Shown: positions 1 through 64,000, numbered from the stretch's first letter. The stretch is 64,000 bases of DNA from Cyanophora paradoxa CCMP329 (GCA_004431415.1 QPMI01000206.1:1-64000); one strand, 5' to 3'. Program-made: numbers and translations. Notes: generated by a model from the sequence alone, not told the origin.

Positions 1-1870
1 AGCTCTGCCCTCCCATAATTATCATTTGCAGTTCCCACTATGGGAATATACGAATATTTATCTTGCTGAATACTATCATTGGTCTTGAGCCATCTAAACT
101 GCTTACATCTGCTACATGAACCTGTATAGCAGAGTTGTAATTTTGGTAGGTTGCTGGGTCTGTTGGGACTCTGAATGTATCTGTGGGAATGTCAGCCTCC
201 ATGTAGCTTGACACAAAGATATTTGGTATGGTTGCTCCTGGTTGGGGTGACAAAAGAGCCTGGTATGTCCTAATATGAATGGTCCTCTCATAGCTGAATT
301 CGCAAGTGTCCCATTCACATGTACATAGTGTTCATTCAAAAGATTCTTTCAGGGACATTACAAGTCTGGTAAAGAGAACCCCAAGTTATCAAGAGGCTCT
401 CACCTTTGCGAATTCTGGTTGGTCATTGATCTCATCCCAATGTTCATGTTTGCTTGGTGGAAATCTGGTATCCCATCAATTTCCCCAATCATGCCTGTGA
501 TCTCTGGTGGATACTTTTGAGGTTTGCCTAAGATCTCATCCCAATCATGATTGTGATCCTCTGGGGGATACTTTGCAGGTTTTATTATTTGTTCATAATC
601 AGGAAAGAACTCCCAGATCTCAGGTCGAAATCCATCTGGTAACAATTTCCTCATGGGGTTCATAAGGTTGCTCAATAATCACAGCTGTGATCATGCCCAT
701 CTGGCAAATACTCCTCATCAGGTTCATAGTTCTGCTCATACTCAACTCTTGGGGATCTAAGCCATCTGGTAGTATCTCCTCCTCATTGGGGTCAAACTGA
801 TCATATTCATATTCTTGTGGGTCAAAACATCTGGTAAATATTCTTCCTCATCTGGAACGAATTGATATTCATCAAGCTCTAATATATCGACTTCAGGAGG
901 TAAATACTGCTCATCTATTTGCTTTCTGGTTCAATTATAGGTTTATTGCGAACTTGCTCCCAACTAACAATATGCTGCCCAAAGGCTACATCTTCAGTTG
1001 CTGTGTATTCTCTTCCAGGCTGTTTCTTTGGTGTTAATCGGGAGGTCCATTTGGAAATGGAATAGGGAATGGGACTGTTGGTCCATTGGGACCATAATGC
1101 TCAATGATTTCCCTTAGAGTTTTCTCACTTACAAGCTTCTCTCCATTTGCATACACATTGCTGCCATGGATATTTCGCCATTGCCTGGTTCGAATTCCAA
1201 GGTCTTTCACATTGCTATACAAAGGCAAAAGGTGCCTATCCATTTCGACTAAATCAGGGTGTAAATGGATTGCTACTGGTTGACTAGGGCTACTGTTGAT
1301 TGTAATTGATGGCTTTTTTTGATGGACATCTTTTGGAGTAAAAAACCCAAAAGGCTCATTCCTCGCAAAGTCATATGTAATATCCTTGGGGTAGACATCA
1401 TTTGTGTAGGAGACCTGATTTGTGTTGGCAATGGGACCCACTTGCAATACTTGGGGGACCTCAGCTTTTGGAGTGCTGCCCTCATTGTAAATTCGCAAAG
1501 CTGTGTTCTGTTTGCCCTGCTCATCTTGAACATTGAAAATCAATCGACCACTATCGAACCTGGAAGGTATATCTGGATGGGTGCCACTGGTTTTCAGTTT
1601 CCTAGGTCTCCTTCTTGTTGCTTTGATCTCTGCAACTTGGTTGGCTTTCACATTACCCAAACTAAAGGCTACACTGACATCCTCTTTATCTGGATCAGTT
1701 TGATTCACAGATAAAGCATGCTCCCTTGATTGAGTCTTTGATGAATTATCAGAGCTGTGGTCAATTGAAACTGAACCCTTTACTTTAATATTATCAAAGT
1801 TCACATGCTTGGTGCTGCTTGCATTATCATCTTGAATGGTTTCTAGATTGGGTGGGTAATTGAAGCTCAT
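1..1870 (-). CDS. Putative virion fibre/spike protein, split by several frameshifts and running off the window start
   Basis: ORF 1034-1870 contains LLPLYSNVKDLGIRTRQWRNIH (P-x-DLG-x-W fibre motif). Downstream frames give SWEQVRNKP, acidic EEYLPDG-type repeats and KYPPEDHNHDWDEILGKPQKYPPE (HxH-W-x-KP phage tail-fibre-like repeat). Confidence 0.6.
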
Positions 1871-1913
1871 GGCTTTTACTATATGGATTTATAAAATTCC
1901 TGATAAGTAAAAG

Positions 1914-3469
1914 ATGCCTCTCAAAGTAGTTCTCAGTTTGTCAGGGGGAGGTGCAAGGGGCATTATCATAACCAGGCTGCTCAAAGAAATCGAAAATCGA
2001 ACTGGCAGGAGAATAATCGATCTTGTGGATCTTGTGAGTGGAACTTCCACTGGTGGGATCATTGCTATTGGGTTAAACATCAGGCATCCTGATAAACCAG
2101 GTGAACCTAAACTGACAGCAAACGATTTACACAATATTTACCTAACTCAACTGCCCTTGATTTTCGCAAATCCTCGAAATATCATTGAAAATGCCCTATT
2201 TAACACAAAGTATGATGTGGGACCCTTGGAGACTGCAATCAATTCAGTTACTGGTGAATCACTAATACAGGATTCCCTTAAGGACATTGTGATCACATCC
2301 TTTGATACTCAGAATATGAAACCAATATTTATCACAAATGACAACAATTACAACTTTATGCCTTGTAAGATTGCTGCTAGGGCTACTTCTGCTGCTCCTA
2401 CATATTTCTCTCCTGTAAGCATTGTTGATTTCAATAGGGGAGTATATGTCTGTCTCATTGATGGTGCCATTTCGGGAAACAATAATCCCAGTGTGTGTGG
2501 TTACAGCCATGCAAAGAAGATTTACAGTGATGATGATGACATTATAGTAATAAGCATCTCTTGTGGAGAGGTGGACCCACATTTAGAGTCTGATTATGTG
2601 GGTTATGCTTATGAGACTGTAAACAGCTGGGGCATTCTCTCATGGATTGCCTCAACAGATGGAAGCCCATTGATTAACATGCTCATGGCTGCAAGTGAGC
2701 TATCTGCCCTTGATAAGATGGAGGAGTTGTTACCCTACAACTATGATCAGGATTATGGGAGATACTATAGGTTATCAGTCCCTCTTCCAAATCATATAGT
2801 AAGCTCCCTGGATGACACATCTAAGATCCCAGACATGCTTGCATTCACTGAAACATACATTGCAGCAAACAATGATATGATTAATAAGCTTTGCAGCCTA
2901 CTAGTAGCAAACTATGAACTAAAGAACCCTACAAAGGCTTACATTTCATCCACTCTCACTACATCACCTCCTTTGGATGCCAATTGGTATCAGCTTGCAG
3001 ATGATGCCTTTACTGCCTCATCCTCTGTGACAGGTAAAGAGCCTTTCATGGCTAGACCTTCAGCATTTGGCTGGGAAGCTGGAGCCTATGCTCCTGAACA
3101 GATATGGGAAACCCCACTGAATACCTTCAAGTTGCTTTTCCATATACTTTTGAACTCTCCTCTGTGATTGCCTATGGATCAGGGGACACCAATGCTTTTA
3201 TTAAGACTTTCAATGTGGCAACATCCACTGATGGGATCAACTGGTCTTTTATTCGATCAGATGGGCAAAACAAAATATATGTCTGTGAGAACATTAACAA
3301 TGCTCACAACTCTGGTGATGTGGCTCTATTGAGTGGGTTCCCTCTCAGCATCAAGGATGCTTTTTACATAGGTTATTCTCTGAGAATAAGATATATTCGC
3401 ATTTATCCCCTTGTGTATGTGAATGCTCCCACAATGAGAGTTGACTTTACAGGTGCCTTTATTCGATAA
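1914..3469 (+). CDS. Patatin-like phospholipase fused to an F5/8 type C (discoidin) domain; one frameshift near 3105
   Basis: Patatin motifs LSLSGGGARG, GTSTGG (catalytic Ser), ATSAAPTYF and DGA. The discoidin starts in ORF 1914 (AFTASS...W) and continues in ORF 3104 (EYLQVAF, STDGINW, RYIRIYP, MRVDF). Confidence 0.88.
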
Positions 3470-4390
3470 ACTCCAACTGAAAAGAATTATCGATTCCATT
3501 CATATCAATCAGTTCACCAAAGTAATCTTTAAACTCCACAGTGAGTTCCCTTATCACCAGGTTTCTGTCATTGATTTGAATAAATTCTGCATGTTCACCA
3601 CTATGGTAAACATAGCCCCCTATATCTTTACTCAATTGCAATCTAAGGATAGCTCCCTGGTTTTGTGGTTGCGATTTTGGAATTATATTGTGTCTGCTGG
3701 CAAAGGGGGACAGCTCTTTAATATGCATGTACAGATACTGCTCAGCATTCATATCAGACATCTTCCTGCTGTCAAAATAATATTGCAAGGGCTTAGAGGA
3801 GAGTCTGGGTCCTGAGAAGGTGATTCCCATGCTGGGTGATCAGGTGTAATAGGTTTGCCATCATACTTTAAAAGGTTCTCAGGTCGATAGGGAGATCCAC
3901 CAACAGGAGGAGTGCTATAATACCCAGTGGTGTATTCAGTAGAACTTACACCCAAAAGCTTTCCTATTCTCTGGTTGCTTGCAATAAAACGAAACTCATG
4001 GTTACTGTAAAACTCCACTTTATAGGTTGTTGGGTTGTAGAATATCTTGAACTCAAAAGCTACTGTTTTGCCTGCAATAGTTTGGAAGCTTGAATAGTTC
4101 AGCCCATAATTATAAGGGTGTGTGACCCCAAAATGACCCTGATTGATGTAGCCACTGGGAAGGGGATACACTTGTTGTGTGATCACTTGGTTATATGAAC
4201 CATCTTGGTAATTAAACTGAACTGTTAGATGATCAGTTCCCACACTGTTATAGATACTGTTTGGAATCTCTGCATAGAGAACCCTACATTCCCTTGGTCT
4301 CTCTACTGGAGTTGTGAGGGTGACCCTGTAAGAGTTTTCATTTTGTCCTTGGCTTCTATCCCTGCTATCAATATTAACGAGCCGGTTCAT
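3459..4390 (-). CDS. Minor capsid protein (penton, single jelly-roll) 1; frameshift near 3830
   Basis: N-terminal VNIDSRDR...YRVTL...LYAEIPNS and C-terminal YLYMHIKEL...LTVEFKDYFGELIDMNGIDNSFQLEF, typical of PLV/NCLDV pentons. Confidence 0.85.
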
Positions 4391-4418
4391 TTTAATATAT
4401 AATATAGATAAAAGAAGA

Positions 4419-5427
4419 ATGCCTGTGGATTACATCGAGGTTAGCTCATTTAATACAATCTCTGGTGATGGTCCCACATCAAGCTTTGTGGCTAGACTCC
4501 CCAGTAGTTATGAGAATGTGAGGGCTGTGAGACTGGTCTCAGCCGAATTTTATAACAGTATCCCTATGGTGAGTGGTGAAACCAAAGCAGGAGATGTGAC
4601 AGTTGACAATGCATTTAGCATTTATTATTCTGAACAAACTCCTGGAGCTGGAAGCTCAGGAATTCCAACAGTTCGCCCAGCTGCTGACTATGAACAATGG
4701 AAACAATTCATTATAAGTCGAAACACCCCATCCAAAGCCACCAGCAACTGGTGAATGTAATTAACTCTAAATTCGAAGGCAGAAATCCCAACCATCCATT
4801 CGCTGCAAATGGGATGAATCACTGAAACGAATTATATTCCACTCAGCAGTACCATTTTACTTGGCTTTCTCAGTAGCTGTGAACCCAAGCCAACAAACAA
4901 TCCAAAAGCTGTTGAGTTCAGCTAGACTGCTGGGTCTTGATCCTGGAAGATATGGTAACTCCCCAATCCAATCACAGGTCTATGATGCTCTCACTGATGG
5001 AATCTTTACTGGTGGTCGCGTGAATGGCATTATATCTTCTTTTGAGCCTGAGAAGACCAGGGACAGTGTTTTGTTTGTGAGAGTAAAGGAGCTGGGTGAT
5101 CTGGTGCAATGTGGGGATGGTCTTCTGACTGGTTACTTTCACAAAATAGTGGTCCCTGATAAAGACTATGGTGAGCATGTTGTTTACAATTCAACAGAAG
5201 CTCACCCACTTTACAAATACTATAATAAAAAGGTTGGATTATCCACTTTCTCGGTTGATATTGTAAATGCTATTAATGAACCAATTGATTTTGAGGGTCA
5301 ACCTGTTCATCTTACCTTTGAAATTCGCTATGGTGATGAGCCAGCTGGGGACCCAGTTTATGAATACTTCAAGATGCGAATGTCACAGCTTCACCCTTCC
5401 TATCCAGTTATTACAAACTTCGCATAA
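4419..5427 (+). CDS. Minor capsid protein (penton) 2; frameshifts at ~4720-4860
   Basis: IEVSS...SSFVARLPSSYENVRAVRLVSAEFYNS and VLFVRVKEL...LSTFSVDIVNAINEPIDFEGQPVHLTFEI; same fold signature as penton 1. Confidence 0.8.
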
Positions 5428-5480
5428 ATTAAGGATCATTGGTAGATTTTTTATGTTGCAGTATAATAAAAGAGAATATA

Positions 5481-6851
5481 ATGGATATCACTTCCACTCT
5501 TCAAAGACTTTCGCTGAAAGAAGCCCTAACAACCCCAGAAGAGGCGAAAGCCTTTTTCCTGGATAACTCCCTTATGCTTGGTCTCGAATCCAAATCTAAG
5601 CCAGTTCTAGTTGTTGTGAATCCCAGCAATACTTTTGAGAATAATGTTGGAAATCGCATTTCCTTCAAGCTACCTCGCTACAATTTCTGTGGAAAACTCG
5701 AACTTGCTTTCGACCTTCCAGCCATCACGTTTGCTGGTGATACTGACCTAGTTCGCAATGGATACACTCGCCCAGTTGGTGCTTTAGTTCAGCGACTTGA
5801 AATTACCTATGGATCTTACACCTACCATATTCCATCTGATTTCCTTGCTCATTTCCCCCTGGTCTATTATTCGGAGGATCAACTAGCTAAAAAGAAGCGA
5901 TCAATGGGCATGGTTCATGGCATCCCTGCTCATGGAACCAACCGCCTTGGTGGCTCATTCTTTGTTGAAATCCCTGTGCCTTGGCTAAATCACTACCTTC
6001 CCCTTGGTGCTTTATCTGGTGAAATGGTTGTTACTGTTTGGTTTAAGGATGCTGGAAAGGGTTATGTTGAAACTTCCTATGGTGGTCGCTCTCTCCCTGT
6101 TGTTGGTGGGACAGTTGCTGATAAGACAGAAGATGATGGTCTTGGTGATACTGCTAATGCCACACTTGCCCATGTTGGTCAAAATATCACAACTTTCAGT
6201 CTTGGTGCAACAACTCCTGTTATTTCTATTACTTCTCCTCGCCTTTACATGCATGCTATTAATGTTTCTGATGAGCTTTTCGCTACTGTCATTGAAAAGG
6301 TTAAGACAACTGGCATGGCTATTCCCTCCCTTGATATTGGATTTGTAGATGCTAGTGCTTTCCCTGCCAAGGGCAATGCCCAACCCAATCGAATTAACCT
6401 CTCTCAAATCTCAGGTCTTGTATATGCTCTGCTTGTTTCAGTTCGTGATCATGAAACTGTTGACAAATCCAATGGCTCCCACAGTGTTCTTAAGACCTAT
6501 GCCAACTCCAAAGACATCACATTCACAACTGAAATAAATGGTCAGCGACTTTTTGCCACTGAGCCAATTTCCCTACTCAAAGGTGCTGAGCTAATTGCTG
6601 ATGCCTTCAAATGCTCTAACATGGATAAGGTTGCTGATCGCTATGTCCTCTCAGGACTCCCATTCTGTCTTGATGGAGAAAAGGCAATTCGAAATATTGC
6701 CCAGTCTGGTTATGTTGATTTAACAAATTCCTCTTCTTCCTTCCTCACCCTCTACATGCCCTCAGATAAGGTAATCGATGTTAATGTTCGCGCTCTCATG
6801 CATTCGTTTATAATTTTGGACAAGGATGGTTTAAGGCGTATAAATTTGTAG
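5481..6851 (+). CDS. Double jelly-roll major capsid protein
   Basis: ~456 aa from ATG 5481. Motifs ISFKLPR, LELAFDLPAI, LVQRLEITYG and FFVEIPVPWL...YLPLGAL...MVVTVWF. Lies between the penton genes and the packaging ATPase. Confidence 0.88.
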   Translation: MDITSTLQRLSLKEALTTPEEAKAFFLDNSLMLGLESKSKPVLVVVNPSNTFENNVGNRISFKLPRYNFCGKLELAFDLPAITFAGDTDLVRNGYTRPVGALVQRLEITYGSYTYHIPSDFLAHFPLVYYSEDQLAKKKRSMGMVHGIPAHGTNRLGGSFFVEIPVPWLNHYLPLGALSGEMVVTVWFKDAGKGYVETSYGGRSLPVVGGTVADKTEDDGLGDTANATLAHVGQNITTFSLGATTPVISITSPRLYMHAINVSDELFATVIEKVKTTGMAIPSLDIGFVDASAFPAKGNAQPNRINLSQISGLVYALLVSVRDHETVDKSNGSHSVLKTYANSKDITFTTEINGQRLFATEPISLLKGAELIADAFKCSNMDKVADRYVLSGLPFCLDGEKAIRNIAQSGYVDLTNSSSSFLTLYMPSDKVIDVNVRALMHSFIILDKDGLRRINL

Positions 6852-6916
6852 ATTGTTACGATATTCAGTCACCATGCATTATTTTTATCTGTATTTATTT
6901 AGAAAGATATACAACA

Positions 6917-7699
6917 ATGAATGATTTGGATGAATTTGTGGCTGGTGAAATGATAGAACCACCATTTCGAGTCCTAGCAATTGGGAAATCAGCAACTGGT
7001 AAATCAGAAGCTGTAAAATATTGGTTGAAGCAGTTGCATGATGCCAAAAAGATTGATGTTGTATTAGTTGTGAGTGGAACCAGCTTCAATCATTTCTGGG
7101 ATAAAGTTGCAACATTGCAACTGGGAAAATGGGATGCCCCTTACATTGCTAAATTGCTAGATGAAAGGCAAGAGAAAATAGAAAAAGGTGAACCTGTTAA
7201 CCAGTTATGTGTGGTTCTAGATGATTTAATCGATAATGAGATTGTAGACCTAACTCGTGATAAAATTATTGGCTCTCTGTATTCCAGAGGTCGCCATTCG
7301 AAAATATCCATTATCTGCATCACACAAAAGCTAAGGAAAGTCTCTTCGACTATTCGAGTTAATTCGGACTATGCTATGTTTTTAAGTGCTGCAAATCGCA
7401 AAGAACTGGAAGCCATAGAGGAAGAATACAATATAATGCGAAATAAAGAGGATTTTTACAAGATGTTTGAAGAGTATGTTCACTCCTATCAGTATATTAT
7501 TTGGTCCTCTGCAAACTACTCAGTTAAATACTATGTAGATAAAGCTGAGCTTGTGAAAGATTTCCCATTTCCTCGCTTCCACAGAAAGCCAAAAAAGAAA
7601 GAAGATGAACTGAAACCTCCAGAGAAAGAGGAAGCCCCTAAAGAAGTGAAAAGCCAAGTCCATAGCAATAAATTGATGCGATATAAACGCGGTTTATAA
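6917..7699 (+). CDS. A32-like (FtsK/HerA superfamily) DNA packaging ATPase
   Basis: Walker A GKSATGKS, Walker B LCVVLDD, A32 motifs SRGRHSKISIICITQ and IRVNSDY. Confidence 0.93.
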   Translation: MNDLDEFVAGEMIEPPFRVLAIGKSATGKSEAVKYWLKQLHDAKKIDVVLVVSGTSFNHFWDKVATLQLGKWDAPYIAKLLDERQEKIEKGEPVNQLCVVLDDLIDNEIVDLTRDKIIGSLYSRGRHSKISIICITQKLRKVSSTIRVNSDYAMFLSAANRKELEAIEEEYNIMRNKEDFYKMFEEYVHSYQYIIWSSANYSVKYYVDKAELVKDFPFPRFHRKPKKKEDELKPPEKEEAPKEVKSQVHSNKLMRYKRGL

Positions 7700-7727
7700 A
7701 ATTATCTCTCATTCTAATAAAGATACA

Positions 7728-8462
7728 ATGCCTCCCAAACGAAAGATAGGGATCCCAGCTGGGGCTGTTGGCTATTCAGGTGGTGGAAACAATGGATCCA
7801 TTAATACTGAACCAATGAAATTCAATGGTATGAATGAGGTGAAGCCCTCACAGCAAGAAGAGGACCCTCTTAATGCTGCCTATGAGGAATCAGTCGATGA
7901 TAAAGCCCCACAGGCTTCAACCAGTGATCAACTCAACATCTCACCAGAAGCTTCGAAAATGAGGGCTGTTGCTGAGGGTGCCAGGCGAATTATTGGTGCT
8001 GCTGATGATAAAGGTTTAGGCTTGCAAGATCTATCACTGGCTCGCAAAGGTGAAGGTCTTAGTAAGGAATCAGACAAGGTAATCCAGTCCATGGCTGGTG
8101 AAGTCACATATAAGACTGCTCCCACTCAAAATATTCATCGAATTCCCAAGGCTCAATGGGATGAGATGACTGCTAAACTCAAAGATCTGGAAGCCAAATC
8201 CAGTGCTTTGGAGCAGTATGTTACTGAGAAGAAAGAGAGAGCCAAGCTAAAGGAGATGCTTCGAAAGGAAGTTTATAAAATGGGCATTACTGGTGTCCCA
8301 GATAAACAGTTTATTGCTAAGAAAGAGAACCAAATCGATGAGCAAGCAGTAGATGAAATGAAAACAAAGACCCAAAAGGGAACCATTGAACCTGGTGCCA
8401 CTAAAGCTGAAGTAGAAAAGGGAGTAGCTCCCACAGTATATAAAAGACGAGTTTGGCTTTAA
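7728..8462 (+). CDS. Hypothetical viral protein (coiled-coil; basic N-terminus MPPKRK)
   Basis: Intact 244-aa ORF, co-oriented with neighbours and with viral composition; no recognisable motif. Confidence 0.75.
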   Translation: MPPKRKIGIPAGAVGYSGGGNNGSINTEPMKFNGMNEVKPSQQEEDPLNAAYEESVDDKAPQASTSDQLNISPEASKMRAVAEGARRIIGAADDKGLGLQDLSLARKGEGLSKESDKVIQSMAGEVTYKTAPTQNIHRIPKAQWDEMTAKLKDLEAKSSALEQYVTEKKERAKLKEMLRKEVYKMGITGVPDKQFIAKKENQIDEQAVDEMKTKTQKGTIEPGATKAEVEKGVAPTVYKRRVWL

Positions 8463-8484
8463 TTTTCTCTGTTTTATTAGAGAC

Positions 8485-8757
8485 ATGGATATAATACGAA
8501 AGTTTATTGAGATGCTCAGTCTGCATGTGGTAAGCAATTGCCACAGTGGATGCTGTGACACAACAATAGAGTTTGAGATGTCAGATACTGAGGATAATGT
8601 ATCTGAGGCAAGAGAGAGAAGGAGATCAACAGTTTCTGTGGAGTCAATGCCAGCAGACCCCACAGAGTATACATATGAGCAACAGGAGTATCCAAGGAGA
8701 AGTTCTCTGCCAGCAGAAAACGTTTTCTCTGGGAATATAAATGGAGGACACTATTAG
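8485..8757 (+). CDS. Small hypothetical viral protein
   Basis: 90-aa ORF tightly packed between neighbours, with an AT-rich leader. Confidence 0.6.
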   Translation: MDIIRKFIEMLSLHVVSNCHSGCCDTTIEFEMSDTEDNVSEARERRRSTVSVESMPADPTEYTYEQQEYPRRSSLPAENVFSGNINGGHY

Positions 8758-8986
8758 TTTAATCGAGTTTACCAGTGATGAACCTGTTACTGAGGGTTCT
8801 ATTAGACACATACTAGCAATGCAGAAACGATATAGAGAGGACCCAGAATATAGAGAGTATAAAAAGCAGCAAGCCCTGGCATCCTATTATCGCAGAAAAG
8901 CCCAAAAAGAGGAGCAGAGACCCAGAGGGAGACCGATTAAATATTATTTGCCTACTGATAGTAGCAATGGACCCCCAGGTCTATAA
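8741..8986 (+). CDS. Small basic DNA-binding protein with AT-hook-like motif
   Basis: QKRYREDPEYREYKKQQALASYYRRK...RPRGRPIKY; paralogous to ORF 9139. Confidence 0.7.
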   Translation: MEDTISLIEFTSDEPVTEGSIRHILAMQKRYREDPEYREYKKQQALASYYRRKAQKEEQRPRGRPIKYYLPTDSSNGPPGL

Positions 8987-9064
8987 GATAATTGAGAAAA
9001 AGCGGTCTCAGTATGCCACTGAGGCAGCTATAAAAGTTTACAGACAGGAACTGGTGTTCGCAAC

Positions 9065-9080
9065 AAAAAATGACTTAAGG
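9065..9080 (+). promoter_or_regulatory. Candidate early-type viral promoter motif AAAAAATGACTTAAG (related copies at 9580-9593 and 12466-12480)
   Basis: Related motif 36-90 nt upstream of three non-structural ORFs (9139, 9683, 12517). Confidence 0.45.
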
Positions 9081-9138
9081 AAAAAGTAGATAGATTGTAT
9101 TGAGGAAAAATTATTTTCGTATCTACTATTAAAGAGAA

Positions 9139-9465
9139 ATGCCGAATATCCGCAAGATACTCACAGATGATGAAAAAGCAGAGAAGCTGAGACTGAAAAG
9201 GGAGCAAGATGCCCAAAGAAAACGCGAAGCCTATCATAAAAAGAAGCAGGAACGATTATCCCAAGGAGCCGCTACAGTTCACACACCAGAAGAACTCAAA
9301 AAGATTGCCCTCAGACACCAGAGGAAATACAGGGAAAATGAAGAATATCGCGAGCAAAAAAAGGCAAAAGCGCTGGAATATTACCACAAGAAGAAAGATG
9401 AACAGCCCAAGAAACCCAAAGAGCATAAACCGGTTGGAAGACCTCGGAAATATATCGAAGAATAA
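9139..9465 (+). CDS. Small basic DNA-binding protein with AT-hook-like motif (paralogue of 8741)
   Basis: QRKYRENEEYREQKKAKALEYYHKKK...KPVGRPRKY. Confidence 0.75.
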   Translation: MPNIRKILTDDEKAEKLRLKREQDAQRKREAYHKKKQERLSQGAATVHTPEELKKIALRHQRKYRENEEYREQKKAKALEYYHKKKDEQPKKPKEHKPVGRPRKYIEE

Positions 9466-9682
9466 ATTCTCGATCGAAACAAATTTTGTAGAAATCGATT
9501 TGATCGGAGGCAAAAAAATGACAGCTTTCTTCCCTCTTTTTTAAAACTGTACCTATATATCGAGACAGTATCCCGACCCAAAACTACTTAAGGACTTGGC
9601 AAATAATAGGATATATATAAAAGACAATTCCTCCTTCCGAAATTATTTTCTTCGTTAAAGGTAGAAGTCCCCAAAATCGAAA

Positions 9683-12273
9683 ATGAACAAAATCGAGAAA
9701 TTCGCCACCCCTGTTGAAAATGCTACATTCCTTAGTACTCTCATTGGTGATCGCAACAAGGTCACCCATGTATTTGATTCTGCCGAAGATGCCCTTGAAG
9801 CCATTGATAATAGCAAGGTTAAGACCTGGGCTGAATGCATTCAACCTGAGCAAGTGACCAGAGTTTACCTGGACCTGGATAAATTCGCTGATTTGAAGGA
9901 GAACATTGCTGATAACTATGCTGAGGCGGAAACTGTTGTAAGAGAGATGAGAGATAAGCTATGGAAGCGATCTGGTACCACTTCTATTAACGATATTGCT
10001 GTTGCAGTTCGCCATAGAAGGGTTTATTTGATTAAGGAGGATGTCACCAAGTTCAAGATTTCAGCCCACTTTATTATTAAATCGCTTGCATGCAAACATG
10101 AAGATATCCCAAGCTTTTCAAAGCGATGGGATTGGTGAAAAATGAGGATTATGACAGTGGAGTTTACAGCTCCACACAGAACCTAATCTGCCTCAATTGC
10201 TGCAAAGGTGAGACTCTGGATGCTCAAAATAAGTCGAAAAAAGATGTTGATAAAAACGTTTGCTTTAAGAAATTCGTTGACTGTGACAAAGTGTTAATGC
10301 GAAATGAGGACTTCTTTGTATCTTACTTCTCAGCTACTACTAAACTTGTGGATGAATCAAATATTTCTGCATTTGCAAATTATACTCCTGAGCCAAAACC
10401 AGTTAAAAAGGAGCCAAAAAGTGATAAAGTGAAGACTGAGAAGGTAGAAGCTGAAAAAGACACTGAACCCGAAAATCCTGTTACTTTCGAACTGCTACAA
10501 AGTGTTATAATGGGTCTGAATGGTGAGAGAGCTAATGAGTATAAAACTTGGATTGATGTAGGACTGGTCATCATCAATGTTGGGGAAGACAACAAATTTA
10601 CCCCTAAAATGCAGGCTGAACTCTTCCACCAATTCTCAGAACAGAGTGACAAGTATGATTATGATGAATGCCAGGAGAAGTTTACACAGCTTCGCAGAAG
10701 CAAGAAGAAGGCTGAGCCTGGCAAAGTGTTGACCTTCAAATCCTTGGTTTATTGGTTGAGCAAAGATAACAATGAGCTTTTCAAGGAACTCTTCCCAAAA
10801 AGTATGCATTCCTACCAGAGGACACAGATGAAATCGATTACAAGACTGCAAGTATCCCTCCTTTGGCTGAACATTACAATGTGCATAAGAGGTATTTCAA
10901 TGCTCGAATGCATCATGTTGAAAATGTTGGTTGTGTGATGCTCTGGGATGAACAACTACTTTGCTGGATGCCCAAAGATATTGGGAAGCTCTCTACAAAG
11001 CATTTCCCCATTTGATGCATAAGGTGATTGTCAATGAGGGAACAGATAATGAGAAAGAGAAATGGGAGCAATCATTTAGGAAATGGATTGTGGATCCAAC
11101 AGCCACAAGATCAACTTACATGGATTTCCTTCCCCTCCTGCTACTCTCAGTGCAAAATGCAAGTCTGTATTTAATCTCTATCCAGGAATGAAGGTCGACC
11201 ATCAGCAATTCGAAAATGCTCCAGAGGATGTAACTGCTGAGATGATTAAGCCTTTCCTTGATCACTTGTTCTTAATGTCTGGTGAGGATCAAAATACCTA
11301 TGAATATCTGTTGAAATGGTTTGCCCACATGCTGCAAAAGCCTGGGGAACTCAATGGAGTATCCTTAATCTTCATTGGTGAACAGGGAACTGGTAAGAAT
11401 GTGTTGGTTGATACTTTCCAAAAGAAGATACTTGGAGATGCCCTGAGTTATGCAACTGGTAAGCCAAAAGAGGATCTGTTTGGTCGATTTGCCCATAACA
11501 GAGAGGATAAGATCCTGATTGTTGTCAATGAAGCCTCAGGCAAGGACACATTCGAAAATAATGATATGCTCAAAGATCTCATAACTTCTGATAAGATTGT
11601 AATTGAACACAAAGGGATAGATTCATACACAAAAAGCAACTTTGCCAGGATTATATTCACCAGCAATAACAACATTCCAGTAAAAATTGAAGCTGGAGAT
11701 AGGCGATTTGTGGTTGTTGAAGTTAGTAAGAAATTCGCAAAGGATAGGTCATACTTCCTTCCACTTGTAAAATGGCTAAATGATCACTGCAATATTCGAA
11801 ACATTGCCCACTATTTGAGAACCAAAGTTGACTGTGAGGATGTGAACTGGATTGCTGATAGACCCCTTACAAATAAATACTATTTAGCCCAGCAGGTATG
11901 CGCCCCAATCATTCTTATGTTCACTAAGTGGCTTGTGGATCGAGGCTTAATTTCCGAGAATAAATGCAAGTCTGGTAGCCTTGTGGAAACCTGGAAATGG
12001 TTCCAGGAGTTTATTACCAGCAACAAATATAAAAACGATTATAATAGTCGCAGATATTATACAGAAATGCGAAGTGTTACATATATCCAAGTGAAAACTA
12101 CAAATGGCAAACAATACTATCATTTCTTGTTCCCACAAGTATTTGAGGAATTCAGAAAGATGAAGCTTGTAGATGATGAGACCATTGAGGAAGAAGCTAA
12201 TCCAAGGATGAAACAAGAACTACCTGCTGCTGATCCTGATGCATCAGATTATGACTCTGATGTTGAAGTTTAG
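9683..12273 (+). CDS. AEP primase - PriCT-2 - SF3 (D5-like) helicase fusion, split by about three frameshifts
   Basis: AEP motifs RVYLDLD, KISAHFII and DSGVYS; PriCT-2 EYKTWIDVG...FHQFSEQSDKYD; SF3 Walker A GEQGTGKN, Walker B IVVNEA, motif C FTSNN and arginine finger DRRF. Confidence 0.9.
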
Positions 12274-12283
12274 GTTTACTCAA

Positions 12284-12465
12284 AAGTGGACTCACAGTTG
12301 ACTCAAATTTATCATAAAAGACCCAAACAGTCTTTTATTTATGGTTTATTTATCGATTAGGTTGACTAAGTGGGGGGAGTTGACTCATTTTTTCACAGAT
12401 TCTAAAAGAGGACTCTGCCCTAAAAAGAAATAAAAAGTGCCTCAACTCCACCCACTAAGTCAACC
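12284..12465. promoter_or_regulatory. Iteron/hairpin module copy 1 (candidate replication origin)
   Basis: AAGTGGACTCA and GTTGACTCA motifs, then inverted arms 12360-12392 / 12432-12465 around an A-rich spacer. Starts 11 nt after the helicase stop codon. Confidence 0.6.
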
Positions 12466-12516
12466 AAAAAATGATTTAAGAGATAGAAAAATATATTTAT
12501 ATGTAACTAGTAAGAA

Positions 12517-12867
12517 ATGGCTGGAACAGATCATGATTCTGGATCGATCTATATGATTGAGAGTCAGGAAATGAACAAAGTCTACATAGGAAGAACCTCA
12601 CAGCCACTTCAAAAAAGATGGAGACAACACAAATCAGGTCAAATGCCATCTACAGCAGACCTATGCAAGGCTTCTGATGTGAAGTTCTCAGTCCTGTATT
12701 CAAGTAAGAAGGGTGGGCATGAAGACCTAATGAACAGAGAAGCATATTACATGTATCTCTTTGAACCTTGGATAGTCAATTTACAAAAACCGAAATCCCG
12801 ATTTAGGATTAATAGGTTTTTGCGATTCCATTCAGAGGAAGCCAGTGGATCCATTAAAACATTTTAA
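12517..12867 (+). CDS. GIY-YIG endonuclease
   Basis: GSIYMIE...KVYIGRT, KRWRQH, REAYY and terminal VN. Confidence 0.9.
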   Translation: MAGTDHDSGSIYMIESQEMNKVYIGRTSQPLQKRWRQHKSGQMPSTADLCKASDVKFSVLYSSKKGGHEDLMNREAYYMYLFEPWIVNLQKPKSRFRINRFLRFHSEEASGSIKTF

Positions 12868-12927
12868 ATTGCGTTTAGAACATCCTAAAATAAAATATCC
12901 CCTTAGAATAGGAACAAGTTAGGAATA

Positions 12928-15900
12928 ATGCCCCGAATTACCAACAAACTCATAAGGGAGAAGAAATGGGAACTCATGGGATTGCTGGGAACACTTTATG
13001 CAGCCCATGAAATTACAGAGGCTGAATATGACCGGGAAATAGATTTAATTGCAAAGGGCAGACCCACTTTAAGCAGATTAACCAGAAAAGCAAATAACCT
13101 ATATGATAAAATTGAAACCTTGGATGAATTGGATAGGCTTAGGCAAATAGAACCAGATGCAGAAGATGGAACAGCCATGAATGAATTATATCGCTGGCTC
13201 ACTTACAGAGCCAGAAGGGAAGTTGTTGTAGATGTGATTGAATTCCTGGATAGAATTGCTACATCCCTTCCAAATCGATTAAAGCAGGGTTTAGATCAAT
13301 TCAGGGCAATCAAGGTTCGCTTGTCTTTTATCTGCAAGTTCGTTAAAGTGAGCAATCCACAGGTTTGGATATCGAAATACATTTACAGTGATTACTTTGT
13401 ATTAACCAGGTCGAGAAATATTCGAACTGAGCTGAATAAAGCAGCCCAAATGTGTCAGGAGCAGATGAATGTGGTTGATAGCTATCGCTTAGAAAGAATT
13501 GAAATACTCAGAGTGGCTATTATGAGTTATGCTCCAACTGGTGGATGCTTTCTACAAACCCCAGAGTGGATTGCTAGGAAGAGAGCCACAGTAAATATTC
13601 GAAATATTGATGATTCCTGCTTCGAAAATGCAATTTTGGCATATATTCACAGAAAAGCGATAAACTCCCATAAGAGGAATGAGCTTTCACAATATCGCAA
13701 ATGGAAATACTCAGCAATCGCTTATAATCCGCTGGCTCTCAATTTCGATAACATCCCATTCCCTGTTGCCTGTGATGCTGATATTATTGATAAATTCGAG
13801 GCTCAAAATGCAGGCATTAGCATTAATATATTTGGAATCGATGGAGAGGTTATTTATCCCCTGCATCAATCAAGTAACCCAGGCAGAAAGCATAAGGTTA
13901 ATCTCATGCTGATATTTGATGATGAAGGGAATGGTCACTATATTACAATCATGTCCCTTTCAAGGCTATTGAAAGTAAACCATGAAACATACAATGATCA
14001 GAAGTTACACTACTGTGACACATGCTTATCTCGATTCAGGTCTGAGGCTAAACTCACTGCTCATGTGGACTCAAACAGATGCATTGATTGGAGACTCTCA
14101 AAGGGAATCACACCAAAACCTGAGACCACCATAGAGTTTGGACTGAAAAACCTCAGGAAAACTGTTTGGCTTCCTGTTGTGGTTTACTGCAAGATTGAAC
14201 ATAGAAGCATCCCCATAGATGCATCGAAATCCAAGAGGGAAGTCTCAGCAGTCAACATTAGAATAGTCACTGGGGCAGATGTTCAAGATTTTCGATTTGA
14301 GGGTCAGGATCCAATGGGAGGTCTGTTTGAATGCTTGGAATCCAAAGCAAGAGAGCTAATTGACTTCCTGTTTACCAATATTCCCATGAATGAACTCACA
14401 GATGAGCAAAAGGCTGTTTACAGGGCTACTAAACACTGTTACCTTTGCAGTGAGAGGTTCACTAAAGAAAACTTCAAATGCAGGGATCATGATCACCACA
14501 CAGGTCATTATATTGCTCCTGCATGCAGAAACTGCAATCTCCATAGGAGAATCTCAAAGCAAACCAAAGTTGCAGTTGTTGTTGACCAAATGGATGACTG
14601 TGGGACATTCATTTTCAGAAAAATAGCAGGCATGGGTGATAAAAAGCGAATCGAAATCCTTTCGAAAAACTTTGATCAATACCTGTCATTGCAATGGGGT
14701 CTTTACAAGTTCATTGATGCAAGCAATTTCATGGATTTTGGAGCTGCTGATGTAGATGAGTTAATGAACAAATTCCAGGCTTTTAGAAGGCTTTCACACT
14801 CAGTATATGGATTGGACCCAGTTCATTATGTATCTGCACCTGGGTTATCTTGGGATGCTATGCTTAGGACCACCAAGGCAAAAATAGAGCTTATAAGTGA
14901 TGTAGAGCAATACGAATTTGTTGAGAGGGGAATCAGGGGTGGCTTTGCAACAATGCCTTGTAGGTATGCTGAGGCTGATGGTGAAAACTCCCACATTATG
15001 CTGTTTGATGCTAACAACTTGTATGGCTACTGTTTGAGTCAGCCAATCCCAGTTGGTGATTTTAGATGGGAGACCGAATTCAACCCACAAGATAACAGAT
15101 CCAGTTTCCTGGAAGTTGATCTGGATTACCCAATTAGGCTATATCTAGACCACAGTGATTTCCCCCTAATTATTAACAAGAAAATAGTAGAATATGCAGA
15201 ATTATCACAATATCAAAAGAGCCTATTAGATCTCTCAGGAGAAGAGCTTGATAAAACCCCAAAGCTAACTGCAACCTTTGGTTCTGTGACCAACTATGTG
15301 ATTTCTGAGCCTCTCCTACAGTATCTGTTGGACAAAGGGGTGAAATTAAAGAAAATTCACAGGGTCCTATCATTTACTGTGGCTCCTGTAATGAAATCTT
15401 ATATTGAGCTGAACACTGAGATGAGAAGGAAAGCAGTGAATAAATTCGAGGCTGATTTCTATAAACTGATGAATAATTCAATCTATGGGAAATGCATTGA
15501 ATCATGTAGAGGTAGATCTGTGGTAAAGATTGCTAATACTGAGAAGCTATTTATGAAATATGCAGCTTCCCCATTGGTGAAATCAACAAGTCCCATAAAC
15601 GAAAAAGCAGTTGCTTTTGAGTTTTACACAAAGCATGTGAAACTAGATAAGCCTGTTGCAATTGGGGCTTATGTTTTGGATGCAGCCAAACTGCATAATT
15701 ACCAGTTCTTCTATGATACTGTAAGGTCCCAATGGACAAAAGCAAAGTTACTATTCCATGATACTGACTCCTTCTGTCTATTTATTGAATCTAAGACCTT
15801 ACAAAAAGATATAGAGAATATATCCTATGCATTAGACCTTGGAGGTGATTCCAGAATGACCCCAGGTAAATACAAAAATGAGATGCCAGGTTCTGCTATA

Positions 15901-16173
15901 TTGGAGTATGTGGGTCTCAGAGCCAAAGTTTACAGTTTCAGAACTGCTGAGATTGAGAGGAGTAAGCTCTCTGGGACTTCAACTGAGGAACTCCAATTTA
16001 ATGATTTTAAGGAGTGTTTATTTGCAGGTATCAGCAAGACTGTGACTGCAAAGCAGAAGAGAAGGGCAGATCACACAATAATAGATACTGTGAGTAGAAG
16101 GGTTGCCCTAAACTGCTTTGATGCAAAGAGATACATCTTACCAGATGGTATTAATTCTGTTCCTTTTAATTAA
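12928..16173 (+). CDS. polB: Protein-primed family B DNA polymerase with putative terminal protein, vOTU-like protease, endonuclease VII-like insert and degenerate exonuclease
   Basis: Polymerase motifs LFDANNLYG, KLMNNSIYGK, HDTDS and KVYS; NIDDSCF...GHYITI; CYLC...RDHDHHTG...ACRNCN; GLDPVHYVSAPGLSWDAML typical of Polinton/adintovirus PolB. Confidence 0.95.
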   Translation: MPRITNKLIREKKWELMGLLGTLYAAHEITEAEYDREIDLIAKGRPTLSRLTRKANNLYDKIETLDELDRLRQIEPDAEDGTAMNELYRWLTYRARREVVVDVIEFLDRIATSLPNRLKQGLDQFRAIKVRLSFICKFVKVSNPQVWISKYIYSDYFVLTRSRNIRTELNKAAQMCQEQMNVVDSYRLERIEILRVAIMSYAPTGGCFLQTPEWIARKRATVNIRNIDDSCFENAILAYIHRKAINSHKRNELSQYRKWKYSAIAYNPLALNFDNIPFPVACDADIIDKFEAQNAGISINIFGIDGEVIYPLHQSSNPGRKHKVNLMLIFDDEGNGHYITIMSLSRLLKVNHETYNDQKLHYCDTCLSRFRSEAKLTAHVDSNRCIDWRLSKGITPKPETTIEFGLKNLRKTVWLPVVVYCKIEHRSIPIDASKSKREVSAVNIRIVTGADVQDFRFEGQDPMGGLFECLESKARELIDFLFTNIPMNELTDEQKAVYRATKHCYLCSERFTKENFKCRDHDHHTGHYIAPACRNCNLHRRISKQTKVAVVVDQMDDCGTFIFRKIAGMGDKKRIEILSKNFDQYLSLQWGLYKFIDASNFMDFGAADVDELMNKFQAFRRLSHSVYGLDPVHYVSAPGLSWDAMLRTTKAKIELISDVEQYEFVERGIRGGFATMPCRYAEADGENSHIMLFDANNLYGYCLSQPIPVGDFRWETEFNPQDNRSSFLEVDLDYPIRLYLDHSDFPLIINKKIVEYAELSQYQKSLLDLSGEELDKTPKLTATFGSVTNYVISEPLLQYLLDKGVKLKKIHRVLSFTVAPVMKSYIELNTEMRRKAVNKFEADFYKLMNNSIYGKCIESCRGRSVVKIANTEKLFMKYAASPLVKSTSPINEKAVAFEFYTKHVKLDKPVAIGAYVLDAAKLHNYQFFYDTVRSQWTKAKLLFHDTDSFCLFIESKTLQKDIENISYALDLGGDSRMTPGKYKNEMPGSAILEYVGLRAKVYSFRTAEIERSKLSGTSTEELQFNDFKECLFAGISKTVTAKQKRRADHTIIDTVSRRVALNCFDAKRYILPDGINSVPFN

Positions 16174-16176
16174 GAG

Positions 16177-17562
16177 ATGCCAGCAACTGGAAGAATAGTT
16201 AGAAGAACCACTGAGCAACTGCAAGGTAACCTGTTGCCTATCACAATTCCAAAGGAGGAAAAAGGGGAATCTCGAATTGTTAAAAAGTCTGAGATGAAAG
16301 AGCTTGTCCCAGTAGAGATCCCAGTTGCTATTGCAGTGAAAGAAACCAGCAAGATTGCCAAGAGATTCTATGATGTGAGAACTGGTTACAAAGGGCTTCA
16401 AGCTATGAGGGCTGAGTTACCAGATGAATCCTATAAGCAGTTGCAAGAGTTCTATAAAAAACAAGAGGTAGTTCAGATCAATGCACCTGCTATATCTAGG
16501 AAGAGAGATCCCATGGTCCCAATTAGGCAACCCCTTGATACCTATGTGATTGATTTGCTCTTTTTCCCAGCTTATAAGAAACAAAACAATGGCTATGATA
16601 CATTTATGACTGCAATGGAATCAACACTGAGAACTGGGTATATCATACCTATAAGGGATAAATCAGCTCTCACTACATTGGCTGCATTTAAACAGCTTGA
16701 GATGAGAGTAGCAAGACCCATAGTAAAGGTTCAATCAGATGCTGGGAGTGAGTTCCAAAATCGAATATTCCAGGAATATTTATCTAGTAAATTCATAGAA
16801 CACCAAGTGAGTGGAACTGCTGACCATAGAAGCCAAGGTCGAATTGAAGCCTTTAACAAGCAGATTAAGAGACTGATCACAAACTATTGCATAGCTAATA
16901 ACACAGCTAGATTCTTTGATGTGTTAGGTGATATTGAGTATAATTACAATAATACAGTTCACTCAGCTACTAAGATGAAGCCAGGCGAAACTACAGAGGA
17001 GCATTATAGGTATATAGTGGGATTAGAAGATGAGAGATTCAAGAAATCAATAGCTTACCTTGATACCATGCAGCCTGGCATGTTTGTTAGAGTGAAAGTT
17101 GAGAAGAACCCCTTTGCTAAACAGGGTAACAATTGGTCTAGGATGGTTTACACAGTTGATAGTAGGGAAGGCTTTAAGTTTAAGCTAAGGAGTCCCAATG
17201 GTGAGATCATAGAAAACAGGTTTGCTTTCCATGAGCTGTTGCCTGTGAATGCAGTTGAATATCTAGAAACCCCTACAGTGGATGCCTTAGAGCAAGCCAA
17301 GGAGGAAGCTAGGGTTGATGCTGCTATAAGGAGAGAAGGCATAGAAGCTGCTAATGAAGTCCCAGATAAGCCTTTGATAGAGGCTAGGAAGGAGAAGGCT
17401 GGAAAAGTTAGCAGGGAACTCAAAAAGCTCACTATAGCAGGGACACAGAAACTTTCAGAAGTGAATAGCCAGAGATGGTATAATGACTTTCAGACTACTA
17501 AGGAGTCATATACAGCCCCTAAACCTCAAAGAACACTAAGAGAAAGGACCAAAACTAGCTAG
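16177..17562 (+). CDS. Retroviral-like (rve, DDE) integrase
   Basis: Catalytic triad YVIDLL / QSDAGSEF / GRIEAFNK; YNNTVHSATKMKP and FVRV...FAK...NWS motifs of Polinton integrases; no C-terminal chromodomain seen. Confidence 0.93.
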   Translation: MPATGRIVRRTTEQLQGNLLPITIPKEEKGESRIVKKSEMKELVPVEIPVAIAVKETSKIAKRFYDVRTGYKGLQAMRAELPDESYKQLQEFYKKQEVVQINAPAISRKRDPMVPIRQPLDTYVIDLLFFPAYKKQNNGYDTFMTAMESTLRTGYIIPIRDKSALTTLAAFKQLEMRVARPIVKVQSDAGSEFQNRIFQEYLSSKFIEHQVSGTADHRSQGRIEAFNKQIKRLITNYCIANNTARFFDVLGDIEYNYNNTVHSATKMKPGETTEEHYRYIVGLEDERFKKSIAYLDTMQPGMFVRVKVEKNPFAKQGNNWSRMVYTVDSREGFKFKLRSPNGEIIENRFAFHELLPVNAVEYLETPTVDALEQAKEEARVDAAIRREGIEAANEVPDKPLIEARKEKAGKVSRELKKLTIAGTQKLSEVNSQRWYNDFQTTKESYTAPKPQRTLRERTKTS

Positions 17563-17786
17563 TTTCATAGCCGAAAACTCGTTTTTTCCAAATATATGTA
17601 TGTGTGATATACATATATGCATATGATATACACATCAACGTGTAGATCTTCTCAAGCGCTTCACAATGCTATGCAGAACGCTGCAAGTTGACTATCTGGT
17701 GATGAGATACAAGCGTTTGAAGATGCCGACAATCGAAAAACCGAAACTTCGGCGAAACTTCGGCGAAATGTTTTATTCTTTATGGA

Positions 17787-17888
17787 AATCGATTTCATGT
17801 AATCGATTTCATGTAATCGATTTCATGCAATCGATTTCATGTACGTAATCGATTTCATGTAATCGATATCATGTAATCGATTTCATTT
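17787..17888. repeat. Seven copies of the 14-bp unit AATCGATTTCATGT
   Basis: Read directly; one 4-nt ACGT insertion. Confidence 0.95.
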
Positions 17889-17889
17889 A

Positions 17890-18420
17890 GCACGAATTAT
17901 CTTTTAATTAGTGGTTTCAGGCACGAATTATCTTTTAATCAGTGGTTTCAAGCACGAATTATCTATCAATTAGTGATTTCAAGCACGAATTATCTTTCAA
18001 TTAGTGATTTCAAGCACGAATTATCTTTTAATTAGTGGTTTTAGGCACGAATTATCTTTTAATCAGTGGTTTCAAGCACGAATTATCTCTTAATAAGTGA
18101 TTTCAAGCACGAATTATCTTTCAATTAGTGATTTCAAGCACGAATTATCTCTTAATTAGTGATTTCAAGCACGAATTATCTTTCAATTAGTGATTTCAAG
18201 CACGAATTATCTTTCAATTAGTGATTTCAAGCACGAATTATCTTTCAATAAGTATTTCAAGCACGAATTATCTTTTAATAAGTGATTTCAAGCACGAATT
18301 ATCTTTTAATTAGTGATTTCAAGCACGAATTATTTTTTAATAAGTGATTTCAAGCACGAATTATGTGGTTTAAAGCACGAATTATGTGGTTTAAAGCACG
18401 AATTATGTGGTTTCAAGCAC
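17890..18420. repeat. Tandem array: 15 x ~31-bp GCACGAATTATCTTTCAATTAGTGATTTCAA, then 3 x 21-bp units
   Basis: GCACGAA recurs every 31 nt (one 30-nt step) from 17890 to 18354, then every 21 nt. Confidence 0.95.
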
Positions 18421-18743
18421 ACCAATCAGATTGCGCCAAACATATATACATAAACAATATGACAATTAACACATCGCCGTGATCGTCATAATCTCCCGAG
18501 TCCGCCCGTGTGTCATATATATCATATACATATGCAACGTCATGATGACGTCATATCGAAAACTCCCATACAAAACACTAAAAAGCATGTATCTCTTCAC
18601 CAACTCATCATCTCACAAAGATAAAAACAGATTCGGAATCCTCTCAACGAGACCAGCGTGACTATGTAAGTATCATAGGCTCAATAATTCATATGTTTCT
18701 AAGCATCTGCCCTAGATTCCCCTATTATATTATATTTATATTT

Positions 18744-19180
18744 AAGTGGACTCAAGGTTGACTCATATTAATCGTAAAAGTAGTAAAAGTATATGGATTT
18801 TGTTACGAATTCAATGGAGGGTTGACTAAGTGGGTTGAGTTGACTCAAATTTCACAGGAAATATTTGGGACCTAAAGTTTTCTAAAAAGGATTTGAAAAA
18901 ATGTGTCAACTCCCCCCACTTAGTCAACCCTGACCATAAACAGTAAGGATTTGAGCTAACATGTATCACAAAGTGAACATTTTGAGTCCACTTAGAAGAT
19001 CCACTTTTGAAATCCAAGTTGATTTTGCTTGAAATTTCAAAGTTGATCTAAAAGTGAGTCCACCCTGATTGATTATGGTAACAAAGTGGACTAAGTTGAC
19101 TAAGTTGAGTCATCTTAAGAAATTCAAAGAGACTAAGAGTTCAAAATGTTTATGAAAAGTGAGTCAACTTAGACCACTTA
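18744..19180. promoter_or_regulatory. Iteron/hairpin module copy 2 plus a third smaller hairpin (candidate origin in the terminal region)
   Basis: Same motifs as 12284-12465 at an offset of 6460 nt. Inverted arms 18819-18852/18897-18930, outer arms 18744-18755/18982-18993, third pair 19084-19101/19162-19179. Confidence 0.6.
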
Positions 19181-19230
19181 TGATAACAAAGTTAAATATT
19201 TATTTGATTTAATCGGAAAAGAACATGATT

Positions 19231-19456
19231 TAATCGAATTTATTGATATAATTCCGATTAGATTCATTTAGGATTCAATTAAGATCAATCGAAGTTATTG
19301 ATATAATTCCGATTAACTACAATTAAGATACAATATCGATTAATCGAGTTTATCGATATAACATCGATTAAATTAATTGAAAATGCATTTACAAATATGA
19401 AAATTCATGTGAAAATTCAAATAAATTAATCGATTTTATTGATATAACATCGAATC
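19231..19456. repeat. Four 30-bp dyad-symmetric subterminal repeats, consensus TAATCG-N18-CGATTA
   Basis: Copies at 19231, 19286, 19341 and 19427, with a conserved core TTAT(T/C)GATATAA. Confidence 0.85.
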
Positions 19457-19530
19457 ACACATATGAATATTCATATTTTAATCCTGAGGCGGAACGCCGA
19501 GGGATTAAAATATGAATATTCATATGTGTG
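19456..19530. repeat. Terminal hairpin: perfect 29-bp inverted repeat with a 17-nt structured loop
   Basis: CACACATATGAATATTCATATTTTAATCC (19456-19484) and its exact reverse complement (19502-19530); the loop contains GGCG-GAA-CGCC. Confidence 0.95.
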
Positions 19531-19533
19531 GCT

Positions 19534-20818
19534 ACCGCTCGTACGAGACGTCCGCGACGCCTCGTACCCCGCGGGCGATGCACCCGCGCAGCGCCGAGGC
19601 CAGCTGCGAAGGGGAGTACCGGATTCAGCAGGGCGGTCGTCGGGGATTAGGCTGGAATCGGACCGCGGCCGGGTCGGTCCCCGCGAAGGATTCGAAGCAG
19701 AGGGCCGCGGGTTCGATTCCGGACGCGAGGATTTCCGTCACGAAGCCGTGGCCCCGTCCCTGCGTATGGAGCGTCGGCCTTGGTCAGCGGGGGAGAAGCG
19801 GGGGAGGGGTACGGTCTCGCCTGGACAGCCCCTTCGATCCGGCGCAGACTGGGGAGACTGGTCAGATGGGCAGGGGGATAGGGCGGGTAGCGCGCACTTT
19901 GGGAAGGCCGATCGGAGCATGCGTACCCCCTCGGCGTCCCCTAGGTCGACTGCGAGGTCGCCCCCCAGGCGGATCTCGGCGAGGTTCGAACCCGCGCCCG
20001 CGAAGGCCGCCGCGAGGGTCCGCGGGTCGTACCGCCCGTACCCCGCCCTGCGGCGAGCCACGGCTTTCAGGGTACGTCCCGGAATTTTCAAGATGGGGGC
20101 ACGCACTCTGTGGCGAGGGAGAGCTCGAGGGTCGTGAGGGCGGAGAGGTGGGCAAGGGAGCCGGAGCGGATGGTAGCGGGAGCCGCGGCGAGGAGGAGGG
20201 AGCGGATGGTAGCGGGAGCCGCGGCGAGGATGGGGCGCAGGTCGGATTCCCCCGCCTGCACCAGCTCCAGCCGGCGAAGCTGGGCGTGCCGTGGCCGCGC
20301 GAGCCACCTGGCCGCCGCGTCGGCGCTCGCGCTCCCGGCGCGCGCCCTGCGCGAGCCTGATCACGAGCGCCCCCGAAACATGGCGACGGCGTGCATGACG
20401 AATCTCACGCGCACGCGATGCGGAGCTCGGGCCAGGCGGAGGGATCCTCCGCGACGCGCCGCCACCGCCGGTCGACCACAGATGCCGCGTGCCGATCGGC
20501 CGGCGGCAGGAGGGAGAGAATGGAGAGTAGAAGGTCATCGGGGAGGGCGCAGGATGAGTCAGCGGCGGCCTCGAGACGCCGGCGCGGCTCCAGCTCTGCG
20601 AATGGGCTCGAGCTGGGCCCGGCCTGCTGCTGTTGCTCCGGAGGTGCGTGAGGTGGAACAAGCTTCGGAGCTGCTTGCACAAGCTGCTGCGAAACCGCCC
20701 CTCCTGCCGCGCTGCTACGTATAATGGCCGGCGCTGTCGAAGCGCGCACAAGTGGAGATGAGGGTCGAGCATGTGCGTACGTGCGCGCTCGGCGCAGATC
20801 GGAGCTGCTCGAGCCCAT
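19534..20818 (-). CDS. Host F-box protein (multi-exon), apparently interrupted at its 3' end by the viral insertion
   Basis: F-box ALPDDLLLSILSLLPPADRHAASVVDRRWRRVAEDPSAW. The last visible exon (LASALRGCIARGVRGVADVSYER) hits a TAG formed at the junction. Confidence 0.65.
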
Positions 20819-21018
20819 CGGGCCACATTAATATTCGGGTACACCCGAGTCAAGCTCAGTTCGTGTACCCGTTTCGGTGCGCGCTGCTTTCGGGGCGGCG
20901 GCGGGGCTCCCGGGGCTCCGGATAGGGTCTCGCGGCGAGAGAGGATACAGCGCGGCCTTTGAGCGCGCGAGCGCGTGGCTTGGCTGATTCGCGCTCCGCG
21001 GGTGCCGCGCAGGCAGCC

Positions 21019-21276
21019 ATGTCGAAGGTCACCTTCAAGATTACACTGACCTCGGACCCGAAGCTGCCCTACCGGGTCATCAGCGTGCCGGAGGAGGCGC
21101 CATTCACCGCCGTCCTCAAGTACGCCGCGGAGGAGTTCCGCGTGCCGGCGAACGACAGCGCCATCATCACGAACGACGGCGTCGGCATCAACCCCGCACA
21201 GAGCGCCGGCAACGTGTTTCTGAAGCACGGCTCTGAACTCCGCCTCATCCCCCGCGACAAGGTCGGCTGCGCATGA
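21019..21276 (+). CDS. UFM1: Ubiquitin-fold modifier 1
   Basis: [40 protein letters not shown]...[30 protein letters not shown]; a 3' splice site (CGCAG) lies in the 5' UTR. Confidence 0.98.
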
Positions 21277-21809
21277 CCGACCCGCCCGCGCGGCCTCGCC
21301 GCGGCCTCGACCTCTAGGAGGCCCTCCGCTCTTGCCGCTGTAGCTCGCGCGGAGCCCGCGCGGCCGCCTGTGAGTCCATTCAGATCAACGTGGTTTCCTA
21401 CTACTCGCGCCCCCGGCCTTGCCGCGCCGCCCGGGCCGCCCTCGCCTTTAGCTATGGAATCCGAGCGGGCGTTATGGCACAAGCAGTTTGGCGGCGGCGC
21501 GCCTCGCGCCCCGCTCGGGCACGCGCTCAGCGCTTCGCATGCTCGCACTTGGCCCTCGCTTCGAAGCGTGGGGCAGCGTGGGCGACCGTCATCCAGTGCC
21601 CCTCGAGCTCAGCTTTCTAGTCTTTAGCACTCCGGCCCCGCTAGGAATGTGACATGGTCCGGGGCGTTCGAATTCGCGGCAGCCCGGCTGGCCATGCATA
21701 TGGGCGCCTGCCCGGCTGGTGGGCAACTGGCTCTGCCTTTGAAAGAAGAACCTAGGGAACTGGCTAGAGGGATGGGGGCGGGGCGGGGAGCTGCGGGCCT
21801 GCGCTGTAG

Positions 21810-22576
21810 CTAGCTGAGGAAGCGGAAGGTGTCGCTGACTATGAACCACGAGTTCTCCTGCATCAGAATGAAGTTCTGGGAGAAGCGGTGCGATTCGACC
21901 TCGGCGTAGGTCACCGTGCCGAGCACCGTCACCAGCAGCTTGCTCCCCGTCGGCTGCTGGTTGCCGTCTGCGGCACGAGAGGGAGCGGGGTCAGCGGCGG
22001 CGACGCGCGGGGTTCCCGTCGAGCGGTGGCCCGCGCCAGGCGGCGGCTAGTGCGCCCGCAAGAGGCCTAAGCGCGGACAGGGAGCGCTCGCCTGGCAGCG
22101 GCTGGCAGTCCATGGATAGGGCCTCGTGCCTCGAGAGCGGTAGCGAGGCGAAGAACTGGCTCAGCGCCGCCAGCCCGCCCTGATTCCTGTTACCGTTCCA
22201 TACTACCACGGAGTCCTCTTTGTAAAACTGGTGTGCATTCTGCGCGGCAGCGCGTCGGCGGCGTTCGGGATGGGAAGCGCGGCGGCAGAAGCGACAGAGC
22301 CCGCGCAGGCTGCGCACTTGTCGGTCGCTATCTAGTATCTTGTAGTACGAATCCTGCGACCGGTCGGACGATGCGTGAGCGCTGGCAGGCGCAGCTCGGC
22401 GCGGCATCAGCCGCACGATGAAGTGGATCCCAACGTTTGCGCAGTTGATCACGACCGCTCTATTCTGCGCGTGGACACTCGTCAGCTCGCCGCGGGCCGG
22501 TGCGTAGCGGTCGGACGCCTGCGGTCGAGCGGCCCGCGCCGGAGATTCGCGGCCTCACCGCGTTCGACTGCATCAT
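21810..22576 (-). CDS. NXT1: NTF2-related export protein (NXT1/p15), about 5 exons
   Basis: Spliced product ...HFIDSYYKILDSDRQ/NAHQFYKEDSVVVWNGN...FFASLPLSRHEALSMDCQPLP/...LLVTVLGTVTY...FSQNFIL...WFIVSDTFRFLS*. Confidence 0.85.
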
Positions 22577-22826
22577 CTCCGCCTGCGAGTTGCCTCCAAG
22601 ATCGCGTGCAACCCGGGCTGATCTGAGGCGCTCTGTCTGACAGTCTTCTTGAAACCGGGGTACGCGCGCCGATTTGCCTTCACAGTTGGCGGGCTCCAGT
22701 GCTGGGCTTAAGCTTCAATATTAATTGCAATCTGCACGTCGCCGCCGCAGTACTTGCACCATGCCGACGTCGCGATCGCTACTTCGACACTCGTACTGGA
22801 TTCTGATCAAGGAGCAGTTCGAGGGA

Positions 22827-25800
22827 CTAGATCTGCCGTACAGAAAGTCTAGATCTACTAGGGGGTCTACTAGCACTCGGGCGAGTCGTGCAGACCCGTG
22901 CCCCGGAAGGAAGGGGGCGGCGGCGGCCGGGCAGGGCCCTAGCCCTGGCGGGAGTCGAAAGAGAAGGATCGGGCGCGGGGGGGCGGGGCCGAAGGGGAGA
23001 CGCGCCCGGGGACCGGCTGCAGCTCGCCAGCGCCGACGCCGGCCTCCGCCCTCGGGCTGCCCGTGTGCAGGAACGACGCCGAGCGCGAGCTGGGGTACAT
23101 GCCGGCCAGGGAGGCCCGGCGGTTGAGGACCGGGCCGGGGGGCGGCCCTGGAGGCGCGTCAGCGGGGGCAGAGGGAAGCGGAGAAGGCGAACGGGCACGG
23201 ACCGTCGATGGTGACGATGGGAAGGGCCGAGACGGAGGCGGGGTCTGCCGCGCGATCAGGTCGCGCGTGCGGAGGGGGGTACAGCCGAGAGCGGGGCGCA
23301 CGGGGGGGTACGCTGAAGGAGAGGATGGACCCGGGGCGGGAGACGGCGGCGGAGACGGAGCCGCGCCGCGAGGTCCGCCGCGAGGAGATCTCGCTGCCCG
23401 CCCCGTCAGAGGCGGCGCGGGGGCCGGGCCGGCGGGCGCGCGGGGGGCCGCCGCACCTGTCGCGCTCGTCCCCCTCCTGCACCGCCTCGAGGGGCTCCTG
23501 GGGGTACGGGGTCATCGGGGCCGAGAAGGGGGCGGGGGGTGCTGGGGGGCGGACGGGGAGGTCGCCGATGTCGGCCTCGTCCTCGCTGGCCCCCGCCTCG
23601 TCCCCGCTCGACTCCCCGAGCTTGGCCGAGTCCGCGATGGACGAGCGCCGGCTCACCGCCCGCGAGAGCGCCGCGAACACGCCCTGCAGCGGTGCCCCGA
23701 ATCAGAGTCAAGAGGGGGGCGTGGGAGGGGGGGAGGGGGGGGGGGGGGGAACGGGCGAACCGCTGCGACGCCGGAGGAGCCGGCGGAGAGGGAGCGGGGG
23801 AGGGTACCCATCCTGCCCGACGCCGACCGCACCATCTGCGAAGGGGGTAGAGGTCAGCCGGGGCGGGGCGCGCGCGGGCGGGCTGGGACTCGCCTTGCCG
23901 AGGCGGCCGGAGGAGGAGCGGGCGAGCTGCATCCAGCGGCCGCTCGGGGAGCGCACGAGGTGCACGGCGTGCTTCTCGCCCGCTTCCGCCGGCCCGTCGG
24001 CCTCGGCCGCGTGCTCGGCCGCCGGCGCCGGCCCGCGCGGCGAGGCGCCCGTCAGCGCCGACGAGAGGAGAGAGAAGAAGGACCTGCGGCGGCTCGGTCC
24101 GCGGGTGCGAGAGAAGGCGGGGGAGGGTGCGGGCTCACTGAGGGGCGGAGGCGGGGTCGGGGACGGAGGGGTCGGAGGGGGCGGCCTTGGGGTTGGCCAG
24201 CGACTGCCGCCGGGGGGTGATGAGCGCCGGGGGTATGCCGCCGAGCGAGTCGCGCCGCTGGTCTGTGTACGAGGGCCTGCGGGCCCCGGGGGGCGCCTGC
24301 TGCCCGGGGTACACCCCGTTCTGCGGCCAGGCCTTGGCCTTGAAGCTCGGGACCCGCGACGTGGGATGGTGCGTCGGGAGGCCCTGCGCCGTTTCGAACC
24401 GGAGGAAGGCGGGGGGGAGGAGGGGAAGCGGGGGTACGGCACCCTGGAGGCGGCGCGGCGGTAGTAGAGGGCGAGGGTGGCGCCGGAGACGAGGCAGGCG
24501 AGGAAGGAGAGCCCGGCGAGGGTCCCCGGCGAGGGGCCCCCGGAGGGGGGCGCCGGAGGTGGATGAGGCACTGGGGGAGGGGCGGCGGCGGGGGCGGCGG
24601 GGGCGGGGGCGGGGGCGGCGGGGGCCGGGGGCGGGAAGGCCGGATGGGGCTCCGGGGCCGCGTGATGGTGCGGGGTACGGTGCCGCTCCGCTCGCTCCGG
24701 AGGAGGGGGAGGGTCCTCGTGCTTGTGCTGCGAAAGGGGGGGTACAGGTTTCTCTCGGTTTCGGGGCGGGGCGGCAAGCGGCGGGTACGCTCCCACCTCG
24801 ATGGCGGGAACGCAGGTCGCCTTCTTGTCGGAGTGCGACCGGTAGCAGGTCTGGGGGGTACGCGCGCGTTGGCGAAGGAGCGGAGAGGGGGTGGCAAAGT
24901 GGGGTACCTCGATGACGGTGAGGCGGCGGACGCCGCCGAAGCGGGGGACGGGGGGGGAGAGGCGCAGGCCGGCGGCGAGGGAGGCGAGGGACGTCGAGGA
25001 GTACTCCTCCTGCGCGGGCTCGGCCTGAGCTGGGGTCCGGGAGACATCGCGTGGGGCGCGGGGCGGACGGTGACGCGGCCGACGAGGGTGACGACGTCGG
25101 CGCGCGTCGGGTGCGCCTGCGGGGCGCCCTCGGCCGGGGGCGGGGGCGGGGGGCGGGGCGGGGCGGGGACCTTGGCGGCGGAGACGGCGAAGCGGGCGGA
25201 GTGGCCGACGAGGCCGCCAAGCCACGCGGCCGCCACGCCGAGCAGGCCCCGCGACGACGACCTGGCCCCGCCCTCAGCCGCCGCCGGCCCCGGGGCGGGG
25301 GAGCGGGCGGGCGAGGGGCGGGCGCGCCATGCGACGGCGAGGACGGGCGAGCCGGAGGCGCTGTCGGCGTCGGGGCGGGTGCTGGGGCAGAGTTCGATGG
25401 AGACCGTGAAGGCGCCCGCGGAGGAGCCTGGGGGCGCGTCAGCCGGGCGGGCCGGGCGGGCCGGGCGGGTGCGGGGGCGGGGCCGCACGGCGGGCCCGGG
25501 GCTGGACGGCGTGGTGGAAGGCCGGCTCGTGCTCGTGCGGGCTGCCCCGCAGCGTGAGGTGGAAGGAGCCCGGGACGGCCCCGATGTAGGCGTGCGCGGA
25601 GGAGACGGAGAGGGTGTAGGGCCCCGGCGCCAGCTCCCGCTCGAGCGTCGACGCGAGGGGCGACGACGTGCAGCGCGCGTCGTCGTCCCCCGCCGCGTTC
25701 GCCTCCTCCGCCGTCGCTGTCGCCAGCGGCGACGGCCGCTCCGCCGGCGCCGTCGGGTCGATCCCGGGCCACCTGCGGGAGGGGCGTCGGCGCCGCGCTG

Positions 25801-26341
25801 CAATGAGGGCGCGCGCCGGAGGGGTCCGCACAGCAGGATCAGCGTGTCTGCGTCGCGCGGGAGTCGGTAAGAGGCGGCGACGGTGGCGGCGCGGCCGGCG
25901 CGCGCACCGAAGGTTGTCGCCGGGTTGCACGTCGTCGCTGCGCGGCACGGCGGCAACGTCAGAGGGGGTGCGCGGACGGGCAGGGCGGGGCCGACGGGGC
26001 GCTGGCGCGCCTCTGAAGGAGATGCTGGCCTCGGAGTCGGGTACGACGAAGGAGTAGAGGAGCGGGCCCGTGTGCGCGTCAATCGTGTCCTCGAGGACGA
26101 GCGCCGTCCGCGAGCCCAGGTCGCCCAGCGGCGTTATCGGCACGTCCAGCGAGCAGCGCGGGTGCTCGAAGTACTCTCCCGGCCGCCGCGCTGCGCGCCG
26201 GGACGCGTCGACCGGATTCGGAGGGTGATGCGGCGCGATCCGGCGCGGTGCGTTACCTTCGCAGCTTTCGGCGGCGGGCGCGAGGCAGCACAGTAACACC
26301 AGCAGTGCCGCTAGCGTGTGCCATCTCCTTCGCGCCCGCAT
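22827..26341 (-). CDS. Single-pass membrane protein with signal peptide and PPC-like beta-sandwich; multi-exon (paralogue of 50582)
   Basis: Signal MRARRRWHTLAALLVLLCCLAPAAES; DTLILL...GDDDARC...ASTLERELAPGPYTLSVSS; TM GTLAGLSFLACLVSGATLALYY; Ser/Arg-rich tail. The 3' end is approximate. Confidence 0.6.
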
Positions 26342-26718
26342 CGCCCGCTCCCGCTGGGCCCGCGACCGTACGACCTCCGGCCGGCTGCTGCTCCTGGCGG
26401 CTGCGATTGGCTCGCGTCGGTACAGATGTAGACGACGCAGCGAGCTGACCGCACGAGGCTGACGGGACCGCAGGCCTCCGTCCGAGCGTTTTGTGGAGCT
26501 TCTTTCGCAGCTCCTTGTACCCTGGCGCCGGTTAGATGCAGTCATCCGCAGCGCAGAGCGAATGCATATGCGGCAGCGAAGAGAGCGCTGCAGCTGCAGG
26601 CTCGCCCTATTCAGGGCCAGCGACCCCTCTTAGATCTGGGGATATATAGCTTGTATAAAAGCTGCAGCATGTTTAGCTCTAGATCTACGCTCGTTGTCTG
26701 CACGTTTAATGAGAGCGC

Positions 26719-26948
26719 GAAAGTTGAGGTTTGATGGACGAAAGTTGAGGTTTGATGGACGAAAGTTGGACGAAAGTACTAGTTGGACGAAAGTACTAGT
26801 TGGACGAAAGTTCAACGGTTGGACGAAAGTTGGACGAAAGTACTAGTTGGACGAAAGTTGGACGAAAGTTGGACGAAAGTTGGACGAAAGTTGGACGAAA
26901 GTTGGACGAAAGTTGGACGAAAGTTGGACGAAAGTACTAGTTGGACGG
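26719..26948. repeat. Intergenic minisatellite of 11-bp TTGGACGAAAG units with TACTAG-insert variants
   Basis: Read directly; about 17 units. Confidence 0.92.
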
Positions 26949-27957
26949 TATCCATCCAAGGATTCCTGGCAAATTTCCTGCGCAATTTCCTGGCCGACCG
27001 AAGCTGCTCCGGCGGTGGATGGCGGGCTGGGCGCCCCTCGTGGTCCAATCCCACGAACTGGAGCCCCGAAGTTGAGATCCGTCTAGCTTGTAGACGTTCT
27101 GTCTGCAGCCTGCATGTTTCTCGAAGTACAGCGACCCCTCCGGCATCGGGCAGCGGGCGCCGTCTCTGGGCGCTCGGGAGCGACGAGGCCGGCTTCGGCG
27201 GGTAGAGGGAACCGAGAATCAAACAGGAGGCCTGAAGCCCCGCGACCCGCGTCGGCGCGCGCAGCGTTTGCTTCTCCCGGGGCCGCGGCTGCAGGTTCCT
27301 GCGCGATCCCATCATACCCGCGCTTCATTCCGTTCACACGTACGCGCAGCTGCGGCGTCGCCCGCTCGGCCCGCCGCCCCCCACGCTCGGCCCGCGGCCG
27401 GGTCGCCGGCGAGCTCGAGCGCTAGCGCCAGCGCGCGCCCCGCAACAGCTGCAGCGGGACGCGCGCCAGCACCAGCGCAGGGAGCTCGGCCCTCGGCGAG
27501 TGGGAGCTCGAGCGCTCCGCAGCGTCCGCGGACGTCCGGCCGGGCCCTTCGAATTCGCGCCCCGCCTCAGCGAGCGCTGCAGCTGCCGGGGCGGGGCGCG
27601 CTTCTGTGTCTGCGTCGACGCGCGGCGCGCCGGCTTCGGCTGCGCGGGCCCCGCCTCCGGCGCGGGCGAGCGCGGCGGGGCGGCTGCGTCGGCGGCGGCG
27701 GCCGCGCCCGCCCAGCCCGCCCATCCCGCCCCAGCGACCGCGTCGGGACCGCGCCCGCGCCCGGCTTCGGCGCGCGGGAGCGCCCCCGCGCCTGCCCGTG
27801 GGACCCGCACTGCCTCCTACGCTCGTGTGGCCGGCACGGCCCGTCCCGCCTCGTCCACCGCCCGCCCGCCGTCCTCGCGAGGGGCCCGGGCCCGGCGGCG
27901 GGCACGGGAGCCGCCCGCCTTCGCCGGCGCCGGCGAGGCGGGCGGCGGACCCGCAGC

Positions 27958-30900
27958 TGGGCTCGCCGCTGGCGCGGCTCCCCGACGAGCTCCTCCTCCG
28001 CGTCCTCCACGCCCTCGGGGCCCGCGACGCCTGGCTCCGGTGCCCGCCCGCCCCCCCCCCCCCCCCCCACCCCCCTCCCCCCCCCCCCCCCCCCCCGCCC
28101 GCCCGCCCCCTGAGCCCCCTGAGCCATCTGAGCGTCCGACGCCGTCCTCGAAAGGGCGCGCCTCTGGACGGTCTGCCGCCGCCTCAGCACCGTCCTCTCC
28201 CGGGTTCGAATCCGATCGCGTCCTTAAGACCGCCGCGCCCCGGGCCGGGCCGGACTCGAACCCCGGGACGATGACGCCCTCCCTCATGCAGGCGGTGTGG
28301 CCCGTGTTGGACCTGGGGCACGAGTTCCCCGAGGCCTTTGGCTCCTCCGCCCGCGCCGCGGCCCTCTTCCGCGCCCTGCGCTCCGCCCGCCTCAAGTGTC
28401 CGCCCCGCCCCGCCCCGCCCCCGCGCGCGCCTCTGTGATTTTACGTGGCCGACGTCGGGGCGCCCAGGCTCAAAGCTCGTGCTGGACACGACGCCCTTCG
28501 ACAGGGTACCGCGAAGCGTCCCGGGGCCCTTTTCTTCTTACCCCCGCCTCGGGAGCGACGTTTTTCGCCGCAGCGGTTCGTCGAGGACGAGAGCGTGCGT
28601 CTGCTGGTCGAGCGGAGGCGCGAGGTGCCCCCAGCCCTCCCCTCTCTCCTGGATCCGGATTCCTCTGGGTCCGAACCCGGGCGCGGCAGGTGGGCACCCT
28701 TCCCCCCGAGTTCTGGACGGCCCCTCAGGTGAGCACATCCCCTCCGAACCCCTCCCCGCTAGCTACAGAGAGCGGGTCGGGTTGAAGAGGGCGTAAGCCT
28801 TCTCTCACCGCGCCGGGGGCCGGGGCGTCTACGCCCAAAGCACACCGAACGAATCCCAGTCGTCGTTCCTCACGCGGGCGGGGGCAGGAGGGCCCGCGGC
28901 TGGGCGCCCTCGCCGGCCTCGCCGGCCCCCTCGAGGCCCTCGAGGCAGGCCCCGCCCCCCCGCCCTCCACTCCCCGCGCGCCCCCCTGACACCCCCCGCC
29001 GGTGAGCCACGGGCCCATCGGCTTCCACTGGTCCCGCGCGTGCGCCCGCCCCCCGCGCGCGAGCCGGCGAGCGAGCGCGGGGTCCGGGCCGACGCGGCGG
29101 CGCAAGGTACGGCTGGATCGAGGCGGACGTGGGGAAGCGCCCCTTCAACGCGTACGCGCGGGCGGCGCTGGCGGCGCTGGCGCCCCTCGGGGCCCGCCTC
29201 GCCGACCTCAGCCTCGACTTCGCTTACGGTGCCCCGCGCGGCCCCGCCCCGCCCCGCCGCCCCCGAGGGGGCCCCGGCTCCTCGCGCGCGTAGCACCTCC
29301 TCCTCCGCTCGATACCACGACCTCCTCCCCCGTCGTGTACCCCGGCCGCCCGCCGACGCGGGGCGGGGCGTGCAGAAGCGTACGCGCGCCCGCGGCCGGA
29401 GGAGGACCGCTGGGATCACTTCGCCGACGCCCTCCGCCCCTTCCCCGCCCTCCGCCGGCCCGCTCCGCCCCGCTTCGCGCCCCTCTCTCAGTTTTCGAGT
29501 CGCCTGAAGGGCGTGCAGGCTCTGCGTGGGGCCCGTGTGGTTCGCCGAGGCGGGGAGGGGATCCCCCGACACCGCGCCCCTCCCCCAAGTCAAGGTCCCG
29601 GCCCGGGCCACGCCCGCCCATCGACGCCACTGACGGGCCTCGGCCGGCATCAGGTTCTGCGGCTCGCTTCCGGCTCGATCGACGGCCCGACCCTCGCCCG
29701 CACCTTCCCAAACCTCGAGGCGCGCCCCCTTAGAAGCTAGGGATACATCGACGCCGCTCGCCTCGCCGCCTCCCCGCGCATTCCTCTCATTGCCGCCTTT
29801 GATTTGATTCCCCCTGCGCAGGAGTTCGCCCTCCTCTGCTTCCTGCGCCTCAACGGCAGCGCCGAGGTGCGCGCCGCGCCGGCTGTCCCCAGGCGCTTGA
29901 TTCCGACGGCGCCCCGTCCCGCCCCGCCCCGCCCCGCCCCGCGGCAGCTCGGCCCCGCCTTCTTCGAGGCCCTGGCGCCCCTCGGCCTCCGCCGCCTCGG
30001 TCCGCCCCCGCCCCCGCCGTCCCCGCCCCCGCCCCCGGCTCACGGGACGGGCCCCAGAGCTGGACTGCGACCGCTGGGGCTGGCTCAAGCTGGCCCCGGG
30101 CTCCCTCGCCGCCCTCGCGAAGGTACCCCCCTCCACCCCCCGCCCCCCCCAGGCTGCGGACGCGGCGCGGCAGGCCCTCCCGGGGCTCGAAGCGCTCCTC
30201 GTCGGGTGCCCGCCGGCTTTCCTTCGCTTTGCTCTGCTTTTGCCTTTGCTCAGGGGCCGGGCGGGGGCAGAGACTGGGTGCTGGGCGGGAGCGTGGCGCC
30301 CGAGCTCCCCGACCTGCGCCACATGGCCCGCCCGCCCCGCCGCGCCGCGCCCCGCCCCGCTGGAGGCTGACGGGCGGGCGGGGGCGCCCGCGCTGCAGAG
30401 GAACCTGACGGAGCTGGACCTGAAGGAGCCGCTCTGGCCCTGCGCCGCCCTCGCCGACCAGGTTCCCGGCCCCCGCAGCCGCAGCCGCAGCCGCCGCCGC
30501 CTCGATCTGACGCCCGCCGGCCCCGCCGCGCTTCTGGACCTTCCCGCAGGTGGCGGCCGTCTGCTCGCTGCGGGCGCTGCGGGCGCTGCGGCTGCGGTTC
30601 ATGGCGGGGCCCAGGCGGCCCCCCCGTGCGCCCCCCGCCCCAGGCCCCAGCGCGAGGTCGAGGCGGGCGGGGCGGGACGGGGCGCAGGGTCGGGGAGGTG
30701 GAGGGGACGGGGAGGCGCGGGTGCGGCCCGGGGCGCTGCCCCTCCTCGCGGACCTCGAACTCGCCATCCTCCGCTACCGGCCCGCCCCGCCCCGCCCACC
30801 CCGCCCAGGCCTCCGGCGCCCCGGGGCGTCTCACCCCGCGCGCGCTCCAGGCCGCCCTTCGAGCGGTACAGGGACATGCTCCTCCCGGACGCCTCCTGCG

Positions 30901-31689
30901 CGCCCCTCCTGCGGTGCGCGCCGCGTGCGCGCCGCGCCGGCCCTCCGGATCGGCGCCGACGGTCGAGCGGGGCGGGGCGCAGGCAGCTGGGCCCCTTCGT
31001 CGCGGCGCAGCCGGCCCTGGCCTCCCTCGCCCTCCGCGTCGAGTCCCCGGGGCGCCGCTCGCCCGCCGCCTGCGCCGACGAGAGCCGCGTGCGCCCCGCC
31101 TCCGCCGCCCCGAGCCTTCTATCCTTAGCTGCGCTGGCTCGAAGGCGCTGGAGGGGCTGCTGCGGGGGGCCGGCCGCCTGCTCCGTGCCTACCGGAGGAC
31201 CGGCCTCGCCCTCGCCGCCGCCGACGTGCGCTCCCGCCGATCTAAAAATTCTCTGACATGACCTGAGCTGCGGGCGGGCGTAGTACGGGGAGGCCCCCGC
31301 GGTCTGGGGCGAGCTAACTGCCCTCGCTGAGGCCTGCCCCGCCCTCCGCACCGTGCCCACCCCCGCCCGCCCCCGCCCGCTTCTGCGGTGCTGCTGGGGC
31401 TGAGCGCGGCTGGGCGCGCGCGGCAGGTCTCGCTGGGGGCGGACGTGCGGGGCCCGCTCTCCCCCGCCGACCTGGCGCCCCTCGCCGCTCTCCAGCACCC
31501 CGCCCCGCCGGCCCCGCCCCGCGACCTCGAGCTCGTGCGCCGCGCCCCGCCCTTGCCCTCGCCCTCGCGGCGGGGCCGGGGCTGATCGGGGCGCGGCAGG
31601 TGGTGGAGGAGGGGGCCGCGGGGCTGGCGGCGGCGCGGGCGGCCCTCCCCCGCTGGCGCCTCCGCCTCGTCCCCCAGCAGCGCTTTTAG
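27958..31689 (+). CDS. Host F-box / LRR-like protein, multi-exon (5' end upstream, unresolved)
   Basis: LGSPLARLPDELLLRVLHALGARDAWL F-box; later Leu-rich exons (RNLTELDLKEPLW, LEALLVG); stop after RWRLRLVPQQRF. Confidence 0.6.
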
Positions 31690-32400
31690 GCGCCGGCCCC
31701 CCGCACCGGAGCTCGCCGAGTCGGGCTAGGCCCGCTAGGGCAATATTTACAATGTAATCTTGCCGACACATGAGCGCGCGCGCGCGCGTGAGCTCGAGCT
31801 CGATCGCGAGCCGTGCACGTGGCCGCGCGATTCTGATTGCCCGCGAATTCGAAGGGAGCTCGAGGGCTCCGGCCGGCGCCAGCTGCAGCTGCAGCTGCAG
31901 CTGCAGGGATCGACGGGTCGACGTCACCGGTACCGGATCGCGATCGGAGGCCCTGAGGGCCTGGCTGAGGCGCCGGCTTGCAATCGTGAGGCTTGCAAGT
32001 TGTACGTATACATGATGTATGTTGTATACGTACAAGTTGTGCTCCGCCGGGACCTGCATGCGCAGCGCGCGCTGGCCAGTGGCCATACAGCTAGCACCGC
32101 CGGCGCTAGCGCTGCGTATGCGTCGCTGGCCCACTTGGCGGCTAGCCGGCGGCTAGCGGCTAGCCGGTCCGGTCTTTGGGGTACGGCAGTGGCTCTTGAC
32201 AGTACTAGTAGCCCCGATCCCATCGCCCGCGGCCGTCAGCAGCCGGCGAGTCGCTCTGATCCGCCCTTGTTAGCTTGCATGCGAGCACTACTAGCTACGT
32301 GACGTGCCACGGTGCGCTCCTTCGAATTCAAACGTGCGTACGTCGCGTCCGCGCCTCGCTGACCCGTCTTGCTCGGCCAGCGAGCGATAGCGCGGACAAC

Positions 32401-33453
32401 ATGCAGGGCTGGAGCCCGTCTACGGGACGGCTCAACCTCTCGTCGAGGAATTTGACCGAATGGCCACAACTCGAGATTGAGCGAGTCGGCCCCGCCAATA
32501 TCCGATGCCTCGACCTGCAAAGCAATCGCCTTTCTTCCATCCCGGGATACCTGCTGGCGAAGCTCGTGGGCCTCCAGGGGCTGATCCTTCGGGGCAACCA
32601 GCTAAAGGCGCTGCCTCCAGAGATCGGAAGCCTCAAGGCCCTGCGCGAGCTTCACGTCGATGCCAACGCTCTGACCTCGCTGCCGCGTGAAATCGGCCGT
32701 CTCTCCCGTCTCGAAGAGCTCTCAGCGAACAGCAACAAGCTGAAGACGATTCCGCGCGAGATAGCGGGTTGTCAGTCCCTGCAGCAGCTGGATCTGGACT
32801 GCAACCAGCTCACGGCCCTGCCGCCGGAGCTGGCGCAGTGCATGCAGCTCCAAGAAGTGTGCGTGCGCGAGAACCAGCTCACGCGAGTGCCCCCCGGGCT
32901 CCCCCTGGAGCTGGAGGGGAACCCGCTGGGAGGCGCCGGCGGCGGCGGGCGGGGCGGCGGCCGCAGCCGCGGGCGCGGCTCGCGCGGCGGCCGGGGCGCC
33001 GCCCGTGGCGCTGCGGCGGACGGCGGGCGCGGCTCGACCTCGCGCGGCGGCGGCCGTGAGCGCGGGCGCGGCGGGAAGCGCCGGGCGGCCGCAGCCGGCG
33101 AGGAGGAGGGCGAGGATGAGCCGACCGCGAAACAGTCGCGCCTCCCCTCCGCGGGCCAGAAGGCCGTCGGTGCCTCTCCAGCAAGCTCCAGCGCCTGGCC
33201 TTCCGGCCTCCCCGAGATCCTGCCCCTCCCCGGCGCGCCGCCCCCGCAGCCGCAGCCCCAGCCGCAGCCCCAGCCGCAGCCGGTCTACGCGGGGCCGGCA
33301 TCCCAGGCGGTCTCCCCCGCCTCCCTCTTCGCCCACTTCACCCCAGAGCAGCTCGCCTTCGCCGCCCAGTTCCCGTTCCTCACCTACGAAGCCCGGGCGG
33401 CCCTCCACCAGCACCTCCTCCAGATGCAGATGGCCCAGCAGGGCTACGTGTAA
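32401..33453 (+). CDS. Leucine-rich repeat protein with RGG-rich and PQ-rich tail (intronless)
   Basis: About six LxxLxLxxNxLxxLPxEI repeats in one uninterrupted ORF. Confidence 0.9.
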   Translation: MQGWSPSTGRLNLSSRNLTEWPQLEIERVGPANIRCLDLQSNRLSSIPGYLLAKLVGLQGLILRGNQLKALPPEIGSLKALRELHVDANALTSLPREIGRLSRLEELSANSNKLKTIPREIAGCQSLQQLDLDCNQLTALPPELAQCMQLQEVCVRENQLTRVPPGLPLELEGNPLGGAGGGGRGGGRSRGRGSRGGRGAARGAAADGGRGSTSRGGGRERGRGGKRRAAAAGEEEGEDEPTAKQSRLPSAGQKAVGASPASSSAWPSGLPEILPLPGAPPPQPQPQPQPQPQPVYAGPASQAVSPASLFAHFTPEQLAFAAQFPFLTYEARAALHQHLLQMQMAQQGYV

Positions 33454-34059
33454 GTCGCCCGATACCGGGAGCCCTCCTCTCCTGTCCTAGAGAGCGGGCT
33501 CGTTGCTAGCTCACTAGGAGACAGACTTGAGCTTATTAAACGTCTCAAGCGATCTTAAGAGCGGATCGGCCTCGCCCTCTCCGCCGCCGCCGTGCGCCCC
33601 TCTGATCCAGGGCTTCGCAGAGCTCGCCCCGGCTTCTGACCTGCGGCGAGGAGTGCGGGGAGGCTCCCTCGCCGACGCCCGCCCCGCCCTTCGCTCCGCG
33701 GGCACCCCTGCCAGCAGCGCCCCCCCCCCCCCCCCCCCCCCCCCCCCTTTTCTCTCGGCCCACGACCGCACCGTGCCCCTCCGCTTCGCCCCCCAGAAGC
33801 TAGCGCTTCTAGCCATATGCATAGGAATTTCGGAACGGCGGGTAGCTCAACTTTGCCCCCAACTGGCAAGCTTTTAACTTGGCAACTTTGGCCTCCAACT
33901 GGCAAGCTTTTTAAAAGCCATGGTCGAGGCCCATGGGCCAGGGCCCAGGGCCCAGGGCGCCGCGGCGCCGGCCCGGCCCACGCCGCCCGGCCTGGGCCAG
34001 CTGCAGGGGCCGGCACCGGGCCCGTCCGACGAGTCGGCGACGACGCGTACGCCATCTGC

Positions 34060-34415
34060 CGCAGTGCAGCTGCCAGCTGCAGCTAGCGCTGCAGTGCGCA
34101 TGCCGGCGCGGGCATGCACGTGCATGCAAGCCTTGCAAGGTGCACACGTACAGGCAGTCGCGCCTGCTGCGCATGCGCGCGCATGCCATATGAATCGATA
34201 TCGAAATGCCATGATGCGCATCATAGCGCTAGCGCATGCCGGGCCGGGCGCGCGATTTCCGCGAATTCGAAGTTCCAAAGTTCGAAGCTTAAGTTTCCAT
34301 TGACGTCGACGTCGACGTCGTCACTTTCCAGTGAACTTAGCGCAGCGTTATACGTATACTGAACTTATACATAGCTATGTGTGCTAGCTAGCGCTAGGCT
34401 GCCGCTAGCGCTGCG
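34060..34415. other. Palindrome-dense intergenic tract (similar tracts at 31730-32300 and 49860-50330)
   Basis: Back-to-back perfect 10-18-bp palindromes; coordinates are given in the findings. Confidence 0.85.
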
Positions 34416-34531
34416 TGCGGACGGTGCTGCAGCTGCTGCTGAATATTAATGGCACCGGAGTAGCACAATGCAACGCGGCGGACCACATAGCAGCAACAGC
34501 AGCGGTAGAAGCGCAGCAGTACGTCGCTGAA

Positions 34532-37500
34532 ATGAGTGTCGAGGTTGCTCCCATGGCCAGCGAGCTGAGATGGGCATTACCTTACGTGCCTGCGAGCTTG
34601 CTGGTACCCGGTCAACGCTCGGCCGCAGCTGCGACAGCTCAGCGAAGGGGCCAAGTCGGCTATCACCACATTTACGGGAGCCGCTCTCTTTGTCGATGGT
34701 GCTCCTTGCGGACCTCGCCTCGCCGCGCGCGGGCGCCGCGCGACGCGCTCACAGAGGTCGTTGAACGTTTCGCACCCTATCTTGCGCAGTGAGCGGCTTC
34801 AGCAGCTTGGCCCGCAGCCTGGCACACTCTGATGCTGAAAGCGCTGCGGACCAGGTGCGCATTCGCGGCTGCTGCGCGCGGTCCGCGGCCTGTCGCTAAC
34901 CGCTAACCCGCCCCGACGTGCACGTACGCGCGTGCGGCATGCGCAGCTGATGACCACGCTCAACGCCTACTTCCTCCAGCTTATGAGCCGCCTGCACGCG
35001 CGGGGCGCCGAGGTCAGTGCGGCCGGCTGCAGGCCCAGGCGTGCGCACGCGGGCCGCGGGGCGGACGCCAACCGGGCGGGACGCAGGTCCTCCTCTTTGC
35101 CGGGGATGCGGTGCGCCCTGCCGGGCGGCGCGCCGGCCGCTCTGCGGCGTGCCGCCTCTCTCCGCGGCGCGCGCGCGCGCGTGCGACGCGGCGGCGGGCG
35201 CAGGTGGTGGCCTTCATCGGGGCGGCCGCTGGCCGGACGCTGCGGGAGGCGGCGGCGCTGGCGGTCGAGGCGGCGCGCGACGTCCGGGCCATCGCCTTCG
35301 AGCGGAGCCGCCACCGCCTCACGGCGCACACCGGTGCGGCCGCGTTCGCCCCGGCGCCCGCCCTGTTCCAGAGCGAACGGAGAGCAGGGGTCGGGGCGGG
35401 CGAGCTGCACCTGTACCTCCTCCGCGGGAGCGCGCGCGCGGCCCAGGCCCTCTACGCAGGCGGCCTCATCGAGCAAGGTGCGCTCGGGCGGGCGCCCGCC
35501 GGCCGCTCGCAGGGCCGGCCGGCCGGCGCTGACGCGGGGCGCGGGGCGGGGCGGGCCGGCGCAGTGTGCGAGGCGCTGAGAGCGACGTCGGGGGACGAGA
35601 TTGTGCTCTCGGCGGAGGCCTACGCGCTGCTCCAGCCGGCCTGCCCCGCCCAGCGCCTGCCGCCGGCCGCCGCCGCCGCCAGCCGAGGCGACCTCTACCG
35701 CCTCGAGGCGCCCGCCGGCCGGCCCAGAGCCGGGCGCCGGCGCCAGCGGGCGAGGCGGGGCGTGCGGGTGCGGGGCGCCGCTGCGGGCGGAGGCGCGGGA
35801 GGCGGAGGCGGCGCTGGCGCCGTTCGCCGAGCAGCTGCTCCTTCTCGCCCCGCGTGCGCTCCGGCGGGGCGGGGCGGGGCGGGGGGGCGGGGCCCCGGCC
35901 GGCGGCGCTGACGCGGGGCGCGCGCAGCGGCGGCTGCGGGCGGCGCCGGGGCCGCTCTCCTCGCCCACGACATCCGCACCGTCTTCGCCGTCTTCGGTCC
36001 GCGCGCCCGCCGCCCCGGCCCCGGCCCCGGCCTGCCCGACGCGGCCGGCAGCGTCCTTCCCCGAGCTGGACGGGGCGGAGCAGCTGCCGGGGCCCGAGGC
36101 GGAGGCTCAGCAGCACGAGGCGGCCGCCACCGCACGCCACGCCGCCCGCTTCGGGCAGGTGCGCGCCCCGGCCGCGGCGCGCCGGCGCGCGCCCCGGGCC
36201 GCGGGGCCCGAGCGGCGCCCTCAGGTTGTGCGCTCGGTGCACCGCGTGGCGGAGGAGTTCGGCGGCTCCGTCAACAAGATCATGCTGGACGAGAAGGCAC
36301 GCGCGGCCGCCGGCCCTCCCCGCCCCCTCTACCCGGCTCAGCTGCGGGGCCCGGGGCGCAGGGGGCGTCGGCGATCATCGGGTTCGGGCTGCCGGGCGGC
36401 TTCGCGCACGAGGACGACGCGGAGCGCGCCGTGCGGGCCGCCCTCGCCCTCCAGACCTGGTTCCGCGAGAGCGCCGCCCCCTTCGCCTGCGGCGTGCGCC
36501 CCCGTCCCTCCGCCTGCCTCCCGTGTCCCGCGCCCACGCCGGCGGCAGATCGCGGCGGGGCGGACGTTCTGCGGGACCCTGGGGGCCCCCTGCCGCAAGG
36601 AGTATGCCCTGGTCCGTGCCCGCCGGTGGCCACTCTCTGCCTGCCGGCGCCCCTCATCTCTCCCGGCGCGCAGATCGGCGACTCGGTGGTCCGCGCCCGC
36701 GGGGGGCCACTCTCCGCCTGCCGCCGCGCCTCATCGCTTCCGGCGCGCAGATCCTGGCCGCGCGTCTGATGGGCAAGGCGCGGGAGGCGATCGGGGCGGG
36801 CGGGGAGGAGGGGGCGGCGCCGGGCGCCCCGCTGCAGGAGGTGCTGTGCGACCAGAGCATCGTCACGGGCGTCGCCGCCCGCGGGCGCTCCACGGTGCGG
36901 TCCCAGCCGAGCCGGCGGCCGCCCCCTGGCGCCAATCGGGCGCAGGCGGTGTCGTTCGAGGCGCTCCCGCCCGCGCTCCTTAAGGGCTTCCCGGAGGCTG
37001 TCCCCGTCTTCCGGCCCGGCCCGGGGCCGCTGGGGGCGAAGGAGGGCGTCCCCTCGCCCGTGCACTCGTCGCGGCGGCCCTCCGTGGCCAGCGACGGGGC
37101 GCGGGGCCTCGTCCCCGGCGCGGCCGCCCAGAGGCACCCCGCCGCCCTCGTCGGCCGGTGCGCGCGCGCGCCCCGGAGGCCCCCGCCGGCGCCCGCCGCC
37201 GCGTCGCGCGACGCCGCGGCAGGGACGTGGAGCTGCAGCGGGCGGCGGAGGCTGTGGAGGCGCTTGCGGCGCGCGGGCGGGGCTCGACGCTCGTGGTCGA
37301 GGCGGAGGCGGGCATGGGCAAGACGCGCCTGCTCCGCGAGGTCCGGCGCGCCTGCGCCGCCCGCGGCGTCCTCATCCTCTCCTCCGCCGCCTCCGCCGTC
37401 GAGGTCCGCCCCGCCGCGCCCCGCCCGCCCGGCCCGCGGCGAGCCCGAGCCGAGACCGAGCGCGGCACAGGAGGCGACGCCGCTGTGGGCGCTGCGCGGC

Positions 37501-40500
37501 CTGGTCGCCTCGGTGGCGGACGCGTCGAGCGAGGAGGCGCTGCGGGCCGACCTCGAGCGGCGGCGGCTCCTCGCCCCGCCCGACGCCTCGCTCCTCTGGG
37601 AGAACCTCTTCGCCGCCGGCGCGCAGGCGCCGGCGCTGGGGCCCCAGCCCGACACGAGTGGAGTGCTCGGGCGGAGCTCGTACCGGCAGATGGAGACGCG
37701 CACGGGCCGCTCGGCGGCCTTCGTCGGAGTCGGCCTCGTCACCCGCCTCGCCGCCGCCCTCGCCCGGTGCCCCCTGCCCTCCCCGCTTCGCCTCGTTCCC
37801 CCTCCTCGCCCTCACGCGCCGGCGCCGCCAGGCTCATCTGGGGCCTGGAGTGTTCGCGGGCGGGGGGGGCCGGCCGCGGGGGGCGCGGGGCGGAGGCGGC
37901 GGCGGGGCCGGCGCGCGTGTGCCTCCTGCTGGAGGACGCGCACTGGATGGACAGGTGCCTCCCCGCGGGGACCCTCGCCCTCGCCCTAGCGCGGCCCGAC
38001 GCTTCTTCCCCCGCGCAGCGTCTCCTGGTTCGTCGTCCGCTGCATCCGCGACTCGTGCCCGAGCCTCCTGGTGCGCCCCGGCTCCGGCTCCGCCCCGCCC
38101 CGTCCGGGCCGCCCACCGCCGGGCGCCAGCTGGTGATCACGGCGCGCCCGATGGCCGACCCGCCCCGCGACTACCTCCTCCTCTCCGGGCAGCTGGCGGA
38201 CCCCGCGGGCTCTCCGGCCGGCCCCCCCGGGGCCCTGCCCCGCGCCGCCGATCGCGACGCGCGCGCCGCCGAGCACGCCCTCGACTCTCCCAAGTCCGGC
38301 GCGAAGGCCGCCGCTGCGCGGCGCCTCTTCGAGTCGCCGCCGCCCCCTGCCGCCTCCGCAGCTCAGCTCGAACCGGATGGCTCCGTACCCGGCCACGGCG
38401 TGCGCCTCCCGCCGCTGCGGGCCCCGTCCAAGTGGCGCTCCTGCGCCTGGGCCCCATAAGCCGGGCGGCCGCCCGCGCCCTCCTCACGGTCCGCCCCCGT
38501 CCCGCCGGCCCCGCCCTGGCGCCGCCTCACGCCCCGCCCGCCCCCAGGGCCTCTCGAGCACGATGTCGCTGGCGTGGCCCCCGGTGCGCCCGCGCCCCGC
38601 CCGCCGTCCCCGCTCGCCCGAGCGCCCCGCAGGGCGCCGTCGATCGCGTCCTCGACAAGGCCGCCGGCGGTGCGCCGCCGCCCCGCGCGCCGCCTCCGCT
38701 GCCGCCCCGACGGGCCCCGCAGTGCCGCTGTTCCTCGTGGAGCTCTGCCGGCAGCACGCCGTCTCCGGGCCCTCCCGCCGGCGCCCCCGGCGAGGCCTTC
38801 CAAGTGCCGGAGACGGCGCGCCCGCCGCCCGCCGCTCGCGCGCCGCGCCCCGAGGCCGCCCGCTGACAGGCTCGCGGCGTGCGCAGATCCAGCAGATCGT
38901 GCTGGCGCGGGTGGATCGCCTGCCCTCCGAGGCGCAGGCCGTCCTCAAGCTGCTCGCCGTCGCCGGCTCCGACTTCAGCTGCGAGCAGGCCCTCGCCGCC
39001 GACCCCAGCGGCCTCGGCGCCCCCGCCGTCCGCCGCGCCTTCCGCACCCTCTGCCGCGCCGGCCTCATCGCCGTCCGCCCGCCCTCCCCCGCGCCCCGCC
39101 GACCCCCGCGCGCCGCGGCCGACGGGCGCCGCCGGCCGGGGCGCGCAGGAGGCGGGCGGCTCGGAGCGGGCGGGCTCGAGCGAGGGCGGGGCGGGGTGGA
39201 CGCCGACGAGGGGTCGGCGCGCAGCTTCGGCCCGTCGGACGAGGACGAGGACGAGGCCGGCGAGGGCGGGCCCGCGGCCTGGCCGGCCCCGCAGCAGCCC
39301 TTCTGCTTCCTTCACGCCCTCCTCCGGTGCCCCGCCGCCGGCCCCGCGCGCCGGGGCGCCCGGGGCCCGCCGCTCACGCGCCCGCGCAGGGACGCGGTGT
39401 ACGCGGCGACGCCGTCGGGGGTGCGCTGGGGGTGCACGCCCGCCTCGCCCGCTGGCTCGAGGACCGCCGCCCCGACGACTCCGCCGCCATCGCGTCCGCC
39501 CGCCCGCTTCGCTTTGCTTTGCTTCGCTTCGCCGAGGGCGCCGGCGCAGGCTGCACTGGCGCGCGGCGGGCGAGCACGAGCGCGGCCTGCCGCACCTCGA
39601 GCGGGCGGCGCGGGCGGCGTGGCGCGCCAACGCGCTGCGCGAGGCGCGCCGCCTCTTCGGCGAGCTCGCCGCCGCCATCGACGACCTCGAGCTCTGCGGC
39701 CCCGCCGCCTTCCCGCCCCTCCCCGCCGCGCTCCGGCCCCCGCCGCCACGCGGCCGGCCGCGTGGGGGCCCGACGGCGCTCCTCCGTCGCCCCGGCGCGG
39801 GGCGCGGCGGAGGTGGCGCGGTGGCGGGCGGCGCGGGCCGGCGCGCTGCGGTACATCGCGTTTGCGGAGAACTGGTCGGCCTCCTTCGCCGCCGCCGGAG
39901 AGGCGGCAGAGGCCTGCCTCCTCACCCTCGGCGAGCCCATGCCCCGCTCCCGCATCGGGCCCGCCGCCGCCCTCGGTCCGCCCCCCGCCCCGCCCCGCCC
40001 CGCCCAGCTCCGGGGGCCCCTCACGCGCGGCAGGGATCCTGCTCCGGGTGTGGCGGGCGGCGGGGCGGGTGGGGAAGGCGCCAAAGCGCGGCTCGCACTG
40101 GCTGCACGCGCCCGAGCACGGCGAGGCGCGGGAGGCGCTCCTGGAGGCGCTCCTCATCCTCGTGTGGACGGGCCTCTCCAGCGGCTCGTTCGGCGGCCGC
40201 GGCGGCTTCCCCTGGGTCGCCCTCGCCCTCGTCCGCGCCTACGAGCTCTCCGGTGAGGGCCTGGCTGCCTCGGCCCGCGTCGCGCCGCGCGCGCTGAAGT
40301 CCCGCGCAGAGGGGACCCCGGGCGAGCGCCTGGGCGTCGCCGACTGCCGGTGCGGCCCGCCTGTGCCGCCCGCCGTCGCCGTCGCCGCTGCCGTCGCCGG
40401 GCGGCGGCCTGATCGCGGGCGCCGCAGCGTGATGGCAAACTTCGCGAGCGTGCTGCACGCGATGGGCCTCCGCGAGCCCGCCGCCGCCCTCCTCGCCCAG

Positions 40501-41854
40501 GTCCCCCGCCCCGCCCCGCGCCCCCCTGCCGCGCGCGCGCCGCCCGAGCGCGCCGGGGCGGCAGTCGCGGGGCCTGGCGGAGGCGCTGAGGAGCGACGCG
40601 GCGCGGGCGGCGGTGGAGAACCACGCCGGCATGCAGCACTGCAACGCCGGCGACCTCGTCGAGGGCGCCCGCCGGTGCGCCCCCCGCCTCGCGCCCCGCT
40701 CAGCTGCGCGCGCGCGCCGCGCAATCGCGAGCGGCGGGGCCGGCGGGTTGGCAGGTACCGGGCGGCGGCGGGCTGGCGAGCCCGCAGCCGAACAACCACG
40801 AGCTGCTGGTGGCGGCCGCCGTGCTGCACGTCCTCACGGGGCGCCTCGCGGAGGCGGCGCGGTGCTCGGACGAGGCCGCCGTCTTCGCCTCCCGCCTCGG
40901 CGTCGACGCCTACGGCGCCGCCTTCAGCGCTGGCGTCGGCGCCATCGCCGCCGCCTTCGTCGGCCGCGACGAGGCCGCCGCCGCCCTCCTCCGCCAGTCC
41001 GACCGCGTGCGACCTCCCCCCGCCGCCGCCGCACCGGCCCGCCCTCGCCCCTCCGCTGAAGCCGCGGCCGGGCAGGGCCACGACTACCGTTGGTGGGCGG
41101 CGGAGACGCAGCGGGCGCTGCGGTGCCTGCTGGCGTGGCGCGCGGGGGACGTCGAGGCGGCCCTCGCGCACGCCGAGGCCTGCGCCGCCACATGGCGCGC
41201 CCAGAAGGCCACCTTCGCCTGGTTCGGCCTCGGTCCGCCCCCGGCCCTCCCGCGCCCCCTTCGCCCCCCGGCCCGCACCGACCGCGCCGCGCGCGCGCGC
41301 GCGCAGTGATGGCTGCCGTTGTGGTCGAGTTCAGCCTCTGGGCGCGGGCGCGGGCGCGGGAGCGGGCCGCCCTCACGGAAGGGCCCCGCCTCCTCTGCTG
41401 GCGGCGCGGCCCGCGGCGCGCCTCCGTGGCCCCACGGAGGGCGGCGAGGGCGGCGCCGCCGGCGGCTGGCCCTGGCCCCGCCCGAGGAGGCGGCGGGGCG
41501 CTGCGGCGGGCGGAGCGGCTCGCGGGGGCGTGCAGGCGCTGCTCGAGGAGTCGGGCCGGAGGCGGGTGCCCGCCCTCGCCCCTTCGTCGAGCTCGCCCGC
41601 GCCGAGCGGCCCGGGCTCGCCCCGCGCCCTCGCCTCGCCCGCCTGCGCGCCGCCGCGGACGGCTTCGCGCGCCTCGGCCTGCGCCCCTTCGAGATCGGGC
41701 ACGCCTCCGCCTCGCGCGGGCCGAGCGTGGCCCCGGAGCGGCCGCCGAGGCGCTCGCGGCGGCGCTGCGGCTCGAGGCGGAGACGGGCGTGCGGGTGGCG
41801 GCCCTGGGGCGCCCCGCCCCGCCCCCCGGCGTCTTCGAGACCATGTGGGTCTGA
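34532..41854 (+). CDS. ADCY10/soluble-AC-like protein: tandem class III cyclase domains, STAND P-loop NTPase, helical tail; many introns
   Basis: VLLAD/SGFS, LLFAGDA, GGSVNKIMLDEKG, FGLP...HEDDAERAVRAAL, GRTFCGTLG...RKEYALIGDSV; Walker A EAEAGMGKT, Walker B LLLEDAHWMD, PLFLVEL, ARVDRLP, HALLR. Confidence 0.85.
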
Positions 41855-42290
41855 CCCAGGCCCCGCCAGCGCGCCGCCCGGCCTCTGCCTCGGCCTTCCG
41901 CGCCGGAAGAGTACCGCCTCCGCCTCGGCCTCCGCGGCGCCATAGAAGGCGCCGGATTCAGACCCGAGTATTAACTGCATTTGACTCAGTGAGGAAATAT
42001 GCTGATTGCCTGTGCTCATGATCAGCTGGATGCTAGGCCTCTATGCTAGGTGCAAGCCGCTGAGCGCGCTATTTGTTTAGGCTACTGATGCAGCTGCATC
42101 ATGACCTCCTAAAGCTATTCGAATTCCATTCTATGTAATCTTTTCTAAGAACCAGCTGCAGATGCATTCAGAGATGCGCATGCACATATTAGAATTCTTG
42201 TGTTCTAATAACGGTGAAATCGAATTCTTAATGACTATAGCTAGCGCTCGCGATCGGCTCCGAAATCGTGAGTTCGAACTGGGATTAGGA

Positions 42291-45200
42291 TTACGGGCCG
42301 GGATCCGGAGTATACTTTCGCAAGCTCCCGACCCGCTGGCTCGCTCGCCGCTCGTCGCTGTCGTCGGAGAGCGCGCGAGACGGGGGGCGCTCCGGATCCC
42401 GGCCCGCCCCCAGCTGCAAGTGCAGGAACCCCATCCCCACGGCGGCAGACGGCTGGGGTCTGGGCGCGGGGGGTCGGGGAGGGAGGAGGGAGCCCCAGCG
42501 CCCGTGGACCTCTTCTGCGGCCGCGTCCGGTCGCGAATTCCCGTAGCGCGAGCGCGAGGAGGCGTTGATGCGGATCTCCACAACCTCGTCCCCGACGCCG
42601 ACCGGCGCGCCCTCGAGGTCCGACGCGCCGCCGCCCCCGCTCCCGCTCCCGCTCCAGCCCGAGCTCGATGGCGGTTGCGGGGCGCCGGCGCTGGCGCCAG
42701 CGGCCCGGAGGGACTCCTCGAGGCGCAGGGCGTACCGGTTGGGCGCCGGGGGCGACTGCGGCCGGGCCTTGAATCCCCCCTCGAGCTCGCCCGCGTCGCC
42801 AGCCGCGGGGCCAGCGCCCTCCTCGAATTCGCTGAGCGAGTCGACGTCGTCGGCGTCGCGACCCTCCGAGGCGCCGTCGGCGTCGACATCGGCCCAGGAG
42901 CCTCCTCCCCCGCTCACGCCCTCCACATCCGGTCGCGACCGACCGCGGGCTCGCGATCGGCCGGCACGCGCAGACCCGGCCAACGGCCCCTCCGGGCCGG
43001 GGACGTCGGCCGAGTTGCGGCGCGATCGAGAGCGCGACGTCGACGAGGGAGCTCGAGAGGCGACGCCGGCGTCGGCGTTGGCGCCCTCGCGCTCGTGCAG
43101 GAAGGTCGACGTCGACGCCGCCCGCCGGAAGCTGCGCTGCTCCCGCAGTGCCGCAAGCGCGGCGCGCCTCCCCAGCACCCGCAGCCGGTCCGACTCCTGC
43201 ACACGCGCGCGCCTCAGCTCCACATCCTCAAATTCAAAAAAGGTTTCAGCTCAATTCAAAGATTTCGCGCCTTCTCGAGCTCGGCGGTGAGCTCAGCGAC
43301 CGCCCGGTCGAACTCCTCCTGCGCCCGCACGATCGCCGGGTCGTAGTCCTGCACAGTCGGCGCCGTCGCATAAATCAGCCATTCATTAATATTCTGGAAC
43401 CGATGAATCGCATATTAATGCACGTCACCTCGCCCTCGGCCGTGTTGCCCGCCTCGCGATCGCCCACGCTCGTGGCGCGGAGGACGGCCTGCGCGATGTT
43501 GCGCTTGATGTTCACCTTGCTGGCCTCGCTGTTCAGGTCTGCCGTCGACCGCGCGCCCGCCACCCGTGCCGGCGCCGGCTCGGGGTCCTCGGCGCCGATC
43601 TTCTCTCGGAACGACTTCGAGCGGAACGACGTCGAGCGGAACGACGTCGACCGGGCGCTGCGGGCGGTCGCAGCCGCAGTCGGCGTCGCGGCCGGCTCCT
43701 GGGTTGACGTTCTTCCATCCTTCTCTTCGACGCTGCCGACCAAACTCGGATCGGCAAAAGTGAACACCGCCTCGCGAAGGTGATCGCGAGCGGACGCACG
43801 AGCTCGCGGGGCCGCCGTAGGCCATCGAGGCGGCGTGCCCGGCGATGCTGGCGCGCAGGCCGATCGCGAAGGACCCCGACCGCGACAGGCCCTTCATGCT
43901 CCGGACCGATCGCGACGGCGCCTGCCTCGCGGTTGCGGGCGCCCCGCCCTCCGCGGGCGACCCGGGCCCCTCCTCTTTCTTGCAGGCGTGCGCCTCTGCA
44001 TCCGACTCGAGCTCGGGGCCGTCGCGCGCGGCCCGCGCGCGCGCCGTCGACTTCATGCTCGTCGACGTCGATGCGCACTTCTGACACGACTGCAGCGCGC
44101 GAACACTCAGCGACTAGCAGACATCAACGAGTAGAATTTATATTGTGGATTAGAGCTCAAACCCGCGCGGTGTCCGCGGAGAGGAGCCGTGCGAGCCGCG
44201 CCTCGGCGGCGCGGCGCTGGGCCGAGCCGGGCGCGCCGCTGAGCTCGGCGCCGTGCTCGAGGAGGAGCAGGGCGACGAGCTTCTGGCCGTGCCGCGCCGC
44301 CTCGTCCAGCGGGCGGAATCCCCTCTCGTCCTCCGCGTTCGCGTCCGCCCCGCTGCAGACCGCAGGGCCCGCGATTAAAATTCGGTTGAAGGTACGGTCG
44401 ATCAAATTCGAATTCGTTCTGCGCGCGGCGCCGGCACGCGCACCTGTGCAGCAGGAGCTCGACGGCCTGGAGCTGCCCCTCCGCGGCTGCGAGGTGGAGC
44501 GCCGTCCGACCGTCCTGCGCGCGGGATCAGTGCGAGGCGGATGCACATGTCGACGCAGAAGACAGTGTTCGAATGGGCGCGCGTAGTCGGCGGAGTTGAC
44601 GGGGACGCTGTAGCGGATGAGGAGGCGCAGCGACTCGACGTCGCCGTCCAGCGCCCCGTTGCACTGCCGGCGCCGCCGCCGCCCTCGTGGTGATCAGCCA
44701 GCGCGCCGACGCCTACGCCGACGGGAGGCTAGGGCGCGGGCGGACCATGATGCCGGCCTCGTTGGGGAGGAGCATGCGGGCGCCGGCGTCGGCGAGGAGG
44801 CCGGCGACGTGGAAGTGCCCGCCGCGGACGGCGTCCTGGAGGGGCGTGCCCCGCTTGCGGTCCACGCAGTCCAGGTCCACGCCGCAGCCGACCAGGTACT
44901 CCGCCACCGCCCGGTTCCCGTTGCTCGCCGCCCTGCACGCGTCGAGGCGCCTTAGATTAAAGAGTGCGGGGAAGCCTTCGAACTGGAGGCCGCACAGGTG
45001 GAGGGCCGAGCGGCCGTCGTAGTCCTGCAGCGAGGGGCTCACCCCGCACTCGACGAGGCGCTTCAGCCCGCCCAGGTCCCCCGCCGCGGCCGCCGTGCAC
45101 TGCGCGCAGCCCGCGGCCGTACGCGTCACGCGACGATCGCGATCACGCAGAGCTGCGCAATCGCTCGATTCCCGAAGATCTCATTTGTGCACGCACCAGC

Positions 45201-48200
45201 ATCATCGCCGGGTCGTCGAACTGCGGGACCGCCCCGAGCCGAATGAGGAGCCCGGCCGCCTCGTCCTGCCTGGTTGCGAAAACGTAAGAGAGGTCGAGGG
45301 AAACAATAGAAGCGCGCGATTATTCGTCTCGCACTGGTGGCGGATGGCGTCGATGATGGGCGTCCCACCGTAGCGATCCTTCGCGTTCAGATTAGCACCC
45401 CTGTCGATCTGCGGGTGGAAATTAAAATTCGGATCGAAGCACGATATCGATCAGCTAGCGCTCTAGATCTAGATATGATCTACATGTGGATCTGAATTTA
45501 AATTTGCGCGTAAAGAAACTTGGAGAATCGCAAGGGTATATAATTGGAACGCAATATTTAATCAAATGAAATAGGAATCAGACTCGCGCTCACCAACAGA
45601 TGAATGATGTCCGTGTGGCCGTCGCAAGCCTGGCGCAGTGTCTCAGAGCATGCACTCTCTCATGATCAGCCGGTCGCGAAATGCTGCTTGCGATTGCAGG
45701 GGCGACCGCACCGCGATGTGGAGGGCGGTGCGCCCGTCGTAGTCGGCGCTGTCGACGTCGACGTCCATCTCGAGGAAGCGCTTGACGCCCTCGAGGTTGC
45801 CGCGGTGCGCCTCCGTCAGCATCCGCACCGTCTTGTCCTGCTCCCGCTTCTCCTTCGCGACGCGCACGACCTGAGATGTCGGCGCGACCCGTCAGCTTCA
45901 TGGCAGCTTCGCGGTTGAGTACGACAAGGGCGCACATCGCGCAGGTTCTTGACCGTGTTGGACTCGCCCATCGCGCTCGAAACGATGCTCTCCGTTCCCA
46001 GGCTGACGGCGCTGCGCACGCGCACGCAGTGTGGGTTGGCTTTCAAAATTGAACTGCGAACACGCACAAGAACAAAAGGTGCGATGGCGAGCTAGCGCAC
46101 CTCATGCTGAGCTTGTCGTCGTCGGCCACGTTGGCGAGCACGCGCTTGAAGATGCGCTCCTCCTCGTCCTGCTCGTGCACACGTATGAGTTGAAGCATCC
46201 GGATTGCCAGCAGATTGACACTCGATATCGATTGCAAAGCGCGATGTTTGCGAGGAGCGCGCGCGAGGGCGCGCCTGGTAGTGCGAGATGAGGCTCTGGA
46301 AGTCGCGGCGGCTCAGGACGTAGAGCGTGCAGTGGCCCGTCGCGCTGACCCTCGCCGACGACGTCTGTTGATGGAAATTAGACGAGAGCTTAGTTAAGAA
46401 AAGCCGCGATTCAATTAATTATAAGCTCTATTGGGGCGGGCCTGGCGGAGGCCGAAGAAGAAGGCGAGGTCGCCGAGGCAGGCGCCGGCGGAGAGCTCGC
46501 GCCGCGCCTCCGCCCGCGTCACCGCGTCCACCGCCACCACGTCCACCTGCGCCCCAGACCTCGAGCCGAGGGCGCCCAAACGGGCCGGGGGCGAATTCGA
46601 ACCACTCCGCTCGCGATGAAGTACAGGTTCTGCGAGAGGTCGTTCCCTGGAGGCACAGTCAGGGTCACGACGCGTACGCGCCGATGGCCCCGGGGCTCGA
46701 ATTTCAACGAGGATCGCGCAGCGGCGGTGGCTGCGGCGGCGGGGGACGCACGGCGGAAGATCCAGCTGTGGGGCATGAGGGTGGACTCCTGGAGGAGGAC
46801 GGCGAGGGCGTCGACGAAGCCCTCCTCGCAGTCCGCGAAGACCCGGTTCGCCGCGATCAGCGGCCTGCACACCTGCGCCGCCCAGGGCGGGGGCGCCGGC
46901 GTCGGGATCGAAGCAACGACGTCGGGATCGAAGCAACGGGCGCGCACCTGGCGGGCGACCTGGACCTGGAGGCTGCGGGGCAGCTCCTTGAAGACGTTGT
47001 CCCCCGTCGTCCGGTTCGCCGCCCGGAAGTCGAAGAACGTCTGGAACGGGTTCGAAGAGCCGTCAGACCCGGCGGAAGTGCAGGAGCGTCGGATTTGGAC
47101 GGGCGGGCGCGCCTTCATGTCGGAGGCGATGGCGCCGCCGATGCCGCGCTCCTTGATGAAGCGCCCGATGGCGAGGAACTCGTCCCGCAGCTTCACCATC
47201 TCGCTGTCCTTCCCTTGCAGGAAGTCTGCGGCGAGGATGTTCACGATCAGGAGCGCTCTAGATCTTGACTTGGCGATATCAATTGCAATTTTGACTGTAC
47301 ATGTAATTATAAGAGGTCCTATCGCAGAACAGATCTAGATGCGGAACAGACCAGAGAGGTACATCGTCAGAAGTCTGCGCGGAAACAGTTGCAAGGCGTC
47401 AGATGTAGGGTCAGATTTAAATATTCTGAAACGCGTACGACGCTAAATACAAAGGTCGCGCACGAGTACCAGCAGAGGGAGACGATGTTTCCGGCGAGAA
47501 ACGCGAAGATTTCTGCGGAGTTGGACGCCGCGATCGAACCGGGGCCCATGCTCGTCATCATCGCCTGCCGCCGTTCGAATTCACGATCAGAAATGTTTGG
47601 ATATCGATCTAGGATGGCGTGTGCAGGAAGCGATCGCTCACGAAGCTCCAGAAGAGCGACTGCGGAAATTAAACCCGAAGTGCGTCAGTCTTAAGCTTTG
47701 CATGGTGGTTCGTTACTTTGCGCTCGAGTTGCTGAACTCAAAGCCAAATTAACATTCAAGGCCAAGTCAACGGGCACGGACCACGAAGTAGCGAAGGGCC
47801 TCGAAGCCGCCGCCGCTCTCCTCGGCGTGGAGGCCGCCGGCGAGCCCCGCGCCCCTCGGGTCCTCCCGCAGCCTCGCGAACCACGAGCGCTCCGGCGAGA
47901 CGAGCGCGCCCACGTAGAAGAAGCAGCACGCCCCGTAGTGCCCTGCCCGCCGATCATGAGGGGTGGGGATGGATGGATCAGATCCTTGATTGCAATCAGC
48001 AGATTGATCGAGAATCAAAGCGCGCCGATGAAGACGGTGAGGAGGAGGAGCTTGAGGACGCCGGCGAGGCTGTTCCCGCTCGAGCCCGTGGCGTTCGCGT
48101 TCCGCTGGCGCAGGTACGAGAGCACGGGCCGCGTCGCGAGATAGCGATTCACCCGCAGCCTGCGCGCGCGCGCGAGCGAGGGAGAGGGGGAGGGAAAGTG

Positions 48201-49250
48201 AGGGTCAGCATGTGTGATTCCCGACGCCGGCGGTGGCAAGATTGACTGATTAAAAAATTGAATTCTCGTTCACCAGACAACGGTCGTGCTGCTCAGACCC
48301 TGTACAGATGTTAGTTTGACACAGATATCAATCTAGACGATCAGGAGCAAGAATACAATTGAGCGCACGGCGGCGTAGGCCATAAGGTCGAAAGGGACGA
48401 CAGCCAGTAGATCGAGAACCAGATTAGTCTTTAAATCTGCACACAAATTAATGCGAGACGCGGCGGGGACCATCGAACGTGATTTCGAAGGGAAAACGAA
48501 CAATGCTTGAAAATCTTCTCGAGCCGCAGCTCGACCGCGCCCCGCCTGGTCTCGTATGCCTTTTGAAACGATCGAAATCACGCACCAAACTCAGGAATTC
48601 TATGTATTTAAAAAATTCTATTTGGGGGTGATCATGATCACGATTTGATTCGCGGACCGTCGTCAAGTTGGAAGCGGCGAGGGCGAGGAATAGGGCGTCG
48701 CAGAGCCAGTCGGAGAGCACGTTGGAGACGAGAGAGGCGGGTGGGGGCGCGAAGGCGATCCGGTAGGGGATCGCCAGCGCGTCTGCGCGCGCGCGCGCGC
48801 GGCCGAACTCAGCGGGGGCCGCGCGAGTCGGAATTTCGAGGAGATTAAAGGAGGGCACGCACAGTAGAGGCCGAGGAGCAGCTGGGCCCCTCTGACGGCG
48901 CGGAGGGACTTGGAGCCCGGGAGGACGATCCCCGAGACGCGGGGGCCCGAGCCGGAGGCGCCGGCGGCCGCCTCGCGGTCGCGGTCGCGGTCGCCGTACG
49001 CGAGCCGCCCGGGCCCGCGGACGGAGCCCCCTGCGGAAACGGCGCTCGCGGCGCCGGAGAGCGGCTCCGTCTTCCTAGGCCTCCGCGCGGCGTCCCAGCG
49101 TAAGGAGTCGCGATCGGGGCCCCGCCCCGCGGACGCGCCGGCGGCCGCGGCCGAGCGCCTGCTGGACGCCGACCGCGCACTACTCGACGTCGCAGCCGCG
49201 CCGCCTCCGCTCCTCCTCGCGCCCGCCGCTACGTCGCCGGGGCCGTCCAT
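42291..49250 (-). CDS. 6TM cation channel with cyclic-nucleotide-binding domain and ankyrin repeats (AKT/SKOR-like architecture)
   Basis: AIPYRIAF, LDLLAVVPFD, HYGACCFF, pore MTSMGPGSI, C-linker ELPRSLQVQV, CNBD LYFIASG/GDLAFF, ankyrins ADYDGRTALH and DRYGGTP; low-complexity tail. Joining of the last exons to 42291 is inferred. Confidence 0.82.
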
Positions 49251-50581
49251 GCCGGCGCGCGCCTGGCCTTCAGCCTGCAGTTGCGGGGCGCCGCCCGGCA
49301 CGCCGGCGCCCTTGAGCTAGCTATAGCGCTTGGTCGCGCCAGAGCGCGCGCGCGCGCGCGCGCGCGAGCCGGTGGGCCGCGGCCGGCGCCGGGGCGCCCG
49401 CGGCCGGCTCGCGATCGGTTATGCGATGATCGATCGATATCGCTATTGCTATCGCGCGCGCACGGCGCCGGCGCACGTTCGTGCTGCTGCTGCCGCCGGC
49501 CGCCGCTGCAGCTGCTGCCGCCGCGCGCCGCTGCCGCCAGGACTCTTTGCCAGGGAGGCGCCTTTCACAGCGTTTGTGTGCATCATATGCATGATCAGCG
49601 CTGGCTGTTGACGTTCGAGACGGTTCGGCCGATTGGGACCTGCATGCGCAGTACCCCCGCTGGCCGCATCTCAGCAGCCCCGCGGCCCGCGGCCATCTCT
49701 CGAGCTCTCTCTCTGTCAGCCCGGCGGCCTGTGAACATGCGCTTTCAAGGTAGTGAGTCGACGTTCGCGTTCGGCCGCGGCAAACTAAAGGCTTCGAAAT
49801 TCGCCGCTTCCGAAGTTCCGGGATCCGAGTTTGGTCGAGTAAGGAGACGTCGACATATACCGTGATGTACCGTACGTAAGTGTACAGGGCCGCCGGGCCG
49901 GCGCCCTAGCTAGGTCCTGGGGACCTGGCCAAGTTAAGCGCGCGCGCTTAATTTGCACATGCACGTAGGGCGGGCGCCCGGCACGCGCGCATCGCTAGCT
50001 GAGCGTAGCTATATAGCTACAGCATGCATATGCTCACTGCCGCAGTACTAGTGCGCGCAGCTGCAGCTGGCGCGCGCGCGCTGCGCGCGAGCGCGCGAGC
50101 TACATGCAAATGCATGACGGCAGCATAAGCGGCGTTGAGCCTCGGAGCGCTAGCCAGGTTCAGACTTCATGCATATGATCAGACCGCGTCCTGCGGCGCT
50201 AAGCATGCCGGGCCATTGCCGGGGTGCCGCGCTGCATGCGCAGCGGCCGGCGCAGCCGCGTTGAGCGTTTGCGCCGGCGCTACTAGGCTAGCGCTAGCGC
50301 TGGCGCCGGCCAATTCGAATTCGAACACGCCGCACTCATGGGGGTACACGCCAAGATTGACTTCCGGAGTTTGCGCCCGCAGCGTGATTTCCTGGCCCGG
50401 AGAGCCCGCTGCTGGAGCCTTCGCGTGGGTGGGCCGGTCGTACGCGTAGGGCTTTATCACACGCGGTAGATGTTCCAGCATCGCGGCGGAGGGCAGTAGA
50501 TCGGAGTCGGTCAGTTAGTCTGGTTCACGGTTGAACCAGTCGGGCCGGCTGCTGGGACCAGCGTTATCGCTGGCACCAGCG

Positions 50582-53500
50582 ATGGCTCCCTCGTCAGGGA
50601 GCAGAGCGTGGGCCCTGCTGGTCGCGGCCGTAGCCGTGCTCTCGATCCTCCGAGCCGTGCAAGGAGCCCAGCCACAGAGTGCGTGCGACGCAGGCGCCTG
50701 CCTGGTGGCGGCGGGCGTCTGGGCGCCTCTGGCATTGACTCCTGGGGGCAGGCCCTGCTCCGCTGGTGCCCCTTGACTTCTTCCATGAAACGCAATGCCC
50801 AGCCGGGGATGCGATCAGGGCCGGAGAGCTTACCAGCGGCTCCACCATGGTCTTTGAGGGCTTCATTGACGTGTTCGACGGGCCGAAGGCCTTCACGTTC
50901 TTTGTTCCGCAGTCGGAGGGGGGCGGCGTGGAGTTCAGCGGTGCGAACCCGGACGTCACGACCCCCGCGGAGGCTGGGCACGCCCGCCTGACCCGCGGCT
51001 TGTCCCGTGCGCAGCGACTACATGCAGTCCTTCGACGACCTTCGGTGCGTCCGAGTGCCGCCTCCGCCGCCTCGCGACCGCTGATTGCGCGCCCCGCCGC
51101 AGACACCGTTCTGCTGCTGTGAGCGCCCCTCACGGCGAGCGATCGTCCTCGGCATCTCACGTGTAGCTGCAGGTCGCAAGGGTGCAACGGGCCGGCGCCG
51201 CCGGAGCGGCCCCAGCCCCTCTCGCACGAATCGGCCGAGGAGGCGAACTATGCCGGCGACGACGACGCGGCGTGCGGGCCCAGCCCCCTCGCCTCCACGC
51301 TCCAGCGCAAGCTCGCGCCGGGGGTCTACACACTGACCGTCGCCTCCTGTGCGGCCGCCCCCGCCCCGCCGAGCGCCGGCCGAGCGCCGGCTGACCCCGC
51401 GCCTCGCCCCGCCCCGCCGCAGCGCACACGTACATTGGAGCCGTGCCCGGCTCGTTTCAGCTGACCATCCGGGGCCGCCCCATCGGCTCCGAGCACCAGT
51501 TCCGAACCACGCGCGGGGGGCACGGTGCGGCGCCCCTTCGAGCATGCGAACCCGCAGGCGCCGACTCACCGATCCGCCGCGCCACCGCCCGCCCGCCCGC
51601 CGACCCGCAGGCCCGTCGCTGGGCTCCTTCAGCGTCAGCCTGGAGCTGCCGGCCCGCGTCTCGCCGGACGCCGACAACGCCTCCGGCTCGCCCGTCCTCG
51701 CCGTCGCATGGCGCGCCCGCGCACCCGCCCGCTCCCCCGCCCCGGGGCCCGCGGCGGCTGAGGGGGGGGCAGGTCGTCGTCGCGGGGCCTGCTCGGCGTG
51801 GCGGCCGCGTGGCTCGGCGGCCTCGTCGGCCACTCCGCCCGCTTCGCCGTCTCCGCCGCCAAGGTCCCCCGCCCCGCCCCCGCCCCCGCCCCCCGCCCCC
51901 GCCGAGGGCGCCCCGCAGGCGCACCCGACGCGCGCCGACGTCGTCACCCTCATCGGCCGCGTCACCGTCCGCCCTGTGCCCCCCTGCGATGTCTCCCGCC
52001 CCCCGGTTCGATCGGGCGCGCGCAGGAGGAGTACGTGGGGGGCTCCCTGAGCGCCCTCGCGGCGGCCCTGCGCTCCGCCCCGACGGTCCCCCGCTTCGGC
52101 GGCATGTCGAGCTTCCGTCTGAGCGAGGCGAGATCGGCCCCGCGCGCCCCGCCCCCCGGGCGCCGCCGGGCCTGACGGAGCGCCCGCCGCGCAGGTCTGC
52201 ATCCGCGAGAGCGGCGCCGACGCGCCCTTCTGTGAGACCCTGGAGCTGGGGCCCGCCCCGGAGCCCGCCGAGTGGTGCGGGCCCCCGGCGGGGCGCCTTT
52301 CCCCACTCCCCGCGCCCCTCACGGTCCGCTGCGCCGCAGGACTCCGGCGCCCGCCCCGGCGCGGCCGGCGCCGGCCGCTGAGCCCCGCGCGCCGCCGAGC
52401 CGCCGGCCCCGGCCCGGCGGCGGCGGCCCCGGCGGCGGCCCCGGCGGCGGCGGCTGGGCGCGGGGCGGGGCGGGGCCGGCGGTGGCCGCCGCTGGTGGAG
52501 GACGTGCTGGAGCTCTACTTCCCGCAGGGCGCCTCGGCCTGGCGGGCCGTCTTCGCCGCCGCCCTCGTCCTCGGCGTCGGCGTCCCCATCGGCCTCCGCG
52601 CCGCCGACATCGCCGAGCGCCGCGAGAAGGCCCGCCCCCGCCCCCGCCCCGGCCCCCGCCCGTGGGCCGCGAGCCCCAGGCTGAGCCCCGCCGGCAGCTC
52701 AAGGCGGGGATGCGGCGGCGGTGGTCGGGCGAGTGCCCGCCGCTCGCGATCAACGTGCCGGCGGGCGCCGGCGGCGAGGCGGCCCCCTACGAGGACAGCG
52801 ACGACCTCGAGTCGGCCCCGCAGAGCCGCCGCGCCTCCTGCCTCTCCCTCGCCCCAGCCAGGTCCGCCCCGCCCGCCCGCCCCCCCGCCTCCCGCATGGC
52901 CGCCTGCTCACGCCCTCCCCTTCCTTCTTCCGCCCCGCAGCGGCCCCGTCCGCTCGCGCTCCAGGAGAGCCTCCACGTGCCCTCCTCCGACAGCCTCGCC
53001 CCGCCCGCGCCCCGCAGGGTCCGCCGCCCGCCACCTCTCCCCGGCCCGGCCCCGCCCCGAACGCGCGTCTCAAGGGGGGTACGCGGGCGCGGGCGCAGGG
53101 CTCGCGGTCGTTCACGGGCACGTCGCGGCGCTCGTCGACCGTCTCCGTCTCGTCCCTGGGGGCCCCGGCCCACCGTCTACGAGCTGCCGACCCCGCCAGC
53201 CAGGTCCCCCCCCGCCCGCCCCGCCCCGCCCCGCCCGCCCGCCCACCGACGCCGGGCGCGCCCCCGCCGGCAGCCCGGCTCGTCGCCGGCCTCGCCGGTG
53301 ATGCGGCCGGCCCCCGTCCGGCGCGGCTCGCTGGACCATTTCAGCCTCCACTCCCAGGTGCCCCGCCCTGCCCCGCCCGCGTCCGGCCCGCCGGCAACCC
53401 CGCACGCTGCCGCCGACGCTGGCGCCCGGCGCAGTCGTTCTCGGCCTTGAGGCGGGCGAGCCCGAGCCCGGTGGAGGGCTCGCCGGGGGGCACGCCGCGG

Positions 53501-53785
53501 GGGCGGGGGCCGCAGCCGGGTGCCGCGCGCCGCTCGAGCTCGACGACCGAGCTCGTCCCCCCGTTATCGTCTTCGACGGCGGCTCGGCCGCCCCGCCGCC
53601 CCCGGCCATCCCCGGCGGCTTCGCCCACTCCTTCATCTCCTCCAGCCGCTCCCCGGTCGGCGGCCGCGTCCCCGTCACCCACCTCTGAACCCCTCCTCCC
53701 CCCGACTCCCGCGCATCCCCCCTCCCCCGCCTCGCCTCGCCTCGCCTGCGCCGCGCTCTGTAATTTCGCCCGCCGCCTAGCTTAG
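50582..53785 (+). CDS. Single-pass membrane protein with signal peptide and PPC-like domain (paralogue of 22827-26341)
   Basis: Signal MAPSSGSRAWALLVAAVAVLSILRAVQG; DTVLLL...GDDDAACG...ASTLQRKLAPGVYTLTVAS; TM AVFAAALVLGVGVPIGL. Confidence 0.6.
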
Positions 53786-54251
53786 GCGCCCGCTTTTCGG
53801 TAGGACCCCAGGTTTTACTAGCCGTAGCTCGCCCGCGCCGCGCTTTCCTGCGATTTATCCGCCGTGTGTGTGTGCCCTCTTCGCTCCTTCGGGAGCCCCA
53901 TCGTATCCTTTTTTGGAAGCATTTTAAAAGTAGGCAAGTAAAATATCCTTTGTTCGATCGCTTGGCCCGCAACTAGTTGCGATGCTCGAGAACTGTGAAG
54001 TAACGGCATTGCTTGTGTACCCCGATCGCGAGTCCCCTCTCCGGCAAGCAACTTGTCGGCAACCCGCGCCCTAGGTCCCGTCTCCTCCCCCATCGGCCCC
54101 GCGGAAGGCCCTTACGACTGGGACTGCTGGCACTAGTACCTGTGATATTGGACTACAATAAGCTACAATACGCTGGCGCTAACGAAGGTTTGAGCGAAAA
54201 GCAGATCTAGAGGGGCTCAGGCCTAGGAGCGGACCGGAGACTGGGCGGGTG

Positions 54252-55566
54252 CTATATGATGTCCGTGCCGAGGGGGCCGGTGAGGGGTACTCCCGTGGGG
54301 GACTTGCTGGTCGGGGATCGCCGGAAGAGGGAGGGCTTCGGGGGGGAGTCCTTCAGGACTTTCTCGGGGGCGGGGGGCGGGGCGGGGGCCGGGGGCGGGG
54401 CGGGGGCGGCCGGCGTCGACTTGGGCCAGTCCTGGATGATGATGATCACGAAGATGCCTGGGCAGCGAGGGATCAGAGGGCGTCTCCCGCCCGGAAAAGA
54501 GGCAAGAGAGGGGTACCGACGAAGGAGAAGATGGCGATGATCATCGTCCAGAAGAAGGAACTGCAGGGCGGTCAGAAGGAAAGGAAAGGAAAGGAAAGGG
54601 AGGAAGGGAAGAGGAAGCGGGGACCTGAAGTCCATCAGGCAGCCGACGGGCGGGACGAGGGGCGCGGAGCCGCGGAACGAGGGGAGCGCGAACATCATCC
54701 CGGAGTAGACGATGAGCATGGGGAGCTCGGCGCGGCGCTTGCGCCAGATGACGATGTGCATGGCCATGGAGAGGGCGACCAGCGTGACGACCCACATGGC
54801 GACCATCACGAACATCTGCGGGGCAGTCGAGCGCGAAGCTGAGCGCGAAGCCCCGCAGGAGGAGCGCCGCGCCGGCGCCGCTTGCCGCGGGGCGCACCGG
54901 GTAGAACTTGAAGACGCTGGCGCGCTCCGCGGTCAGCTTCACTAGCTTCGTGCCCGGCGAGGCCTGGTAGCGCTTCTTGTCGTTCGGCGACGGGAAGTCG
55001 ATCTTGAAGCCGGAGACGACGCGGCTCTCCATGCGCAGGTTGAAGTTCACGTAGTTCACGAGCGGCGAGTCGTCGTCGATGTTGAGCGTGATATCGAGCG
55101 CCATGCCATAGTGGTCGAAAGGGTAGTCGTTGATGGAGCCGTTCAGCAGGCGCACCGTAGCCGTGAAACTGGTCAGGAGCTGGCCCTTAAGGTACGTGAA
55201 GATCTGTGTGTCGCCGCCGAAGAAGTGGATTTCGAACGGCATTGTCACGATGTCGTAGGCGTCAGTAAAGCCGTTCGCGTTGGTGATCTCGCCCTCCAGC
55301 AGCATGCGCGCGTTGGCGGCGTCAAAAGTTTGTACGCGGAGCGACATGTCCATGGTGTAGTTAAAGCCGCCGAGCGACGGATAGTACTCTCCGAGAATCT
55401 TGTGCTCTCTCCTAAACACATCCAGCGTCGTGAACACGCAGATTACCACCGCGCAACAGAAAAGCGCTGTTATCGAATGCCGAAGCGCCAGCGTCCGCTT
55501 CTTCGACCAGAAGACCTTAGCCTGCTTGGCCGCCGCCGCATTGGAGTCGGGAGGCGCAGCGGACAT
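54252..55566 (-). CDS. DUF4436-family membrane protein
   Basis: N-terminal TM, GSINDYPFDHY, then TMs with FALPSFRGSAPLVPPVGCLMDF/SSFFW, matching the DUF4436 signature as I recall it. Confidence 0.75.
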
Positions 55567-56148
55567 GGCCGCGCGCTCCTCGCCGCGCGCGGGACGGCCG
55601 TCCGATGTCCCGCCTGCTGCGCGCCGCGGGCTCCGCTTTTCCGGCGCGCTGCCTCCCTCGGGCGTGTCTACGTCACCTCGCGCGTCCGCTGCTGCCTGGT
55701 GGCAGGCTGGTGCGCTCTTGCTGGCCTGCACCGTCGTGCCTGTACCCCGTGAACGAGCACCGCCGCTGCACCGGCGGCACCGCTGCACCGCTGCGGCGCA
55801 CGCTCGGCGTCTTCGTTCCGTTCCTGAGTATCCGACGATCTAGCGTAATCAGCACTGAGCCAGCGCCTCGTTAGTCGAGCTGCACGCGCCTGCAGACAAG
55901 CTTACAGGCCTAGGCCTGAACTCCCGAACACCCCCTTCCAAGTTGTGATGCGGGCGTAGATACATCCGCGACGTGCCAAGGCGCGCCCTCCGTCCAGTTC
56001 TCCTTCCAGCTTCCTTACCGGCAGCCCACGTAAGCACCAGCGACCCGGAGATTTCGCAAGCGCAGCAGCGCGGAGAAGCGCAGTTGTGCGAGGGCGGGGC
56101 GCTTGGCTGCCAGGTCAGCGATGCTTCCTAGCAGCTCTAGTCAGCAAG

Positions 56149-59032
56149 ATGTCCGAGCCAGCACGAGCTCGGCGAACTGGAGCACGGACAACGAGCATGC
56201 GGCGGGCTTCAGCAGTGCGTCGATCCGCGCCATGCGCCGCCTCGCGCTCCTCTGACGCCGGCGCTTCGCAGGCCCCGATATCTATCCTCGAGATCGTGAG
56301 GAGCCGCGGGCGGGCGGCGCCGGCCTGCTCCGGCAGAGCCTAGAGAAGCAGCAGTTCCTGGGGTCGATCAAGTGGCTCGCGCTCTCCCTTGTCGAGGAGC
56401 GAGACTCGACGGACGTGCGGACGGCCTCCTTCGCAACCGGTCGCCGTAACAGCACATCTGGATTCGCCGCAACGCTCCGCTCGGATTTGATCGAGGAGGT
56501 GCGTGCCGCTTCGCCGCCCCAGGCCGCCTGCCCCGCCGGCCGCGCTGAGAGAGGGGGCGCGCCGCTCGGGGGCCAGACGATCCTGCAGGCGCACCGGGCG
56601 GAGATGTCGCTGCAGGAGGAGAACAACCTGCGGTCGTGCCTGAAGCAGAGCGAGAAGCTGCTGCGGGAGTCGGTGGCGCGGGGCCGGCTGCTCTACGCGG
56701 CGAACGAGGACGGGAAGCTGCAGGCGCGGCTGAAGGACCTCGAGGCGCAGAAGATGCGCGCCGAGCTCGACGCCGCGCTCCGCGCCAACGAGGACCTCTC
56801 CTACTCCGCAATGGTGCGCGCCGCCTCGGCGCGAGCCGATCCTTGGAGGAGTCGGAGCAAGAACGGGGTCGGCGCAGATGAGCAAGAAGAACGAGTCGGC
56901 GATGCGGGCGCTGCTGGAGGAGTCGGAGCGGACCTTCGCCGAGAACCAGCGCGAGATCGCGGTGCGCGATTCGATCCGCGGGGCGTGGCGCGCGTGCCGA
57001 CGCCGCCGCTGGCCCGGCGCGGGCGCAGGCGCTGCGCGGGGAGAAGGAGGCGCTGGCGCGGGCCCTCCGCCAGGCCGAGGACAAGTGCCAGGTGCGGCCC
57101 TGGAGCCGCTGGCGCGCCGCGCTGGCCCCGGCCGACGCGGCGGCGGGGCGGCGGCAGGTGCTGCAGTTCAAGCTAGAGGCGGTGCAGCGCGACTACGCCG
57201 AGCTCGTCGTTGCCGGCGAGCGCGGCGCCCGCGCCGCCCGCCGGCCCCACGCCCCGGTTCGCCCCCTCGCGCGCGCGCCGCCCTCGCCGTCGCGGTCCGA
57301 CGAGGCCGGCCCCGGCAGCGTGCGGGTGCCGGCAGTGCGCGCGGCTGGCGCGGCGGGAGGCGAGCTTCGGCTCGACGGGGGCCGCCTCGGCGGAGAACGC
57401 CGCAGAGGGCGACGAAGAGCCCGCCCGCCGCGACAAGGTGCCCCCGGCCCGCCCCCCTCCGTCCCAGACGCCCACGCGCCGGGAACGCGGGAAGGGCCGG
57501 GCTCCGCCCGTCCGCTGCCTGCTGCCTCTAGAAGACGGTTCCCCTCCGCTCCTCCTCGGCGCCCACGCTCGCGCAGATGGCTGCGGAGCGGCGTCTGAAC
57601 GCGGCGCTGGAGGAGCGCCTCGAGGCTGAGCGCCTCCGCTGGTCCTCCAAGCGCGAGCGCGAGGCCCGCAACACGGCCTCCGCCTCCGCCTCCGCCCGCG
57701 CCGCTGCCGCCAAGGCCCGCGGCGGCGGCGGCGCGGCGAAGGAAGCGAGCTCGGAGCAGCTGCAGGCGCCGGAAGACCCGCACGCGCGCAAGTCCGGCGG
57801 CTCCTCCCGCTCCATCTCCTCCGCCGCCTCCGCCTCCCGCCGCCCCTCCGCCCCGCCCCACGCCCCCCGCTCCGGCTCCGGCGGCGGCTCCGGCTCCGGC
57901 GCGGGGAAGAGGCCCAAGGGGCGTCTCTCGCGAAAGAACAGCTCGGTGGCGGAGCGGGGGGCGGGGGCGGGGGCGGAGAAGCAGCCCGGGGAGGCGTCGG
58001 CGGCCCCCGGGGGGTTCATCCACTCCGTCCTCTCGACCCTCGGGCTCCGGGGTCGCCCCAGCGGCCACGACGACGGCTCCGTGCTGCACGTACCCCCCCT
58101 CGGCGCCCTCCCCAACAACCGCTACGGCGAGGCGGGCTCGGCCCCCGCGGCGCCCCCGGCGGCGCCGGCCGGCCCGGGCCCCTCCGCGGGGGCAGACGAC
58201 ACGTCGGACGACGAGGGCAGCTACGCAGACTCGGGGGTCGCCCCCTGCCCCCTGCCCCCCTCCGAGATCCCCTCGCCCCTCGGGACCCGCAAGGCCTCGG
58301 AGGGGTACGAGGCGCAGGACGGCGCCGCCTCGGGCCACGACTCCTCCCCCCGGGCCGTCGCCCGCCGCTCGGGGGCCGCCTGGGTGGCCGAGTGGGCGGA
58401 CGCCAGGGTGCACCATCCCGTACCCCACGCTCGCGCTCTCCCATATCCCCACTGACGCCCGGCTAGACCTCGGGGGGAAGCGCGGGCAGCGCGGGCGGTG
58501 GGGCCGCACCCACGGCGGCGGACTTCGCTGCGTGGACCAAGGCGCAGGCCGCCCATGCGCGCCGCCCCGTACCCCCTTCGATCCGGCCCCCTCTGACGCG
58601 CGCGTACCCCCAGGCCGGTTCCGTGGAGCTCTCGAAGCTGACGATGATGCTGGAGGCCCTCACTGAGCAGGTCGGCGCCGGCGCCGGCGTACCCCTTGAT
58701 CTCACCCCCCTTGATTTCGCGTACCCCAGGTGCTGTACCTGGAGAAGACGTCGGCGAAGCTGAAGGCGCGGTCGCGGGAGTGCCGGATCTGCAGCCGCGG
58801 GGCGCAGTCGTACCGGGGCCCGCCCCGCTCCGCCGCCGCGGCGTTCGCGGCCGCCAGCACCCCCGTGGACGGCCTGGTCACGTACCGCAAGATGCCCTCC
58901 ACGCTCCCCGAGCCGCAGCCGTCGCGCTCCTCGCCCACGCCGGCCGGCGCCGGCCGCCACTTCCGCACCCCGAGCCGCGACCTGAGGACCGTCTTCGAGG
59001 CGAGCGCGACGGAGAGCGCCCCCATAGCTTAG
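56149..59032 (+). CDS. Coiled-coil hypothetical protein, multi-exon
   Basis: Heptad-rich exons (LQARLKDLEAQKMRAELDAAL; RLNAALEERLEAE) flanked by GT/GC...CAG introns. Confidence 0.6.
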
Positions 59033-59171
59033 CGCCGCGCGTTAGCTCGATCCATATCTGTTTGAAGCGACGACGGCGTGATGGCGAGCTGGGATCCGCT
59101 GCTCCTTCGAATTCGCTACACGCTACCTATCTAGCAAGCTAAGGGGGCCTCGACGTTTGCGCGCCGGGCGG

Positions 59172-59726
59172 CTACTGCTTCTGCTCCTGGTTGTCCGGCG
59201 GGCTCTTGAAGCGCATGCGCCAGACGATGGGCGGGTTGAGGTCCTCCTCCTTCAGGAGCCGGCCGCGGTACTCGCCGAGGAAGTGGTCGACGTAGAGCAT
59301 CTTGCCGGCCTGCAGCCGGTGCGGGCCGTGCCGCTGCGGGCGCACGGATATCAGAGAGGCCCATAGCACAGTCCGGCCGATCGAGCGGGGGCCCCGGCGG
59401 CCGGCGTGCGCCGCGCGGCGATGCGGCGCACCACGTTGGAGAGCGCCTGCATGAAGCGGCCGCGCTCCTCCGAGTCCTTCGCATTGATCGCCTCGAGGCC
59501 TGCGCGGCGCGTGACTCGCGGCGCGGCGGCTGGGCGAAGACCTCGCTGACCTCGCTGGCGAAGCGAGCCAAAACCAATCGGCCTGACCTTCCGCTCGACC
59601 GCAACGGTTTTGACGCCCCTGCAGCCGCTCGCTGCGGCGCGGACGACGCCGGTCAAGCCGCGCTCCATCGGGAAGAACCGCAGTCCCGAAACGTGGGGTA
59701 CAGGCAGAGAGCGCGCCTTTGCTCAT
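59172..59726 (-). CDS. Small hypothetical protein, multi-exon
   Basis: Codon-biased exons GLEAINAKDSEERGRFMQALSNV and AGKMLYVDHFLGEYRGRLLKEEDLNPPIVWRMRF. Confidence 0.5.
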   Translation of the reverse strand: MSKGALSACTPRFGTAVLPDGARLDRRRPRRSERLQGRQNRCGRAEGQADWFWLASPARSARSSPSRRAASHAPRRPRGDQCEGLGGARPLHAGALQRGAPHRRAAHAGRRGPRSIGRTVLWASLISVRPQRHGPHRLQAGKMLYVDHFLGEYRGRLLKEEDLNPPIVWRMRFKSPPDNQEQKQ

Positions 59727-59811
59727 CGTAAGCGGCACGCGCAACAGTTCAGCGTGAAGGAGGGGTGCTCTTAGAGCTCCGCCGTCTGCCGCGGTGGCCT
59801 TCGCAGGGGCG

Positions 59812-62800
59812 ATGCAGGACGCGACAGCAGCGGTAGAAGTGCTCGTGCACGTTCACGCTGCCTCGCGGGCGTTCGAGGAGGCCCTCGGCCGTTCGTACGC
59901 CAAGACGGCTGCCGCCAAGCGGGCCCAAGCGGTGCGCTTTCGTATTTTGACGCCGGACCGCGATAGCTATAGGCGCGGGGCAGGCTTGGCCGGCCGAGCG
60001 TCCCCGCGCGCCTAGCGGCCCTCCAATGGCGCGTACGCATCGCGTGGGCGCTGATCGCACGCTCGCATCGGGCGGTGGCGCAGCTGATCGACGGCATCAC
60101 CGAATGCGTGCGCTTCCTCTTCGAGCACAGCGACGACCTCGCCAGCGCGGCGAACAAATCGGCCGAGTACCAGGCGGGCGCCTCCGCCTAACGCCGCCCG
60201 GCTCGGCTGACGCCTGGCGGGCGCGCAGGAGCAGCAGCACGAGGAGCACCCCGGGATGACCTGCGTGGGGAGCATGATGGCGCGCCTCCCTCCCTCCTCC
60301 CTCCCCCTGCGCCGGCCCCGCTGAGGCGTCCCCGGCAGGAGTCGCTGCACGAGCTGGTGCTGGCCTCGCTGGACGCCTTCGGGACGGACCCCGTCGCCCC
60401 CGCCGTCGTCGCCGCCCTCGCCGAGTACGCCTCCGCCGACCTCTTCGCCGCCGCCCTCCTCAAGGCCCGCCCCATGTGTCCCCTGCCCACGGTTCGAATC
60501 TTCGGTGCCGGTTTTCTGATTTCTTTAGCGGCCGCAGGAGACGAGCGGGGGCGTCCCCTACGTCGAGATCGTGCAGGTACCCCCCCCCCCCCCCCCCGTC
60601 GGAAGGGCTGCCTCTGAGGGCGGGCGGGCAGCGGTCGAGAAGGAAACGGGAGGCGCGGGCGGAGGCCGCGCCGGCGCCAGCGGAGGCCTCTCCGGCGCCA
60701 GCGGAGGCGGCGTCGGAGCCGGCGGGATCGGCCCCGGCCGAAGCGGCCCCGTCGGAGGCGGCGCCAGCAGCGTCTTCGGGGGACGCCCCAGCGGAGGCCC
60801 CCGGTCCCGCGGGGCCGGGGCCGGCGCCCCCGGACCCCGGCGCGATCCCGGCGCCGGCTCCGGAGCCCGGTCGGGAAGAGAAGGATCCCGGGCCGGCAGC
60901 GCCGACGGCGGCGGCGGCGGAGGAGGAGAAGAAGAAGAAAAGGAGGAGGGCGGGGCCGGGGAGGCCGGAGGCCCCGGGGCCCTTCTGGGGGGAGCTGAGG
61001 AGGCACAGCACGCGCCTCCTCGCCAACCTCCCCGTCTACGGTGCGCGCGCCCCGCAGGTCCAGAGGGGCCGGTCCAAGGGGCCGGGGCGGCAGAGGCGAG
61101 CCTGCAGGGGCTCTTTGGGGAGCTGGCGCGGGACGCCGCCGAGGACCCCGGCGTCCGCGAGAACGGTGCGCGGGGCGGGCCCAGGGGCAGGGGCGGGCGG
61201 GGCGTGCGAGCTGAGCGCGGGGCGGCGGCAGCGATCCGCGGACTCGCGCACGGGGCCTCCCACGGCCGCACCAGCGAGGTCCACGGCCGCCCGCGCCCCG
61301 GCCCCCCCCCCCGGGCCTGACGGGGCGGGCAGCGGAACGGGCGGGTGCTGGCGGCGACGCTCGTGAAGTTCGCGGCCCCAGGCGAGCCCGACGCCTTCGC
61401 TCTCGAGGGTGCGTACCCCTCCGCCTCTCCTTCGTTTGCGCCTGCGCTCGAGCGCGCCCTCACGCGCCCTCCGAACTTTGCAGCCGCGAAGGGCGTTCAC
61501 AACGTGGCGGGTGCGCCGCCCCTCCTCCGCCCCCGCCCCCGCCCCGCCCCCGCCCCGCCGACGCCGCGCGGCAGTGCGGTGGGAGGCGGCGCGGGAGCAG
61601 CTGGCGGAGTTCGCCCCCCGCTCCCTCCGCTGGCTCGCCCACCCCGACGTCACAAAGCAGGCGCGCAGGGGATGGGGGCGCGGGGGGGGGGTTGTTACGG
61701 TTGCAGAGGCGCGCTGAGCTCGCTTCGCCCGCCCCGCAGACCATCGCGTGCACCGTCCTCACCCACCTCGTCGTCGCCTGCGGTGCCCGGGGACGCGCTG
61801 GCATTCGAAGCGCGGTACCCTGCGCCCTGACAGCCCGCCCGCAGGCGCTCCGTTGGCCACCCGCCTCTGCGCTGACGGCGTCGTACCCCCCGCCGCCGCC
61901 CTCCTCAAGTCCCACTACCCCGACGCGCGCCGCCCTCAATCCCCCCCCCCTTCATCTCCCCCGCCTCACATTCCTGTACCCCCAGGTCCCCAAGTTCGCC
62001 CTGATCCTCCTCCGAAACCTCGCCGCCGAGGCGCCCGAGTCGCCCCCAATCGCCGCAGCCCTCCTCGAGCCCCGCGGCTGCCTCGTACCCCTCCTCATCT
62101 TCGCCAACAAGGCCGCCCTCCGCCTCTCCGGTACCCCCTTCCCCTTCCCCTTCCACCATTCTGTAACCCTGTACCCCCGCAGGAGACGATGCCGCGCTCG
62201 CGGAGTCCGAGTGCCTCGTGCGCCCTGCAAACTAGAGAAAGTGGCCCCGCACGGATTCGAACCCGCGTCTCGCAGGAGTGCGCGGGGCTGTTTGCGAACC
62301 TCGCGGCCGTCGGCCCCGACGCCAGCGCCCGCCTCCTCTCCGAGGCACGCCTGCACCCCGGAACTTTACCCCTTACCCCCAAGCTAATCCGCACCCTCGC
62401 AGGCGTCGCTGGTGCGGGCGGCGGGGCAGTGGCTGGGGGCGGGGCAGCACCCGGCCGTGCAGCACGGCGCCGTCCAGCTCTGCTTCAACATCGCCTCCTA
62501 CGCCAGGGTCCCCCGGCCTCGACCTTGCTCCCGGCCTCTTAGCGTTCTGACGGCCCGGCAGGAGCTGGGGCCGAGGATGCTGAAGCAGCGGTCCCTGATG
62601 GCCGGCCTGGCCGACATCTTGAGGAACGGGTACGCCGTTTATTTAAACGATACCGGGGGGTACGCCCCGACCGGACGCCGCCCAGGGGGGCCGCGAGGGA
62701 CACGGAGGACGACGTGATTCGGATATTCGGTACCCTGTACTTCGCGGCGGCGGGGGACCGGCCGCCCCTCTGCGCCCCGCGGGAGCGCGCCCGGGACGCT

Positions 62801-63574
62801 CCCGAGGTCCGAAGGGGGTACCCCCTCCCTCCGATCCGTCTTGACGCTGTACCCCCCAGCTGCGCCAGGCGCCGGCGGCTGCGGAGGACGGGGCGGGGCC
62901 CTCCGCCCCGAAGGAGTCACCTGAGGTGGGGGCAGTGCCCCTCGTCCCCCCCACCCCCCCTCGAGCCGCACTGAGAGCTTAAGGCGGGGCAGGAGGGCGG
63001 GGCGGAGCAGAAGGGCGAAGGGGCGGCGGATGCGAATTCGATGGCTGCGTCGGGGGCGCGGGAGGCGGCGCTGGCGGCGCTCTTCGGGGCGGGGGCGCTG
63101 CCGGGCCTCGCCCGCGTGCGCGCCTCCCGCGGGCCCCCGCCCTGCCCCCCAAGGGAGGCCCGCCGCCCCCGCGGGCCCCGCCCCGCCCGCCCGGGCGGCG
63201 GCGGCGCCGCCGCCGCGGGGCGCGACCGCGCGGCCGCCGAGACCGCCATGGCCGCGGTTCGTGTACCCCTCCCCGCTTCTTCCCCCCACCCGAACACGGG
63301 TACAGGTGGTGGAGGAGCTGGCGACGGCGCTGGCGGAGCACGCGGAGCGCTCCAAGGCCGCCGAGGTGCGCGGGCCGGGGGTGCGGGGGGGCAGCCAAAG
63401 GGCGCGGCGAGGCCTCTGACGCGGCGTTGCCTGCTGGGACGCAGCGGGCGCGGCGGCGGAGCGCGGCGGGGCAGGCGCCGTTCGTGGCGGCGCTGGCAGT
63501 GGCGGCGGTTGCTCTCTACCTCGCCCTCGCCCGCGCCCCCTGGCTCTACTGAGCAGCGCCGGCCCCGCGCTTAA
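59812..63574 (+). CDS. ARM/HEAT-like helical repeat protein, multi-exon
   Basis: Exons FALILLRNLAAE, ECAGLFANLAAVG and AVQLCFNIASY resemble ARM helix-3 (LxNL). The 3' end is approximate. Confidence 0.55.
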
Positions 63575-64000
63575 ACAAGTCGGTTTTGGCTAAATTAAAT
63601 TTATTAAACCTGCACACAACTCGGGAGGGTCCGAGCTGTACCGGTACCCCTTCGACAATTCCGGACGTGTACCCCACAGAGCGCCTCGCAGGCCCTCGCT
63701 CCCAGCAACCGGCCCGGCCCTCGGAAGCCTCCCGTCCTCGAGCTCTGTAACGCTCTTAAGCTTCTAGCGCCCGTATTGCCAAGGCGGAGCGCGATCTGCA
63801 GTCCCTGCGGCGGAAGAAAGCAGCGTGCGGTGCGGAGAGCAGGCTCCAGCGCGTGGGCCGCTGCAGCTGCGCATGCGGGATTGAGGCGCGCGCGCGACAA
63901 GGAGGTCTGCAGGCGCCGGCGGCCAGTCGCACAGTCGCGTCGATGGGGGCCTCGGAGAGCGTCGGTCGCTCCTCGACGTCGCTGACTGACCAGGGATCTG

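What the first reader, a model, noticed from the sequence alone, without database searches (positions are those of the whole stretch)
1..19533. Integrating capsid-encoding virus that may combine an internal primase-helicase origin with terminal-protein priming at a hairpin end
Seen: one element encodes both an AEP primase-SF3 helicase and a TP/vOTU-type pPolB, plus rve integrase, capsid genes, a duplicated iteron-hairpin module and a structured terminus. Established: canonical Polintons and mavirus rely on protein priming, and PLVs with primase-helicases often lack pPolB. Streptomyces linear replicons fire an internal origin, then patch their 3' overhangs by terminal-protein priming on folded palindromes with GNA loops. 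Inference: this virus may use an analogous hybrid scheme (internal origin plus end patching). I do not know of this being described for a eukaryotic Polinton-like virus.
Basis: partly seen in the sequence, partly recalled or inferred. Interest (0 to 1): 0.88.

Follow-up and report, generated by a model that had tools for sequence, protein, structure and literature searches.

The report
Algal virus with captured replication origin
A virus integrated in many copies in a single-celled eukaryote has a protein-primed DNA polymerase that has lost its proofreading part, plus a primase-helicase gene with an origin-like repeat block behind it and a second copy of that block near the genome end, so the helicase likely opens the ends for protein priming, much as proposed for the virophage mavirus.

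Summary
The parts are real. Window 1 to about 19530 is the right-hand part of a multi-copy Polinton-like virus: capsid, ATPase, integrase, TP-vOTU-pPolB, AEP-SF3, two copies of an inverted-repeat block and a 75-nt terminal hairpin.

The gene pairing is not new. Mavirus/EMALEs and mavirus-related elements pair pPolB with a primase/helicase, and multi-replicase polisuviruses are in a 2026 preprint.

- The pPolB has lost its exonuclease (ExoI and ExoII dead, about 90 residues deleted).
- The four primase-helicase frameshifts are absent from the dominant short-read contigs.
- The primase-helicase lies in a cassette that seems present in only part of the family.
- The internal block has SaPI origin layout. 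It recurs behind related SF3 genes (42 of 68 and 16 of 29 loci, against 3 of 121 and 1 of 133 controls), and none of those loci held a full pPolB.

Best reading (0.5): a captured primase-helicase/origin cassette assists terminal-protein-primed replication from the ends, with the subterminal copy as loading site. Strict Streptomyces-style end patching is not excluded (0.17) but has no specific support. A nested pPolB-integrase element is unlikely.

The parts
1..19530 (.). Endogenous Polinton-like virus, right-hand part; left end outside the window
   Evidence: GC 33-42% against 60-83% in the host flank; flank carries F-box, Ufm1 and NTF2 genes; multi-copy in the host's runs
1914..3469 (+). Patatin lipase plus F5/8 (discoidin) domain, probably one gene split by a window frameshift near 3111
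   Evidence: Pfam; contigs of four runs differ by one base there
3459..4390 (-). Penton-like minor capsid gene, split near 3825 in the window
   Evidence: weak DUF5901 hit, E 0.024; N-terminal IDSRDR motif recalled as penton-type; read indel
4419..5400 (+). Second penton-like or virion gene, split near 4725 in the window; 3' end approximate
   Evidence: identity inferred, no family hit
5481..6851 (+). [quoted passage not shown]
   Evidence: only homologue found is P0121, 59% identical
6917..7699 (+). A32/FtsK-type packaging ATPase
   Evidence: Pox_A32 E 5.6e-11
9055..12890 (+). Variable cassette: small basic ORF 9139-9465, AEP-SF3 gene, internal block, GIY-YIG
   Evidence: contigs leave the window sequence at 9035/9054 and rejoin at 12891; lower depth than pPolB and capsid genes
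9683..12273 (+). AEP-PriCT2-SF3 (DUF5906)-winged-helix primase-helicase, about 864 aa; frameshifted in the window near 10107, 10793, 11005 and 11133, not in the dominant contigs
   Evidence: AEP motifs DxD, SxH and DxGVY read by eye (no profile hit for the AEP part); winged helix inferred from position and by eye
12284..12465 (.). Internal origin-like block: facing GTTGACT-type repeats around a 44-nt AT-rich spacer, 11 nt behind the helicase stop
   Evidence: layout recurs behind related SF3 genes
12517..12867 (+). GIY-YIG endonuclease
   Evidence: E 9.9e-11
12928..16173 (+). Polinton-type pPolB, 1081 aa: TP fold, vOTU with C231/H337, exonuclease lost (ExoI D to K422, ExoII H553/D559 replaced, about 90 aa deleted before ExoIII), polymerase motifs A-C intact
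16177..17562 (+). Retroviral-type integrase with D-D-E
17787..18420 (.). Subterminal tandem arrays (14 bp x 6.9, 31 bp x 15.4, 21 bp x 3.7)
   Evidence: some contigs skip this stretch
18744..19180 (.). Subterminal copy of the origin-like block (18744-18931) plus further repeats of the same word (18985-19180)
   Evidence: high depth, with another spacer version in some copies (loose end at 18863)
19456..19530 (+). Terminal 75-nt hairpin; GAA loop and tandem G-A mismatch on the 3'-end strand

Best explanation
This is an integrated Polinton-like virus whose protein-primed polymerase has lost its proofreading domain and which carries a likely captured primase-helicase cassette with an origin-like repeat block; the helicase likely loads at the copy of that block near each end and opens it, so that the terminal protein would prime full-length strands from the ends. 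SHOWN: the gene set; exonuclease loss; intact vOTU and polymerase motifs; an open primase-helicase frame in the dominant copies; both repeat blocks; recurrence of the block behind related SF3 genes. INFERRED: (1) the helicase's C-terminal winged helix binds the facing repeats and melts the AT spacer, as SaPI Rep does; (2) the subterminal copy lies in the TIR, so both ends have one; (3) the outward-moving hexamer frees the 3'-end strand, which folds into the GAA hairpin and is the template for TP priming; (4) the inward-moving hexamer, travelling 3' to 5' on that same strand, unwinds ahead of the exonuclease-less pPolB, while the AEP primes or re-primes the displaced strand; (5) the internal block is the cassette's own inherited origin and may fire only as a back-up.
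For: (1) Exonuclease loss: 119 and 118 of 120 homologues keep the ExoI and ExoII patterns, and 27 of 31 viral loci keep ExoII (the other 4 are fragments); the window keeps neither. None of those 31 loci showed an SF3 or primase (319 ORFs by HMM, 62 larger ORFs by Pfam). Krupovic et al. state that exonuclease loss is accompanied by helicase gain, and that mavirus S3H likely unwinds DNA (10.1101/2024.03.18.585575). (2) Origin layout behind SF3 genes: 16 of 29 scoreable IMG/VR loci against 1 of 133 control genes; 42 of 68 metagenome loci against 3 of 121; 11 of 24 scoreable clusters at 60% identity. The window scores 17 (internal) and 42 (subterminal) on this test, cut-off 8. SaPI ori lies directly behind rep with opposed iterons around an AT-rich region (PMC9371898). 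(3) In EMALE04 virophages, new primase/helicase versions always came with a changed TIR (PMC10945749), which points to the helicase acting at the ends. (4) pPolB keeps all its palm, finger and thumb motifs and the vOTU dyad, and is deeper in the reads than the cassette.
Against: No replication intermediate or binding was tested. The TP priming loop is altered: nine homologues have GS[G/N][W/L] or ETGY, while the window has VDSY with Asp in the conserved Ser/Thr column; S185 or Y186 are only candidates. What replaces the cassette in other copies could not be seen. The left end is missing, so a subterminal block at both ends is assumed. On the stricter exact 8-mer test the internal block scored only 2; the one-mismatch test was set up after that result. 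Thirteen of 24 SF3 clusters lack a downstream block (one, L126, has it upstream). Internal palindromes, some echoed near an end, also occur in pPolB viruses with no helicase found (L103, L114, L116, L117), so such blocks are not unique to helicase origins. The AEP part had no significant profile hit.
Confidence: 0.5

Rival explanations
1. Passenger replicon. The AEP-SF3 gene with its origin and the GIY-YIG nuclease is a semi-selfish cassette, or a replicase being exchanged. It spreads among copies of the family and can replicate a circular or linear form by itself, while pPolB works independently.
For: The cassette has sharp borders and lower depth. None of 31 plus 80 loci with related SF3 genes held a full pPolB (only 19 of the 80 are 8 kb or longer). 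L133 has the block duplicated as an inverted pair around an AEP-type SF3 gene with no pPolB found. The 2026 preprint describes second replicases acquired next to endonucleases (10.64898/2026.10.13.758929, section 13).
Against: The same repeat word sits in the subterminal region, at higher depth than the cassette. The pPolB has lost its exonuclease, a state linked to helicase gain. CpG depletion of the gene does not mark it as a newcomer (p 0.22 against the capsid region).
Confidence: 0.23
2. First reader's model. The internal block fires bidirectionally with AEP priming both strands, and TP-pPolB only fills the 3' overhangs, which fold into the GAA hairpin as in Streptomyces.
For: Origin-type layout of the internal block; open primase-helicase frame. 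The hairpin's GAA loop and G-A pairs are on the 3'-end strand, like the sheared-pair hairpins of Streptomyces overhangs. A polymerase that only patches ends would be free to lose proofreading. No paper with both 'end patching' and 'polinton' was found.
Against: Fourfold-site skew follows the coding strand and shows no switch at 12.3 kb (weak test). The cassette seems missing or diverged in part of the family. A single-stranded 3' end also arises in plain strand displacement. There is one long hairpin rather than a cluster of palindromes. No Tap-like gene was identified.
Confidence: 0.17
3. Nested elements. A transpoviron-like pPolB-integrase unit bounded by the two repeat blocks (12.3-18.9 kb) has inserted into an AEP-SF3 virus.
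For: The two blocks bracket GIY-YIG, pPolB and integrase, and their outer arms are 87% inverted copies. Such bracketing is described.
Against: No target-site duplication at the block edges. One contig runs 12220-13026, across helicase end, block and pPolB start, and pieces of this junction are deep in all four runs. pPolB and integrase have depth like the capsid genes; it is the helicase cassette that is lower. The only loose ends shown at the internal block match the subterminal copy.
Confidence: 0.06
4. Hairpin-primed ends. The terminal fold-back primes with its own 3' OH (parvovirus- or poxvirus-like), and the altered TP is vestigial.
For: The hairpin pairs to the last base if the end is 19530. 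The TP loop is altered.
Against: The TP fold and vOTU dyad are kept. No HUH nickase or resolvase was found in the window. Flip/flop variants were not among the rows shown (many rows hidden).
Confidence: 0.04

Closest known systems
Mavirus and low-GC EMALEs; mavirus-related group 1 (PMC8547959, PMC10945749, PMC13215967; 10.1101/2024.03.18.585575)
   Same: rve integrase, TP-vOTU-pPolB with lost exonuclease, separate primase/helicase (DUF5906-type SF3) that varies between copies, GIY-YIG, lipase, multi-copy in a protist
   Different: The pPolB here matches Polinton-type enzymes (32-39% to its 120 best hits, keeps the HNH insertion and both motif C Asp); no tree with mavirus pPolB was built. The capsid has no virophage MCP Pfam hit. 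No Ulp1 protease is seen in the part available. I found no description of iteron blocks in these viruses.
Polintons/Mavericks (Alpha-adintovirus-type pPolB)
   Same: pPolB with TP and vOTU, rve integrase, DJR capsid, ATPase, low-GC island
   Different: Exonuclease lost, extra AEP-SF3 cassette, highly divergent capsid, altered TP loop
SaPI PriRep5 plus ori (PMC9371898); phage P4 alpha with ori/crr (recalled)
   Same: Fused primase-SF3 helicase with opposed repeats around an AT-rich spacer directly behind the gene; a second copy of the site elsewhere, as recalled for P4
   Different: Eukaryotic linear virus, also has a pPolB; binding untested
Multi-replicase polisuviruses (bioRxiv 10.64898/2026.10.13.758929, section 13)
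   Same: Two replicase classes in one genome, internal repeats bracketing one module, endonuclease nearby
   Different: The preprint reads the repeats as mobility signatures; here they match an origin layout and the variable part is the AEP-SF3 cassette. Its figures were not seen.
Streptomyces linear replicons (PMC4513846)
   Same: 3'-strand hairpin with a GNA loop and G-A pairs; terminal protein; possible internal origin
   Different: One 75-nt hairpin, TP fused to a B-family polymerase, no Tap/Tpg; patching not shown

Membership tests
Polinton-like integrating virus (Polisuviricotina) | [quoted passage not shown] | tested here: met
   (low-confidence model, consistent hits)
Polinton-like integrating virus (Polisuviricotina) | A32 packaging ATPase | tested here: met
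Polinton (Polintoviricetes) | pPolB with TP and active vOTU | tested here: met
   fold and C231/H337 kept; priming loop altered
Polinton (Polintoviricetes) | rve integrase with D-D-E | tested here: met
Polinton (Polintoviricetes) | Intact proofreading exonuclease | tested here: not met
Polinton (Polintoviricetes) | Polinton-type MCP (Pfam DJR-like_dom) and Ulp1/adenain protease | tested here: inconclusive
   no Pfam hit for the MCP and no protease among 19 ORFs; left end missing
Polinton (Polintoviricetes) | TIRs and 5-6 bp target-site duplication | not testable with these tools
   left end outside the window; no genome held
Mavirus-like virophage | Virophage-type MCP | tested here: not met
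   no Sputnik_MCP hit, whereas such hits appear in other loci; Sputnik ranks 47th in the fold search
Mavirus-like virophage | Exonuclease-less pPolB plus separate SF3 helicase | tested here: met
Mavirus-like virophage | pPolB in the mavirus clade | not tested
   no mavirus sequence was obtained; best hits are Polinton-type
SaPI/P4-type rep-ori module | Opposed repeats around an AT-rich spacer directly behind the helicase gene | tested here: met
   weak on the exact-word test
SaPI/P4-type rep-ori module | Specific binding and melting by the helicase | not testable with these tools
   needs biochemistry
Streptomyces-type end patching | 3'-strand hairpins with GNA loop and sheared G-A pairs | tested here: met
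   (one hairpin; sheared geometry inferred)
Streptomyces-type end patching | Dominant internal bidirectional origin | tested here: inconclusive
   origin layout present; no skew switch
Streptomyces-type end patching | TP-primed synthesis limited to terminal overhangs | not testable with these tools
   needs replication intermediates

The most novel reading that the evidence does not exclude
A eukaryotic virus that replicates like a Streptomyces linear plasmid: a SaPI-type origin fired by its own primase-helicase copies the body of the genome, and a proofreading-dead protein-primed polymerase only finishes the ends on a folded 3' overhang. This would also reinterpret why mavirus-type viruses lost the exonuclease and gained a helicase.
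Probability: 0.17. Interest if true: 0.8.

Novelty: new variant of a known kind. Interest (0 to 1): 0.5.

Why it matters
How Polinton-like viruses and virophages start replication has not been mapped in the papers I read, and my searches found no iteron or end-patching description for them. This element gives named candidate sites (an internal and a subterminal repeat block, and a strand-specific terminal hairpin) and looks like a further, Polinton-type case of exonuclease loss paired with helicase gain. It predicts a physical reason for the reported link between helicase version and TIR sequence in mavirus-like viruses, which can be tested in a cultured system.

Tried and rejected
- Close relatives with genomic context were not found: capsid in IMG/VR, in metagenomes and in phages; helicase alone in IMG/VR. 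So co-occurrence of cassette, block and hairpin across relatives was not tested directly.
- The block's 15-mer gave 90 IMG/VR matches, none related to the element. The hairpin's 18-mer gave 5 matches with no long stem.
- No Rfam match.
- Contig ends of 31 pPolB loci showed no comparable terminal hairpin, but most are not true termini.
- Strand skew at fourfold sites follows gene direction and locates no origin.
- CpG depletion as a sign of a recent cassette: rejected, because the excess comes from the region upstream of the gene.
- Pairwise comparison of the AEP pieces with L126 was not significant, though motif lines matched.
- No RNA holder listed; X19 is only guessed to be RNA and was not used for expression.
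- The profile search of protein representatives never ran, so other exonuclease-less Polinton-type pPolBs were not surveyed.
- Summed contig depth is not a copy number and was used only with the loose ends.
- No complex prediction was run.
- Supplements of the bioRxiv preprints and all figures were not seen; they may list this kind of genome.
Full report
WHAT IS THERE. Window 1 to about 19530 is an island of 33-42% GC in a host of 60-83% GC; the flank holds F-box, Ufm1 and NTF2 genes. It encodes patatin, penton-like genes, a 456-aa capsid protein, an A32 ATPase, a primase-helicase, GIY-YIG, pPolB and an rve integrase. The capsid call rests on a poor model whose best matches are all double-jelly-roll capsids and on Atlas matches of its one homologue. 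That homologue, P0121 (59% identical), is recorded from the glaucophyte Cyanophora paradoxa, so the host is probably this or a related alga (inference). The left end is outside the window and no genome is held.

COPIES AND ERRORS. Eighteen of 24 listed runs hold half or more of the sampled words. In run X16, long contigs inside the element have depths of about 1200-2060, against 29 for the contig across the right junction, so the family is present in many copies. The window has single-base losses that the contigs do not share, in several genes. All four frameshifts in the primase-helicase (near 10107, 10793, 11005, 11133) are absent from the dominant contigs: three in all four runs laid, the fourth in two of four. 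The gene is therefore open in the common copies, about 864 codons. Whether the window's own copy is broken or mis-assembled cannot be told. The junction contig starts at 19503 in three runs, which puts the shared end at or before 19532; the hairpin's outer pair ends at 19530.

THE POLYMERASE. The pPolB is Polinton-type (120 best hits at 32-39%; best structural match phi29 polymerase). It keeps the TP fold, vOTU C231/H337 and motifs A-C. It has lost proofreading: ExoI reads YCKIE, ExoII is replaced, and about 90 residues before ExoIII are gone (27 residues between two anchors, against about 120 in most homologues). Of 120 homologues, 119 and 118 keep the ExoI and ExoII patterns. A deep contig covers the dead ExoII with one difference (record 8); no listed contig spans the deletion point itself. 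The TP loop is VDSY where homologues have GS[G/N][W/L] or ETGY, so the linking residue is uncertain.

THE CASSETTE. Contigs leave the window's sequence at 9035 (three runs) or 9054 (one run, 255 or more unlike letters) and rejoin at 12891 in all four runs. Between these points long contigs run at about 1200-2060 in X16 and 2200-4100 in X5. Per-position sums in pPolB and integrase are about 6100-7700 and 13700-17300. Sums are inflated by overlaps, so I read this only as 'a part of the family, perhaps a quarter to a half'. One contig spans 12220-13026, tying helicase, block, GIY-YIG and pPolB start together.

THE REPEAT BLOCKS. The blocks at 12284-12465 and 18744-18929 are 70% alike, each with facing repeats around an AT-rich spacer. 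I fetched 31 IMG/VR and 80 metagenome loci with related SF3 genes; some contigs occur in both sets. None held a full pPolB. Three tests of the DNA behind the helicase stop were run:
- Stem score 17 or more: 10 of 31 loci against 1 of 73 control genes; window 19.
- Exact 8-mers, score 9 or more: 16 of 31 against 1 of 133; window only 2.
- 10-mers with one mismatch, cut-off 8, set after that result: 16 of 29 against 1 of 133, and 7 of 172 genes in pPolB viruses; 42 of 68 against 3 of 121 in metagenomes; 11 of 24 scoreable clusters; window 17 and 42. Loci with under 380 bases downstream were dropped (2 of 31, 12 of 80).
The repeat word differs between lineages. This is the layout of the SaPI origin (PMC9371898, passages). 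Earlier AI notes report the same layout in other viruses; they are not evidence. Against specificity: four pPolB loci with no helicase found also have internal palindromes.

THE END. The 75-nt hairpin is far beyond chance (z -14). Its GAA loop and tandem G-A mismatch are on the strand whose 3' end is terminal; the other strand has TTC and pyrimidine mismatches. This suggests selection on a single-stranded 3' end, as in Streptomyces telomeres and parvovirus ends (PMC4513846, passages). It does not tell how that strand becomes single-stranded.

WHAT IS KNOWN. Low-GC EMALEs encode a primase/helicase and pPolB (PMC8547959, passages). In EMALE04 the helicase is hypervariable and changes with the TIR (PMC10945749, section 7). 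Mavirus pPolB has only a remnant exonuclease, and exonuclease loss goes with helicase gain (10.1101/2024.03.18.585575, parts 2-3 and passages). pPolB with DUF5906 marks mavirus-related group 1 (PMC13215967, passages). Genomes with two replicase classes and bracketing repeats are described (10.64898/2026.10.13.758929, section 13 and passages). PMC8502044 (section 10) mentions adintovirus-like proteins in C. paradoxa contigs. PMC12721341 was read as passages only. Searches for 'end patching' with 'polinton' and for a virophage origin of replication gave nothing, and none of the 25 listed of 219 papers held 'iteron'.

MECHANISM. I favour (0.5) helicase-assisted protein priming from the ends. An SF3 pair loaded at the subterminal block would free the 3'-end strand for TP priming and unwind inward ahead of the polymerase on that same strand, with the AEP serving the displaced strand. 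The internal block would be the origin the cassette brought with it. All steps beyond the anatomy are inferred. A passenger or replacement replicase (0.23) fits the cassette's patchy presence. A nested pPolB-integrase element (0.06) lacks a target duplication and is contradicted by the read links.

VERDICT. Real, and a new variant of a known kind. The gene pairing is known; the Polinton-type exonuclease loss with a SaPI-type origin copied to the subterminal region gives testable sites. Interest 0.5.

Noticed in passing
window 8741-8986 and 9139-9465: Two small basic ORFs share a KYRExxEYRE...ALxYY motif and end in a GRP(R/I)KY hook-like motif; a similar small protein lies between the repeat block and the AEP-SF3 gene in L126 (6860-7100). 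Possibly DNA-binding helpers of the replicase (inferred).
   Followed up: partly
window 1-17560 versus 17560-19530: Viral gene bodies are CpG-depleted (o/e 0.18-0.43) while the host flank (1.08) and the subterminal region (1.36) are not; may reflect methylation of integrated copies.
   Followed up: partly
L133:240-505 and 4906-5171: The iteron block is duplicated as an 88% inverted pair around an unknown 373-aa ORF and a PriCT2-SF3 gene; looks like a self-contained replicase cassette.
   Followed up: partly
L103:4657-4840, L114:4663-4764, L116:11572-11751, L117:5705-5884: pPolB viruses with no helicase found carry long internal palindromes; those of L114 and L116 are echoed near a contig end.
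   Followed up: partly
window 17736-18473: Deep contigs skip the 14-bp and 31-bp arrays, and this stretch has depth similar to the helicase cassette; the arrays may be specific to the cassette-bearing subfamily. Not phased.
   Followed up: no
window 13243-13578: The terminal-protein region differs strongly between subfamilies (loose ends and dense substitutions), which may go with different end sequences.
   Followed up: no
window 26731-26954: Host-side array of an 11-bp unit (AGTTGGACGAA) in a GC dip; unexplained.
   Followed up: no
window 24932-25943 and 51009-52103: Inverted duplicated host segments, 70-93% alike.
   Followed up: no
L108, L115, L120: Sputnik-type capsid together with a Polinton-type pPolB, like the described rumen virophages.
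   Followed up: no
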